Positions 1 through 34,620 of a DNA stretch of 34,620 bases are shown here, in pieces. The notes under the pieces were generated by a model. It had not been told where the DNA came from. It worked only from the letters and a program-made list of their open reading frames with translations, and ran no database searches. Positions within the stretch are counted from its first letter, which is position 1; each line of letters opens with the position of its first letter. The stretch is from a virus (taxonomy: Duplodnaviria > Heunggongvirae > Uroviricota > Caudoviricetes). A program made the position numbers and the translations under genes. Location: the IMG/VR virus record IMGVR_UViG_2529293040_000020; one strand, 5' to 3'.

Positions 1-387
1 TCAATGGGTGGTTTCCCAGACGGGAAACCAGGTATGCAGCCATTCGGGTTTTTCTTTGTGAGTTGTAGCTGCAATATCTCCATTTTTCAGTCGCGTGTCC
101 TGTATTTTCAGATATCGATCAACCCATGCCTTTAATCTGATACCCCGACGTTTTGTTGCTGACGGACTTTCATCAATTTTGCGCATGAAATATTCAGCTT
201 CTGCTGCAGCTATTCGCTGATTGGCTGTGGAAGCGATTTTTTCTGCCTTACCTTTGTCTGTTCCGAGTCCGTGAAATTTTCCAGTCACAGGATTTTTATA
301 CTGGTAGTAAACTCTGCCAGTTCTGCGATCAAACTTTTCGTAAAGACCGGCTACGTCAGTGCTGTTTTTTCGTGGCCTCGGTGACAT
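1..387 (-). CDS. int: Lambda-family integrase, N-terminal (arm-binding) part only; ORF stops at window edge, rest of integrase appears to continue in another frame outside the window
   Basis: Translation MSPRPRKNSTDVAGLYEKFDRRTGRVYYQYKNPVTGKFHGLGTDKG... matches the N-terminal pattern of lambda Int (LY..NGYY.YRDPRTGK.FGLG.D); stop codon at 1-3; position at prophage end next to xis. Confidence 0.6.
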   Translation of the reverse strand: MSPRPRKNSTDVAGLYEKFDRRTGRVYYQYKNPVTGKFHGLGTDKGKAEKIASTANQRIAAAEAEYFMRKIDESPSATKRRGIRLKAWVDRYLKIQDTRLKNGDIAATTHKEKPEWLHTWFPVWETTH

Positions 388-634
388 GAGTTAAAATCTC
401 CTTCAGTGCATCATCATCGCCAGTATGAATTTCCGGCGCAATTCCCGTTTCACCAGGCCCAACAAATACTGCTCGGCGATCTATCAGCCAACGCCCACGA
501 ATTTTTTGTGGTCTTGGAACGATGTATCCTAGTTTTCCGTATTTCACCAGGGTAGTGTTTGTTATTGGGAGACTGAACCGTTTTGGTTTCCACTCGTCGA
601 GCGTTATCAGGTACTGTTCGCTCATGGCTATCAC
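356..634 (-). CDS. xis: Excisionase (lambda Xis-like)
   Basis: Motif YLITLDEW...GKLGYIVPRPQKIRGRWLIDRRAV resembles lambda Xis (YLTLQEW...REYLFHESAV); overlaps int start as in lambda. Confidence 0.6.
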   Translation of the reverse strand: MIAMSEQYLITLDEWKPKRFSLPITNTTLVKYGKLGYIVPRPQKIRGRWLIDRRAVFVGPGETGIAPEIHTGDDDALKEILTHVTEATKKQH

Positions 635-686
635 TCCGGAACGCGCCAGTTGCAGAATATCAACGACAACTGGCGACGGTTGAACA

Positions 687-2276
687 TTAAAAATCAGCCT
701 GATTCGGGATCAGTTTTTGCCAGATAGCTGAAACGTATTTTGCCTGGTGACGAGCGTCATCAAGTGCATTATGGCGCTCACCTTCGAATGGAATAGCCGT
801 TCTGGCATCGAAGTCTATGGCTTTCCCCAGCTCAACGATTGTGCGTACATCGCGATCGTTGTAGTAACGCCACGGGCAGGGGATCCCCTGCCGTTCGTAT
901 GAACGGCGCAAAATCGTGTTGTCGAAGTTGGCTCCATTTCCCCAAACCTGAACAAAAAATTCACCGGAGTTTTCGTCGATAAATTCCCGCAATTGTAACA
1001 GTGCATCATCTAACGGGATTTCATCGGTCATAATGGCAGATTGCGCTTCGCGTGATTGCTTAAGCCACCATTTAATGGTGTCCCGATCAATGACTCCGCC
1101 AGCAGTTTCCAGATCGATAGTCTTACTAAATTCCGGTCCCATATCTCCGGTTTGCGGATCGAAAAATATTGCACCTATTGAGATGATCGGGGCATCAGGA
1201 TTTTTTCCCATGGTTTCAAGGTCGATCATTAGATGGTCACACGTCCTGCTGGTGGATGTGATTTCGTGATGACCGTTCACCTTAATTGAGTGATCTGCCG
1301 TCTCGCCAGTCTCATTATCGCTATTGTGATGCTGATTGCCGCCAGTGTTCTCCTTGTGTGGATGCTCAGCGCCTTCCATTTCCTCCGGATCATCTTCCTG
1401 AACTTCAACCTGATACTCTTCATCGAATGTTTCCTGGTATGTTGCGTCGCCCATCACCGCACCACAATCAGGGCAGTTGCCGCCGCCGGTCTGACCGCAG
1501 GCGGTGCAGACTTTTTCCACTTCCTGTTGCACTACTGGTTCAGGTAGTTTCGTTTCTGGCTCGTTTTGTTGCGTATTTGGGCTGTTTTGTTCCGCTTTCT
1601 GGTCGTTCTGTTCCGTTTCTTGCTGGTTCTGGTTCACAGAATCGCGGGTTTCAATCCCCTTCACCCATTTCGGATCATTCGGATCGCTAACCCCTGCAAC
1701 AAATTCACCACGTGATACTGCAAGCAGTTCATCGGCGTCAGGCTGGCTGATATTGGCTGCCTGCATAATTTTGTTTACTTCGTCAGCGGTAACTTTTACC
1801 GGCCCTGGTTGTGCGGTCGTGTCAGATGCACCAGTATTTTGTTGTGAACCTGAGTATGTACCGTTTTTGCGGGCGAAATATTCTTCTTTCGTGATTTCAG
1901 TAGCCCCTGTAGCCAGTGCCTTATCCAGACCAGAAAGTTTGTTTGCGCGACCGTATTTTTCGCTATCCTTGTCGGTGAAGAGGAAGTAGAACGGCCCTTC
2001 ACGCTCTACAGATGGTTCGACTTCCACTTTGCATTCGGTTTTTTCGTTGTCCGGAATTGCCGTTTCCACTGCATCAGTTTCTGGTACTGGCGACGAGAGA
2101 GTATCAGTTGCGCTCTGATTTCTTCCTTCATCTTCAAACACGCCCTTTGTAGTCAGGTATTCAGTAATGTATTTGTTCAGTGCCACAGGGTCTTTGTGAA
2201 TGTCGATCGGACGTTCACGGACAAGGCCAAAAATAGTCTGGCGGTCGTAGCGAAGGGCATCAGGCTGTTTGCGCAT
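687..2276 (-). CDS. C-terminal part of a large recombination-module protein with DnaQ-like (DEDDh) 3'-5' exonuclease domain, Q/E-rich linker and CxxC...CxxC zinc ribbon
   Basis: Exonuclease motifs seen in translation: MIDLETMG (Exo I), WGNGANFDN (Exo II), HNALDDARHQAKY (Exo III); zinc ribbon CTACGQTGGGNCPDCG; reads on from the upstream ORF after a -1 shift at a T6/A6 run (2325-2330). Confidence 0.6.
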   Translation of the reverse strand: MRKQPDALRYDRQTIFGLVRERPIDIHKDPVALNKYITEYLTTKGVFEDEGRNQSATDTLSSPVPETDAVETAIPDNEKTECKVEVEPSVEREGPFYFLFTDKDSEKYGRANKLSGLDKALATGATEITKEEYFARKNGTYSGSQQNTGASDTTAQPGPVKVTADEVNKIMQAANISQPDADELLAVSRGEFVAGVSDPNDPKWVKGIETRDSVNQNQQETEQNDQKAEQNSPNTQQNEPETKLPEPVVQQEVEKVCTACGQTGGGNCPDCGAVMGDATYQETFDEEYQVEVQEDDPEEMEGAEHPHKENTGGNQHHNSDNETGETADHSIKVNGHHEITSTSRTCDHLMIDLETMGKNPDAPIISIGAIFFDPQTGDMGPEFSKTIDLETAGGVIDRDTIKWWLKQSREAQSAIMTDEIPLDDALLQLREFIDENSGEFFVQVWGNGANFDNTILRRSYERQGIPCPWRYYNDRDVRTIVELGKAIDFDARTAIPFEGERHNALDDARHQAKYVSAIWQKLIPNQADF

Positions 2277-3157
2277 TGATGCCGAGATACGCTTCCAGTC
2301 TTCGCGGTCGTTGTCGATAACTTCTTTTTTGCCCAGCGATGGATGCTGCCGTCAATGTTTCCGGCATCCACATCACCAGGCCAGAGAGCGTAGGCCAGTT
2401 CGTCATCCAGTGTTTTCCATGTCTGCTTGTATTCGCGATGAGTGGCAGCAATGACCGGGCTGATTTTTCCTGTTGAATTTTCAGTGTTCTGTTGATTGGC
2501 TCTGGCGCGGGCGAGATCAACAACAGACGTGTATTTTCCGGTTTCCTTGCGTTCACCTTCGCGACGTTTTTTCCAGATGCGCATCTCTGCCTGAATTTCG
2601 GGCCATTTGGCACCAGGCTTACATTTATGCTTAACCCACCCGATGGCATGCAGCTTAAGCTCCGGATACATGGCGTTAACTTCTGGCATTTTCATCAACG
2701 CTTCAACGATATGTCCGTCGAATGTTGCCATGTCTTCCTGCAACAATTCCTGTGCGCTAATCACCATATCAACGGTGATGTTTTCACATGTGTCGAACTT
2801 AACCATGACAGCGTTCTGTACTTCAGGGGCCAGCTTGTCAAAAGTGACGTTCATCGGATCGGATTCAGTCTCAACCGGGACAAAAGAAGCAGAATCCTCA
2901 TCCCAGCGGTTTTCCTGCATATATTCAGCATCCCATGAATCGAGGGCAGGGCGGGGTATGCCAGGTTTATCCTCGCAGACAATAAATTTATAAGCGCAGT
3001 CCTGAGCAGCCGGATAATGTTCCAGGAATTGCCAGTGAAATTTTGCTCGAGCACGGCGTTCGTCGCCAGCTTCAATGGCTGTGGCTACAGCCACAGCGCC
3101 TTCTTCCCTTGTTGCCAGTTCGTCAGGAATAGCGGCGCAAATAAAGACTTTACTCAT
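2177..3157 (-). CDS. N-terminal part of the same large exonuclease-domain protein (frame-shifted relative to 687-2276)
   Basis: ORF with GAGG RBS 9 nt upstream of ATG at 3157 (MSKVFICAAIPDEL...); last ~35 codons are low-complexity junk while the alternative frame reads as protein (LGKKEVIDNDREDWKRISASMRKQPDALRY...). Confidence 0.5.
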   Translation of the reverse strand: MSKVFICAAIPDELATREEGAVAVATAIEAGDERRARAKFHWQFLEHYPAAQDCAYKFIVCEDKPGIPRPALDSWDAEYMQENRWDEDSASFVPVETESDPMNVTFDKLAPEVQNAVMVKFDTCENITVDMVISAQELLQEDMATFDGHIVEALMKMPEVNAMYPELKLHAIGWVKHKCKPGAKWPEIQAEMRIWKKRREGERKETGKYTSVVDLARARANQQNTENSTGKISPVIAATHREYKQTWKTLDDELAYALWPGDVDAGNIDGSIHRWAKKKLSTTTAKTGSVSRHQCANSLMPFATTARLFLALSVNVRSTFTKTLWH

Positions 3158-3348
3158 TTGTTTTAACCTCATGACAGATTTAAGGATGAACAAATCCCTG
3201 CCATTGCTGGCATATAAGAATGAAACCGGATATTTATTACGAAACTGTTTTAAAGACCTGCCGGGATTTCGATATTATCCTGGTGAATAACTTTATCGAC
3301 CGGGTAACAGTTACCGGGAATTTTCTGTTCGGTTGCTGCAGTCATACA

Positions 3349-3441
3349 CTACTGCATTGTCCTGTGAACACTGACTGCAATATCAACTGGCTCTCCGGAA
3401 ACAAGAAAAACTGTCAGAACAAGCACAAATGCTGAATTCAT
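3349..3441 (-). CDS. Small hydrophobic peptide (30 aa), translationally coupled to upstream gene
   Basis: MNSAFVLVLTVFLVSGEPVDIAVSVHRTMQ; ATGA start/stop overlap with the preceding ORF at 3438-3441; in-frame TAG followed by a further 31-codon open frame. Confidence 0.3.
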   Translation of the reverse strand: MNSAFVLVLTVFLVSGEPVDIAVSVHRTMQ

Positions 3442-3626
3442 TGTGCACATCCTTTTGGCATCAGACGTAAACGAGCCAGCATTGAAACAATGCATATTTT
3501 ATTTAATAGCTCCCGTTCTTGTTTTCTCTTGTTAATGGCATCTTCAGTAAATACTGGGTTACTGATAGTGACACCAATTTCAAAACAACCTTCAGACGTA
3601 TTAACGTTTGGTAATAACGTTTTCAT
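3438..3626 (-). CDS. Hypothetical small protein (62 aa)
   Basis: ORF starting MKTLLPNVNTSEGCFEIG... with GAGGA RBS about 8 nt upstream; AT-rich. Confidence 0.35.
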   Translation of the reverse strand: MKTLLPNVNTSEGCFEIGVTISNPVFTEDAINKRKQERELLNKICIVSMLARLRLMPKGCAQ

Positions 3627-4194
3627 TATCGCGTCCTCAACAATGAATTTTGTGATGCAGTGCCTGGTGCCTCCAGGTGACGTTAACCAGTTAACAATTA
3701 ACGCCGGATACAGAGAATCCACCCATAACACTGTTTTTGGTTTTAACTGTTCCGCGTGCGCTCAGCCGCATTCACCACATCACAAAATTCACTTTAAAAA
3801 GGGCGGCAGAGCAGTCACGGAGTAAAACTGATACCGCCAAACGTCACCAGAAAATTGATAACAGAGGGCGTTGCAGCGGGGTTGTCACTTAAGCGTATGG
3901 TCAACCTGACAACCCGGTGTCCTCAACGGGGGAAGGAATAACCCCGCCATACTTACCGCCGCGCCATTTCGCGGATTGCCACAACCGGAAGCGCACGGTC
4001 GACGAAAATTTAACGACAGGCTATCTATGAACCAGCTACCTCGCCGTGCGCTTTCGCGTTATGGTCTGACTTTTCAGGGAAATATCCTTTCAGTAAACTG
4101 TCAGTGCCGGATGCTCACCCGTGTCCGGCGCACGCACTCCACCTCATCCGTGGAGAACTCCTTAATTACCAACCTTAGCTTCGTTGGTTAGCTA

Positions 4195-4413
4195 TTAACG
4201 CGGGTATGTAATCATTCTGGCAATGCTTAATGTCGCTGCTTTTTCCAGATTAGTGATATCCTGCTCCAGAGCGGACAGATTTTCAGCCTGCTTAGCCCTG
4301 GCTTCATTGGCCCATTTCAGATCCTGCGCTGCATTAATTTTCTGGCGCATCCACTCATAAAGTTCATCATCGGTATAGTCTGGCGCGATGATGACGGGTT
4401 CTCGTTTCTGCAT
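4195..4413 (-). CDS. Hypothetical early-operon protein (72 aa)
   Basis: ORF MQKREPVIIAPDYTDDELYEWMRQ... with GAGGAA RBS 5 nt upstream. Confidence 0.45.
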   Translation of the reverse strand: MQKREPVIIAPDYTDDELYEWMRQKINAAQDLKWANEARAKQAENLSALEQDITNLEKAATLSIARMITYPR

Positions 4414-4443
4414 ACTGATTCCTCGCGGTGCTGTTTCGCTTAT

Positions 4444-4821
4444 CAGCCGTTAGATTTTGCCGAACTGGAAAGTGCCTGTTTAAATTCGCTGAAGCTGAGA
4501 GCTTCTTCGCCTTCGGCAAGACCTTCGAAGTATTCTTCGTAAGCCTTTTCCATGATTGTGTCGAAATCCATATCACCCACCTGAATTTCTTTCCAGCCAG
4601 CGACGCGCTCCAGATTCGGTTTTAAACGTTTTGCTTTTGGTATACGTCATCGCGGTGAACGTACCGTCCTGGTTGGGGAACACGCCACATACCAGAGATT
4701 CGCTGTTGCCAAGATCGATAGTATCCATGTTGACCTCATTTCCCCTTAACGCCGGGGTAGCGGAACTGTTTGCTGAGAACACCGTGCGGTGTCTTGATGG
4801 ATCGTAATTTAGTTTTCTCAT
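4444..4821 (-). CDS. Hypothetical early-operon protein, apparently frame-shifted within an A/T-rich run (about 4620-4640)
   Basis: N-terminal frame MRKLNYDPSRHR...MDTIDLGNSESLV... stops at 4573; downstream frame continues as acidic protein-like sequence ...MDFDTIMEKAYEEYFEGLAEGEEALSFSEFKQALSSSAKSNG. Confidence 0.4.
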
Positions 4822-4919
4822 GAATATTGATCAAGTGCTTTTGATGATAAAACTCAATATTTAATGCAAAATAAAGCCAATACATTGAAATGTAAGGCTT
4901 TAAAATTTGTGAAGGGGGG

Positions 4920-5327
4920 TTATTGATGTTTGTTACGTTTGCGAGCTTCTAGTAGCTCGGTGAATAGGCGATTAAAATTCTCAACGCGGGCACGGAGTTC
5001 GCTGATTTGTGCTTGCTGCTCTGATTTTGGAAGTGCGCGATACAATCGCAACATCTCCAACTCATCTTCCGATAAGTCTAAGGCGCTGTTGAGTGCAACT
5101 GGTGGATCTGGTGTTTTATCCTCGTCACCAAACAGTATCCAAGTTGGTGAACATTGCAATACCTCAGCCAGGCGATGCAAATTTTGCCCGCGCGGGGCTG
5201 TATGGTCGCTTTCCCATAGTGAAATTGATGAGCCAGATACGCCAGCAGCTTTGCTTAAATCGTTTTGACTTAAACCAACCTGTTTGCGTCTTTCTCTAAT
5301 TCGTTGACCTAAAGTTTTCTCGTTCAT
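4920..5327 (-). CDS. dicA: DicA-like HTH (XRE family) prophage repressor
   Basis: 135 aa; LGQRIRERRKQVGLSQNDL...LQCSPTWILFGDEDK closely resembles E. coli DicA; divergent from a Cro-like gene. Confidence 0.75.
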   Translation of the reverse strand: MNEKTLGQRIRERRKQVGLSQNDLSKAAGVSGSSISLWESDHTAPRGQNLHRLAEVLQCSPTWILFGDEDKTPDPPVALNSALDLSEDELEMLRLYRALPKSEQQAQISELRARVENFNRLFTELLEARKRNKHQ

Positions 5328-5377
5328 ATTTAGATATCTTAATAACCCTTGACTTGAGATTCCTTGAGTGATTACTA

Positions 5378-5391
5378 TTGAGAAAACTCAA
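5378..5391. promoter_or_regulatory. Inverted repeat TTGAG-N4-CTCAA in the dicA/dicC-like divergent intergenic region; candidate operator
   Basis: ttgagaaaactcaa, with further TTGAG-containing half-sites (ccttgacttgag, ccttgagtg) at 5348-5370. Confidence 0.3.
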
Positions 5392-5404
5392 CTTTGGAGG
5401 GGTG

Positions 5405-5632
5405 ATGTTTAAATCAGACGTAATTAATTTTTATGGGACGAAAGCCAAAGTAGCGAAAGCTGCTGGTGTTGATCCATCTGCTGTTTCTCAATGGGGGGAA
5501 CTGGTTCCTGAAGGTCGCGCGATGCGCCTGCAAGAGGCATCCGGCGGGGAACTTCAGTACGACCCCAAAGTTTATGACGAATATCGTAAGGCAAAGCGGG
5601 CGGGGCGGTTGAACAATGAAAATCACCCCTGA
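5405..5632 (+). CDS. dicC: DicC-like (Cro-type) regulator
   Basis: MFKSDVINFYGTKAKVAKAAGVDPSAVSQWGELVPEGRAMRLQEASGGELQYDPKVYDEYRKAKRAGRLNNEN resembles DicC; GGAGG RBS upstream of ATG 5405. Confidence 0.7.
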   Translation: MFKSDVINFYGTKAKVAKAAGVDPSAVSQWGELVPEGRAMRLQEASGGELQYDPKVYDEYRKAKRAGRLNNENHP

Positions 5633-6167
5633 ACAGGTTTGTGAGGCTCTGGATGCCTGGGTATGCCGACCAGGAATGACACAGGAGCAGGCGACGATAT
5701 TAATCACGGAAGCATTCTGGGCTCTGAAAGAACGCCCGAACATCGATGTTCAACGCGTCACGTTTAATGATGGCGAGGTTGATCAACGGGCGCTGTGCGT
5801 TAACCGGGTGAAGATATTCGAACGCTGGAAAGCTATCGACACCAGGGATAAGCGGAAAAAATTCACGGCGCTGATTCCGGCAATTATGGAGGCTATCCGA
5901 ATTAGTGATTTCAGGCTGTATCGTGAGATCAGTGATGGAAAAAGCATTACGTACATGATCGCCGGATTAAACAAAGAATATGGCGATGTGGTGGAGTCCG
6001 GGCTGCTTTTTGCGGATCCATCTGTTGTGGAACGTGAGACTGACGAGCTTATAGAAAAAGCTATTGCTTTCAAGCATGCGTATCGTCAGCAATATCAATA
6101 TTACTTTGCAGATAAACAAATGTCTGCCAGGGGTTCGTATGAGTATCGATGCACTACGATGGGCTAA
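5616..6167 (+). CDS. Hypothetical protein (183 aa) between cro-like and replication genes
   Basis: ORF tightly packed in operon (overlaps both neighbours); family not recognised. Confidence 0.45.
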   Translation: MKITPEQVCEALDAWVCRPGMTQEQATILITEAFWALKERPNIDVQRVTFNDGEVDQRALCVNRVKIFERWKAIDTRDKRKKFTALIPAIMEAIRISDFRLYREISDGKSITYMIAGLNKEYGDVVESGLLFADPSVVERETDELIEKAIAFKHAYRQQYQYYFADKQMSARGSYEYRCTTMG

Positions 6168-7179
6168 AAAGGTGAAAACCGGCAGTTCATCCAGTAAGTC
6201 TGTATTGACCTGGCTTGCTGATATGTGCGGTGCCGATTTGTGTGCATACCCGTCTGTATCTGCACTGGCAGAAGTAACGGAACTGAACAAAAAGACTGTG
6301 CAGGACAGCTTACGACACCTGATGGAGATTGGGTTAATTGTTGATACCGGTGAGAGAAAAGGCAGAACAAAGCAAATTGTGGTGTACCGACTTATCGGTG
6401 TAGAAGAAAGTGTTGCCGAGCCTGAATACACCCAAAAACGGGAGTCTTTAAAGGTGGGTAAAATCGGTGCTGTTAATAAAAACAGTACCGAAAATGGTTA
6501 TGTTTCAGCACAAAACAGACCCAAAAACGGAACTCTTAGCTGCATGGAAAATAACCAAAGACACCCAAATTTTCCATCAAAGACACCCAAAAACGGATCA
6601 CGGAACCCAAAGGAACCCAAAGAGCTAAACCCCACACATAACGCACGCGAGAGTGCTCCGACCAGTGAGCAGAAAGTTTTGTCGTTACAGGCTGCACCTC
6701 CTGTATTCCTGGATGGCCTGAGCGAACCCATCGAAAAATTTCCGATGACCGATAGCTGGTATTCGTCACGGGATTTTCGACGACGGGCTGCGTTGTGGGG
6801 GATGGCTTTGCCGGAGACAGAATTCACACCTGCTGAACTTGCCGCCTTCCGGGACTACTGGGCTGCTGAGGGGAAAGTGTTTACGCAGATTCAGTGGGAG
6901 CAGAAATTCGCCCGTCACGTAAATCACGTCAGGGCGCAGGTTAAACCAGTCAGCAAGGGGGTAAACCATGCAGCAGCACCAGGTGACACCGCATCACGGG
7001 CAGTTCAGGAAATTCGGGCAGCACGTGAGCAGTGGGAACGTGAAAACGGATTTATCAGCGACGGAAACGGCCTGGAAGCTGTGGGAACTCATGGGGGAGG
7101 TTTATTCGAACCGCTGGACCCAGAAGAACGGGGCCGCACCTTCGAAGCTCTGGATTGCACAGATTGGTGCGATGACTGA
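6139..7179 (+). CDS. Replication initiation protein, O-like: N-terminal winged-helix domain plus DnaT-like C-terminal region; 3' boundary uncertain
   Basis: MSIDALRWAKKVKTGSSSSKSVLTWLADMCGADLCAYPSVSALAEVTEL (HTH_36-like) and ...FTPAELAAFRDYWAAEGKVFTQIQWEQKFARHVNHV (DnaT-like); position upstream of P. Confidence 0.55.
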   Translation: MSIDALRWAKKVKTGSSSSKSVLTWLADMCGADLCAYPSVSALAEVTELNKKTVQDSLRHLMEIGLIVDTGERKGRTKQIVVYRLIGVEESVAEPEYTQKRESLKVGKIGAVNKNSTENGYVSAQNRPKNGTLSCMENNQRHPNFPSKTPKNGSRNPKEPKELNPTHNARESAPTSEQKVLSLQAAPPVFLDGLSEPIEKFPMTDSWYSSRDFRRRAALWGMALPETEFTPAELAAFRDYWAAEGKVFTQIQWEQKFARHVNHVRAQVKPVSKGVNHAAAPGDTASRAVQEIRAAREQWERENGFISDGNGLEAVGTHGGGLFEPLDPEERGRTFEALDCTDWCDD

Positions 7180-7633
7180 GCAGAAAATCCGACAGGTCTG
7201 CCGCCAGTGCATGGACCGCTGCCGGGCGGGTGAAACATGGCCTCCGGACCTGGCTGAGTTTGTGGCGCTGATTTCTGAAAGCGGAGCCAATCCATTCGGT
7301 CTGACGGTGGATGCCGTGATGGAGGAGTACCGTCGCTGGCGCAACGAGTCCTGGCGATACGACGGGAGCGATAAATACCCGTGGTCTCAGCCTGTGCTGT
7401 ATCACATTTGCCTCGAGATGCGTTCAAAGGGGATTGAGCGGCAGATGACCGAAGGGGAGTTAAAACGGCTTGCAGAACGGCAGCTGACGAAATGGGCAAA
7501 GCATGTTAGTAACGGCCTGAGTGTTCCGCCAGTCCGGCGACAACTGGCGGCACCCAAACGCCCGTCGGGGCCAACGCCAATTGAGTTGCTGAAACAGGAA
7601 TATGAACGCCGGAAAGCGGCTGGGCTTGTCTGA
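6968..7633 (+). CDS. P: Replication protein P-like (helicase loader); start uncertain
   Basis: C-terminal two thirds align by eye to lambda P (EFVALISE..., YPWSQPVLYHICLEMRS, KRLAERQLTKWAKHV); AAGGGGG RBS before ATG 6968. Confidence 0.6.
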   Translation: MQQHQVTPHHGQFRKFGQHVSSGNVKTDLSATETAWKLWELMGEVYSNRWTQKNGAAPSKLWIAQIGAMTEQKIRQVCRQCMDRCRAGETWPPDLAEFVALISESGANPFGLTVDAVMEEYRRWRNESWRYDGSDKYPWSQPVLYHICLEMRSKGIERQMTEGELKRLAERQLTKWAKHVSNGLSVPPVRRQLAAPKRPSGPTPIELLKQEYERRKAAGLV

Positions 7634-7665
7634 GTTGAGAAGTAATTTTTACCGGGAGGAAATTT

Positions 7666-7940
7666 ATGGAGACTGTTTTTGACGCACTGAAAGCAATGGG
7701 AAAAGCCACATCCATAGAACTTGCTGCGCGCGTGAAGAAGTGCTGAACGAACTATGGGAACTGAAAAAGGCTGGTTTTGTTGATAAAAGCGCGTACACCT
7801 GGCGTGTGGCTGATAACAACGTTCAGCAGGAACAGCCAGCGCAGGCAGAACTGCCGGAAGAAACCACCACAATGAGTGAAGTTATGCAGCGCATACTGGC
7901 ATTTTATCAGGGAAATGTTCGATATTTTAGACGTTACTAG
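7666..7940 (+). pseudogene. Small winged-helix-like protein gene split by a 1-nt frameshift at about 7738-7746
   Basis: [26 protein letters not shown] then -1 frame [27 protein letters not shown]...; restoring one G gives a continuous ...[19 protein letters not shown]... domain; GGAGG RBS before 7666. Confidence 0.4.
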
Positions 7941-8335
7941 ATTAAAGAGCATTAGTTCAGATGTGAATTGACATTGTGTGGCACAGGGTTGGGCTAGCGT
8001 GGGGGTTTGCTTTGTGTAAGAAACGGATGCTCTGCAAATTACTACTAATGCTTAATGTTAGTCTGATCTGCTCCCCGATGATTAATACACCGCTATGTTA
8101 GTAATGTCTGTAGATCGCTGTGTGTTGCATCCATCGGTTGACCCCACAGTCCAAACCAGACTGTCAGCTTTGATTCGATTCTATCTACTCAACCTGTCAG
8201 GTAATGTCTGAGCTAATACACAGAGTACGGCTATCGCGAACTTTAAGCTAGGTATCTGATACGCACCGTTCACTTGGTCGTACTTCTTGCACTGACTAGC
8301 TATCGTGCGCAGTTATTTATAGGTAATCTCCAGTG

Positions 8336-8341
8336 TATAAT
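8336..8341 (+). promoter_or_regulatory. Consensus -10 hexamer TATAAT upstream of the 8380 gene
   Basis: gtgTATAATtttcc about 38 nt upstream of the ATG; no convincing -35. Confidence 0.25.
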
Positions 8342-8379
8342 TTTCCAACTTATGGGAGATTGTAAAACAGGAGGAATAT

Positions 8380-9226
8380 ATGAGGAAAAAATCGTTTGGA
8401 CGTTGCCCGTTTGATTTCGACGAAGATGTAAAAAAAATAGCCGCGATAAATAAATATATCCATGCGAAATTTGAGAGGCATAAAAATAAAATAGATAACC
8501 TAAAGGGGGTGGAACAAAAATTGATGGTTTTACATTACTTTAATGTACTGAATGAACTTAGTAATCAGGCTATATTTTCTTTGAGTACCGGAGCCTTTTC
8601 AGCATCGGAAGTATTAACTAGAGTTATAATGGAACAGGCTGCCAATCAATTTTATATAGCAATTGATGATGGAAAAAATGCACAAGCATTACTCAAGGGT
8701 AGTAAGAAATTAGTTCATAGTAATGGGAAACGGTGGCTGGAGTGTTTAAAATCCAAAGAAATGACTAATCCAGCAGCAGATGAAAGGATTCGTATCGGAA
8801 AAGAGCTAACTGATATGTTTAATAGATTGTGGCCAAATACACCTGAATATCCTGGAACCAAAAAGCTTTTCGAAGTAATTGGCTGGGAAACACACTATCA
8901 TGCCTATTACGTCCCTCTTTGTGATTCAATACATACATTCTCTGATGATATGGCAAATATAGTATCTCTATATAATGCAATCCAAAGCGATAAAACTACT
9001 GCTATCGAACTCACTCTTAGCAGTTAAACAAGAAAATAAACGGCTGGCAATTTATAATGTCGTAATTGCTATTGGCCTGCGGTGTGAGGCCTTAGTAAAT
9101 GTATTTAACTCTTTAGGTTATCGAGATATTATAACTGAAATGGCGCCAACAATAGATGCAGTCAACCAGATTATAATTCGATATGATGATTTCGAACATT
9201 CCAGAATTTTTATTGTCAATAATTAA
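8380..9226 (+). CDS. Unknown AT-rich island protein, read as 215-aa and 83-aa pieces that probably form one protein of about 280 aa (frame change between 8975 and 9027)
   Basis: Strong RBS (AGGAGG) before ATG 8380; second piece has no own RBS and starts inside the first; low GC compared with phage genes. Confidence 0.4.
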
Positions 9227-9279
9227 TTGGCAGAATTCGTACATGCACAACAACTAGTTATAGTTGACCTATTTCGCTC

Positions 9280-9848
9280 TTGAGAGACAACCATACTCAA
9301 ATCTTCCACATTGCAGGAGATTTGAGTATGAATACGTCACCGAGGAACAAAGACAGTATCATAGGCCCAAAAAGACCACTTCAGATATCTCATATCTGGG
9401 GGCTCCAAATCCGGCTTGAACTGGAAGGTAAAACGCGTGATTTAGCTCGGTTTCAAGCAGAGCTACGGTGCTGCAACTGAAAAACTGGCAGTCCTATCCA
9501 ATTTGAGATAACCAAAGGGACAAGAGAAGCTGTTTCTGCATTGATAAAGCTTGGCAATTTACGCAGTAAAGACTACTTGTTCCGATCTCGGGTCGGTACT
9601 AACCAACACATATCAATCCTGCAATATAACCGAATCTTTCATAGGGGGGAGAAAAGCTTGGTCTCGAAGATTCGCTTTACAGCACACATTCCATGAGAAG
9701 AACAAAACCTTGCCTTGTCTGCAAGAAAACTAAGAATCTCCGGGTGATCCAACTTCCGTTGGGCCATAAGAAAACGGAAAGCACAGTTCGTTATCTGGGT
9801 ATAGAAGTTGATGATGCATTAGAGATCTCTGAATCGATCGAAGTCTAA
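9280..9848 (+). pseudogene. Decayed tyrosine recombinase (integrase catalytic domain remnant) with several frameshifts and stops
   Basis: Across three frames: KRPLQISHIWGLQIRLELEGKTRDLA, PIQFEITKGTREAVSALIKL...DYLFRSRVGTNQHISILQYNRIF, FTAH(S)MRRTKP...KKTKNLRVIQLPLGHKKTESTVRYLGIEVDDALEISESIEV*; H-x-x-R and the catalytic RY motif are present. Confidence 0.55.
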
Positions 9849-9854
9849 AGCTGT

Positions 9855-9920
9855 CAGGGCTGCAGCAGCAGCCCTGTGCCAAGAGCGTACCAATATATGT
9901 CTCAAAAAATTGGGCACAGG
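9855..9920. repeat. Two overlapping inverted repeats immediately 3' of the recombinase remnant
   Basis: cagggctgc-agca-gcagccctg (9855-9876) and cctgtgcc ... ggcacagg (9873-9880 / 9913-9920). Confidence 0.4.
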
Positions 9921-10260
9921 TCAATATCAATACCAACAACTCTGATTGTGCTCATGTGATTTACTCCTGTAGAAAACGCAGACAGTAAAAATATTTCACT
10001 GGCTGCTTCAGACAGGGCGTCCATCATATCATTACATAACAATAGCGGGGCACGATATCTAGACATGCAGCAACGATGGACATAGAATGAGTACAATCAA
10101 AAGCATGTTTAACTACTTTAATTTAAAAATCTTAGAATCTTAGGTGTAGAGTTCAATACTTAGTTACATACCCTTTTGAAAGCATCACAAATCATAACTA
10201 TGAGCCTGTTAAAGGCATAGGTATTCTTAATTAAGAGCATTTTAATGAGAGAAAAATAAA

Positions 10261-11633
10261 ATGAAAAGACTATATTATACCCATCATGATAGTCGAACCT
10301 TAAAACTTGCTATAGAAGGTGATGTTTCTGATAATGCGAATATTTTTACAGTAATTGTAGGTAAAAATGGCGTTGGAAAAAGCAGATTGTTATCTCAGAT
10401 TGCTAAAGACTGTATTCAAGATATTCATTTCTTGAAAACTTTTAATCCATTATTTGACAGAGAAATAACACCAAAGTTAATTGCCGTATCTACCAGCCCA
10501 TTCGATAAATTCCCTCCAGGGCGTAGGTCATTAAATCACCAAAGGAAAGAAAATAATTATCGCTATGTGGGTATGCGTGGAGAAGGCCCCTTCGGCGTAT
10601 CAAATGCCGTATCCCTTTTATCTTCAGCAGCGAGAGGTTGGCTAGAGAAACTTGCTTATTCAGAAAATCCTGCAAATTTACTCGATGTTTTTCATTCTAT
10701 TGATTTTGAGCCCCATATAGAGTTTGTATTTAAACCAACTTACAACGGACCGGACACTCCTGACTATAACTTCATTGGTGTATATTCAGATGAGATATTA
10801 ACGGAAGTTAAGGAGTTATATTTAAAATACAATATAAAAATTGACAGGAAGAATATTGAGAGTCTCTTAAAGTTAAACTCCGAATCACGTCATGATATTT
10901 ACGAAGCACTGGTTGAAATTAATCGATTTGAACCTGAACGTAGGGCTGTAACCTTGTCAGTCGATTTTACCAATGGTGAAACATTGGTTGGCTCGACTTA
11001 TGCGAATAATTATTTTTCTAGATCAATTCTTAAACTTATGAACGCTGGCTTCATGAGATTGATGGATATGCGACTCATAAAAAAAGCTATGGTCCCATGT
11101 CACTTAAACGTGCGAGCTCGGGAGAACAATGTTTATTAGTGATGTTGCTTGGAATTGCAGGGCATATAACTGATGGTTCTATAATACTAATTGATGAACC
11201 GGAAATAAGCTTGCATCCTCGATGGCAGGAAGAGTTTATCATTATGTTAACAAAAGCATTTTTAACTTACTCAGGTTGTCAATTCATAATTGCAACTCAT
11301 TCACCACAAATAATATCCAATTTGCCGAATAAAGGTTGTTATATAACATCTTTGTCGAAAAGTTATCTTTATAAAGCAAAATACTTTAGCAACCGGTCTG
11401 CAGACTATCAACTTGCGGAACTATTTGATGCCCCTGGCATTATGAATGAATACATTGCCAGATTAGCTTTCAATTTACTTTCAAAAGTTAAGACTGCTAA
11501 GTTAGTAACAGATGATAATTGGCGTGAATTAAAACAACTCCAGCTTCTCCTTGAAAACGTTAATAGTAATGACCCTATTAATGAACTCGTAAATTCCGTA
11601 TCTCAGGTGTGTGAAATTTATGCCAAAAATTAA
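10261..11633 (+). CDS. ABC/AAA15-type ATPase (Septu PtuA-like candidate), read in two frames with the shift at or near an A7 run (11079-11085)
   Basis: Walker A VIVGKNGVGKS in 10261-11139; ABC signature SSGEQ, Walker B IILIDEPE and H-loop IATHSP in 11097-11633; frames are open in parallel between about 11034 and 11139. Confidence 0.7.
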
Positions 11634-12255
11634 AAATCCAATTAGATTCAGCGCAGAGTCATTAGATATTATTGAGAAAAAATTGTCTTCTCCAGATTTT
11701 AAGCATACCAACTGGGGAGATGATGATTTGCAAGTTCTCCGTGCAGAAATTAGAAATCATTACAGAGAAGAACAAAAGCTAGAATGTGTATATTGTCATG
11801 AGCCTATTGGGGTAAGAGCTGCACAAGCTGCTCCTATAGAGCATATTGTGCCAAAATCTCAATATCTATGTTTTATTTTTGAACCTAAGAATCTATGTGT
11901 AGTATGTCCTGACTGCAATGAATTCAAAGGTAAAAATGAAGTGTTATTTGAACCCGTAATAAATGGGGGGCGGCGCAAAAACTATCCAACTGCATCTGCA
12001 TCATTTCGCATCGTTCATCCACATATAGATGATTATGAGATGCATATTATAAAAGCAAATCGTGTTTATGTGGACAAAACACCTAAAGGGCACTATACCA
12101 TTGGAATATGTAAACTAAATAGATTTTTTCATTATTTTGGGATGTGTGATGAATTTGTTAATGATGCAAAAATTGCTGAGGCAAATGAAAATTTTTTCAA
12201 AAAAGGTAGTATTACTACTAATGAATTATTGGATGATGACATTCATTTGATTTAA
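11611..12255 (+). CDS. HNH endonuclease (Septu PtuB-like candidate)
   Basis: CVYCHEPIG...IEHIVPKSQ...CVVCPDCNEFKG (Cys/His HNH pattern); start overlaps the ATPase stop, indicating a co-translated operon. Confidence 0.7.
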   Translation: MKFMPKIKNPIRFSAESLDIIEKKLSSPDFKHTNWGDDDLQVLRAEIRNHYREEQKLECVYCHEPIGVRAAQAAPIEHIVPKSQYLCFIFEPKNLCVVCPDCNEFKGKNEVLFEPVINGGRRKNYPTASASFRIVHPHIDDYEMHIIKANRVYVDKTPKGHYTIGICKLNRFFHYFGMCDEFVNDAKIAEANENFFKKGSITTNELLDDDIHLI

Positions 12256-12509
12256 CTATGAATTATTATATTGTAAAGTAATCAGGTAAGATATGTTAGA
12301 CAGTGAGACTATTGCCTTACAGAATTCATTATTCTTATGGATCGCCTTTCTGACTGATTTCATATTGGCGGGGTAACGGGAGTTAAGTAGAATGGCTGCG
12401 GGTGCTTGAGGCTATCTGTCTCAGGCATGAACACCAAAGGCAGATAGAGAAAAGCCCCAGTTAACATTACGCGTCCTGCAAGACGCTTAACATTAATCTG
12501 AGGCCAATT

Positions 12510-13595
12510 TCATGCTAGACACATGTAGGTTAGCCTCTTACGTGCCGGAAGGCAAGGAGATGTATGGGTCCACCACATATTGCAATTTTTATTCTCTTTT
12601 AAAATATATTCCACGGGCGTCATTAGTGCGAGCGCCTTGTGGGGCTTTTGCTGTTATACAGCACCAGATATTCCGCCAGCTTCTGGTTAAATAGCGCCAG
12701 ATCTTCAAAGAGTAAAATCTCATTAAATTCAATAAACTGCTCTCTTAACGTCCGGTTAAAACGTTCACAGATAGCGTTCATTTTGGCGTGTAGGGATAGG
12801 TCCAGAGGTGTTTGATAGCGGCTTCCTGCAGCGTTTTGTCGAAGTTTCCCAGGAACTCTTTTCCGCTATCTGTGATTATCTGGCTGATACCGACCGGGAA
12901 CAACCGGGCTGCGCGGCTGAAGAAGTGATTGACGATATCACTGTTGAGTGACGGCACAGCCAGCGCCAGCGCGTAATTGCTGCATTCGTCGATCATGGTG
13001 ATGACATAGCGACGCAGTTCGCCCATTCTGAGCTCAATGGCGTCCATCCCAATGAGCTCACCTGTCTTTACCGGGCGGTAGTGCTTTGGCCTGCGGGGTT
13101 TGGCAGACCGCTTTTTGACAAGCAGTGCCTTCCCCCGCGATCCCAGACGCACAGGTATCATCCGCATTTTATCATGTGCGGCAGCGATCATTCTGCCGAT
13201 GGTGGAAACACTCGGACAGGCCAGATAGCGCTGTTCGCACCAGGGCTTCAGGCGAACAAAAATCTGCTCTTTACCGAGGTTCGGCAGCTCTGTCCTGAGG
13301 CGTCGAATCTCTTTCAGCACATCGGGATGCCAGTGTTTTTTCGTCGCACCAGAGGTGCCTTACTGTGCGGGATTAGCCCCTCAGGTCCTTCCTTGTTCAG
13401 TAACTGACGCCACCAGTAAAGCGTGCGGCAGGACACGCCAAAGGCTTCAGAAGCTGCAGAAATACCGTGTTTATCCCAGAAGTGCAGAGCCTTCATTCTC
13501 ATTGTTGCTATATCAGCCATCACTGAAAGCCTCAACGCATAATCGGCCGTTTGGTAGTACTTAGGATAGCCAACCATCAGATGCTGCATTTGCAT
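12510..13595 (-). mobile_element. IS481-like DDE (rve) transposase gene with at least three frame disruptions; IS ends not defined
   Basis: N-terminal HTH (ALHFWDKHGISAASEAFGVSCRTLYWWRQLL), DDE core (KHYRPVKTGELIGMDAIE...ITDSGKEF...MNAICERFNRTLREQ), C-terminus PHKALALMTPVEYILKENK; shifts at T6 13336-13341, near 12785 and near 12600. Confidence 0.5.
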
Positions 13596-13666
13596 AGTGC
13601 AATCTCCCCTTACTTATCCGGAGGCAATTGCAATATCTCTGTGAACTTACACAGGAGAAGCAGGCT

Positions 13667-13822
13667 ATGAAGCAGCAAAAGGCGATGTTAATCGCCCTGA
13701 TCGTCATCTGTTTAACCGTCATAGTGACGACACTGGTAACGAGGAAAGACCTCTGCGAGGTACGAATCCGAACCGGCCAGACGGAGGCCGCTGTCTTCAC
13801 AGCTTACGAACCTGAGGAGTAA
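13667..13822 (+). CDS. hok: Hok/Gef family type I toxin (HokD/RelF-like)
   Basis: MKQQKAMLIALIVICLTVIVTTLVTRKDLCEVRIRTGQTEAAVFTAYEPEE is near-identical to HokD as recalled. Confidence 0.8.
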   Translation: MKQQKAMLIALIVICLTVIVTTLVTRKDLCEVRIRTGQTEAAVFTAYEPEE

Positions 13823-13892
13823 GAGACCCGGCGAGGGAGAAATCCCTCGCCACCTCTGATGTGGCAGGCATCCTCAACGCACCCGCACTTAA

Positions 13893-13916
13893 CCCGCTTC
13901 GGCGGGTTTTTGTTTT
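13893..13916 (+). terminator. Rho-independent terminator after hok
   Basis: cccgc-ttcg-gcggg followed by tttttgttttt. Confidence 0.5.
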
Positions 13917-14038
13917 TATTTTCAACGCGTTTGAAGTTCTGGACGGCGCCGGAATAGAATCAAAAATACTTAAGTAGCGCGCAGGGATAAGAGGGATGGT
14001 CCCTTAAAGGGGAGAGCTAATTATCCGGAAGGATTCTG

Positions 14039-14275
14039 ATGATGAACATCGAAGAACTGCGTAAAATTTTTTGTGAAGATGGCCTCTATGCTGTGTGCGT
14101 TGAAAATGGAAATCTTGTTAGTCATTACCGCATTATGTGTTTGCGAAAGAATGGGGCTGCGTTAATTAATTTTGTGGATGGTCGAGTGACAGACGGATTT
14201 ATCTTGCGCGAAGGTGAGTTTGTCACTTCATTACAGGCACTGAAAGAGATCGGAATAAAAGCAGGCTTTTCGTAA
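14039..14275 (+). CDS. Hypothetical small protein whose last codons are replaced by the IS66 insertion
   Basis: ORF MMNIEELRKIFCEDGLYAVCVENG...; stop codon is supplied by the IS left end; without the IS the frame would read ...KAGFSAFAEE*. Confidence 0.4.
   Translation: MMNIEELRKIFCEDGLYAVCVENGNLVSHYRIMCLRKNGAALINFVDGRVTDGFILREGEFVTSLQALKEIGIKAGFS
14264..14271. repeat. Left copy of the 8-bp target site duplication GGCTTTTC of the IS66-family element
   Basis: Identical 8-mer directly abuts both ends of the element. Confidence 0.75.
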
Positions 14276-14324
14276 CCGGCTCATTTAAACCGTCTGGTCT
14301 GTTTCCTCCGGCTCTACAAAAATA

Positions 14325-15001
14325 ATGTCCATCATTTTTAATGGACACTATCGTATGAAACACCGGACCTGGATCACTGAAGCTTTACGTCTTCACTTTG
14401 AAGAACATTTACCCCGGGTTGTGGCCGGGCGTCGCCTGGGTGTACCAAAATCAACAGTTTGTAGTATGTTCGTGCGCTTTCGGAGAGCTGGCCTTTCGTG
14501 GCCTTTGCCCGCAGGCATGTCGGAGCAGGAACTTGATGCCTGCCTTTACGGACAATTTTCCACGGTACCAGTCGTACGTCCTGAAAGCACCGTTATATCC
14601 GAAGCCCCCGTGGTAAAAAAACGTCCCCGGCGGCCCAACTTCCCTTATGAGTTTAAAATCGCCTTAGTGGAGCAGTCACTGCAGCCCGGAGCCTGTGTGG
14701 CGCAGATCGCCCGGGAAAACGGAATCAACGATAACCTGCTCTTCAACTGGCGCCATCAATACCGGAAAGGTGGCCTGCTGCCTTCCGGAAAAATATGCCG
14801 GCACTGCTTCCCGTGACGTTAACGCCGGAGCCGGATAATAAAATCCCGGCCCCCGCACAGGAACCAGAGCAGATAAATACACCGTCCGACAGTCTGTGTT
14901 GTGAGCTGGTTCTGCCGGCCGGAACTCTCAGGCTTAAAGGTAAACTGACGCCGGCGTTATTACAGACACTTATCCGCGAAATAAAAGGGAGCAGCCACTG
15001 A
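14325..15001 (+). CDS. tnpA: IS66 accessory protein TnpA (HTH), read in two frames with the change near 14795-14816
   Basis: KRPRRPNFPYEFKIALVEQSLQPGACVAQIARENGINDNLLFNWRHQYRKG (transposase_8-type HTH) then other frame PALLPVTLTPEP...; A7 run at 14613-14619. Confidence 0.5.
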
Positions 15002-15348
15002 TGATATCTCTCCCTGCAGGTTCGCGTATCTGGCTGGTTGCAGGTATCACCGATATGCGAAATGGCTTTAACGGCCTGGCATCAAAAGTTCAGAACGTCC
15101 TGAAGGATGACCCGTTCTCCGGACACCTGTTCATCTTCCGCGGACGCCGGGGTGACCAGATAAAAGTGTTGTGGGCTGACAGTGACGGACTGTGCCTCTT
15201 CACCAAACGCCTGGAGCGGGGCCGCTTCGTCTGGCCAGTCACCCGTGACGGCAAGGTGCACCTTACTCCGGCTCAGTTATCCATGCTTCTTGAAGGTATC
15301 AACTGGAAGCACCCGAAACGAACGGAACGCGCTGGAATCCGCATATAA
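15001..15348 (+). CDS. tnpB: IS66 Orf2-like protein TnpB
   Basis: MISLPAGSRIWLVAGITDMRNGFNGLASKVQNVLKDDPFSGHLFIFRGRRGDQIKVLWADSDGLCLFTKRLERGRFVWP is the characteristic IS66 TnpB sequence. Confidence 0.85.
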   Translation: MISLPAGSRIWLVAGITDMRNGFNGLASKVQNVLKDDPFSGHLFIFRGRRGDQIKVLWADSDGLCLFTKRLERGRFVWPVTRDGKVHLTPAQLSMLLEGINWKHPKRTERAGIRI

Positions 15349-15367
15349 CCCGTTGTAAAGTGAGGAT

Positions 15368-16939
15368 ATGGACACCTCACTTGCTCATGAGAACGCCCGC
15401 CTGCGGGCACTGTTGCAGACGCAACAGGACACCATCCGCCAGATGGCTGAATACAACCGCCTGCTCTCACAGCGGGTGGCGGCTTATGCTTCCGAAATCA
15501 ACCGGCTGAAGGCGCTGGTTGCGAAACTGCAACGTATGCAGTTCGGTAAAAGCTCAGAAAAACTTCGTGCAAAAACCGAACGGCAGATACAGGAAGCACA
15601 GGAGCGAATCAGCGCACTTCAGGAAGAAATGGCGGAAACGCTGGGTGAGCAATATGACCCGGTACTGCCATCCGCCCTGCGCCAGTCTTCAGCCCGTAAA
15701 CCGTTACCGGCCTCACTTCCCCGTGAAACCCGGGTTATCCGGCCGGAAGAGGAATGCTGTCCTGCCTGTGGTGGTGAACTCAGTTCTCTGGGATGTGATG
15801 TGTCAGAGCAACTGGAGCTTATCAGCAGCGCCTTTAAGGTTATCGAAACACAACGTCCGAAACAGGCCTGTTGCCGGTGCGACCATATCGTGCAGGCACC
15901 AGTACCTTCAAAACCCATTGCACGCAGTTATGCCGGAGCGGGGCTTCTGGCCCATGTTGTCACCGGGAAATATGCAGACCATCTGCCGTTATACCGCCAG
16001 TCAGAAATATACCGTCGTCAGGGCGTGGAGCTGAGCCGTGCCACACTGGGGCGCTGGACAGGTGCTGTTGCTGAACTGCTGGAGCCGCTGTATGACGTCC
16101 TGCGCCAGTATGTGCTGATGCCCGGTAAAGTCCATGCTGATGATATCCCCGTCCCGGTCCAGGAGCCGGGCAGCGGTAAAACCCGGACAGCCCGGCTGTG
16201 GGTCTACGTCCGTGATGACCGTAACGCCGGTTCACAGATGCCCCCGGAGGTCTGGTTCGCGTACAGTCCGGACCGGAAAGGTATCCATCCACAAAATCAC
16301 CTGGCCGGTTACAGCGGTGTGCTTCAGGCCGATGCTTACGGTGGTTACCGGGCGTTATACGAATCCGGCAGAATAACGGAAGCCGCGTGTATGGCTCATG
16401 CCCGGAGAAAAATCCACGATGTGCATGCAAGAGCGCCCACCTACATCACCACGGAAGCCCTGCAGCGTATCGGTGAACTGTATGCCATCGAGGCAGAGGT
16501 CCGGTGCTGTTCAGCAGAACAGCGTCTGGCGGCAAGAAAAGCCAGAGCCGCGCCACTGATGCAGTCACTGTATGACTGGATACAGCAACAGATGAAAACA
16601 CTGTCGCGTCACTCAGATACGGCAAAAGCGTTCGCATACCTGCTGAAACAGTGGGATGCACTGAACGTGTACTGCAGTAATGGCTGGGTGGAAATCGACA
16701 ACAACATCGCAGAGAACGCCTTACGGGGAGTGGCCGTAGGCCGGAAAAACTGGATGTTCGCGGGTTCCGACAGCGGTGGTGAACATGCGGCGGTGTTGTA
16801 CTCGCTGATCGGCACATGCCGTCTGAACAATGTGGAGCCAGAAAAGTGGCTGCGTTACGTCATTGAACATATCCAGGACTGGCCGGCAAACCGGGTACGC
16901 GATCTGTTGCCCTGGAAAGTTGATCTGAGCTCTCAGTAA
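15368..16939 (+). CDS. tnpC: IS66-family transposase TnpC
   Basis: 523 aa; N-terminal coiled coil, zinc finger CPACGGEL...CRCDH, DDE region typical of IS66 TnpC. Confidence 0.85.
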
Positions 16940-16969
16940 ATATCAATACGGTTCTGACGAGTCGCTTAC

Positions 16970-16977
16970 GGCTTTTC
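16970..16977. repeat. Right copy of the 8-bp target site duplication GGCTTTTC
   Basis: Identical to 14264-14271. Confidence 0.75.
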
Positions 16978-17062
16978 AGCTTTTGCAGAAGAATAAACTC
17001 ATCTACAATCTTGCGCGGGGCTGAACTCCCGCTGAGTAACACCGTGCCACCGGAGAAAACCG

Positions 17063-17341
17063 ATGGCACGCAACGTAAAATATTACAATTCTGATAATTC
17101 GCCCGTTCTTGCCTGCACGCACGAGCGGTATTCTCACGCATTCAAGTCTGAATGGTTCCAACACCCTCCATGTACTGAAGAGCAGGCTGAATGGACAATT
17201 CAGTGTTACCGCAGGCGCGGATACGAGGTTAAGAAAGCCCTCAGCCTCGATTATCGTCACTGGATAATCTATGTCAGGCTCCCTTATTCCGAACGCTCAC
17301 CGCGCCCATCCCGCACATACCAGCAACGGATCTGGAGGTAA
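17063..17341 (+). CDS. Hypothetical nin-region protein (92 aa)
   Basis: ORF with GGAG RBS 8 nt upstream of ATG; family not recognised. Confidence 0.3.
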   Translation: MARNVKYYNSDNSPVLACTHERYSHAFKSEWFQHPPCTEEQAEWTIQCYRRRGYEVKKALSLDYRHWIIYVRLPYSERSPRPSRTYQQRIWR

Positions 17342-17414
17342 CGTGCGGATATTACTTCGACCTGTTCTGGTACCGGAACTTGGGCTGGTGGTCCTTAGGC
17401 CGGGCCGTGAATCC

Positions 17415-18401
17415 ATGCAAGTATTTCATAACCCTCGAGTGCTGGTGGAGCCTGAACCGAAAAGCATGCGCGGTCTGCCGTCCGGAGTCGTCCCTGCCGT
17501 TCGCCAGCCGCTGGCGGAGGATAAATCATTACTGCCATTTTTCAGCGATGAGCGGGTGATTCGTGCTGCTGGCGGCGCTGGGGCACTGTCTGACTGGCTG
17601 TTGCGTCATGTCAAATCCTGCCAGTGGCCTCATGGTGACTATCATCACAGTGAAATCGTCATACATCGTTACGGTACCGGCGCGATGGTGTTGTGCTGGC
17701 ACTGCGACAACCAGTTGCGTGACCAGACATCCGAATCACTCGGGCAACTTGCTCATCAAAACCTGTCAGCATGGATGATTGACGTCATACGCCATGCAGT
17801 GAATGGCACGCAGGAGCGGGAATTATCGCTGGCTGAATTGTGCTGCTGGGCTTCTGTAAATGATGTAGTGGATGCCATGACCGAAAATATGGCGCGTCGA
17901 ATCCTGAAGCTTCCGGGTGAAAAAATCCGCTCAGTATACCGCGAGAGCGACATCGTACCGGGAGAGCAGACCGCCATCAGCATACTGAAGCAGCGCACAA
18001 AAAATATTGCGCCGTTGCCTCACGCCCACCAGCAACAGAATCCACCACAGGAAAAGACGGTGGTCAGCATTGCCGTTGATCCGGAGTCACCGGCTCAGTA
18101 TCTCCAGCGCCAGAAACCACAACGGGAAGAGATGCCTGTATACACGCGCTGGGTAAAAACGCAGAAATGCATGACGTGTGGCAATCAGGCAGATGATCCG
18201 CATCACATCATTGGTCATGGACTGGGAGGGATGGGAACAAAGGCTGATGATTTGTTTGTTATTCCGCTGTGCCGTAAATGCCATAGCGAACTACACGCCG
18301 GGGTAAAAGATTTTGAAGAAAAACACGGCAGCCAGCTGTTGTTGCTGATTCGTTTTTTAATGCACGCGAGAAATTCGGGTGTCCTGAAGTGGAAAGCATG
18401 A
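17415..18401 (+). CDS. DUF968-type nin-region protein (YdfU-like); start could instead be 17271
   Basis: Cys/His-rich C-terminus (CMTCGNQADDPHHIIGHGLGGMG...CRKCHSELHAG); position directly upstream of rusA as in the Qin prophage. Confidence 0.5.
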   Translation: MQVFHNPRVLVEPEPKSMRGLPSGVVPAVRQPLAEDKSLLPFFSDERVIRAAGGAGALSDWLLRHVKSCQWPHGDYHHSEIVIHRYGTGAMVLCWHCDNQLRDQTSESLGQLAHQNLSAWMIDVIRHAVNGTQERELSLAELCCWASVNDVVDAMTENMARRILKLPGEKIRSVYRESDIVPGEQTAISILKQRTKNIAPLPHAHQQQNPPQEKTVVSIAVDPESPAQYLQRQKPQREEMPVYTRWVKTQKCMTCGNQADDPHHIIGHGLGGMGTKADDLFVIPLCRKCHSELHAGVKDFEEKHGSQLLLLIRFLMHARNSGVLKWKA

Positions 18402-18767
18402 ATGACTGAACGCATAGAATTTGTTTTGCCTTACCCGCCAACGGTGAACACTTACTGGCGACGTCGTGGCAGCACATATTTTGTATCAAAAGCCGGTGAG
18501 CGTTATCGCCGTGATGTGGCGCTTATTGTTCGCCAGCAGCGGCTGAAATTAAACCTGTCCGGAAGGCTGGCGATAAAGATTATTGCAGAGCCACCGGATA
18601 AACGTCGTCGTGACCTGGACAATATCCTGAAAGCACCACTGGATGCGCTGACGCATGCCGGACTTCTCATAGACGACGAGCAGTTTGATGAAATCAATAT
18701 TGTGCGCGGTCAGCGCGTTCCTGGGGGGCGGCTGGGCGTGAAGATTTACAAAATTGAGAGTGAGTGA
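18402..18767 (+). CDS. rusA: Holliday junction resolvase RusA
   Basis: VLPYPPTVNTYWRRRG...PDKRRRDLDNILKAPLDALTHAGLLIDDEQ resembles RusA (PWPPSNNRYY...PDRRRRDLDNL.KA..DALT.AG...DD.Q). Confidence 0.8.
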   Translation: MTERIEFVLPYPPTVNTYWRRRGSTYFVSKAGERYRRDVALIVRQQRLKLNLSGRLAIKIIAEPPDKRRRDLDNILKAPLDALTHAGLLIDDEQFDEINIVRGQRVPGGRLGVKIYKIESE

Positions 18768-19264
18768 TCGTAAATATGATATATCCGGAAATTACAGGCA
18801 AAAGCGGCGAGCATTTACGTCTAAAAACGCTGGAAGCCGTCTGGATCCAGGGGAAATTACGGATGTGGGGGCGTTGGTCGTATATAGGTGGTGGCAAACC
18901 AGGAAATATGTTCAATCAGTTGCTGGCATCCAAAAAACTGACAAAAACCGCGGTCAATGAAGCCCTGCGTAGAATCAGGGAGTCAGGGATTGATAAACCA
19001 GAGCTGGAAGCATTCTTGCGAGAGATGATCGCTGGCAGACAGAAGAGCTGGTTGTCTCACTGTACTGATGCAGAGGCGTTACGCATTGATGGGGTGATAA
19101 GTAAAGCGCTTGCACGTTATCCTGGATTGATTGATATCCTGCGGCAAAGGTACGAAGGGCGGGGGATGAGTAAACGCAAAATGGCTGAATTGTTGAATGA
19201 GGTTCACCCTGAGTGGTGCTATGCAATGCCGCAATCGTATAGATATGTGGCTGAGAATAGCTGA
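18764..19264 (+). CDS. Late-gene antiterminator, Q-like (assigned mainly by position)
   Basis: 166-aa ORF between rusA and the terminator/late region; start overlaps rusA stop. Confidence 0.45.
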   Translation: MIVNMIYPEITGKSGEHLRLKTLEAVWIQGKLRMWGRWSYIGGGKPGNMFNQLLASKKLTKTAVNEALRRIRESGIDKPELEAFLREMIAGRQKSWLSHCTDAEALRIDGVISKALARYPGLIDILRQRYEGRGMSKRKMAELLNEVHPEWCYAMPQSYRYVAENS

Positions 19265-19482
19265 GTTTATTCTGTATCCACTGATGCGAGATGCATTTTC
19301 TTTTACTGACGCTTAGAATCTGGAGGGCGTTTGTTGTTGCACGAAGAGGATTTTTGGCTGGTAGTAAGGTTTGTGCAGTTTTAGAAAAAAGCTTGTATTT
19401 TTAGCCATAAACTGTTTCAATCCAGCTACGCTTCGCAAAGCTGTACCGCGAGGCGAATAGCAGACATGGACACCTGAAAGAA

Positions 19483-19504
19483 CCCGCTTTATGCGGGTTT
19501 TTTT
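19483..19504 (+). terminator. Rho-independent terminator downstream of the Q-like gene (tR'-like position)
   Basis: cccgc-tttat-gcggg followed by T7. Confidence 0.5.
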
Positions 19505-19627
19505 ATGCCTGAAAAACGGCACAGAACATTAAACGCGCTGGTAGTTGTGAATACTGGTCTTTCAGCTTGCTGGCTTTTTCGACAAGAGGTATTGGTATGT
19601 CACGTTAACCGGAAAAGGGAAAAAAGC

Positions 19628-19825
19628 ATGCTAAAACAGCAGGATATGACCGAAACCGCCAGAGTGGTGTTTAATGAATTAAGCGTCACCGAACCGGCGA
19701 CCGTCGGGGAAATTGCGCAGAATACTTACCTTTCACGCGAACGCTGCCAGTTAATACTGACTCAGCTTGTTATGGCGGGTCTGGCAGATTATCAGTTCGG
19801 TTGTTACAGACGCCTTCCGCAGTGA
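19628..19825 (+). CDS. Small hypothetical protein (65 aa)
   Basis: ORF MLKQQDMTETARVVFNELSVTEPATVGEIAQNTYLSRERCQLILTQLVMAGLADYQ (helix-turn-helix-like); G/A-rich RBS before the ATG. Confidence 0.35.
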   Translation: MLKQQDMTETARVVFNELSVTEPATVGEIAQNTYLSRERCQLILTQLVMAGLADYQFGCYRRLPQ

Positions 19826-19975
19826 AGGCTTTTTAATTTGTGGTAATGGGCGGCTGGTGGGTGTTAGCGGCACCTGCCAGCCATCTGCTCATGCGTTGGG
19901 GTCACAAGCAAACCTCAGGCCCATCTGCTTTGCGCAAAAGCGGTATGAGCCTATCAGAGAAGTGCTTATTGATCT

Positions 19976-21025
19976 ATGATTAATACTGTAAAAATATCCA
20001 GTTGTGAGTTAATCAACGCTGATTGCCTGGAATTTATCCAGACCTTACCGGAAAACTCTGTCGATCTGATAGTCACAGACCCGCCATACTTTAAAGTGAA
20101 GCCCGAGGGCTGGGATAACCAGTGGGAGGGCGACGATGATTACCTGAAATGGCTGGACCAGTGTCTGGCGCAGTTCTGGCGGGTACTGAAGCCTGCCGGA
20201 AGTCTTTACCTGTTCTGTGGTCATCGCCTGGCATCTGACACCGAAATCATGATGCGTGAGCGCTTTAATGTGCTGAACCACATTATCTGGGCGAAGCCGT
20301 CCGGACGCTGGAACGGGTGCAATAAGGAAAGTCTGCGGGCGTATTTTCCGGCAACAGAGCGCATTCTGTTTGCAGAACATTATCAGGGACCGTATCGCCC
20401 GAAAGATGATGGCTATGTGGCACAGGGGCGCGAGCTAAAACAGCACGTCATGGCCCCGCTGATTTCTTACTTTCGTGATGCGCGTAAATCACTGGGAATA
20501 ACGTCAAAACAGATAGCGGAAGCCACCGGAAAGAAAAACATGGCTTCGCACTGGTTTGGTACCAGTCAGTGGCAGTTACCGAACGAGGGTAATTACAACA
20601 AATTGCAGGCGTTGTTTGCGCGTGTTGCGGCAGAAAAACATCAGCGCGGGGAACTGGAAAAGCCACACCACCAGCTGGTCAGCACATACAGTGAGCTGAA
20701 CCGGCAGTATACGGAACTGCTGAGTGAATATAAAAATTTGCGGCGGTATTTCGGTGTGACGGCGCAGGTTCCGTACACCGATGTCTGGACGCATAAACCG
20801 GTGCAGTACTATCCAGGGAAACATCCGTGCGAAAAACCGGCAGAAATGCTGCAGCAGATAATCAACGCGAGCAGTCGTCCGGGAGACCTGGTTGCAGATT
20901 TTTTTATGGGTTCAGGTTCAACGGTAAAAGCGGCGATGGCACTGGGGCGTTGTGCGATTGGTGTTGAGCTGGAGACAGGACGTTTTGAACAGACAGTCAG
21001 GGAAGTTCAGGATTTAATCGTTTGA
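19976..21025 (+). CDS. Phage DNA methyltransferase (N6-adenine/N4-cytosine type)
   Basis: DPPY motif (LIVTDPPYFKV) and C-terminal AdoMet-binding motif (ADFFMGSGST); sits between Q and the tRNA cluster. Confidence 0.75.
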   Translation: MINTVKISSCELINADCLEFIQTLPENSVDLIVTDPPYFKVKPEGWDNQWEGDDDYLKWLDQCLAQFWRVLKPAGSLYLFCGHRLASDTEIMMRERFNVLNHIIWAKPSGRWNGCNKESLRAYFPATERILFAEHYQGPYRPKDDGYVAQGRELKQHVMAPLISYFRDARKSLGITSKQIAEATGKKNMASHWFGTSQWQLPNEGNYNKLQALFARVAAEKHQRGELEKPHHQLVSTYSELNRQYTELLSEYKNLRRYFGVTAQVPYTDVWTHKPVQYYPGKHPCEKPAEMLQQIINASSRPGDLVADFFMGSGSTVKAAMALGRCAIGVELETGRFEQTVREVQDLIV

Positions 21026-21074
21026 AACGGATGGGATTGCAGAATTAATTACGCACCATTATTATTCTGCTACC

Positions 21075-21150
21075 GGCCCTTTAGCTCAGTGGTGAGAGCG
21101 AGCGACTCATAATCGCCAGGTCGCTGGTTCAAATCCAGCAAGGGCCACCA
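21075..21150 (+). tRNA. ileZ: tRNA with CAU anticodon, Ile2 (lysidine) type, ileZ-like
   Basis: Cloverleaf by eye: acceptor ggccctt/aagggcc, D-arm gctc-agtggtga-gagc, anticodon loop ctCATaa, T-loop ttcaaat, 3' ACCA; close to E. coli ileX-type tRNA. Confidence 0.7.
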
Positions 21151-21159
21151 TCACATACC

Positions 21160-21229
21160 GCCATTAGCTCATCGGCAGAGAGCGTCAGCTTTCGAAACTG
21201 GCTGTGTGGGGCCCGGGTCCCCGATGGCA
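21160..21229 (+). tRNA. Degenerate tRNA-like element (possible anticodon UCG, non-canonical T-loop); may be a tRNA pseudogene
   Basis: Acceptor gccatta/cgatggc (one mismatch, one wobble), D-arm gctc-atcggcaga-gagc, loop tttcgaa; T-arm ggggcccgggtcccc lacks the TTCRA consensus. Confidence 0.3.
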
Positions 21230-21247
21230 ATCCATTATCTGCATTAT

Positions 21248-21324
21248 GCGTTGTTAGCTCAGCCGGACAGAGCAATTGCCTTCTAAGCAATCGGTCACTG
21301 GTTCGAATCCAGTACAACGCGCCA
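21248..21324 (+). tRNA. argO: tRNA-Arg (anticodon UCU)
   Basis: Acceptor gcgttgt/acaacgc, D-arm gctc-agccggaca-gagc, anticodon stem attgc/gcaat with loop ctTCTaa, T-loop ttcgaat, 3' GCCA. Confidence 0.75.
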
Positions 21325-21434
21325 TATTCATTCTTCCAGATTTCTTCCGGCAGAGCCTTATACTGGAATATACTTGGCTCAGGATATTGTTGAAAATATT
21401 ATATGTTTGTCAAAAATAAAAGTTCTGTTAAGTA

Positions 21435-21788
21435 TTGATTGAGTGTTTGTTATACGGTCTAATGGTTTTTTCAGTATTAAATATTTATCATTCATATGGT
21501 GTGGGTAGAGTGAATATTGATGAGGCGTCGGGGTGTTTCATCCTTAGGCAGCGTATTGATATAGTCAATGCAGCACGAGCAAAGGCCTTCAGCCGTTTGA
21601 CAGTTTTGTTCTGTACTCCTGATCGTCTTTCGGGAAGAGACGTTATTCTTCTGAATAGTGATGCTATACAGAGGGTTTGCGATGAGTTCATGGTTGCTAA
21701 TTCAGAATTATTTGCTCTTGTTCAGGAGTACAACAGAATAGCCAGGACCTGTGGTATGGATGAACTTCGGATTACTCATCTGGGGTAG
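21435..21788 (+). CDS. Hypothetical protein at the position stx occupies in Stx phages
   Basis: 117-aa ORF; no similarity to Stx A or B subunits by eye; start codon uncertain. Confidence 0.3.
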   Translation: MIECLLYGLMVFSVLNIYHSYGVGRVNIDEASGCFILRQRIDIVNAARAKAFSRLTVLFCTPDRLSGRDVILLNSDAIQRVCDEFMVANSELFALVQEYNRIARTCGMDELRITHLG

Positions 21789-22220
21789 ATACATATCTGG
21801 ATTATCACCTGTTACGGTAAAAAGTGATTGCTTACTGTTTTTGTGAATGGCATTGCAGCAGCCGGATAATGTCAGTGCTGGCTGACTGTGTACTGGTGGC
21901 GGGTGTGGTGGTTGTTGCTTTCCCGTTGCTGAAAAAGAAAACGCCAGACTGTTAGTCGGAGAAATTTTTAAATACTTCACAATTCAGGCGGTTGACTGTT
22001 GTCTGGTTTGCGGGGAGTTTGTTAAAAGAAACTGGCATGGTGAATCCACCTGTGCGGAGGGGCAATCAGCGAGTAGGTATATGGGATAATCGCGGATTCA
22101 GGTGCTGGTACTGAATTCACCGGGAGGCACCCGGCACCATGCAATGGCACATAGCGCCACTCTCCAGCCCCTCTCCGGAGGGGCTGTTTATATTGATTTT
22201 GTCAGATGTGAGTAAACTCC

Positions 22221-22556
22221 TTATGGACTTTGTTGTTTTAGTCCATAAGGACATATTTGCAGAGTGCAACGGTTATTAAAGCATTCATTCAATACGTTAT
22301 CTGTATTTGTAGGGCATTCCTGGCTGTTTTTGATTAAATTCCAGAATGTTTTATTGAATGGTACTACGTTGTAAATGGTTACAGGTAGCACTTTGTTATT
22401 GAGCATGATACCTGTGTGAGTCAGTGTAAATATACTTTCAGGAGGTAAGAAAGCATCCGATTGATACCAGATTATTAATTTTATTTTACTCCATATGACT
22501 GAAAAAGATATTCCGCATGATGGCTGGATAACTGTATCAATCACAATCCACTTCAT
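22221..22556 (-). CDS. Hypothetical AT-rich ORF (111 aa)
   Basis: ORF only; perfect 12-bp inverted repeat ccttatggact...agtccataagg at 22220-22252 at its 3' end. Confidence 0.25.
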
Positions 22557-22816
22557 TTAGTTTCCTTGTTTATGCCTTGCTGGTGATGTTCTGAAAAGTA
22601 TAAATGATATTTTTGATTGTAAACCATAGAGCAGAATTATTTTTCTGATGTTGTTTATTGTTTATTTAAATGCAGGGTGGTTTATATCTCGTCTTGTAGT
22701 TTATCCATGCATATCTGCTTGATGATGAGGTTTTTATTTAAGGTATGGTTTTGTGTTTTTTCTGTATTACATGTCAGGTATTTTAAAGAATTATTCTTCA
22801 GATGGTGGAAAGAACC

Positions 22817-24667
22817 ATGGCATTTAAACACTATGATGTTGTCAGGGCGGCGTCGCCGTCAGATCTTGCGGAAAAGCTGACACATAAACTGAAAGAGGGC
22901 TGGCAGCCGTTTGGTAGTCCGGTGGCCATAACCCCTTATACCCTGATGCAGGCGATTGCAGCAGAAGGTGATGTGGTCGTCAGTGGTGCAACTGAGCCAG
23001 AGTGGTACTACGTCATCGTACTGGCCGGGCAATCCAATGCCATGGCTTACGGTGAAGGGCTTCCGCTTCCGGATTCATACGATGCGCCCCATCCGCGCAT
23101 TAAGCAACTGGCCCGTCGTAACACAGTGACTCCCGGTGGTGAAGTATGCGTATTTAACGACATCATTCCTGCTGACCATTGTCTGCATGATGTTCAGGAT
23201 ATGAGTACGATTAACCATCCCCGGGCTGACCTGAGCAAAGGGCAGTACGGCTGTGTCGGACAGGGCTTACATATTGCCAAAAAACTGCTTCCGTATATCC
23301 CTAATAATGCGGGGATCCTGCTGGTACCATGCTGTCGTGGTGGTTCGGCATTCACCCAGGGCACGGAGGGGACATTCAGCGAGTCCACGGGGGCCAGTCA
23401 GGATTCGGCTCGCTGGGGAGTGGGTAAGCCGTTATATCAGGATCTGCTTTTCCGCACGAAGGCAGCATTGCAGAAAAACCCGAAAAACGTTTTGCTGGCG
23501 ATATGCTGGATGCAGGGGGAATTCGATATGACGAATGCCAGTTACGCCCAGCAGCCAGCAGCATTTCTTGCAATGGTACAGCAGTTCCGTGCTGACTTTG
23601 CCGGGCTGGCGGCGCAGTGTCACGGTGGAAGTCCGGCATCAGTCCCCTGGATTTGTGGCGACACGACATACGCGTGGAAACAAGAACACGGTACGCAATA
23701 TGAAGTGGTATATGGTGCATATAAAGGTAAAGAATCCCAGCAGATTTATTTTGTTCCCTTTATGACCGATGGTAGCGGAGTTAATACACCGACAAACAAC
23801 CCGTCAGAAGATCCTGATATTGCCGGGTCTGGTTATTACGGTTCGGCATCCCGAACGAACAAAAACTGGGTATCATCAAATCGCCCGACGCATTTCAGCT
23901 CATGGGCGCGTCGTGGCATTATTCCCGATCGTATGGCAACTGCTATTCTGAACGTAGCCGGTCGCACCTTAGCCTTCATTAGTGGTAAGGCACCGGAAAT
24001 CAAACCCTCGCCCGGCGGCGACACGCCATCGGGGCCGTCTGAAGATGCATCCGTACGCACAATCTCCCTGTTGCCGACAGCCGGAGATGCTGCTGCGCAG
24101 GGCTGGAGCATTAAGAATGGCGGAATTCAGTTGTCAGATGGTGTATTTAAGATCACCAAGCAGAGCAATAAAACCTGGTCCCTGATGCATCCGGTGGATG
24201 ACGCAATTACCCTGCTGACACAGGGCGGCAGACTGACCTGTAAGTTCCGCCTCTCAGGCGCACTGACCAACAATCAGTTCGGGCTGGGGATTTATCTGTA
24301 TACGGACGCTCCCGTTCCTGATGATGTGGCGATGACGGGTACTGGTAATCCGTTCCTGATGTCTTACTTCACTCAGACCACTGACGGCAGAGTGAATCTG
24401 ATGCATCACAGGAAAGCCGGAAACACGAAGCTGGGGGAGTTCGGCGATTACGGTAACGACTGGCAGACGCTGGAGCTGGTGTTCACCGCCGGCAGTGCCA
24501 CGGTTACTCCGAAACTGAATGGAGTGGCTGGCCCGGCATTCCAGGTTATAAAAGACAGTCTGACACTGGGACTGAATGCGCTGACGCTGACGGATGTTAC
24601 AAAAAATGCAGCGTATGGCGTTGAGATAGAAAGTCTGGTGCTGGAGATAAATGCACCGGCAGCATAA
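22817..24667 (+). CDS. nanS-p: Phage sialate O-acetylesterase NanS-p (DUF1737 + SGNH esterase + C-terminal domain)
   Basis: N-terminal MAFKHYDVVRAASPSDLAEKL (DUF1737-like); GQSNAMAYGEG esterase motif; position between the stx-equivalent locus and the lysis genes. Confidence 0.75.
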   Translation: MAFKHYDVVRAASPSDLAEKLTHKLKEGWQPFGSPVAITPYTLMQAIAAEGDVVVSGATEPEWYYVIVLAGQSNAMAYGEGLPLPDSYDAPHPRIKQLARRNTVTPGGEVCVFNDIIPADHCLHDVQDMSTINHPRADLSKGQYGCVGQGLHIAKKLLPYIPNNAGILLVPCCRGGSAFTQGTEGTFSESTGASQDSARWGVGKPLYQDLLFRTKAALQKNPKNVLLAICWMQGEFDMTNASYAQQPAAFLAMVQQFRADFAGLAAQCHGGSPASVPWICGDTTYAWKQEHGTQYEVVYGAYKGKESQQIYFVPFMTDGSGVNTPTNNPSEDPDIAGSGYYGSASRTNKNWVSSNRPTHFSSWARRGIIPDRMATAILNVAGRTLAFISGKAPEIKPSPGGDTPSGPSEDASVRTISLLPTAGDAAAQGWSIKNGGIQLSDGVFKITKQSNKTWSLMHPVDDAITLLTQGGRLTCKFRLSGALTNNQFGLGIYLYTDAPVPDDVAMTGTGNPFLMSYFTQTTDGRVNLMHHRKAGNTKLGEFGDYGNDWQTLELVFTAGSATVTPKLNGVAGPAFQVIKDSLTLGLNALTLTDVTKNAAYGVEIESLVLEINAPAA

Positions 24668-24703
24668 TAAAAAAAGCCAGCGCCCACTCTGAAGGACGCT
24701 GGC
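24667..24703 (-). terminator. Hairpin with adjacent A9/T9 tract after nanS-p; oriented as a minus-strand intrinsic terminator, possibly bidirectional
   Basis: aaaaaaaaa-gccagcg-cccactctgaagga-cgctggc. Confidence 0.35.
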
Positions 24704-24957
24704 TAAAACGGGTAGATGTACTTCACATGATACTTATACTTGGCAGTACATTTTCTGACAGACAGTGACGGATGTTGTCAAGATATTGTGTCATTTATAA
24801 CCTGAATCAGGGGTTGGCCGGAATGTTATCTGGCATTTTTAGCAGAGCCTGAATGCCATAATCACGGCTCCCGGCGTTGGCCGTCAGTGGGTGACACTGG
24901 CGGCTTTTTGTTTTCTTACTTTCATTTTCTGTCGGCGGTGACGGAGACATACATCAG

Positions 24958-25164
24958 ATGGAAAAAATCACAACAGGTGTGTCATACACCACGTCAGCGG
25001 TGGGGACGGGATACTGGTTACTGCAGCTGCTGGACAAAGTCTCTCCGTCCCAGTGGGTGGCAATAGGTGTGCTGGGGAGTCTGCTGTTTGGCCTGCTGAC
25101 GTATCTGACAAACCTTTATTTCAAGATTAAAGAAGATAAGCGCAAGGCTGCGAGAGGTGAATAA
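24958..25164 (+). CDS. S: Class II holin (phage 21 S / pinholin type)
   Basis: [68 protein letters not shown] resembles S21. Confidence 0.8.
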
Positions 25165-25661
25165 TGCCTCCATCATTACGAAAAGCCGTTGCTGCTGCTA
25201 TTGGTGGTGGGGCTGTTGCCATAGCGTCTGTGCTCATCACTGGTCCGAGTGGTGACGATGGCCTGGAAGGTGTCAGCTACATACCATACGAAGATATCGT
25301 TGGCGTATGGACTGTATGTCACGGACACACCGGAAAAGACATCATGCCCGGTAAAACGTATACCGAAGCAGAATGCAAAGCCCTCCTGAATAAAGACCTT
25401 GCCACGGTCGCCAGACAAATAAACCCGTACATCAACGTCGATATACCGGAAACAACGCGCGGCGCTCTTTACTCGTTCGTTTACAACGTGGGCGCTGGCA
25501 ATTTCAGAACATCGACGCTTCTTCGCAAAATAAACCAGGGCGATATCAAAGGCGCATGTGATCAGCTACGGCGCTGGACATACGCTGGCGGTAAGCAATG
25601 GAAAGGGCTGATGACTCGCCGTGAGATTGAGCGTGAAGTCTGTTTGTGGGGGCAACAATGA
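25164..25661 (+). CDS. R: SAR endolysin (phage 21 R-type lysozyme)
   Basis: N-terminal signal-anchor-release segment [21 protein letters not shown] and lysozyme core; TAATG overlap with holin stop. Confidence 0.8.
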
Positions 25662-26095
25662 GCAGAGTAACCGCGATTATCTACGTTCTGGTCATCTGCC
25701 TCATCGTCTGCCTTTCATGGGCTGTTAATCATTACCGTGATAACGCCATCGCCTACAAAGAGCAGCGCGATAAAGCCACATCCATCATCGCTGATATGCA
25801 GAAGCGGCAACGTGATGTAGCAGAACTTGACGCCAGATACACAAAGGAGCTTGCTGATGCTAATGCGACTATCGAAAGTCTCCGTGCTGATGTTTCTGCT
25901 GGGCGTAAGCGCCTGCAAGTCGCCGCCACCTGTGCAAAGTCAACGACCGGAGCCAGCGGCATGGGCAATGGAGAAACCCCAGGACTTACAGCAGATGCTG
26001 AACTCAATTATTACCGTCTCCGAAGTGGAATCGACAGGATAACCGCGCAGGTTAACTACTTGCAGGAGTACATTAGGACGCAATGCCTTCGATGA
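25658..26095 (+). CDS. Rz: i-spanin Rz
   Basis: [39 protein letters not shown]... closely matches lambda Rz. Confidence 0.8.
25857..26042 (+). CDS. Rz1: o-spanin Rz1 lipoprotein, embedded in the +1 frame of Rz
   Basis: Signal peptide with lipobox ([20 protein letters not shown]) followed by a proline-rich region (KSPPPV...PEPAAW). Confidence 0.65.
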
Positions 26096-26211
26096 TAGCG
26101 ATAATTTTCCCATTATCTTTTATATGCGTGATTTTAGTTAGTTTTAGTCGCAACACGAATAAAACAGAGAACCACCCGCTATACGAGTGGTTCTGATTTA
26201 CACTTTTGAAA

Positions 26212-26442
26212 CTAAAAGCTAAATACTTGAGCAAGAACAGCTAACGCTGCGCAAAAAGCAGCCCGTTTATTCCATTTACTTTGTATTTCAATGGCTTTAA
26301 AACAACCCAGTGATGAGAAACTGCCTTGTTCCGTTTTTGGTGGGTGTTCTTTGGAAGATGCAAAACATGAAATAATCCAAAAAATGGCGGAAAAAATTCC
26401 AAAAATTATTGAAGGCAAATGATGCTCTTTCAAAAACTCCAT
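26212..26442 (-). CDS. Hypothetical small membrane protein
   Basis: 76-aa ORF with hydrophobic segments (IIFGIFSAIFWIISCF, FCAALAVLAQVF); AT-rich. Confidence 0.3.
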   Translation of the reverse strand: MEFLKEHHLPSIIFGIFSAIFWIISCFASSKEHPPKTEQGSFSSLGCFKAIEIQSKWNKRAAFCAALAVLAQVFSF

Positions 26443-27117
26443 GACTTAACTCTCTTAAAAGTTGCTAAACATCGCTCGCAAACAAGAAAGAAAAGTTCTG
26501 TTGCGAGCACTCCACAATTTAAACGCCACACAAGCAGCTATTAGGTGGACGGTTCCAAGATTGCTATCAACTGCCACCCGAATACCGTCAAAACTTGACG
26601 TCCAACCAAGAATTATTGAGTTGTAAACTCAACGCAATGATCTGGTTGGTATAAATGTGACATATGTCATGAATCGACTAGTTGAGATAGTCAAGATGGG
26701 CTTGCTTGACATCATCACCACAACCGGAGCCAACAATGGCAGATTGCGTTACCCAGATTTGATAAAGGCATTTTAGCCTGACATAACTATGCACTGTATC
26801 GTCGCCGTATTCCCGCATCAACAGAGACCACAGCCCGAGAGGGAGACTCCTCTGCGCGAGTGTGCGGGGATAATCAAAAACGATACACACCGGGGTTTAC
26901 CGTGTTAACGGAGCGCGGCGTTGTCCCCTCATGGTCGCTGGTCCGGTGCGATGGTGGAAGAAACCGGACGATGTGTTACCTCGCAAACTCTGTTATGTCA
27001 TGTGTCTGATTTGTGATTTAAGTCGGATAATTGTCATTGCCATTAAGCAGAGGATTGATGACCGACAGGGCTGCATTGTTAGAATAAGACTTATTCTTAT
27101 CTATGCCGGGAATAAAA

Positions 27118-27444
27118 ATGAAAAGAAATCTTCCGTTAATTATTTTGTTGTCTTCTTTGGTTATGGGCTGTACGCAACATAAAACAGATATGCCTCGACA
27201 GTTGGTTAAGGCATTACCACAATATCCGGCCTATGCCGCGGCAAATTATATAAAGGGACGGGTTGATGTGAAGTTTGATATTGGTGCTGATGGTACTGTC
27301 ACCCGAATTGAGTTTATCCGTTCAGAGCCGCACCATCTGTTTGATGAGCAGGTTGTAAAGGCGATGGCAAAATGGCGATTTGAGAAGGACAAGCCGCGTA
27401 AAGGCGTGAAGAAAACATTTATCTTTAGTCCTTCAGCACCCTGA
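27118..27444 (+). CDS. Lipoprotein with TonB C-terminal-like domain (moron between lysis genes and cos)
   Basis: Signal peptide plus lipobox MKRNLPLIILLSSLVMGC; PQYPAYAAANYIKGRVDVKFDIGADGTVTRIEFIRSEP...AMAKWRFE resembles the TonB C-terminal fold. Confidence 0.5.
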   Translation: MKRNLPLIILLSSLVMGCTQHKTDMPRQLVKALPQYPAYAAANYIKGRVDVKFDIGADGTVTRIEFIRSEPHHLFDEQVVKAMAKWRFEKDKPRKGVKKTFIFSPSAP

Positions 27445-27954
27445 TTATTTTATCAGAAGTTAATTATCACTCTGTTGCTATTCAGTACATCCCTGCAGGG
27501 TAAAGTCTTGTTTCGCCGGATATGAAGATGAAATATTGTTAGAAGACAGTAGCTACCGGTTCCTGTAACCGAACGTTCATTTCTCGTTATTTTTCATGCT
27601 GGCCGGGCGCAGGTGCTTTGCATCTGTTGCCAGCCTTCTCCTGCAGGCTTCAATAACCCATGCCGAAAAATTACCCGATCCCTTACGTTCAAGGGCAATA
27701 TGGATTTGATTAATCATCTGGTTTGGGAAGCTTTATTTTTTGATGACATTGTGTTTTTCCGTGTTCAGTGCTGCTGATTTGTATTGTCTTAAGATGTCTT
27801 TACGTTAAGTTGACACAGATCAATTAATGCATGACTTGGACAAAATTGATTATTTGTCGTGGTTTTATGGTGTACGTGGGATGTGTGATGGTATTTATAT
27901 AAATGATAATTATTATCATTTATTGGGTCCTTTCCGGCGATCCGGCAGGCTACG

Positions 27955-27966
27955 GGGCGGCGACCT
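27955..27966 (+). other. cos: cos site: cosN cohesive-end sequence GGGCGGCGACCT with lambda-like flanking sequence
   Basis: ggggcggcgacctcgcgggttttcgctatttatgaaaattttt matches the left end of the lambda genome as recalled. Confidence 0.7.
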
Positions 27967-28135
27967 CGCGGGTTTTCGCTATTTATGAAAATTTTTAGGG
28001 AAAAATCAGATCCGTTCTTCTTCTTTTTAACTGTTTGATTATCAATAGAATTTTAAAAATATAAAAGGATCTGACAAAGGCTGTTTTTGTTAGAAAACGC
28101 CATTTTCAGATCCTTTCTGGTTCCCGGGGGAGTGT

Positions 28136-28684
28136 ATGAACGTCAATAAGAAAAAACTGGCCGATATTTTTGGCGTTGATGTCAGGACCATCACCGCCTG
28201 GCAGAGTCAGGGGTTACCACTAGTTTCTGGTGGAGGGAAAGGGACTGAATCAGTTTTTGATACAACTGCTGCCATTCAGTGGTATGCGCAGAGGGAAGCT
28301 GATATTGAAAACGAAAAACTCCGTAAAGAGATCGAGGATTTGAGGGCTGCCAGCGAATCAGACCTTCAGCCCGGCACCATTGATTACGAACGTTACCGAC
28401 TGACGAAGGCACAGGCCGATGCACAGGAGCTGAAAAATGCTCGTGAGGAAGGCCTTGTCCTCGAGACGGAGTTATTTACCTACATCTTTCAGCGAGTGGC
28501 ACAGAATATATCAGGGATCCTTGTCCGTGTCCCTCAGACACTGCAGCGTAAATACCCTGATATATCACCCGCACATCTTGATGCTGTGAAAACTGAAATC
28601 GCGAAAGCATCCGATGTGGCTTCTGAAGCCGGTGAGAATGTGCGCAGGTGGATTGATGATTTCAGACGAACTGAGGGCGGCTAA
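28136..28684 (+). CDS. nu1: Terminase small subunit Nu1
   Basis: [36 protein letters not shown]...[46 protein letters not shown] closely matches lambda Nu1. Confidence 0.9.
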
Positions 28685-30583
28685 TTCTGCAGGAGCGATA
28701 GCAACCGGCCTCCTTGCGCTAAAAATTCCTGTCCCTCTGACGACAGTTCAGTGGGCAGATCGACATTATTACCTTCCGAAAGAGTCATCTTACACCCCGG
28801 GGCGGTGGGAAACACTGCCGTTTCAGGTTGCCATCATGAACAGCATGGGGAATGACCGGATCCGCACTGTTAATCTGATTAAATCTGCCCGTGTTGGTTA
28901 TACAAAGATGTTGCTGGGAGTGGAGGCTTATTTTATTGAGCATAAATCACGCAACAGCCTTCTTTTCCAGCCCACGGATTCTGCTGCTGAAGATTTTATG
29001 AAATCTCATGTGGAACCCACGATCAGGGATGTGCCGGTTTTACTCGATCTTGCACCGTGGTTTGGGCGTAAACATCGTGATAATACCCTCACGCTGAAAC
29101 GCTTTTCATCGGGCGTCGGTTTCTGGTGCCTGGGCGGCGCTGCCGCCAAAAACTACCGTGAAAAATCCGTGGACGTGGTCTGCTATGACGAACTTTCCTC
29201 GTTCGAGCCGGATGTCGAAAAAGAGGGCTCGCCAACCCTGCTGGGGGATAAGCGTATTGAGGGGTCGGTGTGGCCAAAATCCATTCGCGGCTCGACGCCT
29301 AAAATCAAAGGCACCTGCCAGATCGAAAAAGCGGCCAACGAGTCGGCGCATTTCATGCGTTTTTATGTGCCCTGCCCGCACTGTGGGGAGGCGCAGTATC
29401 TGAAATTTGGCGATGAGTCCACGCCTTTTGGGCTTAAATGGGAGAAGGACAGTCCCGAAAGCGTTTTCTACCTCTGTGAACATCATGGCTGCGTGATCCA
29501 TCAGTCTGAGCTTGACCAGAACAACGGGCGGTGGATCTGTGAAAACACGGGCATGTGGACCCGTGACGGTCTGACGTTTTTCAGCGCCCGGGGTGATGAA
29601 ATTCCGCCGCCGCGCTCCATCACGTTCCATATCTGGACGGCGTACAGTCCGTTCACCACCTGGGTACAGATTGTCTATGACTGGCTGGATGCACTGAAAG
29701 ATCCCAACGGCCTGAAAACCTTTGTGAACACCACGCTGGGCGAGACCTGGGAAGAGGCCGTGGGCGAAAAACTCGATCACCAGGTACTGATGGATAAGGT
29801 GGTGCGTTACACGGCGGCGGTGCCTGCCCGGGTGGTTTATCTGACGGCGGGCATTGACTCGCAGCGAAACCGTTTTGAGATGTATGTCTGGGGATGGGCT
29901 CCGGGAGAGGAAGCTTTTCTGGTGGATAAAATCATCATTATGGGGCGTCCTGATGAGGAAGAGACGCTGTTACGTGTGGATGCGGCGATCAACAAAAAAT
30001 ACCGCCATGCAGACGGAACCGAAATGACCATTTCCCGTGTCTGCTGGGACACCGGGGGATCGATGGTGAAATTGTTTATCAGAGATCAAAAAAACACGGT
30101 GTTTTCCGGGTGCTGCCGGTAAAAGGCGCATCTGTCTATGGCAAGCCGGTGATCACCATGCCAAAAACCCGCAATCAGCGGGGCGTGTATCTGTGTGAAG
30201 TGGGAACGGACACCGCAAAAGAAATTCTCTATGCCCGTATGAAAGCCGATCCCTCGCCTGCGGATGAAGCCACGTCGTATGCCATCCGTTTTCCTGATGA
30301 TCCGGAGATTTTTTCGCAGACAGAGGCGCAGCAACTGGTGGCGGAAGAGCTGGTGGAGAAGTGGGAAAAAGGAAAGATGCGTCTGCTGTGGGATAACAAA
30401 AAGCGGCGTAACGAAGCGCTGGACTGCCTGGTGTATGCCTACGCGGCATTACGTGTGTCCGTGCAACGCTGGCAGCTTGATCTGGCTGTACTGGCAAAAT
30501 CCCGGGAAGAAGAGACGACCCGGCCAACCCTGAAAGAACTGGCAGCGAAGCTGTCCGGAGGAGTGAATGGTTACAGTCGCTGA
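28656..30583 (+). CDS. A: Terminase large subunit A, interrupted by a frameshift at a G5 run (30054-30058)
   Basis: Lambda gpA-like throughout; frame 1 ends ...[11 protein letters not shown]...*, the -1 frame continues [30 protein letters not shown]... as in lambda gpA. Confidence 0.85.
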
Positions 30584-30773
30584 ACTGCAGGCGCTGCGTC
30601 AGGCGCGCCTTGATTTATTAACCGGTAAACGGGTGGTGTCTGTCCAGAAAGATGGTCGCAGAATTGAATATACGGCGGCTTCTCTGGATGAGCTTAACCG
30701 GGCGATCAATGATGCGGAGTCGGTACTGGGGACAACCCGGCGTCGCCGTCGTCCGCTGGGAGTGAGGTTATGA
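30567..30773 (+). CDS. W: Head-tail joining protein W
   Basis: LQALRQARLDLLTGKRVVSVQKDGRRIEYTAASLDEL resembles lambda gpW. Confidence 0.8.
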   Translation: MVTVAELQALRQARLDLLTGKRVVSVQKDGRRIEYTAASLDELNRAINDAESVLGTTRRRRRPLGVRL

Positions 30774-32363
30774 AACGAACGCCTGTCCTGATTGATGTGA
30801 ACGGCGTTCCGCTTCGGGATAGCCTCAGCTACAACGGGGGCGGTGCAGGATTTGGCGGGCAAATGGCGGAGTGGTTGCCACCGGCGCAGAGTGCCGATGC
30901 GGCCCTGCTGCCCGCGTTGCGTCTGGGGAATGCCCGGGCAGATGATCTGGTGCGCAATAACGGAATAGCGGCCAATGCGGTGGCCCTGCATAAGTATCAC
31001 ATTGTCGGGCATATGTTTCTTATCAGCTACCGTCCGAACTGGCGCTGGCTGGGGATGCGGGAGACCGCAGCAAAAAGCTTTGTCGATGAGGTGGAGGCGG
31101 CCTGGTCGGAATACGCCGAAGGGATGTCTGGCGAGATCGACGTGGAAGGAAAACGCACGTTCACGGAATTTTATCCGTGAAGGTGTGGGCGTTCATGCGT
31201 TTAACGGCGAAATCTTTGTGCAGCCGGTCTGGGATACGGAAACCACGCAGTTATTCCGTACGCGTTTTAAAGCCGTGAGTCCGAAACGGGTGGACACGCC
31301 AGGACACGGTATGGGGAACCGTTTTCTGCGGGCCGGGGTGGAGGTCGATCGATATGGCCGTGCCGTTGCGTACCATATCTGTGAGGATGATCTTCCGTTC
31401 TCCGGGAGTGGACGATGGGAACGGATCCCGCGTGAACTTCCCACCGGGCGTCCGGCCATGCTGCATATTTTCGAGCCGGTGGAGGACGGGCAGACCCGTG
31501 GGGCCAACCAGTTTTACAGCGTCATGGAACGGCTGAAGATGCTCGATTCCCTGCAGGCAACACAGCTTCAGTCGGCCATTGTGAAAGCCATGTATGCAGC
31601 GACGATTGAAAGTGACCTTGATACCGAAAAGGCCTTTGAATATATCGCCGGTGCGCCGCAGGGGCAGAAGGATAATCCGCTTATTAATATTCTGGAGAAG
31701 TTCTCCAGCTGGTATGACACGAATAACGTGACGCTGGGTGGTGTCAAAATTCCGCACCTTTTCCCCGGGGATGATCTGAAACTACAGACTGCGCAGGATT
31801 CAGACAATGGATTTTCGGCGCTTGAACAGGCGCTGCTGCGGTATATCGCCGCCGGTCTTGGCGTTTCCTACGAACAGTTGTCCCGTGATTACTCGAAGGT
31901 CAGTTATTCAAGTGCCAGGGCCTCTGCCAATGAGTCGTGGCGCTATTTTATGGGGCGGCGAAAATTTATTGCGGCCCGGCTGGCCACGCAGATGTTTTCC
32001 TGCTGGCTGGAAGAGGCACTTCTTCGGGGGATTATCCGTCCGCCACGGGCGCGTTTTGATTTTTATCAGGCGCGATCAGCCTGGTCACGGGCAGAGTGGA
32101 TTGGTGCCGGAAGAATGGCCATTGACGGGCTCAAGGAGGTTCAGGAATCGGTGATGCGCATTGAGGCCGGACTGAGCACGTATGAGAAAGAGCTGGCGCT
32201 GATGGGCGAGGATTATCAGGACATTTTCCGCCAGCAGGTCAGGGAATCTGCTGAGCGACAAAAAGCCGGACTCTCACGTCCGGTGTGGATAGCGCAGGCG
32301 TATGAGCAGCAGATAGCGGAGAGTCGCAGGCCGGAAGAGGAGACAACACCCCGTGAGACGTAA
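30770..32363 (+). CDS. B: Portal protein B, interrupted by a frameshift at a T4 run (31169-31172)
   Basis: Lambda gpB-like; frame 1 ends ...KRTFTEFYP*, the other frame continues IREGVGVHAFNGEIFVQPVWD... matching lambda ...KRTFTMMIREGVAMHAFNGELFVQ. Confidence 0.85.
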
Positions 32364-33858
32364 TCTTTCACACATTATTGCCGCAGCATTCAATGAACCG
32401 CTGCTTCTGGAGCCCGCCTATGCGCGGGTTTTCTTTTGCGCGCTCGGGCGCGAGATGGGGGCATCAAGTCTTTCGGTACCACAACAGCAGGTACAGTTTG
32501 ATGCTCCCGGAATGCTGGCTGAAACGGACGAGTACATGGCCGGAGGTAAACGACCGGCCCGTGTTTACCGGGTGGTGAACGGTATTGCGGTACTGCCGGT
32601 GACCGGCACGCTGGTGCACCGGCTGGGGGGGATGCGGCCATTTTCCGGAATGACTGGCTATGACGGCATTGTCGCCTGTCTTCAGCAGGCAATGGCAGAT
32701 AGCCAGGTGCGGGGCATACTGCTGGACATTGACAGTCCGGGCGGGCAGGCCGCCGGCGCGTTTGACTGCGCTGACATGATTTACCGCCTCCGTCAGCAGA
32801 AGCCGGTCTGGGCACTGTGCAATGACACGGCCTGTTCTGCAGCCATGCTGCTGGCGTCGGCCTGCTCCCGACGGCTGGTTACCCAGACATCCCGTATCGG
32901 CTCCATTGGCGTGATGATGAGCCATGTCAGCTATGCCGGTCATCTGGCGCAGGCCGGTGTGGATATCACGCTGATTTACTCAGGGGCGCACAAGGTGGAT
33001 GGCAATCAGTTTGAAGCCTTACCGGCAGAGGTTCGCCAGGACATGCAGCAGCGCATTGATGCGGCGCGCCGGATGTTTGCCGAAAAAGTGGCCATGTTTA
33101 CCGGTCTGTCTGTTGATGCCGTCACGGGAACAGAGGCCGCCGTTTTTGAAGGTCAGTCCGGCATTGATGCCGGGCTGGCGGATGAATTAGTCAATGCGTC
33201 GGATGCCATCAGTGTGATGGCCACGGCGCTGAACAGTAATGTCAGAGGAGGCACTATGCCGCAATTAACTGCAACGGAAGCCGCCGCGCAGGAGAACCAG
33301 CGAGTGATGGGGATCCTGACATGCCAGGAAGCGAAAGGACGTGAACAGCTTGCCACGATGCTGGCAGGACAACAGGGCATGAGCGTTGAACAGGCCCGGG
33401 CGATTCTGGCCGCGGCGGCACCGCAGCAGCCGGTGGCATCCACGCAGAGTGAAGCCGATCGCATTATGGCGTGTGAAGAAGCGAACGGTCGTGAACAACT
33501 GGCGGCAACGCTGGCGGCGATGCCGGAGATGACGGTGGAAAAAGCCCGCCCGATCCTGGCTGCTTCACCGCAGGCGGATGCCGGACCCTCACTCCGTGAT
33601 CAGATCATGGCACTGGATGAGGCAAAAGGGGCTGAGGCGCAGGCTGAACAGCTGGCTGCCTGCCCGGGAATGACTGTGGAGAGCGCCCGGGCTGTGCTGG
33701 CTGCGGGATCAGGTAAGGCAGAACCGGTCTCTGCATCCACAACCGCCCTGTTTGAACGCATCATGGCGAACCATTCACCGGCAGCGGTACAGGGTGGCGT
33801 GCCACAGACGTCAGCAGACGGTGATGCGGACGTGAAAATGCTCATGGCCATGCCATGA
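32353..33858 (+). CDS. C: Head protease/scaffold protein C (S49 ClpP-like) with a tandemly triplicated C-terminal segment
   Basis: AFNEPLLLEPAYARVFFCAL... and GIAVLPVTGTL...MTGYDGI... match lambda gpC; GTG start overlapping the portal stop. Confidence 0.85.
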   Translation: MRRNLSHIIAAAFNEPLLLEPAYARVFFCALGREMGASSLSVPQQQVQFDAPGMLAETDEYMAGGKRPARVYRVVNGIAVLPVTGTLVHRLGGMRPFSGMTGYDGIVACLQQAMADSQVRGILLDIDSPGGQAAGAFDCADMIYRLRQQKPVWALCNDTACSAAMLLASACSRRLVTQTSRIGSIGVMMSHVSYAGHLAQAGVDITLIYSGAHKVDGNQFEALPAEVRQDMQQRIDAARRMFAEKVAMFTGLSVDAVTGTEAAVFEGQSGIDAGLADELVNASDAISVMATALNSNVRGGTMPQLTATEAAAQENQRVMGILTCQEAKGREQLATMLAGQQGMSVEQARAILAAAAPQQPVASTQSEADRIMACEEANGREQLAATLAAMPEMTVEKARPILAASPQADAGPSLRDQIMALDEAKGAEAQAEQLAACPGMTVESARAVLAAGSGKAEPVSASTTALFERIMANHSPAAVQGGVPQTSADGDADVKMLMAMP

Positions 33859-33894
33859 AGCCAGTGCTGACCATCAACAGGAGGTTTTTACAAT

Positions 33895-34242
33895 ATGGTG
33901 ACGAAAACTATCACTGAACAGCGTGCGGAAGTACGTATTTTTGCCGGTAATGATCCGGCTCATACCGCCACAGGCAGCAGCGGGATTTCCTCGGCAACAC
34001 CGGCACTGACGCCACTGATGCTGGATGAGGCCACCGGGAAACTGGTGGTCTGGGACGGACAAAAAGCCGGTAGTGCGGTTGGCATACTGGTACTGCCGCT
34101 TGAAGGCACAGAGACGGCGCTGACCTATTACAAGTCGGGGACCTTTGCGACGGAGGCAATCCGCTGGCCTGAAAGTGTGGATGAACACAAAAAGGCCAAC
34201 GCCTTTGCCGGCAGTGCCCTGAGTCACGCGGCGCTGCCGTAA
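33895..34242 (+). CDS. D: Head decoration protein D
   Basis: NDPAHTATGSSGISSATPALTPLMLDEATGKLVVWDG...YYKSGTF resembles lambda gpD. Confidence 0.85.
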   Translation: MVTKTITEQRAEVRIFAGNDPAHTATGSSGISSATPALTPLMLDEATGKLVVWDGQKAGSAVGILVLPLEGTETALTYYKSGTFATEAIRWPESVDEHKKANAFAGSALSHAALP

Positions 34243-34299
34243 CACGTTATCAGGCCACCGCGGTGGCCTGACTGATTTCTGAATGAAAGGAACTGATTT

Positions 34300-34620
34300 A
34301 TGGGATTGTTTACGACCCGCCAGTTACTCGGTTATACCGAACAAAAAGTGAAATTTCGTGCGCTGTTTCTGGAGCTGTTTTTCCGCCGTACGGTGAATTT
34401 CCATACCGAAGAGGTGATGCTGGACAAAATTACCGGAAAAACGCCGGTGGCGGCCTATGTCTCCCCGGTTGTTGAAGGAAAAGTGCTGCGTCATCGTGGT
34501 GGTGAAACCCGCGTGTTACGTCCGGGCTACGTCAAGCCGAAACACGAATTTAATTACCAGCAGGCGGTTGAGCGTCTTCCCGGTGAAGATCCGGCTCAAC
34601 TGAACGACCCGGCCTACCGT
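34300..34620 (+). CDS. E: Major capsid protein E, 5' part (runs off the window end)
   Basis: MGLFTTRQLLGYTEQKVKFRALFLELFFRR...PGYVKPKHEFNYQQAVERLPGEDPAQLNDPAYR resembles lambda gpE N-terminus; AAGGA RBS. Confidence 0.85.
   Translation, partial: MGLFTTRQLLGYTEQKVKFRALFLELFFRRTVNFHTEEVMLDKITGKTPVAAYVSPVVEGKVLRHRGGETRVLRPGYVKPKHEFNYQQAVERLPGEDPAQLNDPAYR

What the first reader, a model, noticed from the sequence alone, without database searches (positions are those of the whole stretch)
1..34620. Recurrent homopolymer-associated frame disruptions across unrelated genes
Seen: the integrase N-terminal ORF stops at the window edge; the exonuclease shifts at T6 2325-2330; the 4444-4821 gene and the 7666-7940 gene are each split over two frames; the ATPase shifts near A7 11079-11085; the IS481-like transposase shifts at T6 13336-13341 and elsewhere; IS66 tnpA shifts near 14795-14816; terminase A shifts at G5 30054-30058; portal B shifts at T4 31169-31172. 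Inference: either the prophage is a decayed cryptic element, or the assembly carries homopolymer indel errors as some long-read platforms produce. The second reading would mean the defence cassette and the morphogenesis genes are actually intact.
Basis: partly seen in the sequence, partly recalled or inferred. Interest (0 to 1): 0.55.

Follow-up and report, generated by a model that had tools for sequence, protein, structure and literature searches.

The report
Mostly sequencing-error frameshifts in draft prophage
Most of the broken genes in this E. coli prophage are single-base homopolymer miscalls peculiar to one 2012 draft assembly (strain DEC2A), and only a few lesions (integrase frameshift, a 2-bp deletion in a Q-like regulator, IS insertions, old pseudogenes) are real, so the finding is ordinary.

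Summary
The window is the last 34.6 kb of contig AIFA01000040.1 of E. coli DEC2A (GCA_000249155.2). It is a lambdoid prophage next to potC, 99.6-99.9% identical to the Sanger-sequenced E2348/69 prophage. Two are not: 4444-4821 is ydfB+ydfA, and 7666-7940 is an old pseudogene identical in E2348/69. I compared about 40 independent loci. Five indels are lineage-wide and real, including integrase T6>5 and DUF1133 delAC. Eleven are private to the DEC2A assembly: exonuclease, DUF5677 x2, IS481 x2, terL, portal and four intergenic. Three recur sporadically at long runs: ptuA A8>7, IS481 T7>6 and ISCro1 tnpA A6>5. DEC2A has 8 private indels against 1 private substitution in 18 kb. The contraction rate rises with run length (1%, 10%, 33% and 50% for 5- to 8-mers). 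The same kind of contraction splits the essential gene lolC in the chromosomal flank, while the otherwise identical DEC2B assembly has lolC intact. Reverting 14 indels restores every affected gene. Verdict: mainly an assembly artefact, probably from flow-based sequencing rather than long reads, laid over a prophage that is genuinely defective.

The parts
49..53 (-). T5 run (T6 in E2348/69) that frameshifts the integrase. The N-terminal 128-aa ORF (387->1) stops at bases 1-3. REAL, inherited.
   Evidence: Window allele in all 8 lineage contigs L014-L021 (DEC2B, GCA_974496765.1, six Logan read sets). E2348/69, L009 and L011 have T6.
2325..2330 (-). T6 run that splits the 823-aa exonuclease into 326 + 529 aa. 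Lineage sister L015 has T7. Private to DEC2A, probable artefact.
   Evidence: The 326-aa product occurs on the DEC2A contig only. L015 has T7 with the same linked SNP, and its exonuclease is intact at 823 aa.
9019..9211 (+). DUF5677 gene (8380-9222): +A at 9019 (not in a homopolymer) and T6>T5 at 9207-9211. Together they put 187 nt out of frame. Private to DEC2A, probable artefact.
   Evidence: All sisters (L015, L022-L025, L027, L028, L030) and L003 carry the reference allele. The truncated product is absent from the 15-billion-protein collection, and the intact 280-aa protein is on >500 contigs.
11079..11085 (+). A7 run (A8 elsewhere) that splits Septu ptuA (10261-11633) into 292 + 178 aa. 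Sporadic allele, status unresolved.
   Evidence: A7 occurs in DEC2A, DEC2B (L031), CP148282.1 and three Logan contigs. A8 occurs in 8 sisters and in 18 of 19 complete genomes.
12510..13595 (-). IS481-family transposase gene with three 1-bp deletions: delT at 12644/5, T5>4 at 12781-12784, T7>6 at 13336-13341. The first two are private to DEC2A. The third recurs in two other sister drafts.
   Evidence: The gene is intact at 362 aa in E2348/69 and in L022, L024 and L027-L031.
14272..16969 (+). ISCro1-type IS66-family element (tnpA, tnpB, transposase) inserted in rem, with an 8-bp target duplication GGCTTTTC (14264-14271 and 16970-16977). A real insertion, absent from the sister assemblies.
14789..14793 (+). 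A5 run (A6 in intact copies) that splits IS66 tnpA (225 aa) into 163 + 68 aa. Status unresolved.
   Evidence: L042 has an intact copy. L043 (CP031923 plasmid) has the same A5 allele, annotated 'frameshifted'. The 163-aa product is on 5 contigs against >950 for the intact TnpA.
19222..19229 (+). 2-bp (AC) deletion in the DUF1133 Q-like late regulator, giving 162 aa instead of 180. REAL, lineage-wide.
   Evidence: Window allele in all ten loci L022-L031, including an NCTC genome and strain 2362-75. The 162-aa product is on 20+ contigs.
19385..19390 (.). Intergenic A7>A6, private to DEC2A, probable artefact.
19498..19504 (.). Intergenic T7 (T8 in E2348/69). Lineage-wide, a real difference.
24905..24917 (.). 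Three adjacent T-runs, each one base short (T6>5, T5>4, T3>2), upstream of the holin gene. Private to DEC2A, probable artefact cluster.
   Evidence: L022, L024, L028, L031, L033 and L039 all carry the longer runs.
27919..28028 (.). Intergenic T4>3 (27919-27921) and a C that interrupts a T7 run (28023). Lineage-wide, real differences from E2348/69.
30054..30058 (+). G5 run (G6 elsewhere) that truncates terL (28656-30583) at aa 488 of 642. Private to DEC2A, probable artefact.
   Evidence: G6 in E2348/69 and in all of L032-L041. Sisters L022, L024 and L027 have a 642-aa terL.
31169..31172 (+). T4 run (T3 elsewhere) that truncates portal (30770-32363) at aa 136 of 530. Private to DEC2A, probable artefact.
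   Evidence: The 136-aa product occurs on the DEC2A contig only. T3 in E2348/69 and in L032-L041.
4443..4728 (-). ydfB (4443-4571) and ydfA (4573-4728): two separate small genes, not one split gene.
   Evidence: Identical to the annotated E2348/69 genes.
7666..7868 (+). DUF1627 pseudogene remnant. Old, genuine decay shared with the Sanger reference.
   Evidence: Identical sequence, annotated 'frameshifted; incomplete' in NC_011601.1.

Best explanation
The window comes from the draft assembly of E. coli DEC2A. Two layers of lesions lie on top of each other. Layer 1 (artefact) is about eleven single-base indels, mostly one-base contractions of runs of >=5, that exist only in this assembly's consensus. 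They falsely split the exonuclease, DUF5677, IS481 transposase, terL and portal genes. They are base-calling or consensus errors of the kind made by flow-based (pyrosequencing-type) chemistry, whose run-length estimates get worse as the run gets longer. Layer 2 (real) is a prophage that is truly defective. It has an inherited integrase frameshift (T6>5), a 2-bp deletion in the Q-like DUF1133 regulator, IS481 and ISCro1 insertions, and older pseudogenes shared with E2348/69. Three sites at long runs (ptuA A8>7, IS481 T7>6, tnpA A6>5) cannot be assigned to either layer without reads. Shown here: allele distributions, private indel/SNP loads, length dependence, and the lolC control. Inferred: the error mechanism and the platform.
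For: Source identified: L002 equals window 261-21139 at 100%, and protein names say DEC2A. Eleven indels are private to DEC2A, while 8-10 sister assemblies of the same prophage and E2348/69 carry the intact allele. In ~18 kb DEC2A has 8 private indels against 1 private substitution. The real divergence of E2348/69 over the same region is 13 substitutions to 4 indel events, and sisters 2362-75, AIEV01 and DEC2C have 0 private indels. DEC2A and DEC2B differ over 10,001 bp of flank by 0 substitutions and 2 homopolymer indels, one private to each. DEC2A's is a T7>6 that truncates essential LolC at about residue 265 of 399, while DEC2B, E2348/69 and others have the 399-aa protein. The per-run contraction rate rises with length: 1.3%, 10%, 33% and 50% for 5-, 6-, 7- and 8-mers. 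The flank rate (1/11 runs of >=6) is indistinguishable from the prophage rate (8/51), Fisher p=1. Three neighbouring T-runs within 13 bp are each one base short. Other drafts of the same series carry their own private homopolymer indels. Reverting 14 indels restores all six genes to full length. Real layer: the integrase T5 allele is in all 8 lineage contigs, including six read-set assemblies and a divergent chromosomal background. DUF1133 delAC is in all ten sisters.
Against: No reads or quality values were available, so no single site is proven to be an error. Two private indels (+A at 9019, delT at 12644/5) and the portal T3>4 expansion are not classic long-homopolymer undercalls. The platform is not documented here for DEC2A. 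The ptuA A7 allele also occurs in DEC2B, in one complete genome and in a clean contig from run ERR181302 that is 100% identical to the window. The tnpA A5 allele occurs in a finished plasmid. So at least some long-run variants may be genuine. The housekeeping control is small (9.3 kb, one event).
Confidence: 0.85

Rival explanations
1. All the frameshifts are genuine. The DEC2A prophage is a heavily pseudogenised cryptic element that built up slippage mutations after it was immobilised.
For: The prophage does carry real lesions (integrase, DUF1133, IS insertions, old pseudogenes). Polymerase slippage also favours long runs (established knowledge). A frameshifted integrase would relax selection on the rest of the element.
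Against: Sisters that share the integrase frameshift, and are nearly identical in sequence, have intact exonuclease, DUF5677, IS481, terL and portal genes. 8 private indels against 1 private substitution is the reverse of the real ratio seen for E2348/69 (4:13). The same lesion type hits essential lolC outside the prophage. Three contractions fall within 13 bp.
Confidence: 0.04
2. DEC2A is, or was, a mismatch-repair-deficient mutator, so the private homopolymer indels are real and genome-wide.
For: MMR loss raises 1-bp indels in homopolymers with steep length dependence (established knowledge), which matches. Indels occur both inside and outside the prophage.
Against: MMR-deficient lines accumulate many transitions as well (established knowledge), but DEC2A has 1 private substitution in 18 kb and 0 in 10 kb against DEC2B. 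A frameshift that truncates essential LolC should not survive. Other drafts of the series show the same kind of private indels at lower load, which points to the method and not the strain.
Confidence: 0.03
3. The three sporadic long-run variants (ptuA A8>7, IS481 T7>6, ISCro1 tnpA A6>5) are genuine alleles, real slippage mutants segregating in natural populations, even though the private sites are artefacts.
For: ptuA A7 is shared by DEC2A and DEC2B, by a clean contig (ERR181302) 100% identical to the window, and by CP148282.1 on a 98%-identical background. tnpA A5 is in a finished plasmid, annotated 'frameshifted'. The IS481 93-aa product is on 14 contigs, including a complete genome.
Against: These are exactly the longest runs, where DEC2A's error rate is 10-50%. 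Within the lineage their distribution is patchy and not clade-like. 18 of 19 complete genomes have A8. Two of the three Logan A7 contigs carry other short-run indels, so they are error-prone themselves. Truncated products are about 1% of the contigs that carry these genes.
Confidence: 0.35
4. The splits in the IS genes reflect programmed ribosomal frameshifting or transcriptional slippage used by the transposases.
For: Some IS families (IS1, IS3) make their transposase by programmed -1 frameshifting at A-rich slippery runs (established knowledge; review PMC5009743 listed).
Against: Intact copies encode single-frame products: 362 aa for IS481 in E2348/69 and seven sisters, and 225 aa for TnpA on >950 contigs. 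The window alleles are deletions relative to those copies. IS481 has three separate deletions.
Confidence: 0.01

Closest known systems
Homopolymer-length miscalls in flow-based (454/Ion Torrent-type) or uncorrected nanopore draft assemblies, which produce artefactual frameshifts
   Same: One-base changes concentrated in runs of >=5, with a rate that rises steeply with run length. They are sporadic and private to single assemblies, they hit essential genes, and indels far outnumber SNPs. Scholz et al. 2016 (PMC4746626) use the same criterion: clade-consistent tract lengths are real, sporadic outliers are likely errors.
   Different: The platform is not verified for DEC2A. Two indels are outside homopolymers and one is an expansion of a 3-mer. 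Five homopolymer-associated differences from E2348/69 are genuine lineage alleles.
Lambdoid prophage next to potC in EPEC O127:H6 E2348/69 (NC_011601.1, ~1,268,129-1,307,000)
   Same: 99.6-99.9% identity over about 30 kb with the same gene order: int-xis-exo-dicB-ydfABC-cI/cro-ydaT-DnaT-like-P-DUF5677-ptuAB-IS481-hokD-rem-DUF968-rusA-DUF1133-methylase-tRNAs-iraM-SASA esterase-lysis-terS/terL-W-portal.
   Different: DEC2A has an ISCro1 insertion in rem. It lacks the ISEc13 + IS200C insertion of E2348/69, and it keeps the head genes (S49 protease, gpD-like) that E2348/69 has deleted. In E2348/69 the integrase and DUF1133 genes are intact.
Septu type I defence system (PtuA ATPase + PtuB HNH nuclease)
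   Same: The intact reference proteins match PADLOC PtuA (E=1.9e-165, full length) and PtuB (E=1.1e-83), and the genes are adjacent and overlapping.
   Different: In the window ptuA is split at an A7 run. Whether that is real is unresolved. Function was not tested.
ISCro1 (IS66 family)
   Same: 99.9% identical over 2,698 bp to annotated ISCro1 copies, with tnpA-tnpB-transposase and an 8-bp target duplication.
   Different: tnpA carries A5 instead of A6, a frameshift also seen in a minority of other copies.

Membership tests
Sequencing/assembly homopolymer artefact | The variant is private to one assembly, while near-identical independent assemblies of the same locus carry the reference-length run | tested here: met
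   Met for 11 of 19 indels. Not met for 5 lineage-wide indels. Patchy for 3.
Sequencing/assembly homopolymer artefact | Error probability rises with homopolymer length, and contractions predominate | tested here: met
   1.3%, 10%, 33% and 50% for 5- to 8-mers. 11 run contractions, 1 run expansion and 2 non-homopolymer indels among the 14.
Sequencing/assembly homopolymer artefact | The same lesions occur in essential or housekeeping genes at a similar rate | tested here: met
   lolC T7>6 truncates LolC at about aa 265 of 399. DEC2B, identical at every other flank position, is intact. 1/11 against 8/51 runs of >=6, Fisher p=1. The sample is small (9.3 kb).
Sequencing/assembly homopolymer artefact | Indels greatly outnumber substitutions among private differences | tested here: met
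   DEC2A has 8 indels to 1 substitution. Real E2348/69 divergence is 4 to 13.
Sequencing/assembly homopolymer artefact | Raw reads or quality values contradict, or only weakly support, the consensus at the sites | not testable with these tools
   No read data are accessible.
Sequencing/assembly homopolymer artefact | The assembly was produced on a platform with known homopolymer errors | tested here: inconclusive
   The Hazen et al. 2012 announcement (PMC3370608) is not held. The same centre used 454 Titanium + Celera for contemporaneous E. coli drafts (PMC3491183).
Genuine prophage pseudogenisation | The disrupting allele is shared by independent assemblies or technologies in a pattern consistent with descent | tested here: met
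   Met for integrase T5 (8/8 lineage contigs), DUF1133 delAC (10/10), and the ydfD, DUF1627 and tyrosine-recombinase pseudogenes shared with Sanger E2348/69. Not met for exonuclease, DUF5677, terL and portal.
Phase-variable contingency locus (ptuA A-tract) | Tract length varies repeatedly among independent high-accuracy genomes or within populations | tested here: inconclusive
   A7 in 1 of 19 complete genomes, 2 sister drafts and 3 Logan contigs, two of which are error-prone.
Septu type I | Adjacent PtuA (AAA_15/21 ATPase) and PtuB (HNH) genes | tested here: met
   PADLOC hits at 1.9e-165 and 1.1e-83 on the intact reference proteins. The genes overlap by 14 nt.
IS66 family (ISCro1) | tnpA-tnpB-DDE transposase, terminal inverted repeats, 8-bp target duplication | tested here: met
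   The ends GTAACCGGCTC.../GTAAGCGACTC... are imperfect inverted repeats, and the TSD is GGCTTTTC.

The most novel reading that the evidence does not exclude
The A8 tract inside Septu ptuA could be a genuine slippage-prone switch, so that A7 'off' variants (DEC2A, DEC2B, ERR181302, CP148282.1) would reflect recurrent, possibly selected inactivation of a prophage-borne defence system and not sequencing error.
Probability: 0.1. Interest if true: 0.4.

Novelty: not a real feature. Interest (0 to 1): 0.08.

Why it matters
The main value is as a caution. Taken at face value, the window suggests a prophage with dead packaging genes and a dead Septu system. Any pseudogene census, defence-system inventory or prophage-completeness call made on this draft, and to a lesser degree on its sister DEC drafts, will over-count frameshifts. 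No new biology is implied.

Tried and rejected
(1) I first treated the three deletions at 24905-24915 as alignment noise at the ISEc13/IS200C junction of E2348/69. Comparison with sisters that lack that insertion showed they are real DEC2A-private contractions. (2) I first read the exonuclease lesion as loss of an A outside the homopolymer. Lineage sister L015 shows the ancestral state was T7, so it is a run contraction. (3) I first took the five contigs carrying the exact 292-aa PtuA fragment as proof that the A7 allele is real. I downgraded this after finding that two Logan contigs carry other short-run indels, that only 1 of 19 complete genomes has A7, and that its distribution among sisters is patchy. 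(4) Exact k-mer matching missed some loci because of linked SNPs, so I used local alignments instead. (5) I could not read Hazen et al. 2012 by DOI or PMC id, so the platform remains inferred. (6) Two paper searches for the published name of this E2348/69 prophage failed on term syntax and a third gave nothing useful, so I dropped it. (7) The terL N-fragment and DUF5677 N-fragment look-ups found nothing because the DEC2A annotation did not call them. I used sister gene calls and alignments instead. (8) I considered programmed frameshifting in the IS genes and rejected it because intact single-frame copies dominate. (9) In the reverted sequence I placed the tnpA A insertion a few bases upstream of the A-run (the true run is 14789-14793). 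This shifts the 5-mer and 6-mer run counts by one and does not change any conclusion.

Full report
IDENTITY OF THE WINDOW. Megablast against complete E. coli genomes shows the window is a lambdoid prophage 99.6-99.9% identical to the one next to potC in EPEC O127:H6 E2348/69 (NC_011601.1), but with length differences. In the Sanger-based reference the exonuclease, AAA ATPase, HNH, IS481 transposase, terL and portal genes are all annotated intact. ydfD, a DUF1627 fragment and a tyrosine recombinase are annotated pseudogenes. An exact-sequence look-up of the truncated ATPase product returned a locus (L002) that equals window 261-21139 at 100% on contig AIFA01000040.1 (127,036 bp) of GCA_000249155.2. 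Protein names identify the strain as E. coli DEC2A. The window is the last 34.6 kb of that contig.

CHECK OF THE OBSERVATION. A base-level alignment to E2348/69 lists every difference, and mapping the reference CDSs onto the window shows which genes are broken. Coordinates were verified directly.
- Seven of the nine sites are confirmed as true frame disruptions. The integrase has a T5 run at 49-53, and its 128-aa ORF ends at bases 1-3. The exonuclease has T6 at 2325-2330. The ATPase has A7 at 11079-11085. The IS481 transposase has T6 at 13336-13341 plus two more deletions. IS66 tnpA has its real lesion at A5 14789-14793. terL has G5 at 30054-30058. Portal has T4 at 31169-31172.
- Two sites are not confirmed. 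'4444-4821' is the separate genes ydfB and ydfA. '7666-7940' is a DUF1627 remnant. Both are identical to the reference.

POLARISING EACH INDEL. Exact look-ups of the truncated products and retrieval of contigs carrying them gave about 40 loci. These include the same prophage in ten sister assemblies (the DEC1/DEC2 series, strain 2362-75, an NCTC genome) and several read-set assemblies. An allele matrix and local alignments divide the 19 indel events into three classes.
- Lineage-wide, therefore real (5 events): integrase T6>5, present in all eight lineage contigs including one on a chromosomal background only 95% identical; DUF1133 delAC; intergenic T8>7, T4>3 and +C.
- Private to the DEC2A assembly (11 events): exonuclease T7>6 (sister L015 has T7 and an intact 823-aa gene); DUF5677 +A and T6>5; IS481 delT and T5>4; intergenic A7>6; three adjacent T-runs at 24905-24917, each one base short; terL G6>5; portal T3>4. 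The last two are absent from E2348/69 and from ten further loci, and the sisters call a 642-aa terL.
- Sporadic at the longest runs (3 events): ptuA A8>7 (DEC2A, DEC2B, CP148282.1, three Logan contigs); IS481 T7>6 (DEC2A and two other drafts); tnpA A6>5 (a minority of copies elsewhere, one annotated 'frameshifted' in a finished plasmid).

WHY THE PRIVATE CLASS IS ARTEFACT. (i) Against the NCTC genome over ~18-20 kb, DEC2A has 8 private indels and 1 private substitution. The truly diverged E2348/69 has 13 substitutions and 4 indel events. Three sisters have no private indels, and the others have 1-3, each at different sites. (ii) The 14 private or sporadic events are concentrated in homopolymers (P ~1e-12). 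The per-run rate climbs from 1.3% for 5-mers through 10% and 33% to 50% for 8-mers, and nearly all are contractions. (iii) There is an internal control. The chromosomal flank of the same contig (L007) differs from DEC2B over 10,001 bp by zero substitutions and two homopolymer indels, one private to each draft. DEC2A's is a T7>6 that truncates the essential lipoprotein-release permease LolC at about residue 265 of 399, while DEC2B, E2348/69 and other genomes encode 399 aa. LolC essentiality is established knowledge. The flank rate (1 of 11 runs of >=6) matches the prophage rate (8 of 51), Fisher p=1. This is what uniform assembly error predicts, and it is not what prophage-specific decay predicts. 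(iv) Three contractions within 13 bp are hard to explain as independent mutations. (v) Reverting the 14 indels restores the exonuclease, DUF5677 (280 aa), PtuA (457), IS481 transposase (362), terL and portal (530). Intact versions of these proteins are on tens to hundreds of contigs, while the truncated exonuclease and portal products occur only on the DEC2A contig.

PLATFORM. The genome announcement (Hazen et al. 2012, PMC3370608) is not held. A contemporaneous paper from the same centre used 454 Titanium 3-kb paired-end libraries with the Celera assembler (PMC3491183). The error profile fits flow-based sequencing, but this step is inference.

WHAT IS REALLY DEFECTIVE. Even after correction the element is not a competent prophage. 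The integrase is truly frameshifted and the Q-like DUF1133 protein lacks its C-terminus. rem is split by ISCro1, and an IS481 element sits between ptuB and hokD, as in E2348/69. Several early-region genes are old pseudogenes. Compared with E2348/69, DEC2A keeps head genes (S49 protease, gpD-like) that the reference has lost, and it lacks the reference's ISEc13/IS200C insertion.

UNRESOLVED SITES. ptuA A7 is the most interesting. The cassette is a clear Septu type I pair (PtuA 1.9e-165, PtuB 1.1e-83). A7 appears in DEC2A and DEC2B and in a clean contig from run ERR181302 that is 100% identical to the window. But 18 of 19 complete genomes and eight sisters have A8, and two of the three Logan A7 contigs carry other short-run indels. 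I put about 35% on these three long-run variants being genuine alleles and about 10% on a biologically meaningful tract switch.

COMPARISON WITH WHAT IS KNOWN. Sporadic, assembly-private homopolymer length changes set against clade-consistent ones is the established way to separate artefact from real tract variation (Scholz et al. 2016, PMC4746626). Nothing here departs from known behaviour of draft assemblies, lambdoid prophage decay, Septu or IS66 elements.

VERDICT. The recurrent pattern is not a biological feature, and interest is low.

Noticed in passing
window 8380-12255: A moron-like block lies between the replication genes and IS481. It contains DUF5677, a degenerate tyrosine recombinase (9328-9848) and a clear Septu type I pair, PtuA (10261-11633) and PtuB (11620-12255). 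PADLOC gives no hit for DUF5677.
   Followed up: partly
window 14264-16977: The ISCro1 (IS66-family) insertion in rem has a perfect 8-bp target duplication, GGCTTTTC. It is absent from all ten sister assemblies, including DEC2B, which has 0 SNPs against DEC2A in the 10-kb flank. This looks like a very recent transposition in DEC2A.
   Followed up: partly
window 21075-21324: Two prophage tRNAs. ARAGORN calls the first tRNA-Met (CAT), but RefSeq annotates the identical E2348/69 gene as tRNA-Ile, presumably a lysidine-modified ileX-type tRNA. The second is tRNA-Arg (TCT).
   Followed up: no
window 34620 (contig end): The window ends within one or two bases of the contig end, just after the gpD-like gene and near the start of the major capsid gene. 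The assembly probably breaks at sequence repeated among several lambdoid prophages.
   Followed up: no
L016 (DEC2B), L023 (AFJB01), L027 (AIEZ01), L028 (AIFD01), L031 (DEC2B): Sister drafts carry their own private homopolymer indels. Examples are an A-run in xis in DEC2B and an extra T that splits ptuA into 147+356 aa in AFJB01. The problem affects the whole series, with DEC2A worst in this region.
   Followed up: partly
L014 (GCA_974496765.1, CDDKRK010000007.1): Another assembly in which housekeeping genes are called as split (potD 142+184 aa, lolD 105+129 aa), which suggests it is also error-prone. It still shares the integrase T5 allele.
   Followed up: no
L001 24214-26478 and 34140-34380 (E2348/69): E2348/69 has an ISEc13 + IS200C insertion upstream of the holin gene and a deletion that fuses the S49 protease remnant to an NlpC/P60 tail gene. 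DEC2A lacks both, so its prophage is structurally more complete than the reference copy.
   Followed up: partly
L003 (CP148282.1) and window 11079-11085: The only complete genome with the ptuA A7 allele is CP148282.1 (dog isolate Z1323PEC0010), on a prophage background only 98% identical to the window. Its sequencing platform is unknown, so A7 there could be an independent real slippage or an independent error.
   Followed up: partly
window 2052, 3242, 4081 vs L015 (SRR094159): There are three substitutions between the window and the otherwise identical read-set assembly L015. I did not determine whether these are strain differences or consensus errors in DEC2A.
   Followed up: no

What the first reader, a model, noticed from the sequence alone, without database searches (positions are those of the whole stretch)
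7950..12500. AT-rich accessory island with a decayed recombinase, inserted between replication gene P and the nin region
Seen: from about 7950 to 12500 the sequence is visibly more AT-rich than the flanking phage genes and contains a CTAG-rich non-coding stretch, an unknown gene of about 280 aa (8380-9226), a tyrosine recombinase broken over three frames (9280-9848), and the ATPase/HNH pair. Inference: a small integrative element or moron cassette that delivered the defence genes and then lost its integrase; the unknown 8380 gene may be a further component or an independent abortive-infection gene.
Basis: partly seen in the sequence, partly recalled or inferred. Interest (0 to 1): 0.6.

Follow-up and report, generated by a model that had tools for sequence, protein, structure and literature searches.

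The report
Frozen defence-gene cassette array in prophage
The AT-rich stretch is a real accessory island in an E. coli prophage, made of three separately mobile gene cassettes (an unknown DUF5677 gene, a dead mini-recombinase and a Septu anti-phage system) that seem to have been slotted in by a widespread, barely described integron-like recombinase/site system and are now stuck there.

Summary
Window 7871-12372 has 36.8% GC against about 48% in the flanks and holds 10 of the window's 15 CTAG sites. It sits between replication gene P and hok/sok in a Qin-type lambdoid prophage, 99.9% identical to E. coli E2348/69. Only 19 of 5,426 complete E. coli genomes carry it, and a near-identical prophage has the paa adhesin there instead.

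Contents:
- a DUF5677 gene (all-alpha, weakly HEPN-like, function unknown);
- a pseudogene of a 200-aa, catalytic-domain-only tyrosine recombinase;
- a stand-alone Septu pair, PtuA and PtuB (PADLOC E 1.9e-165 and 1.1e-83).

The "integrative element that lost its integrase" reading is only partly right. No direct repeats bound the island. The recombinase belongs to a very common family: 905 of 5,426 E. coli genomes and more than 2,000 plasmids. That family is tied to two 24-bp sites, A and B, arranged as B-cargo-A-[recombinase or 18-nt linker]-B-cargo-A.

Live phages (mEp460, Evi) and another Qin-like prophage carry intact B and A sites, and in one case an intact recombinase, at this same hotspot. 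Three related plasmids differ by deletions whose crossovers fall in the site centres.

In the window one outer site has decayed, the other is deleted, and the recombinase is dead, so the array is immobilised. In this copy ptuA and DUF5677 are also frameshifted.

The parts
7740..7940 (+). Chimeric ORF. The DUF1627 N-terminus runs up to 7870 and is fused to the last ~20 codons of a Ren-like (lygF) gene. The 7870/7871 joint is the left edge of sequence not shared with island-free relatives.
   Evidence: Homology to about 2,900 other genomes stops at query position 571-572, i.e. window 7870/7871. PHROG hits: residues 2-46 match phrog_630 and residues 44-62 match phrog_142, the Ren-like exclusion protein. 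Window 7872-8016 is 84% identical to the lygF 3' end of phage mEp460_ev081.
8005..8028 (+). Decayed B-type recombination site (GTTTGCTTTGTGTAAGAAACGGAT). It is the ortholog of the intact B site that follows the ren-like gene in phages mEp460_ev081 and Evi.
   Evidence: It matches the B consensus at 17 of 24 positions. It aligns positionally with the intact sites GTCCGCTTTGTGCCAAGAGCGGAC at L100:2643 and L101:2633.
8063..9265 (+). DUF5677 cassette: a 317-nt leader plus the gene at 8380-9226. The gene is 280 aa when intact. Here it is frameshifted at 9019 (+A) and about 9207 (-T).
9266..9288 (+). Decayed A-type site that forms the left end of the recombinase unit (GACCTATTTCGCTCTTGAGAGAC).
   Evidence: Aligns with the left ends of 15 intact recombinase units, consensus GTCCGCTnTTCGCTCATAAGGGAC.
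9292..9330 (+). Hairpin that pairs the Shine-Dalgarno sequence and start codon of the recombinase gene (CATACTCAAATCTTC N9 GGAGATTTGAGTATG).
   Evidence: Inverted repeat I2. The SD is paired as the 3' arm of the minimum-free-energy hairpin in 51 of the 56 distinct homologue leaders that have a recognisable SD, and the stem sequences differ between homologues.
9328..9848 (+). Pseudogene of a 200-aa, catalytic-domain-only tyrosine recombinase.
   Evidence: tblastn and alignment to intact homologues show an 82-nt deletion at about 9443, +1 at about 9480 and -1 at about 9646. The intact S88 homologue matches Pfam Phage_integrase at E 3.9e-17. RefSeq flags it as frameshifted with an internal stop.
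9868..9890 (+). B-type site at the right end of the recombinase unit (GCAGCCCTGTGCCAAGAGCGTAC). Its left arm is part of the 3' hairpin at 9855-9876.
   Evidence: Alignment of the right ends of 15 units. Site scan. Coordinates.
9891..12326 (+). Septu cassette. It contains a promoter-like site at 10060-10088, ptuA at 10261-11633 (457 aa when intact; here an A8 tract reads A7 at 11072-11086, which splits the gene) and ptuB at 11620-12255 (HNH, intact).
   Evidence: PADLOC: PtuA E 1.9e-165, PtuB E 1.1e-83. Walker A is GKNGVGKS (K40), Walker B D312, and PtuB has H75 and N91. Window 9898-12326 is 89% identical at nucleotide level to L098, where homology also begins just after an intact B site. Promoter scan. 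No retron RNA or other Rfam family was found here.
12327..12372 (+). 3' remnant of a small ORF that lies between the A site and hok in phages mEp460 and Evi. The deletion that made this joint removed the end of the Septu cassette and the right-hand A site.
   Evidence: Window 12328-12560 is 96.6% identical to L100:4832-5064. In L100 and L101 an intact A site lies about 225-265 nt upstream of that point and has no counterpart in the window.
12400..12566 (+). The hok/sok leader, which is the right-hand conserved flank of the hotspot. It is interrupted at 12561 by an IS481-family element (12561-13652).
   Evidence: Rfam sok, 112 bits. The IS is absent from 17 other carriers, and their homology overlaps by 6 bp across the insertion point.

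Best explanation
The island is an immobilised array of three cassettes at a recombination hotspot. The hotspot lies between a ren-like gene, downstream of replication gene P, and hok/sok in Qin-type lambdoid prophages.

The array reads: B-site relic, DUF5677 cassette, A-site relic, recombinase (dead), B site, Septu ptuAB cassette, then a deleted A site.

The agent is a family of 200-aa, catalytic-domain-only tyrosine recombinases. They act on two 24-bp sites with the same inverted arms (GTCYGCT / AGCRGAC) and different centres (A: TTCGCTCA; B: TGTGCCAA). Cargo cassettes run from B to A. The recombinase gene, or an 18-nt linker, runs from A to B. AxA and BxB recombination therefore inserts, deletes or swaps cassettes, much as heterospecific lox sites do in engineered cassette exchange. 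This step is inferred from comparative sequence and has not been shown biochemically.

Later events fixed the array. The left B site accumulated substitutions at 7 of 24 positions. The right A site was lost in a deletion. The recombinase picked up an 82-nt deletion and two frameshifts.

Functionally, the payload that matters is a stand-alone Septu system: PtuA (ABC-type ATPase) plus PtuB (HNH nuclease). In studied E. coli homologues this pair stops phage by infection-triggered nuclease activity, including cleavage of tRNA-Tyr (PMC13096335). In this particular sequence ptuA is frameshifted, so Septu would be inactive if that base call is real.

DUF5677 is a second, independent cargo of unknown function. 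A defence or abortive-infection role is plausible but unproven.
For: Accessory status and hotspot:
- Searches show alternative cargo at the same position in related prophages.

Sites and grammar:
- About 60 A/B sites occur in 222 kb around enterobacterial recombinase genes, against 0 in shuffled sequence.
- Every called site is co-oriented with the recombinase gene, in the order B-cargo-A-[rec or linker]-B.

Natural recombination products:
- Plasmid p720632_72 has B-cargo-A-rec-B-cargo-A.
- pYJ4-a lacks exactly cargo plus rec, with the junction inside TGTGCCAA.
- A Shigella plasmid lacks exactly rec plus the next cargo, with the junction inside TTCGCTC.

Same hotspot in other elements:
- Phages mEp460_ev081 and Evi have an intact B site right after the ren-like gene and an intact A site upstream of hok. 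Window 8005-8028 is the decayed ortholog of that B site.
- The Qin-like prophage of strain 035152 has B-c1-A.B-c2-A-rec(intact)-c3-A at this hotspot.
- K-12 Qin has B-flxA-A in the region between dicC and hokD.

Module independence:
- The DUF5677+rec module is about 90% identical to the one in the S88 P2-like prophage, and homology starts at that prophage's B site.
- The Septu cassette is 89% identical to L098, and homology starts just after an intact B site there.
- An 85% identical Septu sits at a Klebsiella prophage end without the other modules.

Decay and Septu identity:
- Recombinase lesions.
- Septu assignment. Mechanism from PMC13096335.
Against: - No recombination assay exists. The site function is inferred from comparative genomics only.
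- The plasmid deletion junctions involve only 7-8 nt of identity, so microhomology-mediated deletion cannot be formally excluded for any single case.
- Within the window itself only one good site (9868-9890) and two relics remain. The outermost island joints are not at sites, so the final placement of the whole array in this prophage lineage may owe as much to homologous or illegitimate recombination as to the recombinase.
- The left arm of the recombinase unit's B site and the right arm of its A site are degenerate in all copies.
- DUF5677's role is unknown. One DUF5677 ORF tested in Enterococcus gave no protection (bioRxiv 10.1101/2025.10.07.681051).
- The frameshifts in ptuA and DUF5677 may be assembly errors.
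Confidence: 0.72

Rival explanations
1. One small integrative element, carrying DUF5677, an integrase and the ATPase/HNH pair, inserted as a unit between P and the nin-like region by integrase-mediated att recombination, and then lost its integrase.
For: The whole 4.5 kb is uniformly AT-rich and CTAG-rich. It contains a tyrosine-recombinase pseudogene. All 19 carriers have the three modules together.
Against: No direct repeats bound the island. The left joint is an in-ORF mosaic and the right joint is a deletion. Intact relatives of the recombinase are 200 aa with no arm-binding or core-binding domain. The modules occur separately elsewhere, each bounded by A/B sites. Recombinase-unit GC (0.447) differs from that of the two cargo genes (0.33-0.35).
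Confidence: 0.08
2. Cargo at this hotspot is exchanged only by homologous recombination between the conserved flanks (the ren-like gene or P on one side, hok/sok on the other), as is usual for lambdoid mosaicism. On this view the A/B repeats are incidental, for example terminator-like palindromes, and the small recombinase is just another passenger.
For: The flanks are conserved at 84-99% in many phages and prophages. The left joint at 7870/7871 is a mosaic joint that is not at a site. All carriers share one identical array, which fits spread by flank homology.
Against: The same cassettes appear in P2-like prophages, plasmids and chromosomal islands that lack these flanks, with homology breakpoints at the sites. 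Plasmid variants differ by deletions that end in site centres. Sites are strictly co-oriented with the recombinase gene and follow a fixed A/B alternation, which incidental palindromes would not do.
Confidence: 0.15
3. The small recombinase is a Fim-type DNA invertase, and the module is, or was, a phase-variation switch controlling DUF5677 or Septu expression.
For: It is the same size as FimB/FimE, about 200 aa. There is a weak NCBIfam hit to 'tyrosine-type DNA invertase' (E 2.5e-4, 20.6 bits). An inverted repeat overlaps its start codon.
Against: The invertase model score is far below its cut-off of 222 bits. About 70 called sites in more than 20 loci are all in direct orientation, with no inverted pairs. 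The inverted repeat at the start codon covaries as an RNA hairpin that sequesters the SD, not as a pair of recombination sites.
Confidence: 0.03

Closest known systems
Septu type I defence system (PtuA ATPase + PtuB HNH nuclease; Doron et al. 2018; E. coli Septu studied in PMC13096335)
   Same: Two overlapping genes in the order ptuA-ptuB. Near full-length PADLOC matches (E 1.9e-165 and 1.1e-83). Walker A/B motifs and H-N-H residues are present, with PtuB H75 and N91 at the same numbering as the mutated residues in the published E. coli system. There is no reverse transcriptase and no retron RNA, so it is a stand-alone Septu.
   Different: In this window ptuA is split by a 1-nt loss in an A8 tract. 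Activity and target are untested for this allele. It is carried as a B-site-bounded cassette in a lambdoid hotspot.
Integrons (IntI tyrosine recombinase, attI/attC, cassette arrays)
   Same: A tyrosine recombinase, short imperfect-palindrome sites between single-gene or operon-sized cassettes, co-oriented arrays, defence genes as cargo, and the same cassettes shared between phages, plasmids and chromosomes.
   Different: The recombinase is 200 aa with the catalytic domain only. NCBIfam integron-integrase hits are negligible (E 1.5e-3). There is no attI/Pc platform. Two heterospecific 24-bp sites (A, B) alternate in place of attC. The recombinase gene is itself a cassette inside the array. At least the Septu cassette carries its own promoter-like site.
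Foreign DNA at the P2 'TO region' acquired by site-specific recombination (Nilsson, Karlsson & Haggard-Ljungquist 2004, Mol Biol Evol 21:1). Cited from title and memory; the paper was not readable here.
   Same: The DUF5677+recombinase module of the window is about 90% identical to cargo sitting between the tail-fibre assembly gene and the tail sheath gene of a P2-like prophage, flanked there by B and A sites.
   Different: Here the same system is seen in a lambdoid ren-hok hotspot, in plasmids and in chromosomal islands, with an explicit A/B grammar. Whether the 2004 paper defined these sites could not be checked.
Variable anti-phage hotspots of P2/P4-like elements and other prophages (Rousset et al. 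2022, PMC9122126)
   Same: A fixed position in a phage genome holds different defence or accessory systems in different isolates. Septu is among the reported cargo.
   Different: That work describes hotspots by flanking core genes and names no dedicated recombinase or site system. The term 'recombinase' does not occur in its main text.

Membership tests
Septu (PtuA/PtuB) | PtuA: ABC/AAA_15-AAA_21 ATPase with Walker A and B motifs | tested here: met
   PADLOC PDLC00283, E 1.9e-165, covering residues 2-455 of 457. Pfam AAA_21 and AAA_15. GKNGVGKS at residue 34 and IILIDE with D312. These results were obtained on the intact E2348/69 allele.
Septu (PtuA/PtuB) | PtuB: HNH nuclease encoded immediately downstream | tested here: met
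   PADLOC PDLC00325, E 1.1e-83. Pfam HNH, E 4.6e-5. H75 and N91 are present. ptuB overlaps ptuA by 14 nt.
Septu (PtuA/PtuB) | Both genes intact in the sequence under study | tested here: not met
   In the window ptuA is split into 10261-11139 and 11097-11633 because an A8 tract reads A7. ptuB is intact. This could be a sequencing error.
Septu (PtuA/PtuB) | Confers phage resistance | not testable with these tools
   Inferred only from homologues (PMC13096335).
Phage-type integrase / integrative element | Integrase of about 350-400 aa with N-terminal DNA-binding domain(s) as well as the catalytic domain | tested here: not met
   Intact homologues are 194-200 aa. The Pfam Phage_integrase match covers residues 35-184 only, with nothing upstream.
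Phage-type integrase / integrative element | Element bounded by direct att repeats at an otherwise intact target | tested here: not met
   No repeats at 7871 or 12373. The joints are a gene fusion and a deletion.
Integron | IntI-type integrase (about 320 aa, IntI-specific insertion) | tested here: not met
   NCBIfam integrase_gron and PRK15417 score E 1.5e-3 at about 18 bits, against cut-offs of 265 and 435 bits. Length is 200 aa.
Integron | Co-oriented cassettes separated by recombination sites | tested here: met
   The B-cargo-A grammar holds with all sites on the + strand relative to the recombinase gene, in more than 20 loci. The sites are not attC.
Fim-type tyrosine DNA invertases | Match to the invertase family model, and inverted repeats around an invertible segment | tested here: not met
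   NF007371 scores 20.6 bits against a cut-off of 222. No inverted site pairs were found.
HEPN superfamily (for DUF5677) | Four-helix HEPN core | tested here: inconclusive
   [not shown]
HEPN superfamily (for DUF5677) | Conserved Rx4-6H catalytic motif | tested here: not met
   The invariant residues in a 40-sequence family alignment are R81, E85, F164, Y173 and H185. R81 and H185 are 104 residues apart, and no conserved Rx4-6H is present.

The most novel reading that the evidence does not exclude
The dead recombinase is a relic of a widespread and essentially uncharacterised integron-like cassette-exchange system. The system consists of a 200-aa, catalytic-domain-only tyrosine recombinase plus two heterospecific 24-bp sites, A and B, in the grammar B-cargo-A-[rec or linker]-B.

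On this reading the system assembles and swaps defence and other accessory genes in several settings:
- prophage hotspots (lambdoid ren-hok and the P2 tail-fibre/sheath locus);
- plasmids;
- chromosomal islands.

It occurs across Enterobacterales: the recombinase unit is in 17% of complete E. coli genomes. Homologues at about 60% identity, each with a covarying SD-sequestering leader, are seen in many beta- and gamma-proteobacteria.

Beyond a 2004 comparative note on P2-like phages, it appears not to have been described or named.
Probability: 0.45. Interest if true: 0.8.

Novelty: new variant of a known kind. Interest (0 to 1): 0.6.

Why it matters
As a defence island in a prophage hotspot the locus is ordinary: Septu is known, and the region is already annotated in E2348/69. 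What is less ordinary is how the hotspot appears to be filled. A tiny tyrosine recombinase with two alternating site types would explain why the same defence or accessory cassettes turn up in lambdoid and P2-like prophages, IncF plasmids and chromosomal islands with breakpoints at the same 24-bp motifs.

If the recombinase is confirmed to act on these sites, three things follow:
- a concrete, testable mechanism for defence-gene turnover at phage 'hotspots', which are currently defined only by flanking genes;
- a simple sequence handle (A/B sites) for mining new cargo such as DUF5677;
- a compact natural cassette-exchange recombinase with two orthogonal sites.

It also shows how such arrays become fixed through site decay and recombinase death.

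Tried and rejected
- K-12 Qin 'intK' (ydfW/ydfX) as the same decayed recombinase: tblastn found no similarity, so this was rejected. K-12 does, however, carry A and B sites around flxA.
- Recombinase unit as a tiny IS with terminal inverted repeats. The apparent 16-nt 'TIRs' turned out to be the shared arms of the A and B sites. A search with joined flanks found no empty site for the unit alone among 58 plasmids, but it did find deletions at cassette level.
- Fim-type invertase or phase switch: rejected.
- Consistent protein partner for the recombinase. The Pfam scan of 116 neighbouring ORFs is heterogeneous: regulators, GNAT, IS91, ParD and others.
- The motif CAGACTGTCAG and the start-codon palindrome as second sites in the window: each occurs only once in the island.
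- The 53% DUF5677 homologue (L008) has no recombinase neighbour and no A/B sites.
- Close Septu relatives on plasmids or in phages: none beyond one 8.5-kb E. coli record that is itself the island. The next best is 46% identical at protein level, in Xanthomonas.
- Foldseek against PDB for DUF5677: nothing significant. The afdb50 library was unavailable.
- Literature. Searches for the recombinase accessions and for descriptions of such a cassette system found nothing relevant. Nilsson et al. 2004 is not held.

Full report
**Where the window comes from**

Window 1501-14271 is 99.9% identical to E. coli O127:H6 E2348/69 (NC_011601.1, about 1.27 Mb). The window has an extra IS66-family insertion at 14272-16969 and a scatter of single-base differences.

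The surrounding genes (dicB, DicF, ydfA-C, a cI/cro-like pair, ydaT, a DnaT-like gene, P, then hokD, rem, DUF968, rusA, Q) identify a Qin-type lambdoid prophage.

**Checking the observation**

- The 4.5 kb between 7871 and 12372 has 36.8% GC, against about 48% on either side. It contains 10 of the window's 15 CTAG sites.
- The 8380-9226 gene is a DUF5677 protein.
- The 9328-9848 stretch is a decayed tyrosine recombinase. Against an intact homologue it has an 82-nt deletion that removes the first catalytic arginine region, plus a +1 and a -1 frameshift.
- The ATPase/HNH pair is PtuA/PtuB of Septu, with near full-length PADLOC matches (E 1.9e-165 and 1.1e-83), Walker A/B motifs and HNH residues.
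- No reverse transcriptase or retron RNA accompanies the pair.

**Is it accessory?**

Yes. Only 19 of 5,426 complete E. coli genomes carry the island, while about 2,900 have the neighbouring P/DUF1627 region.

- ETEC1748 carries an ATPase/STAS set.
- K-12 Qin carries flxA and relBE.

Homology to island-free relatives ends at 7870/7871 and resumes at about 12373.

**What the recombinase is**

It is not a phage integrase. Intact relatives are 194-200 aa and consist of the catalytic domain only.

- A single 90%-identity cluster has 3,385 members.
- The gene, with about 60 nt upstream and about 45 nt downstream, is conserved at 88-91% nucleotide identity in more than 2,000 plasmids of many genera, and the flanks differ each time.
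- It is present in 905 of 5,426 E. coli genomes.
- Homologues of about 60% identity occur widely in gamma- and beta-proteobacteria.
- The neighbouring genes are heterogeneous.

**The sites**

The ends of the conserved unit are halves of two 24-bp site types. Both types share the arms GTCYGCT and AGCRGAC and differ in the centre:

- A: GTCCGCTTTTCGCTCATAGCGGAC
- B: GTCCGCTTTGTGCCAAGAGCGGAC

About 60 such sites occur in 222 kb around enterobacterial recombinase genes, and none in shuffled sequence. All are co-oriented with the recombinase gene. They follow one grammar: B-cargo-A, then either the recombinase gene or an 18-nt linker, then B-cargo-A.

Three related IncFIB plasmids look like recombination products of one another:

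- p720632_72 has B-cargo-A-rec-B-cargo-A.
- pYJ4-a lacks exactly cargo plus rec, with the junction inside the B centre.
- A Shigella plasmid lacks exactly rec plus the next cargo, with the junction inside the A centre.

**The same system at this hotspot**

- Phages mEp460_ev081 and Evi have an intact B site immediately after a Ren-like ('lygF') gene and an intact A site upstream of hok, with different cargo in between.
- Window 7872-8016 is the 3' end of such a ren-like gene.
- Window 8005-8028 is the ortholog of their B site, with 7 of 24 positions changed.
- The Qin-like prophage of strain 035152 has, at this hotspot, B-c1-A.B-c2-A-rec(intact)-c3-A followed by hokD.
- K-12 Qin has B-flxA-A.

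**The window's modules seen elsewhere**

- The DUF5677+recombinase module is about 90% identical to cargo in the tail-fibre/sheath hotspot of the S88 P2-like prophage. There the homology begins right at a B site, and the cargo ends at an A site.
- The Septu cassette (9898-12326) is 89% identical to one in a chromosomal defence island (L098). There too the homology starts just after an intact B site.
- An 85% identical copy sits at the end of a Klebsiella variicola prophage. Neither of these two copies has DUF5677 or the recombinase nearby.
- At the right end the window lacks the tail of the Septu cassette, the A site and most of a small ORF present in mEp460 and Evi. This is a deletion joint at 12326/12327.

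**Interpretation**

The island reads as: B-relic (8005-8028), DUF5677 cassette, A-relic (9266-9288), dead recombinase, B (9868-9890), Septu cassette, then a deleted A site.

It is best explained as a cassette array built by this recombinase/site system at a pre-existing hotspot and then frozen by site decay and loss of the recombinase. The catalytic step is inferred, because no assay exists.

Homologous recombination between conserved flanks probably also moved the whole array between prophages. The left edge at 7870/7871 is a DUF1627::ren-like gene fusion, not a site.

**Function of the cargo**

Septu is a known two-gene defence. In a studied E. coli system both the ATPase and the HNH motifs are required, and infection triggers cleavage of tRNA-Tyr (PMC13096335).

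DUF5677 remains unknown:

- The model is confident (pLDDT 93) and all alpha-helical.
- The family's invariant residues (R81, E85, F164, Y173, H185) do not form the HEPN Rx4-6H motif.
- There is no PADLOC hit.
- A preprint found DUF5677 enriched next to serine recombinases in Bacillota, but the ORF it tested was not among the five that gave protection.

**Prior knowledge**

The island is annotated in RefSeq. Septu and prophage defence hotspots are established (PMC9122126).

The title of Nilsson et al. [quoted passage not shown] The paper could not be read here.

Searches of the held literature found no description of the A/B grammar, of the 200-aa recombinase family, or of its role at lambdoid hotspots or on plasmids.

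**Verdict**

This is a real accessory island carrying known defence cargo. It is assembled by what looks like a neglected integron-like cassette system. Interest is moderate for the island itself, and higher if the system proves to be undescribed and active.

Noticed in passing
window 12561-13652 (and 12400-12566): An IS481-family element is inserted at the end of the hok/sok leader (Rfam sok, 112 bits). This separates the leader from the hokD coding region. The IS is present in E2348/69 but absent from 17 other carriers of the island. In this window its transposase ORF also carries homopolymer indels.
   Followed up: partly
window 14272-16969: An IS66-family element (tnpA, tnpB and transposase) sits directly after rem. 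It is absent from the NC_011601.1 reference at this position, so the window comes from a variant or another assembly of the strain.
   Followed up: partly
[not shown]
   Followed up: partly
window 9292-9330; homologue leaders in L014-L093: The recombinase leader forms a hairpin that buries the Shine-Dalgarno sequence and start codon. The SD is paired in 51 of the 56 distinct homologue leaders that have a recognisable SD. Stem sequences differ between homologues (AUCUCC/GGAGAU, GACUCC/GGAGUC, GGCUCCUUU/AGAGGAGCC and others), and the mean z-score is -2.2. This resembles the read-through protection seen in IS transposase genes.
   Followed up: yes
L102 (E. coli DA33135) and L103 (E. coli 035152): Intact recombinase units are flanked by other cargo. 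In L102 the cargo is an RT-like gene and a dynamin-family pair. In L103 three unknown cassettes lie in the same ren-hok hotspot. This suggests the A/B sites could be used to mine new defence candidates.
   Followed up: partly
L013 (E. coli K-12 Qin) 5982-6005 and 6973-6996: K-12's own Qin prophage has a B site and an A site bracketing flxA, in the region between dicC and hokD. The B site falls inside the annotated ydfV ORF.
   Followed up: partly
window 7740-7940: This annotated 'DUF1627 pseudogene' is actually an in-frame chimera. The DUF1627 N-terminus is fused to the last ~20 residues of a Ren-like exclusion protein, marking an old mosaic joint between two lambdoid lineages.
   Followed up: yes
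L098 9060-9110 and L096 9040-9090: Intact Septu cassettes end in a different palindrome (AAGCGTACA N18 TGTACGCTT) whose arms resemble the A/B arms in reversed order. Its role, whether terminator or a third site type, is unknown. The window has lost it.
   Followed up: no
window 3801-3852, 21075-21324, 22006-22195: DicF sRNA, two tRNA genes (Met-CAT, which RefSeq annotates as Ile, and Arg-TCT) and an STnc100 sRNA lie elsewhere in the prophage. They are ordinary for this phage type.
   Followed up: no

What the first reader, a model, noticed from the sequence alone, without database searches (positions are those of the whole stretch)
10261..12255. ATPase + HNH nuclease operon inside the prophage: candidate Septu-like defence cassette
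Seen: the 10261-11139 ORF carries a Walker A P-loop (VIVGKNGVGKS); the overlapping 11097-11633 ORF carries an ABC-type signature (SSGEQ), Walker B (IILIDEPE) and H-loop (IATHSP); the next ORF (11611-12255) overlaps the ATPase stop and has an HNH pattern (CVYCHEP...IEHIVPKSQ...CVVCPDCNEFKG). Established: an ABC/AAA15-type ATPase followed by an HNH nuclease is the Septu (PtuA/PtuB) architecture, and prophages often carry such cassettes as morons between replication and nin/Q genes. Inference: this is a superinfection-exclusion or anti-phage module. Whether it is a known Septu subtype or a divergent family cannot be decided by eye.
Basis: partly seen in the sequence, partly recalled or inferred. 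Interest (0 to 1): 0.85.

Follow-up and report, generated by a model that had tools for sequence, protein, structure and literature searches.

The report
Prophage Septu defence cassette, ATPase frameshifted
This is an ordinary, already-catalogued Septu anti-phage gene pair (PtuA ATPase plus PtuB HNH nuclease) carried by a lambda-like prophage of E. coli; its ATPase reads as two pieces only because one base is missing from a run of eight A's, most likely a draft-assembly error.

Summary
Bases 10261-12255 encode an ABC-type ATPase, split over two frames, followed by an overlapping HNH nuclease. After adding back one A, the 457-aa ATPase matches PADLOC PtuA end to end (E 1.9e-165) and the nuclease matches PtuB (E 1.1e-83). 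No retron reverse transcriptase or ncRNA is present, so this is a stand-alone type I Septu. It lies in a 36% GC island between replication gene P and hok/rem/rusA of a lambdoid prophage that is 99.9% identical to one in EPEC E2348/69, where ptuA is intact. The split is an A8-to-A7 change at 11079-11085. The window matches the E. coli DEC2A draft, which carries 14 other indels in 24 kb, and the chance that an A/T run is shortened rises with run length. The A7 here is therefore most likely an assembly error. The same tract is nevertheless A7 on at least six haplotypes, and A9 once, in other assemblies, six of which have no other indel, so it is also a real mutational hot spot. This clade differs from the three E. 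coli PtuAB pairs studied experimentally and appears untested. The mechanism (PtuA oligomer holding PtuB, nuclease released on infection, abortive infection) is inferred from those relatives. Interest is low.

The parts
10261..11139 (+). ptuA 5' part. Native residues 1-275 (Walker A G34-S41 at 10360-10383, catalytic K40, and the helical insertion), followed by 17 out-of-frame residues and a stop.
   Evidence: The exact 292-aa product is on record from E. coli DEC2A and CP148282.
11079..11085 (+). A7 homopolymer, the site of the frameshift. It is A8 in E2348/69 and in 18 of 19 complete E. coli genomes that carry the cassette.
11086..11633 (+). ptuA 3' part in the -1 frame (residues S276-N457; the listed ORF starts at M280 = 11097). 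It holds the signature SSGEQ (11115-11129), Walker B IILIDEPE (11181-11204; D312/E313), the H-loop IATHSP (11289-11306; H347) and three predicted C-terminal helices (residues 392-456), the likely PtuB-binding extension.
   Evidence: The C-terminal-extension role is inferred from PMC12819146.
11620..12255 (+). ptuB, HNH nuclease of 211 aa. It has a C56/C59/C96/C99 cysteine set, catalytic H75, and N91 and N100. Its start overlaps the end of ptuA by 14 nt.
8300..12420 (.). AT-rich island (36% GC against about 48% in the flanking prophage). It holds a DUF5677 gene (8380-9226), a tyrosine-recombinase remnant (9328-9848) and ptuAB, and is probably the unit in which the cassette was acquired.

Best explanation
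The region is a stand-alone type I Septu anti-phage module. ptuA encodes an ABC-type ATPase and ptuB, translationally overlapping it, encodes an HNH nuclease. The pair is carried as an accessory cassette in a lambdoid prophage of an EPEC-lineage E. coli; the window matches the DEC2A draft. By inference from characterised PtuAB systems, PtuA oligomerises through its ATPase heads and helical insertion and holds PtuB through its three-helix C-terminal extension. ATP binding or hydrolysis, which needs K40, D312/E313, the signature Q290 and H347, keeps the complex in check. Infection by another phage releases PtuB nuclease activity, either nicking DNA or cleaving tRNA-Tyr, and this aborts the infection and protects the lysogen population. 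The ATPase appears as two ORFs only because an A8 tract reads as A7. In this draft that is most probably an undercalled homopolymer, so the real strain likely has an intact, functional ptuA. The same tract also truly slips in nature and is the commonest way this gene is lost.
For: Identity is shown. PADLOC gives PtuA E 1.9e-165 (residues 2-455 against profile 3-447 of 448) and PtuB E 1.1e-83. Pfam gives AAA_21, AAA_15 and HNH. In 35-sequence alignments spanning 42-90% identity, the catalytic residues are invariant: PtuA G34, K40, S41, S286-Q290, D312, E313, H347, and PtuB C56, C59, H75, N91, C96, C99, N100. The AF2 model of PtuA (pLDDT 82) has its top 35 PDB matches all to PtuA chains of retron I-A or E. 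coli Septu 8EEA (E 1e-9 to 1e-6), followed by AriA. The operon is conserved: ptuA-ptuB with the same 14-nt overlap occurs at a Klebsiella prophage end, beside a Dickeya GTPase-type conflict island and in a P. putida defence island. It is stand-alone: no retron ncRNA, and no ORF matching a reverse transcriptase in the ORFs scanned. The prophage setting is shown. The frameshift is probably an artefact here: the window shares every indel with the DEC2A draft L030; it has 15 indels against 20 substitutions relative to E2348/69; nearly all indels are deletions; and the hit rate rises with A/T run length (2/92 for runs of 5, 2/30 for 6, 2/4 for 7, 2/3 for 8 or more). Among unbiased samples the tract is A8 in 18 of 19 complete genomes and 8 of 8 IMG/VR loci. 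The mechanism comes from relatives. Walker A/B and HNH mutants abolish defence and tRNA-Tyr is cut in the variable loop for Septu EcB88 (PMC13096335). The hexameric PtuA assembly, ATP-sensitive DNA nicking and the nine-helix PtuA-CTE/PtuB bundle are described in PMC12819146.
Against: No functional data exist for this clade. The three E. coli PtuAB pairs studied experimentally (retron Eco7, EcB88, ATCC 25922) have clearly different sequences, and by sequence the solved PtuA chains match only about 55-100 residues around the signature and Walker B motifs. The PtuB model was poor (pLDDT 69, lowest in the HNH core) and its fold matches were not significant. TM-scores for PtuA were low (0.2-0.37). 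As written, the window encodes a broken ptuA, and A7 is a real allele in other strains, so a true pseudogene cannot be excluded. The promoter scan gave no more sites than shuffled sequence. The trigger and the nuclease substrate are unknown.
Confidence: 0.8

Rival explanations
1. The frameshift is genuine in this strain. ptuA is a pseudogene and the Septu module is switched off, as part of the general decay of a defective prophage that has also taken up IS481-family and IS66-family insertions.
For: A7 alleles exist in assemblies that have no other indel over 2.3-4 kb (L021, L022, L023, L027, L029), and L028 carries A9. They lie on at least six SNP haplotypes, most with an A8 counterpart. One of 19 complete genomes (CP148282) has A7 as the only indel in the well-aligned cassette region. 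The prophage in the window carries two IS insertions and other split genes.
Against: The window's other indels follow a run-length-dependent, almost deletion-only pattern typical of homopolymer undercalling. The indel-to-substitution ratio of 15:20 against a near-identical relative is implausible for real evolution. The natural frequency of A7 is only a few percent.
Confidence: 0.15
2. The A8 tract is a functional switch. Either it is a phase-variable contingency locus that turns Septu on and off by slippage, or A7 alleles still make some full-length PtuA by -1 ribosomal or transcriptional slippage on A_AAA_AAA.
For: Tract length changes recur in both directions (A7 and A9) on several haplotypes. 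The tract is retained in a Klebsiella allele of 86% protein identity. In the A7 allele a -1 slip on CTC ATA AAA AAA GCT would reproduce exactly the intact protein sequence ...LIKKSYGPM....
Against: Off alleles make up only about 3-5% of sequences (1 of 19 complete genomes, 0 of 8 IMG/VR loci; 24-31 contigs with the split product against 473 contigs with the exact intact PtuA and at least 1000 with the exact PtuB), unlike balanced phase-variable loci. The tract is absent in the Dickeya and P. putida homologues. The RNA downstream of the slip site folds no better than shuffles (z +0.73) and no Shine-Dalgarno-like stimulator lies upstream. From general knowledge, A8 runs in mismatch-repair-proficient E. 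coli slip too rarely for classical phase variation.
Confidence: 0.05
3. It is a different ATPase-nuclease system that merely resembles Septu, for example PARIS, an OLD or Gabija-type system, a retron effector pair or an AbiEii-type toxin-antitoxin pair.
For: By sequence the best PDB hit of the ATPase is PARIS AriA (E 1.5e-12 for the single sequence, 3.3e-17 for the profile). The Pfam AAA_21 family is described as 'putative AbiEii toxin'. NCBIfam hits to retron Ec78 PtuA and PtuB fall far below their cut-offs.
Against: The AriA and other non-Septu matches cover only the signature/Walker B segment, whereas the PtuA profile match is end to end and over 450 bits higher. The partner is an HNH nuclease, not a Toprim/DUF4435 AriB. 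No ncRNA was found and no reverse transcriptase among the ORFs scanned. No Toprim domain is fused to the ATPase.
Confidence: 0.03

Closest known systems
Septu type I sub-clade represented by PADLOC profiles PDLC00283 (PtuA) and PDLC00325 (PtuB)
   Same: Both proteins match end to end (549 and 278 bits). The two genes are adjacent, on the same strand and overlapping. All catalytic motifs are present.
   Different: In this window ptuA is interrupted by a 1-nt deletion. I found no experimental work on this sub-clade.
E. coli ATCC 25922 Septu (PtuA 465 aa, PtuB 243 aa; the same lengths as the chains of PDB 8EE4, 8EE7, 8EEA and 8SUX)
   Same: It is also a stand-alone ABC-ATPase plus HNH pair. The PtuA fold is related (Foldseek probability 1.0, E 3e-7 to 9e-6). 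The C-terminal helical extension and the HNH core are shared in outline.
   Different: Sequence similarity is confined to about 55 residues of PtuA (E 3e-7 single sequence, 3e-11 profile) and is marginal for PtuB (E 0.014). PMC12819146 reports that the stand-alone Septu PtuA has Leu at the signature-motif Gln position and lacks ATPase activity, whereas here that Gln (Q290) is invariant, which suggests an active ATPase. PtuB here is 32 aa shorter.
Septu EcB88 of E. coli JBBDAGI-19-0041 (PMC13096335)
   Same: It has the same two-gene architecture and similar sizes (452 and 219 aa). Defence there needs Walker A/B and the HNH residues. It offers a testable model: abortive infection through tRNA-Tyr variable-loop cleavage.
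   Different: The sequences are clearly different (alignment in the paper's supplement). The shared PtuB H75/N91 numbering is a coincidence. Whether this clade also targets tRNA-Tyr is unknown.
Retron type I-A (Eco7/Ec78, Ec83) PtuAB effectors
   Same: These give the best fold matches for PtuA (E 2e-9) and the best PDB profile matches for PtuB (9n69_F, E 4.9e-6). The signature motif carries the canonical Gln, as here.
   Different: No reverse transcriptase or msr/msd ncRNA is present. PtuA here is about 90 aa shorter; the N-terminal extension and DNA-binding flap described for retron PtuA were not looked for.
PARIS AriA
   Same: It is the highest-scoring solved sequence over the signature, Walker B and H-loop segment.
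   Different: The match is partial only. The PARIS partner AriB is a Toprim nuclease, not an HNH nuclease.

Membership tests
Septu type I (PtuA + PtuB) | A PtuA-family ABC-type ATPase | tested here: met
   PADLOC PDLC00283, E 1.9e-165, covering 2-455 of 457 residues. Pfam AAA_21 and AAA_15 above cut-off. The nearest solved folds are PtuA chains.
Septu type I (PtuA + PtuB) | A PtuB-family HNH nuclease | tested here: met
   PADLOC PDLC00325, E 1.1e-83, full length. Pfam HNH scores 23.9 bits against a cut-off of 21.4. C56, C59, H75, N91, C96, C99 and N100 are invariant.
Septu type I (PtuA + PtuB) | The two genes are adjacent and co-oriented as one operon | tested here: met
   The ptuB ATG at 11620 overlaps the ptuA stop at 11631-11633. 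The same 14-nt overlap occurs in Klebsiella, Dickeya and P. putida.
Septu type I (PtuA + PtuB) | Uninterrupted reading frames | tested here: not met
   ptuA is split at the A7 tract at 11079-11085. It is intact in E2348/69 and in 18 of 19 complete genomes. In this draft the break is probably an assembly error. This concerns the state of this copy, not its family assignment.
Septu type I (PtuA + PtuB) | Protects against phage, dependent on the ATPase and HNH motifs | not testable with these tools
   This has been shown only for other clades (PMC13096335). It needs plaque assays.
Septu type I (PtuA + PtuB) | A PtuA oligomer that binds PtuB through its C-terminal extension | not tested
   Only monomer models were made. 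Three C-terminal helices in PtuA (392-456) and three in PtuB (155-195) are compatible with the nine-helix bundle described in PMC12819146.
Retron type I-A | A reverse transcriptase and an msr/msd ncRNA next to ptuAB | tested here: not met
   There is no Rfam retron hit in the window. The neighbours are a DUF5677 gene, a recombinase remnant and sok/IS481.
PARIS (AriA/AriB) | A Toprim/DUF4435 AriB partner | tested here: not met
   The partner is an HNH protein. The AriA similarity is limited to about 75 residues.

The most novel reading that the evidence does not exclude
The A8 tract inside ptuA could be a slippage-prone contingency site. It would let lysogens reversibly silence a costly abortive-infection module, or retain low-level expression from A7 alleles through -1 slippage. 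That would make this a phase-variable Septu carried by a prophage. The evidence shows recurrent A7 and A9 alleles on several haplotypes, but it does not show reversibility, a high switching rate or selection for the tract.
Probability: 0.06. Interest if true: 0.5.

Novelty: already known. Interest (0 to 1): 0.2.

Why it matters
The main value is correct annotation. RefSeq labels these genes only 'AAA family ATPase' and 'HNH endonuclease', and in the DEC2A draft the ATPase is called as fragments, so automated defence-system counts can miss it. It is one more example of a lambdoid prophage carrying a defence cassette between its replication and nin/Q regions, in a well-studied EPEC lineage (E2348/69). 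Two modest points could be followed up. First, this Septu clade keeps a canonical signature-motif glutamine and is distinct from the three E. coli PtuAB pairs studied so far, so it would be a useful comparison for the question of ATP control and substrate (DNA or tRNA-Tyr). Second, its A8 tract is a recurrent loss-of-function hot spot.

Tried and rejected
1. Programmed -1 frameshifting at A_AAA_AAA. The 65 nt downstream fold no better than shuffles (z +0.73) and there is no upstream SD-like element, so this was rejected as a designed feature.
2. Retron association. No ncRNA was found, and no reverse transcriptase among the ORFs scanned.
3. The DUF5677 gene as a third Septu component. It has no significant PADLOC hit and is not a neighbour of ptuAB in Klebsiella, Dickeya or P. 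putida, so this was rejected.
4. Identity with the tested Septu EcB88, suggested by the shared PtuB H75/N91 numbering. The supplementary alignment shows unrelated sequences, so this was rejected.
5. PtuB fold comparison. The model was of low confidence and no match had E <= 0.001, so the result is inconclusive, although the top-ranked matches were retron PtuB chains and Cas9 HNH domains.
6. Sequenced phage genomes. No full-length homologue was found by megablast or tblastn in INPHARED; the cassette appears only in prophage-derived IMG/VR contigs.
7. Promoter and terminator scan. The counts equal those from shuffled sequence, so it was uninformative.
A natural variant with one substitution (T60A), P0047, was used instead.

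Full report
WHAT IS IN THE SEQUENCE. ORF listing and direct reading confirm three overlapping + strand ORFs: 10261-11139, 11097-11633 and 11611-12255. These are Walker A GKNGVGKS (10360-10383), signature SSGEQ (11115-11129), Walker B IILIDEPE (11181-11204), H-loop IATHSP (11289-11306), and the HNH elements CVYCHEP, IEHIVPKSQ and KNLCVVCPDCNEFKG (11785-11931). The first two ORFs are one gene. The frame changes at a run of seven A's (11079-11085), and inserting one A gives a continuous 457-aa protein. The nuclease most likely starts at ATG 11620 (211 aa), overlapping the ATPase stop by 14 nt. That is the RefSeq start in E2348/69 and it fits the profile alignment.

WHAT IT IS. The repaired ATPase matches PADLOC PtuA profile PDLC00283 end to end (E 1.9e-165), and the nuclease matches PtuB profile PDLC00325 (E 1.1e-83). 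All other defence families score far lower and only over the signature/Walker B segment. Pfam gives AAA_21 and AAA_15, and HNH, above their gathering scores. NCBIfam retron-type PtuA and PtuB models hit only weakly and below cut-off. More than 1500 homologues exist, as single ORFs of about 457 aa in Klebsiella, Dickeya, Cronobacter, Pseudomonas, Vibrio and others. In alignments spanning 42-90% identity, the invariant residues are Walker A G34, K40 and S41, signature S286-Q290, Walker B D312 and E313, and H347 in PtuA, and C56, C59, H75, N91, C96, C99 and N100 in PtuB. An AlphaFold2 model of PtuA (pLDDT 82) finds only PtuA chains among its top 35 PDB matches (retron I-A complexes and E. coli Septu 8EEA; E 1e-9 to 1e-6), followed by PARIS AriA. 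TM-scores are low (0.2-0.37), as expected for a multi-lobed protein modelled as a monomer. The PtuB model was weak (pLDDT 69) and its matches to retron PtuB and Cas9 HNH domains were not significant. A PtuB profile does reach retron PtuB chains (E 4.9e-6) and, marginally, Septu PtuB 8EE7 (E 0.014) in the PDB. Rfam finds no retron ncRNA, and none of the ORFs scanned is a reverse transcriptase. The module is therefore a stand-alone type I Septu.

CONTEXT. The window is 99.9% identical to a lambdoid prophage next to potC in EPEC E2348/69. The gene order there is int, xis, exo, dicB/DicF, ydfABC, repressor/cro, ydaT, a DnaT-like gene, P, then DUF5677, a recombinase remnant and ptuA-ptuB, then sok, IS481, hokD, rem, DUF968, rusA, DUF1133, a methyltransferase, tRNAs, and lysis genes. 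The block from about 8300 to 12420 is 36% GC against about 48% on either side, consistent with an acquired cassette. Only 19 of 5426 complete E. coli genomes carry it. No sequenced phage in INPHARED does, but eight prophage-derived IMG/VR contigs do. In Klebsiella variicola the pair lies at a prophage end near tail genes, in Dickeya beside a GTPase-type conflict island, and in P. putida among other defence-type ATPases, always with the same 14-nt overlap and without the DUF5677 gene. The functional unit is therefore the two genes.

THE FRAMESHIFT. In E2348/69 ptuA is intact and the tract is A8. The window shares every one of its indels with the E. coli DEC2A draft contig AIFA01000040.1 (L030), including the IS66 insertion, so that draft is evidently its source. 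Against E2348/69 the window has 20 substitutions but 15 indels in 24 kb. Nearly all the indels are single-base deletions. The probability that an A/T run is shortened rises steeply with its length: 0/205 for runs of 4, 2/92 for 5, 2/30 for 6, 2/4 for 7 and 2/3 for 8 or more. These indels also split the exonuclease, DUF5677 and IS481 transposase genes. This is the signature of homopolymer undercalling, so in this window the A7 is most likely an artefact.

The tract also varies for real. Looking up the 178-aa C-terminal product found 24-31 further contigs with the same split. A7 lies on at least six different SNP haplotypes, most of which also occur with A8, and one contig has A9. Five A7 contigs and the A9 contig have no other indel over 2.3-4 kb. 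An allele only 88% identical at the protein level shows the same lesion. In unbiased samples the split is rare: 1 of 19 complete genomes and 0 of 8 IMG/VR loci. The exact intact protein is on 473 contigs and the exact 292-aa fragment on 2. The tract is present in the Klebsiella allele but not in Dickeya or P. putida, and nothing downstream would stimulate programmed frameshifting. The simplest reading is a mutational hot spot created by the codons ATA AAA AAA AGC, not a designed switch.

HOW IT PROBABLY WORKS (inferred from relatives, not shown here). In characterised systems PtuA is an ABC ATPase that oligomerises and binds PtuB through a C-terminal helical extension, two of which sandwich the helical C-terminal domain of one PtuB. 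Stand-alone Septu forms a hexameric assembly whose DNA-nicking activity is inhibited by ATP, and it is reported to be triggered by a phage tail fibre (PMC12819146). [quoted passage not shown] The present PtuA model ends in three helices (392-456) and the PtuB model in three helices (155-195), which is compatible with that interface. The ATCC 25922-type PtuA is reported to have Leu at the signature Gln position and to lack ATPase activity. This clade instead keeps an invariant Q290, so I expect a hydrolysing ATPase. With the frameshift, the 292-aa product lacks the signature, Walker B, H-loop and C-terminal extension, so an A7 allele should be inactive.

COMPARISON AND NOVELTY. The cassette is a member of a catalogued Septu sub-clade. 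It is not close to any of the three E. coli PtuAB pairs studied experimentally (retron Eco7, EcB88, ATCC 25922), whose sequences differ clearly, and I found no paper on the E2348/69-type system. Standard defence finders would call it, so I rate it as already known and of low interest. The recurrent A-tract lesion is a minor curiosity.

Noticed in passing
window 12400-12566 (sok), 12561-13652 (IS481-family element), 13667-13822 (hokD): The IS481-family element has terminal inverted repeats (TGTA..ATATTGCAAT) and a 6-bp target duplication. It lies between the sok/mok leader and the hokD ORF, about 10 nt upstream of the hok start, and probably uncouples the hok/sok module. E2348/69 has the same insertion; CP148282 does not.
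   Followed up: partly
window 14272-16969: An IS66-family element (HTH/TnpA-like ORF, TnpB, 523-aa DDE transposase) is inserted between rem and the DUF968 gene. It has an apparent 8-bp target duplication and is absent from E2348/69.
   Followed up: partly
window 8380-9226 and 9328-9848: A DUF5677 gene lies in the same AT-rich island as ptuAB. It is 280 aa in E2348/69 and is split here by a +1 indel and a -1 indel. It is followed by a degraded tyrosine recombinase. DUF5677 has no significant defence-profile hit and does not travel with ptuAB in other genera, and its function is unknown.
   Followed up: partly
L001 13107 (= window about 9207), T6 run at the 3' end of the DUF5677 gene: This T6 run is shortened to T5 not only in the window but also in L008, L010 and L024, so it may be a second recurrent homopolymer variant rather than an error.
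   Followed up: no
window-wide (for example 49, 2325, 9019, 9207, 12645, 12781, 13336, 19226, 19385, 19498): Fifteen indels against E2348/69 split the exonuclease, DUF5677, ptuA and IS481 transposase genes. The pattern indicates that the source draft (E. coli DEC2A, AIFA01000040.1) has systematic homopolymer undercalls, so any frameshift in this window should be treated with suspicion.
   Followed up: yes
window 3801-3852 (-), 22006-22195 (+), 21075-21150 and 21248-21324 (+): The window holds a DicF sRNA next to dicB, an STnc100 sRNA, and two prophage tRNAs. One has a CAT anticodon (RefSeq annotates it as tRNA-Ile) and the other is Arg-TCT. They lie downstream of a 349-aa orphan-type DNA methyltransferase (19976-21025; PADLOC MTase_II, E 2.6e-159). 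There is no tRNA-Tyr, the substrate of some Septu systems.
   Followed up: no
window about 24905-24909 against L001 26112-28378: E2348/69 carries ISEc13 (IS4-like) and IS200C between the SASA esterase gene and the holin gene. The window lacks both.
   Followed up: no

What the first reader, a model, noticed from the sequence alone, without database searches (positions are those of the whole stretch)
11034..11139. ATPase is split between Walker A and signature/Walker B, probably at an A7 run
Two reading frames are open in parallel across 11034-11139; a single A gained or lost in the A7 run (11079-11085) would join ...FMRLMDMRLIKK to SYGPMSLKRASSGEQ... into one ATPase of about 455 aa. This could be a sequencing error, an inactivating mutation, or a slippery tract that switches the system on and off.
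Basis: seen in the sequence. Interest (0 to 1): 0.6.

Follow-up and report, generated by a model that had tools for sequence, protein, structure and literature searches.

The report
Septu ATPase gene broken by homopolymer miscall
The split ATPase is the ptuA gene of a known two-gene anti-phage system (Septu) on an E. coli prophage, and the missing A that breaks it is most likely a homopolymer sequencing error in a draft assembly, so the finding is ordinary.

Summary
There is an A7 run at 11079-11085. ORF 10261-11139 (Walker A) and ORF 11097-11633 (signature, Walker B) overlap in different frames, and adding one A gives a single 457-aa protein.

That protein matches the PADLOC PtuA profile end to end. 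The next gene is PtuB (HNH), so this is a type I Septu defence system, carried on a lambdoid prophage beside potC.

Window positions 261-21139 are identical to contig AIFA01000040.1 of the E. coli DEC2A draft. Compared with the finished genome of the near-identical strain E2348/69, the window has 11 homopolymer shortenings and 1 lengthening. The rate rises with run length: 2 of 3 runs of eight and 2 of 5 runs of seven are shortened. These changes also frameshift other genes, including an IS481 transposase (three times) and the phage terminase and portal genes.

Of the 19 complete E. coli genomes that carry the locus, 18 have A8 and one gene. Homologues down to 42% identity are single chains. 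The split in this window is therefore most likely an assembly artefact (about 0.8).

One caveat: the tract is a recurrent indel site elsewhere. A7 or A9 occurs on at least six SNP haplotypes, often in otherwise clean contigs. Real loss-of-function alleles probably exist; programmed phase variation is unproven.

The parts
10261..11633 (+). ptuA (Septu ABC-type ATPase) as it would read with an A8 tract: 457 aa
   Evidence: The joined translation matches PADLOC PtuA PDLC00283 at residues 2-455 against profile positions 3-447/448, E 1.9e-165. Pfam gives AAA_21 and AAA_15. It is identical to WP_000827088.1, annotated as a single CDS in E2348/69 and other complete genomes and found on 473 contigs.
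10261..11139 (+). 5' fragment of ptuA as it reads in the window: 292 aa, made of residues 1-274 plus an 18-residue out-of-frame tail
   Evidence: ORF list. Equals WP_000827087.1 / EHU32104.1 of E. coli DEC2A.
10360..10383 (+). Walker A motif GKNGVGKS (aa 34-41)
11079..11085 (+). A7 homopolymer, the frameshift site. It is A8 in 18 of 19 complete E. coli genomes that carry the locus.
11097..11633 (+). 3' fragment of ptuA in the -1 frame (frame open from 11034; 178-aa ORF from the first ATG). Carries signature SSGEQ (11115-11129), Walker B IILIDEPE (11181-11204) and H-loop ATHSP (11292-11306). No recognisable Shine-Dalgarno sequence lies ahead of the ATG.
   Evidence: Equals WP_032162705.1.
11620..12255 (+). 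ptuB (HNH nuclease, 211 aa). Its start overlaps the end of ptuA by 14 nt.
   Evidence: PADLOC PtuB PDLC00325, E 1.1e-83. Pfam HNH. Annotated as HNH endonuclease WP_001124204.1.

Best explanation
The locus is an ordinary type I Septu anti-phage system. It consists of ptuA (ABC-type ATPase, 457 aa) followed by the overlapping ptuB (HNH nuclease), and sits between the replication and nin/hokD regions of a lambdoid prophage integrated beside potC. The window comes from the draft assembly of E. coli DEC2A. The real gene most likely has an A8 tract, and the deposited A7 is a homopolymer under-call of the kind that occurs throughout this contig. On this reading the 'split' is an assembly artefact and the strain makes a normal single-chain PtuA.

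How the system works is inferred from published Septu work, not shown here. PtuA oligomers hold PtuB through PtuA's C-terminal extension. On phage infection the nuclease is released or activated and cuts host targets (tRNA-Tyr variable loop, DNA), which aborts the infection. Both the Walker A/B and HNH motifs are required.
For: Provenance:
- Window 261-21139 is base-for-base identical to AIFA01000040.1, GCA_000249155.2, E. coli DEC2A.

Error pattern in the contig:
- Against the finished E2348/69 chromosome (99.9% identical), homopolymer runs are shortened at a rate that rises steeply with run length: 1/1068 (length 3), 1/357 (4), 2/137 (5), 3/39 (6), 2/5 (7), 2/3 (8). There are 11 shortenings and 1 lengthening.
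- Together with a few indels outside homopolymer runs, these frameshift the integrase, exonuclease, DUF5677 gene, IS481 transposase (three times), DUF1133 gene, large terminase and portal genes.

The intact state is one gene:
- 15 complete genomes read directly have A8, and 3 more show it by alignment span. In all of them ptuA is one gene.
- The exact 457-aa protein is on 473 contigs, against 2 contigs in the cluster table (5 in the contig look-up) for the 292-aa fragment.
- Listed homologues from 42 to 100% identity are 440-470 aa and cover essentially the whole query.

Rough posterior (inference): about 43% of the other runs of 7 or more are miscalled in this contig, and at most about 5% of carriers have off-length alleles. 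That gives roughly 0.9 for an artefact.

Identity and mechanism:
- System identity.
- Mechanism: PMC13096335 and PMC12819146.
Against: - No reads were available, so the A7 call itself is untested.
- The same A7 allele occurs in other, apparently clean contigs. L008 (ERR181302) is identical to the window over 2.3 kb, including A7, and has no other indel. A genuine A7 in DEC2A is therefore possible.
- I could not confirm the sequencing platform of the DEC2A draft, because the paper is not held. That it was a pyrosequencing-era draft is my recollection only.
Confidence: 0.8

Rival explanations
1. Genuine inactivating mutation. Replication slippage shortened A8 to A7 in the DEC2A lineage. PtuA is then truncated after residue 274, losing the signature, Walker B, H-loop and the C-terminal extension that binds PtuB. 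ptuB also loses its translational coupling to ptuA. The result is a Septu pseudogene in a decaying prophage.
For: - Off-length alleles exist in other isolates. A7 occurs in 12 further assemblies of this allele group and in L032, a lineage 88% identical to this protein; A9 occurs in one.
- In nine of these contigs, none of 67 other runs of 6 or more and none of about 219 runs of 5 differ from the reference, so general noise does not explain them.
- A7 lies on at least six SNP haplotypes, five of which have A8 twins, which points to recurrent events.
- The prophage carries IS insertions and pseudogenes even in finished genomes.
Against: - In this contig, 3 of the 7 other runs of 7 or more are also shortened, in genes that are intact in near-identical strains. 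The local error rate therefore far exceeds the population frequency of true A7 alleles (at most about 5%).
- Among complete genomes, the only A7 carrier (Z1323PEC0010) also has a G6-to-G5 frameshift in cro.
- The target is the only run of 8 in the clean contigs, so a length-specific error cannot be excluded there either.
Confidence: 0.15
2. Contingency locus. The A8 tract is a selected, reversible on/off switch (phase variation) that lets the lysogen population toggle a costly abortive-infection system.
For: - A7, A8 and A9 alleles all occur, and they are homoplasic across haplotypes.
- The tract is retained in homologues of 85-90% identity despite nearby synonymous changes, and it is frameshifted again in one of them.
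Against: - There is no within-strain evidence and no rate measurement.
- 18 of 19 complete genomes are ON.
- The tract is interrupted (A6TA) in the 70%-identity Dickeya homologue. Retention of AAA AAA is what E. coli lysine codon preference and a 35% GC gene would give anyway (codon usage from general knowledge).
- From general knowledge, eight A's is short for a contingency tract, and E. coli is not known to use poly-A phase variation.
- A few percent of off alleles is what neutral decay at a mutational hotspot would produce.
Confidence: 0.04
3. The two-frame arrangement is functional. Either the two halves work as a two-piece ATPase, or full-length PtuA is made from the A7 template by -1 ribosomal frameshifting or RNA polymerase slippage on A AAA AAA.
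For: - ORF2 is in the -1 frame, and the in-phase heptamer A_AAA_AAA is a formal -1 slippery site.
- From general knowledge, some low-level bypass is plausible at such runs.
Against: - Homologues are single-frame.
- There is no stimulatory RNA structure downstream (z = -0.91) and no Shine-Dalgarno-like element upstream of the site or of the 11097 ATG.
- The arrangement is a rare variant inside A8 haplotypes.
Confidence: 0.01

Closest known systems
Type I Septu defence system (PtuA ABC-ATPase + PtuB HNH nuclease), e.g. Septu EcB88, Septu of E. coli ATCC 25922, and the solved stand-alone PtuAB (PDB 8EE4 series)
   Same: Same two-gene architecture with overlapping genes. There are full-length matches to PADLOC PtuA/PtuB profiles. 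Walker A, signature, Walker B, H-loop and HNH motifs are all present. No reverse transcriptase is annotated nearby.
   Different: It belongs to a PtuA subfamily (PDLC00283) that is only distantly related to the solved PtuA proteins: the PDB match is confined to the signature/Walker B region, E 3e-7 for 8EE4. This copy has not been tested against phage. In the window the gene reads as frameshifted.
Retron type I-A (Retron-Eco7/Ec78) PtuAB effector module
   Same: Homologous ATPase-nuclease pair.
   Different: No RT, ncRNA or msDNA partner is present. The retron PtuA proteins are about 550 aa with extra elements (PMC12819146), whereas this one is 457 aa.
Homopolymer indel errors of pyrosequencing, ion-semiconductor or nanopore assemblies
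   Same: One-base under-calls whose rate depends on run length and which are biased towards shortening, producing spurious frameshifts and split genes across the contig.
   Different: This particular tract also varies in contigs that show no other homopolymer error.
Phase-variable restriction-modification and Pgl/BREX genes with simple-sequence tracts (contingency loci)
   Same: A coding homopolymer whose length change switches a defence gene between in-frame and out-of-frame, with length polymorphism among isolates.
   Different: The tract is short (A8). There is no within-strain switching data, most isolates are ON, and the tract is not conserved in more distant homologues.

Membership tests
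Septu type I (PtuAB) | PtuA: ABC-type ATPase with Walker A, signature, Walker B and H-loop in one chain | tested here: met
   Met for the A8 reconstruction: PDLC00283, E 1.9e-165, end-to-end match, with motifs located. As literally written in the window (A7) the chain is broken after residue 274.
Septu type I (PtuAB) | PtuB: HNH nuclease encoded immediately downstream | tested here: met
   PDLC00325, E 1.1e-83. Pfam HNH scores 24 bits, above the 21.4 cut-off. There is a 14-nt overlap with ptuA.
Septu type I (PtuAB) | Stand-alone pair, not attached to a retron RT/ncRNA | tested here: met
   In finished genomes the neighbours are a DUF5677 gene, a recombinase pseudogene, and IS481 or hokD. No RT is annotated. 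No explicit ncRNA search was run.
Septu type I (PtuAB) | Protects against phage; needs ATPase and HNH motifs | not testable with these tools
   Shown for other Septu systems only (PMC13096335).
Assembly artefact (homopolymer under-call) | Indels against a finished near-identical genome are concentrated in homopolymers, rise with run length and are biased to shortening | tested here: met
   2/3 runs of 8, 2/5 of 7, 3/39 of 6, 2/137 of 5. There are 11 shortenings and 1 lengthening.
Assembly artefact (homopolymer under-call) | Other genes in the same contig are frameshifted in the same way | tested here: met
   IS481 transposase three times, plus the DUF5677 gene, integrase, exonuclease, terminase L and portal.
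Assembly artefact (homopolymer under-call) | Raw reads or Sanger sequence show A8 in DEC2A | not testable with these tools
   No read data could be accessed.
Phase-variable contingency locus | Tract length differs among isolates, on independent backgrounds | tested here: met
   A7, A8 and A9 all occur. A7 lies on at least six haplotypes, five of which have A8 twins.
Phase-variable contingency locus | High-frequency reversible switching within a clonal population | not testable with these tools
   Needs read pileups or fluctuation assays.
Phase-variable contingency locus | Tract conserved beyond what coding and codon usage explain | tested here: inconclusive
   A8 is kept at 85-90% identity but interrupted (A6TA, K-N) at 70% identity. 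AAA is the preferred Lys codon (general knowledge).
Programmed -1 frameshift / transcriptional slippage gene | Two-frame architecture conserved in homologues, with stimulatory elements | tested here: not met
   Homologues are single-frame. No downstream structure was found.

The most novel reading that the evidence does not exclude
The A8 tract in this prophage-borne ptuA may be a true hypermutable switch. In this reading lysogens repeatedly and reversibly turn the Septu abortive-infection system off (A7/A9) and on (A8), which would make it a phase-variable non-RM defence system in E. coli. The evidence does not exclude this: off-length alleles recur on at least six haplotypes and in a Klebsiella-like homologue, often in otherwise error-free contigs.
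Probability: 0.06. Interest if true: 0.45.

Novelty: not a real feature. Interest (0 to 1): 0.1.

Why it matters
It matters mainly as a caution. Split 'ATP-binding protein' plus 'AAA family ATPase' annotations such as WP_000827087.1 and WP_032162705.1 come from a one-base homopolymer difference in a known Septu gene, and should not be read as a new two-piece ATPase. The underlying system is a standard prophage-encoded Septu. The only point of some biological interest is that this A8 run appears to be a recurrent site of loss-of-function in natural isolates. That fits the general picture of costly abortive-infection systems being easily lost.

Tried and rejected
- Genuine two-gene ATPase: rejected, because homologues are single chains and 18 of 19 complete genomes have one gene.
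- Programmed frameshifting: no downstream RNA structure, no upstream Shine-Dalgarno-like element, and the two-frame layout is not conserved.
- Using shared SNPs to show whether DEC2A belongs to a clone with a real A7: the locus is too conserved. The only informative site near the locus is a SNP private to E2348/69. The output was also needlessly long.
- Finding the DEC2A genome announcement to confirm the sequencing platform: the paper is not held.
- Literature search for phase-variable non-RM defence systems with homopolymers: nothing relevant to Septu or E. coli.
- PDB sequence search: only distant matches, limited to the signature/Walker B region. No structure prediction was run because it would not bear on the question.
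- Promoter/terminator scan: the number of sites is no greater than in shuffled sequence. Candidate promoters at 10060-10138 are only suggestive.

Full report
**1. Observation**

The sequence is as described.
- Positions 11079-11085 are an A7 run flanked by T and G.
- ORF 10261-11139 (292 aa) starts with a P-loop, GKNGVGKS, at aa 34-41.
- The frame that holds ORF 11097-11633 (178 aa) is open from 11034, so two frames are open side by side over 11034-11139.
- The second frame is the -1 frame of the first. Gaining one A (A8) fuses them; losing one A does not.
- The fused product is 457 aa. It has the ABC signature SSGEQ at aa 286-290, Walker B IILIDEPE at 308-315 and the H-loop ATHSP at 345-349.
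- An A7 run is not remarkable alone, since the window has seven A/T runs of 7 or more. What makes the split real as a sequence feature is that homology continues across the frame change.

**2. What the gene is**

- The fused protein matches PADLOC PtuA profile PDLC00283 as one stretch: residues 2-455 against profile positions 3-447 of 448, E 1.9e-165.
- The next gene (11620-12255, overlapping ptuA by 14 nt) matches PtuB profile PDLC00325, E 1.1e-83.
- Pfam gives AAA_21/AAA_15 for the first gene and HNH for the second.
- This is therefore a type I Septu system. The pair is AT-rich: 34.6% GC against 48.6% for the window.
- Solved PtuA and AriA structures match only around the signature/Walker B region, so this is a subfamily with no solved structure, but not a new kind of system.

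Published work on other Septu systems gives the likely mechanism.
- Walker A/B and HNH motifs are required for defence, the phenotype is abortive infection, and tRNA-Tyr is cut in its variable loop (PMC13096335).
- Stand-alone PtuA forms a hexameric platform that holds PtuB through PtuA's C-terminal extension (PMC12819146).
- By inference, a truncation after residue 274 would remove the catalytic C-lobe and the PtuB-binding extension, and would uncouple ptuB translation. A true A7 allele should be off.

**3. Where the window comes from**

- A megablast against complete E. coli genomes found the 2.3-kb locus in 19 genomes.
- The window aligns at 99.9% to the lambdoid prophage beside potC/potD of EPEC E2348/69.
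- There the locus lies between the replication genes (plus a DUF5677 gene and a recombinase pseudogene) and IS481/hokD/rem, and it is annotated as one 'AAA family ATPase' (WP_000827088.1) plus an 'HNH endonuclease'.
- An exact-protein look-up showed that window 261-21139 is identical to contig AIFA01000040.1 of the E. coli DEC2A draft, GCA_000249155.2.

**4. Why the A7 in this window is probably not real**

The differences between the window and E2348/69 include many one-base deletions inside homopolymers. Counting every homopolymer in the aligned 30 kb gives:

| Run length | Shortened / total |
|---|---|
| 3 | 1 / 1068 |
| 4 | 1 / 357 |
| 5 | 2 / 137 |
| 6 | 3 / 39 |
| 7 | 2 / 5 |
| 8 | 2 / 3 |

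- In total there are 11 shortenings against 1 lengthening.
- These changes, with a few indels outside homopolymer runs, frameshift genes that are intact in the finished genome: the integrase (49), the exonuclease (2325), the DUF5677 gene (9019, 9207), the IS481 transposase three times (12645, 12781, 13336), the DUF1133 gene (19226), the large terminase (30054) and the portal gene (31169).
- Three independent frameshifts in a 1-kb transposase, two of them inside T runs, are not credible biology.
- This is the signature of homopolymer under-calling. I recall the DEC collection drafts as pyrosequencing-era assemblies but could not verify this.

A rough calculation follows. About 43% of the other runs of 7 or more are miscalled in this contig, and the population frequency of off-length alleles is at most about 5% (see section 5). 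The posterior that this A7 is an artefact is then about 0.9. I report 0.8 to allow for the untested reads.

**5. Comparison with other genomes**

- Fifteen complete genomes read directly have A8 and a single 457-aa gene. Three more show the same by alignment span.
- The one A7 carrier among complete genomes, Z1323PEC0010, also has a G6-to-G5 frameshift in cro.
- The exact 457-aa protein is recorded on 473 contigs. The 292-aa fragment is on 2 contigs in the cluster table (5 in the contig look-up), and the 178-aa fragment on about 21-31.
- The listed homologues from 42 to 100% identity are 440-470 aa and cover essentially the whole query.

**6. The tract does vary elsewhere**

- Contigs retrieved through the fragment proteins show A7 in 12 further assemblies and A9 in one, SRR10011137.
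- In nine of them the tract is the only homopolymer that differs from the reference: 0 of 67 other runs of 6 or more, and 0 of about 219 runs of 5.
- On a 1.9-kb alignment, A7 sits on at least six SNP haplotypes. Five of these are also represented by A8 genomes, so the change is homoplasic.
- A lineage 88% identical to this protein, and so close to the Klebsiella homologues, carries the same A8 and one A7 copy, L032.
- A Dickeya homologue at 70% identity has the run interrupted, ATAAAAAATAGC.

My reading is that the A8 run is a genuine indel hotspot that now and then produces natural loss-of-function alleles. Length-specific sequencing error cannot be fully excluded, because this is the only run of 8 in those contigs.

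Nothing requires selection for switching.
- 18 of 19 finished genomes are ON.
- The run is short for a contingency tract.
- Keeping AAA AAA is what codon preference in an AT-rich gene would give.
- A few percent of off alleles fits neutral decay at a hotspot.

**7. Other readings rejected**

- A functional two-piece ATPase is contradicted by the single-chain homologues and by the lack of a ribosome-binding site before the 11097 ATG.
- The in-phase heptamer A_AAA_AAA could formally allow -1 frameshifting or RNA polymerase slippage into the correct frame.
- However, there is no downstream structure (z = -0.91), no upstream stimulator, and no conservation of the two-frame layout. Any bypass would be incidental.

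**8. Verdict**

- The system is a known Septu. The split is most likely not a feature of the organism.
- Interest is low. The most novel reading that remains is a phase-variable Septu, at a probability of about 0.06.

Noticed in passing
window 49, 2325, 9019, 9207, 12645, 12781, 13336, 19226, 19385, 19498, 30054, 31169: One-base (in one case two-base) indels relative to E2348/69, most of them shortened homopolymers. They frameshift the prophage integrase, exonuclease, DUF5677 gene, IS481 transposase (three times), DUF1133 gene, large terminase and portal genes. The whole contig seems to carry homopolymer miscalls, so any frameshift-based finding in this window is suspect.
   Followed up: yes
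window 14272-16969: An IS66-family element (HTH_Tnp_1 ORF, TnpB_IS66, DDE_Tnp_IS66) is inserted here relative to E2348/69, just after rem. The two flanking alignments overlap by 8 bp in the reference (15630-15637), which fits an 8-bp target duplication.
   Followed up: partly
window about 24905-24910 (E2348/69 L003 23573-25839): E2348/69 carries ISEc13 plus IS200C here. The window lacks both, so the two nearly identical prophages differ mainly in their IS content.
   Followed up: partly
window 32353-34242: The window keeps a full S49 head-maturation protease (501 aa) and a lambda gpD-like decoration protein. In E2348/69 the S49 gene is truncated and joined to tail genes. The DEC2A prophage is therefore less deleted in the head module.
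   Followed up: partly
window 8380-9226 and 9264-9850: A DUF5677 gene (280 aa when intact; no PADLOC match) and a decayed tyrosine recombinase lie just upstream of ptuAB in every carrier examined. Together with Septu they form a conserved AT-rich insert between replication gene P and hokD. The role of the DUF5677 gene is unknown.
   Followed up: partly
L017 (SRR10011137) 1312-1340; L032 (SRR23690836) 114-1486: An A9 allele of the same tract occurs in one E. coli run. An independent A7 allele occurs in a ptuA lineage only 88% identical to this one, whose intact relatives also have A8.
   Followed up: yes
L002/L005 (CP148282.1, Z1323PEC0010): This 'complete' genome is the only finished assembly with the split ptuA. 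It also has a G6-to-G5 frameshift in the prophage cro gene, so its A7 may be a long-read homopolymer error as well.
   Followed up: partly
L010 (VRYA01000070.1) 3460-4622; L028 (NCTC9112) 957-2119: In one haplotype group an IS3 element sits between the recombinase pseudogene and ptuA, about 500 bp upstream of the ptuA start. This might affect Septu expression.
   Followed up: no

Follow-up and report, generated by a model that had tools for sequence, protein, structure and literature searches.

The window, by which we mean the whole 34,620-nucleotide stretch of tailed-phage DNA analysed here (IMG/VR record IMGVR_UViG_2529293040_000020), contains between positions 21330 and 22816 a short interval flanked by a series of landmarks familiar from Stx-converting phages. 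To its left lies a DNA N6/N4 methyltransferase gene (19976-21025, + strand; PF01555, 152.6 bits), which is followed by a cluster of tRNAs. To its right is a 621-codon gene for a nanS-p type sialate O-acetylesterase (22802-24667, + strand; DUF1737, SASA and DUF6645 domains), named SASA family carbohydrate esterase by PGAP, with a lysis cassette encoding a class II holin, an RrrD lysozyme and Rz positioned 3' to it. The original prediction, made from the sequence without database searches, had recognized the methyltransferase, tRNAs, nanS-p and lysis genes as the landmarks of an Stx-phage backbone, and all of them were recovered by our searches. Upstream of the methyltransferase, and downstream of a Q-like DUF1133 gene, a small ORF (19505-19825, + strand) with weak similarity to winged-helix (TrmB/MarR) proteins ends at a terminator-like hairpin (19812-19829); a homolog in the Stx2k phage bears the annotation "TrmB family regulator".

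The tRNA cluster, which had been described as ileZ/argN/argO, has two intact members and one degenerate one. The first is an ileZ-type tRNA with a CAU anticodon (Ile2; 21075-21150, + strand; detected by ARAGORN and by the Rfam tRNA model at 72.5 bits), which the PGAP annotation of Escherichia coli E2348/69 likewise gives as tRNA-Ile. The third is an argO-type tRNA-Arg with a UCU anticodon (21248-21324, + strand; ARAGORN and Rfam). Between them an argN-like remnant (21158-21231, + strand) scores only 22.2 bits against the Rfam tRNA gathering score of 29 and is not called by ARAGORN; its equivalent is an intact tRNA-Arg in CFT073 and in Stx phages, and had been listed as a tRNA in the 2009 annotation of E2348/69.

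Within the interval itself the list of ORFs, together with a tRNA scan and a profile of base composition, confirmed the 117-aa ORF (21435-21788, + strand) and the minus-strand ORF (22221-22556) at the positions first reported, and the two are distinct in their affinities: profile searches of both proteins assigned the former to phrog_2873 and the latter to NF007393, the anti-adapter protein IraM family. The interval had been said to hold these two ORFs alone. We find two further elements between them, namely a short ORF of the DUF3927 family (21824-21955, + strand) and a small RNA of the STnc100 family (22006-22195, + strand). Two AT-rich stretches are also present. The first (21333-21509) forms the leader of the segment that follows the tRNAs; its initial part, 21333-21432, is unmatched among the loci compared and has sigma-70-like hexamers on the + strand at 21374-21402 and 21390-21417, as consensus matches alone. 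The second (22557-22801) comprises the promoter region of the minus-strand gene and the region upstream of nanS-p, and belongs to the right-hand part of the interval (22200-22800), in which the G+C content drops to about 31%.

We found none of the stxA and stxB genes that define an Stx-converting lambdoid phage at their expected place between the Q gene and tRNAs on one side and the lysis cassette on the other. TBLASTN searches of the whole window with Stx1A/B, Stx2cA/B and Stx2kA returned chance matches alone (best E = 0.97), and BLASTN searches with the complete stx1 and stx2c cassettes recovered only their last ~28 nt, which match the window at the right-hand junction (21968-22005). The claims that neither ORF resembles an Stx subunit and that this is a toxin-free relative of Stx phages are therefore both correct.

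Alignment to Stx prophages defines the limits of the toxin slot with some precision. The 3' end of the methyltransferase gene and the tRNAs show an 88.6% alignment to an Stx2a phage, in which the equivalents of 20924-21332 and 21977-22185 of the window flank stx2AB and the start of nanS-p aligns further to the right. Similarly, in phage 1717 (Stx2c) the segment 21037-21337 aligns over the tRNAs and the segment 21977-23950 is collinear across STnc100, an iraM gene and nanS-p. Homology with the Stx2a and Stx2c phages thus stops at 21332-21337 on the left side and, given these flanking alignments, the stxAB cassette of ~1366 bp corresponds in position to window 21338-21976 (639 bp) alone. The closest toxigenic counterparts, the Stx2c phages 1717 and 2851 (NC_011357, FM180578), share with the window the order Q, tRNAs, cassette, STnc100, IraM-family gene on the opposite strand, nanS-p and holin/endolysin/Rz, and are collinear with it at 68% across STnc100, iraM and nanS-p. 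They differ in their Q type and upstream genes, and in the cassette, which is stx2cAB (~1366 bp) in these phages and two other elements, the DUF3927 ORF and the conserved part of the 117-aa ORF (639 bp), in the window. As judged from these alignments, 21338-21976 is a cassette replacement between tRNA-Arg and STnc100 rather than the scar of an stx deletion. The limits of the swap are the 3' end of tRNA-Arg(UCU) on the left and a point ~30 nt upstream of STnc100 on the right. These conserved anchors would allow cassettes to be exchanged by homologous recombination, and either stx or the alternative cassette may have been the one that came in.

The minus-strand ORF (22221-22556, 111 codons) matches NF007393 with 162 bits against a cutoff of 121, over residues 1-110 of 111. 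Its predicted product is 62% identical to the K-12 IraM and identical at all 111 positions to a protein of the CFT073 potB-island prophage (WP_000871291.1), which has been characterized as IraL, an anti-adaptor that acts on RssB and thereby stabilizes RpoS (PMC4045071). The same study used an identity of at least 95% as its criterion for IraL, a level that the window protein reaches. Hence, by sequence identity the ORF is iraL, and its role in the RssB/RpoS pathway is predicted by transfer from the identical CFT073 protein. [quoted passage not shown] The K-12 iraM promoter could not be aligned with the region upstream of the window gene. The gene is likely to be transcribed in the lysogen by means of a dedicated promoter within the AT-rich spacer, where a promoter-like site is seen on the minus strand at 22664-22636. 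A PhoP-box-like sequence, TGTTTATTGTTTATTTA, is present nearby at 22652-22668 with one mismatch, and we do not regard it as evidence of regulation because the window has fewer such matches (5) than are expected in shuffled sequence (9). In the published RIL-seq data for E2348/69 the iraL mRNA (E2348C_1245) occurs in 11 Hfq-bound chimeras with Spot 42 (spf), and among the entries listed these were the only chimeras found for this locus; they hint at a catabolite-linked control of iraL by a small RNA.

Both ORFs were initially interpreted as a different cargo at the toxin locus, that is, as two parts of a single insertion that had displaced the toxin. This would be in line with their position between the tRNAs and nanS-p and with the lack of Stx-like features in either of them. 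However, 41 phage records gave TBLASTN matches to IraL at 72-74% identity, almost every one being a converting phage for Stx2c, Stx2a or Stx2k, and IraM-family genes stand beside stx2 at the same place and in the same orientation in phages 1717 and 2851 (Stx2c), in the Stx2a WGPS phages and in the Stx2k phage. The protein of 1717 and 2851 is 73.6% identical to that of the window, and the arrangement in 1717 and the Stx2k phage is exactly the one seen here, with the gene placed after STnc100 and ahead of nanS-p or the holin gene and encoded on the opposite strand. Moreover, the segment equivalent to stx is restricted to 21338-21976, and the two ORFs are separated by a small RNA that is common to Stx phages. 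A joint replacement of the toxin by both ORFs is accordingly an improbable reading, and the notion of a different cargo holds for the segment 21338-21976 and not for the minus-strand ORF. The occurrence of such genes at the same place beside stx2 in Stx2c, Stx2a and Stx2k phages shows iraL to be a moron in its own right, which is transcribed convergently, can coexist with stx and does not substitute for the toxin.

The small RNA at 22006-22195 (+ strand), the right anchor of the exchangeable cassette, matches the STnc100 model (RF02076) over positions 1-206 with 123.6 bits (gathering score 47). Nine aligned copies support a multi-helix structure with a terminator hairpin, in which 8 of the 38 pairs display double-sided compensatory changes; the window copy has a single broken pair (A.G), in the first hairpin. 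A terminator scan located the intrinsic terminator at 22165-22186, and it is on this one hairpin that the small RNA and iraL converge. STnc100 has been reported 75 nt downstream of stx2 (PMC12370729), and we find it directly 3' of stx1B or stx2B in four Stx phages, representing Stx1, Stx2a, Stx2c and Stx2k. A 2026 preprint also relates the family to the PasD small RNAs of E2348/69 (bioRxiv 10.64898/2026.05.13.724894). These resemble the window RNA in their setting in the prophages PP2 and PP4, downstream of a DUF3927 gene and upstream of nanS-p or lysis genes, and we accordingly considered whether the window RNA might be PasD1 or PasD2. PasD1 and PasD2 map to PP4 and PP2, respectively, and both fall below the STnc100 gathering score, unlike the window copy, which is a true member of the family with a terminator; it is thus an STnc100 RNA and none of the five named Pas RNAs. 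No PP5 intergenic small RNA at the equivalent of 22006-22195 appears among the listed entries of the E2348/69 RIL-seq tables. By virtue of its family membership the RNA is probably an Hfq-associated regulator or else the 3' end of upstream transcripts. A 42-aa ORF on the minus strand (22022-22150), which PGAP treats as a partial pseudogene, has no family match better than E = 0.013 and is probably not a gene, as it lies antisense within the small RNA.

We next turn to the element that occupies the toxin slot proper. The 117-aa ORF exists as originally delineated, and its conserved core is a shorter gene of 92 codons that begins at a GTG at 21510 and ends at 21788 (+ strand; hereafter ORF92). 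ORF92 matches phrog_2873 over the full length of the profile (E = 1.8e-69) and has a conserved coding frame; no Pfam or NCBIfam family was matched by the 117-aa ORF. A divergent allele from another locus (L015), 62% identical to that of the window, aligns with it from position 21433 onward and is gapless over 279 nt, which is exactly the 92 codons from the GTG common to both. Upstream of this GTG the divergent allele contains in-frame stops and a 7-nt indel, which exclude the 117-aa start, and likewise a 108-aa alternative, as the conserved start. Taken together, the gapless 92 codons and the disrupted upstream region identify 21510-21788 as the conserved gene. In the comparison of the two alleles dN/dS is 0.26 in frame, as against 0.88-1.19 out of frame, and ORF92 is under purifying selection.

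Certain features of the gene might nevertheless be taken to indicate that the ORF arose by chance in an AT-rich spacer or forms part of a regulatory RNA. The Shine-Dalgarno sequence before GTG 21510 is weak in the window, the protein lacks a Pfam or NCBIfam family, and PGAP annotates no such gene in any of the RefSeq genomes listed, E2348/69 and CFT073 included. Against this reading stand the frame-specific dN/dS, which is close to 1 in the other frames, the preservation of length in the 62%-identical allele, a good GGAG Shine-Dalgarno sequence in another allele (L019), and the existence of distant relatives of 91-106 aa with 21-39% identity that have conserved motifs in common. Further, AlphaFold2 models the protein confidently as a two-helix hairpin (pLDDT 88), and some GenBank genomes contain the exact 92-aa sequence as a "hypothetical protein". 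In light of this evidence we consider it very unlikely that ORF92 is not a gene.

Homologs of ORF92 are few: a set of 5.8 billion proteins contains 23 clusters, and 1.84 billion proteins searched exhaustively with a profile gave 20 representative clusters. Their position in lambdoid prophages is invariably 3' of Q, in many cases after a 241-aa AraC-like regulator and ahead of genes for a TerB-like protein (tciA), a DUF3927 protein (tciB) and a holin. At four such loci (L011, L015, L019 and L027) the same post-Q slot holds the homolog directly 3' of the regulator, which is AraC-like (HTH_18), and PGAP leaves both the homolog and ~1.8 kb beyond it unannotated. Prophages with this arrangement include those of LEE-negative STEC such as O91:H21, and the one O91:H21 STEC context inspected shows no stx at that locus. 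A TBLASTN search of 50,697 phage records likewise found no case of ORF92 together with stx, the sole match being mEp460_ev081. It had been foreseen that the ORFs of the interval might prove to be conserved genes of the backbone that coexist with stx in other phages; this is the case for the minus-strand ORF, and the 92-aa gene was found in no stx-carrying record among the 50,697 searched.

Clues to what ORF92 might do were sought in its predicted fold and its context. Foldseek searches of PDB and BFVD with the 92-aa model retrieved generic helical hairpins and nothing at E <= 0.001, the match to the TraM anti-activator having a TMq of 0.74 but an E-value of 0.65, and a PADLOC scan of the small ORFs for defense systems yielded nothing meaningful. 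We speculate that the product is a lysogenic-conversion or accessory protein that most likely binds a protein partner, which may be a regulator. The placement of homologs right after an AraC-like regulator, in conjunction with the loose fold resemblance to TraM-type anti-activators, raises a more specific idea, namely a lysogenic-conversion factor that acts as a partner or anti-activator of AraC-family virulence or acid-resistance regulators of the prophage or the host, with the window protein being an orphan that would act in trans. We regard this as a long shot.

The second element of the cassette, the DUF3927 ORF (21824-21955, + strand, 43 codons), matches PF13064 at profile positions 7-53 with 90.2 bits against a gathering score of 25, as well as the TciB-like phrog_1470. 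A full-length TciB of ~50 aa has two hydrophobic helices, of which the window ORF retains the second alone: in comparison with homologs of 50-54 aa, unrelated sequence stands in place of the N-terminal ~20 residues, the first transmembrane helix is lacking, and an in-frame stop codon occurs just upstream. It is hence a 5'-truncated remnant of tciB. Fuller cassettes elsewhere have the form (AraC-like)-ORF92-TerB/TciA-DUF3927/TciB-holin. Phage JLK-2012, which has tciA and tciB as its cargo, and related prophages resemble the window in housing their cargo in the slot after the Q-proximal tRNAs, and the 3' part of the DUF3927 gene and the 5' part of STnc100 are 87.8% identical between JLK-2012 and the window. 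The window differs from this type in that the TerB-like tciA is absent and tciB is without its first transmembrane helix. With tciA gone and the 5' part of tciB lost, the window cargo is a reduced derivative of an ORF92-tciA-tciB cassette.

The truncated DUF3927 gene, the missing tciA and the degenerate argN are all signs of decay, and repeated loss of stx from prophages has been suggested (bioRxiv 10.64898/2026.05.13.724894), so that one might view the interval as a deletion scar in which junk ORFs were left behind after a toxin once carried by the prophage was lost. Yet no nucleotide or protein similarity derived from stx is detectable, and ORF92, which is under purifying selection, comes from a family that has a conserved AraC-like/TerB/DUF3927 setting of its own. 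We therefore find it extremely unlikely that stx was ever deleted here; what has decayed is a different cargo, given the lack of stx similarity and the conserved cassette that is proper to the ORF92 family.

These observations can be combined in a single scheme, in which the interval is a mosaic of four independent modules: ORF92 (21510-21788), the tciB remnant (21824-21955), the STnc100 RNA with its terminator (22006-22195) and iraL on the opposite strand (22221-22556). The place of stxAB is taken by the first two alone, with STnc100 and iraL representing backbone or moron elements that are also found beside stx. Over its whole length the window matches PP5, the potC/potB prophage of EPEC O127:H6 E2348/69, at 99.6-99.9% identity (99.8% over 21000-22900), and the same interval in the potB-island prophage of the UPEC strain CFT073 shows 96.7% nucleotide identity and an identical IraL, differing from the window in its intact argN and truncated nanS-p. 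Of 5426 complete E. coli genomes, 863 contain at least 80% of the segment 21000-22900, and the reduced cassette is more widespread still, with the cargo segment in 1183 of the 5426, ST131 included; the ORF92 family is thus borne by about one fifth of complete E. coli genomes. We are confident that the interval is the late-operon cargo bay of a lambdoid prophage that lacks stx and is of a common type, represented by E2348/69 PP5 and the CFT073 potB island, and that the four modules are assembled in it as a mosaic.

In E. coli it is usual for lambdoid prophages to lack stx and to have other morons between Q and the lysis genes. The locus is an ordinary one that is already represented in the literature and databases, for the prophage type is common and its small RNA and iraL occur in toxin phages too; the prophage type, the iraL gene and the STnc100 family have all been published. 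What the comparison adds is a precise map in which the stx cassette is exchangeable between the anchors tRNA-Arg(UCU) and STnc100, the recognition that STnc100 and anti-adaptors of the iraL type move both in company with the toxin and in its absence, and the flagging of a conserved 92-aa gene that RefSeq annotation has missed.

Outside the interval, the window and PP5 differ chiefly by insertions and losses. An IS66-family insertion (14272-16969; ORFs at 14325-14816, 15001-15348 and 15368-16939) is present in the window only, the ISEc13 and IS200C insertion that PP5 has between nanS-p and the holin gene is absent from the window, and the head genes that PP5 has lost are retained. The PasC small RNA maps to about 24668-24720 on the minus strand, in antisense orientation right after the nanS-p stop codon and before the holin gene, a placement obtained by mapping coordinates from the E2348/69 RIL-seq tables (NC_011601 1290831-1290883, minus strand). 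Elsewhere in the prophage Rfam models identify a DicF small RNA (3801-3852, - strand; 76.7 bits) and a hok/sok antisense RNA (12400-12566, + strand; 112 bits).
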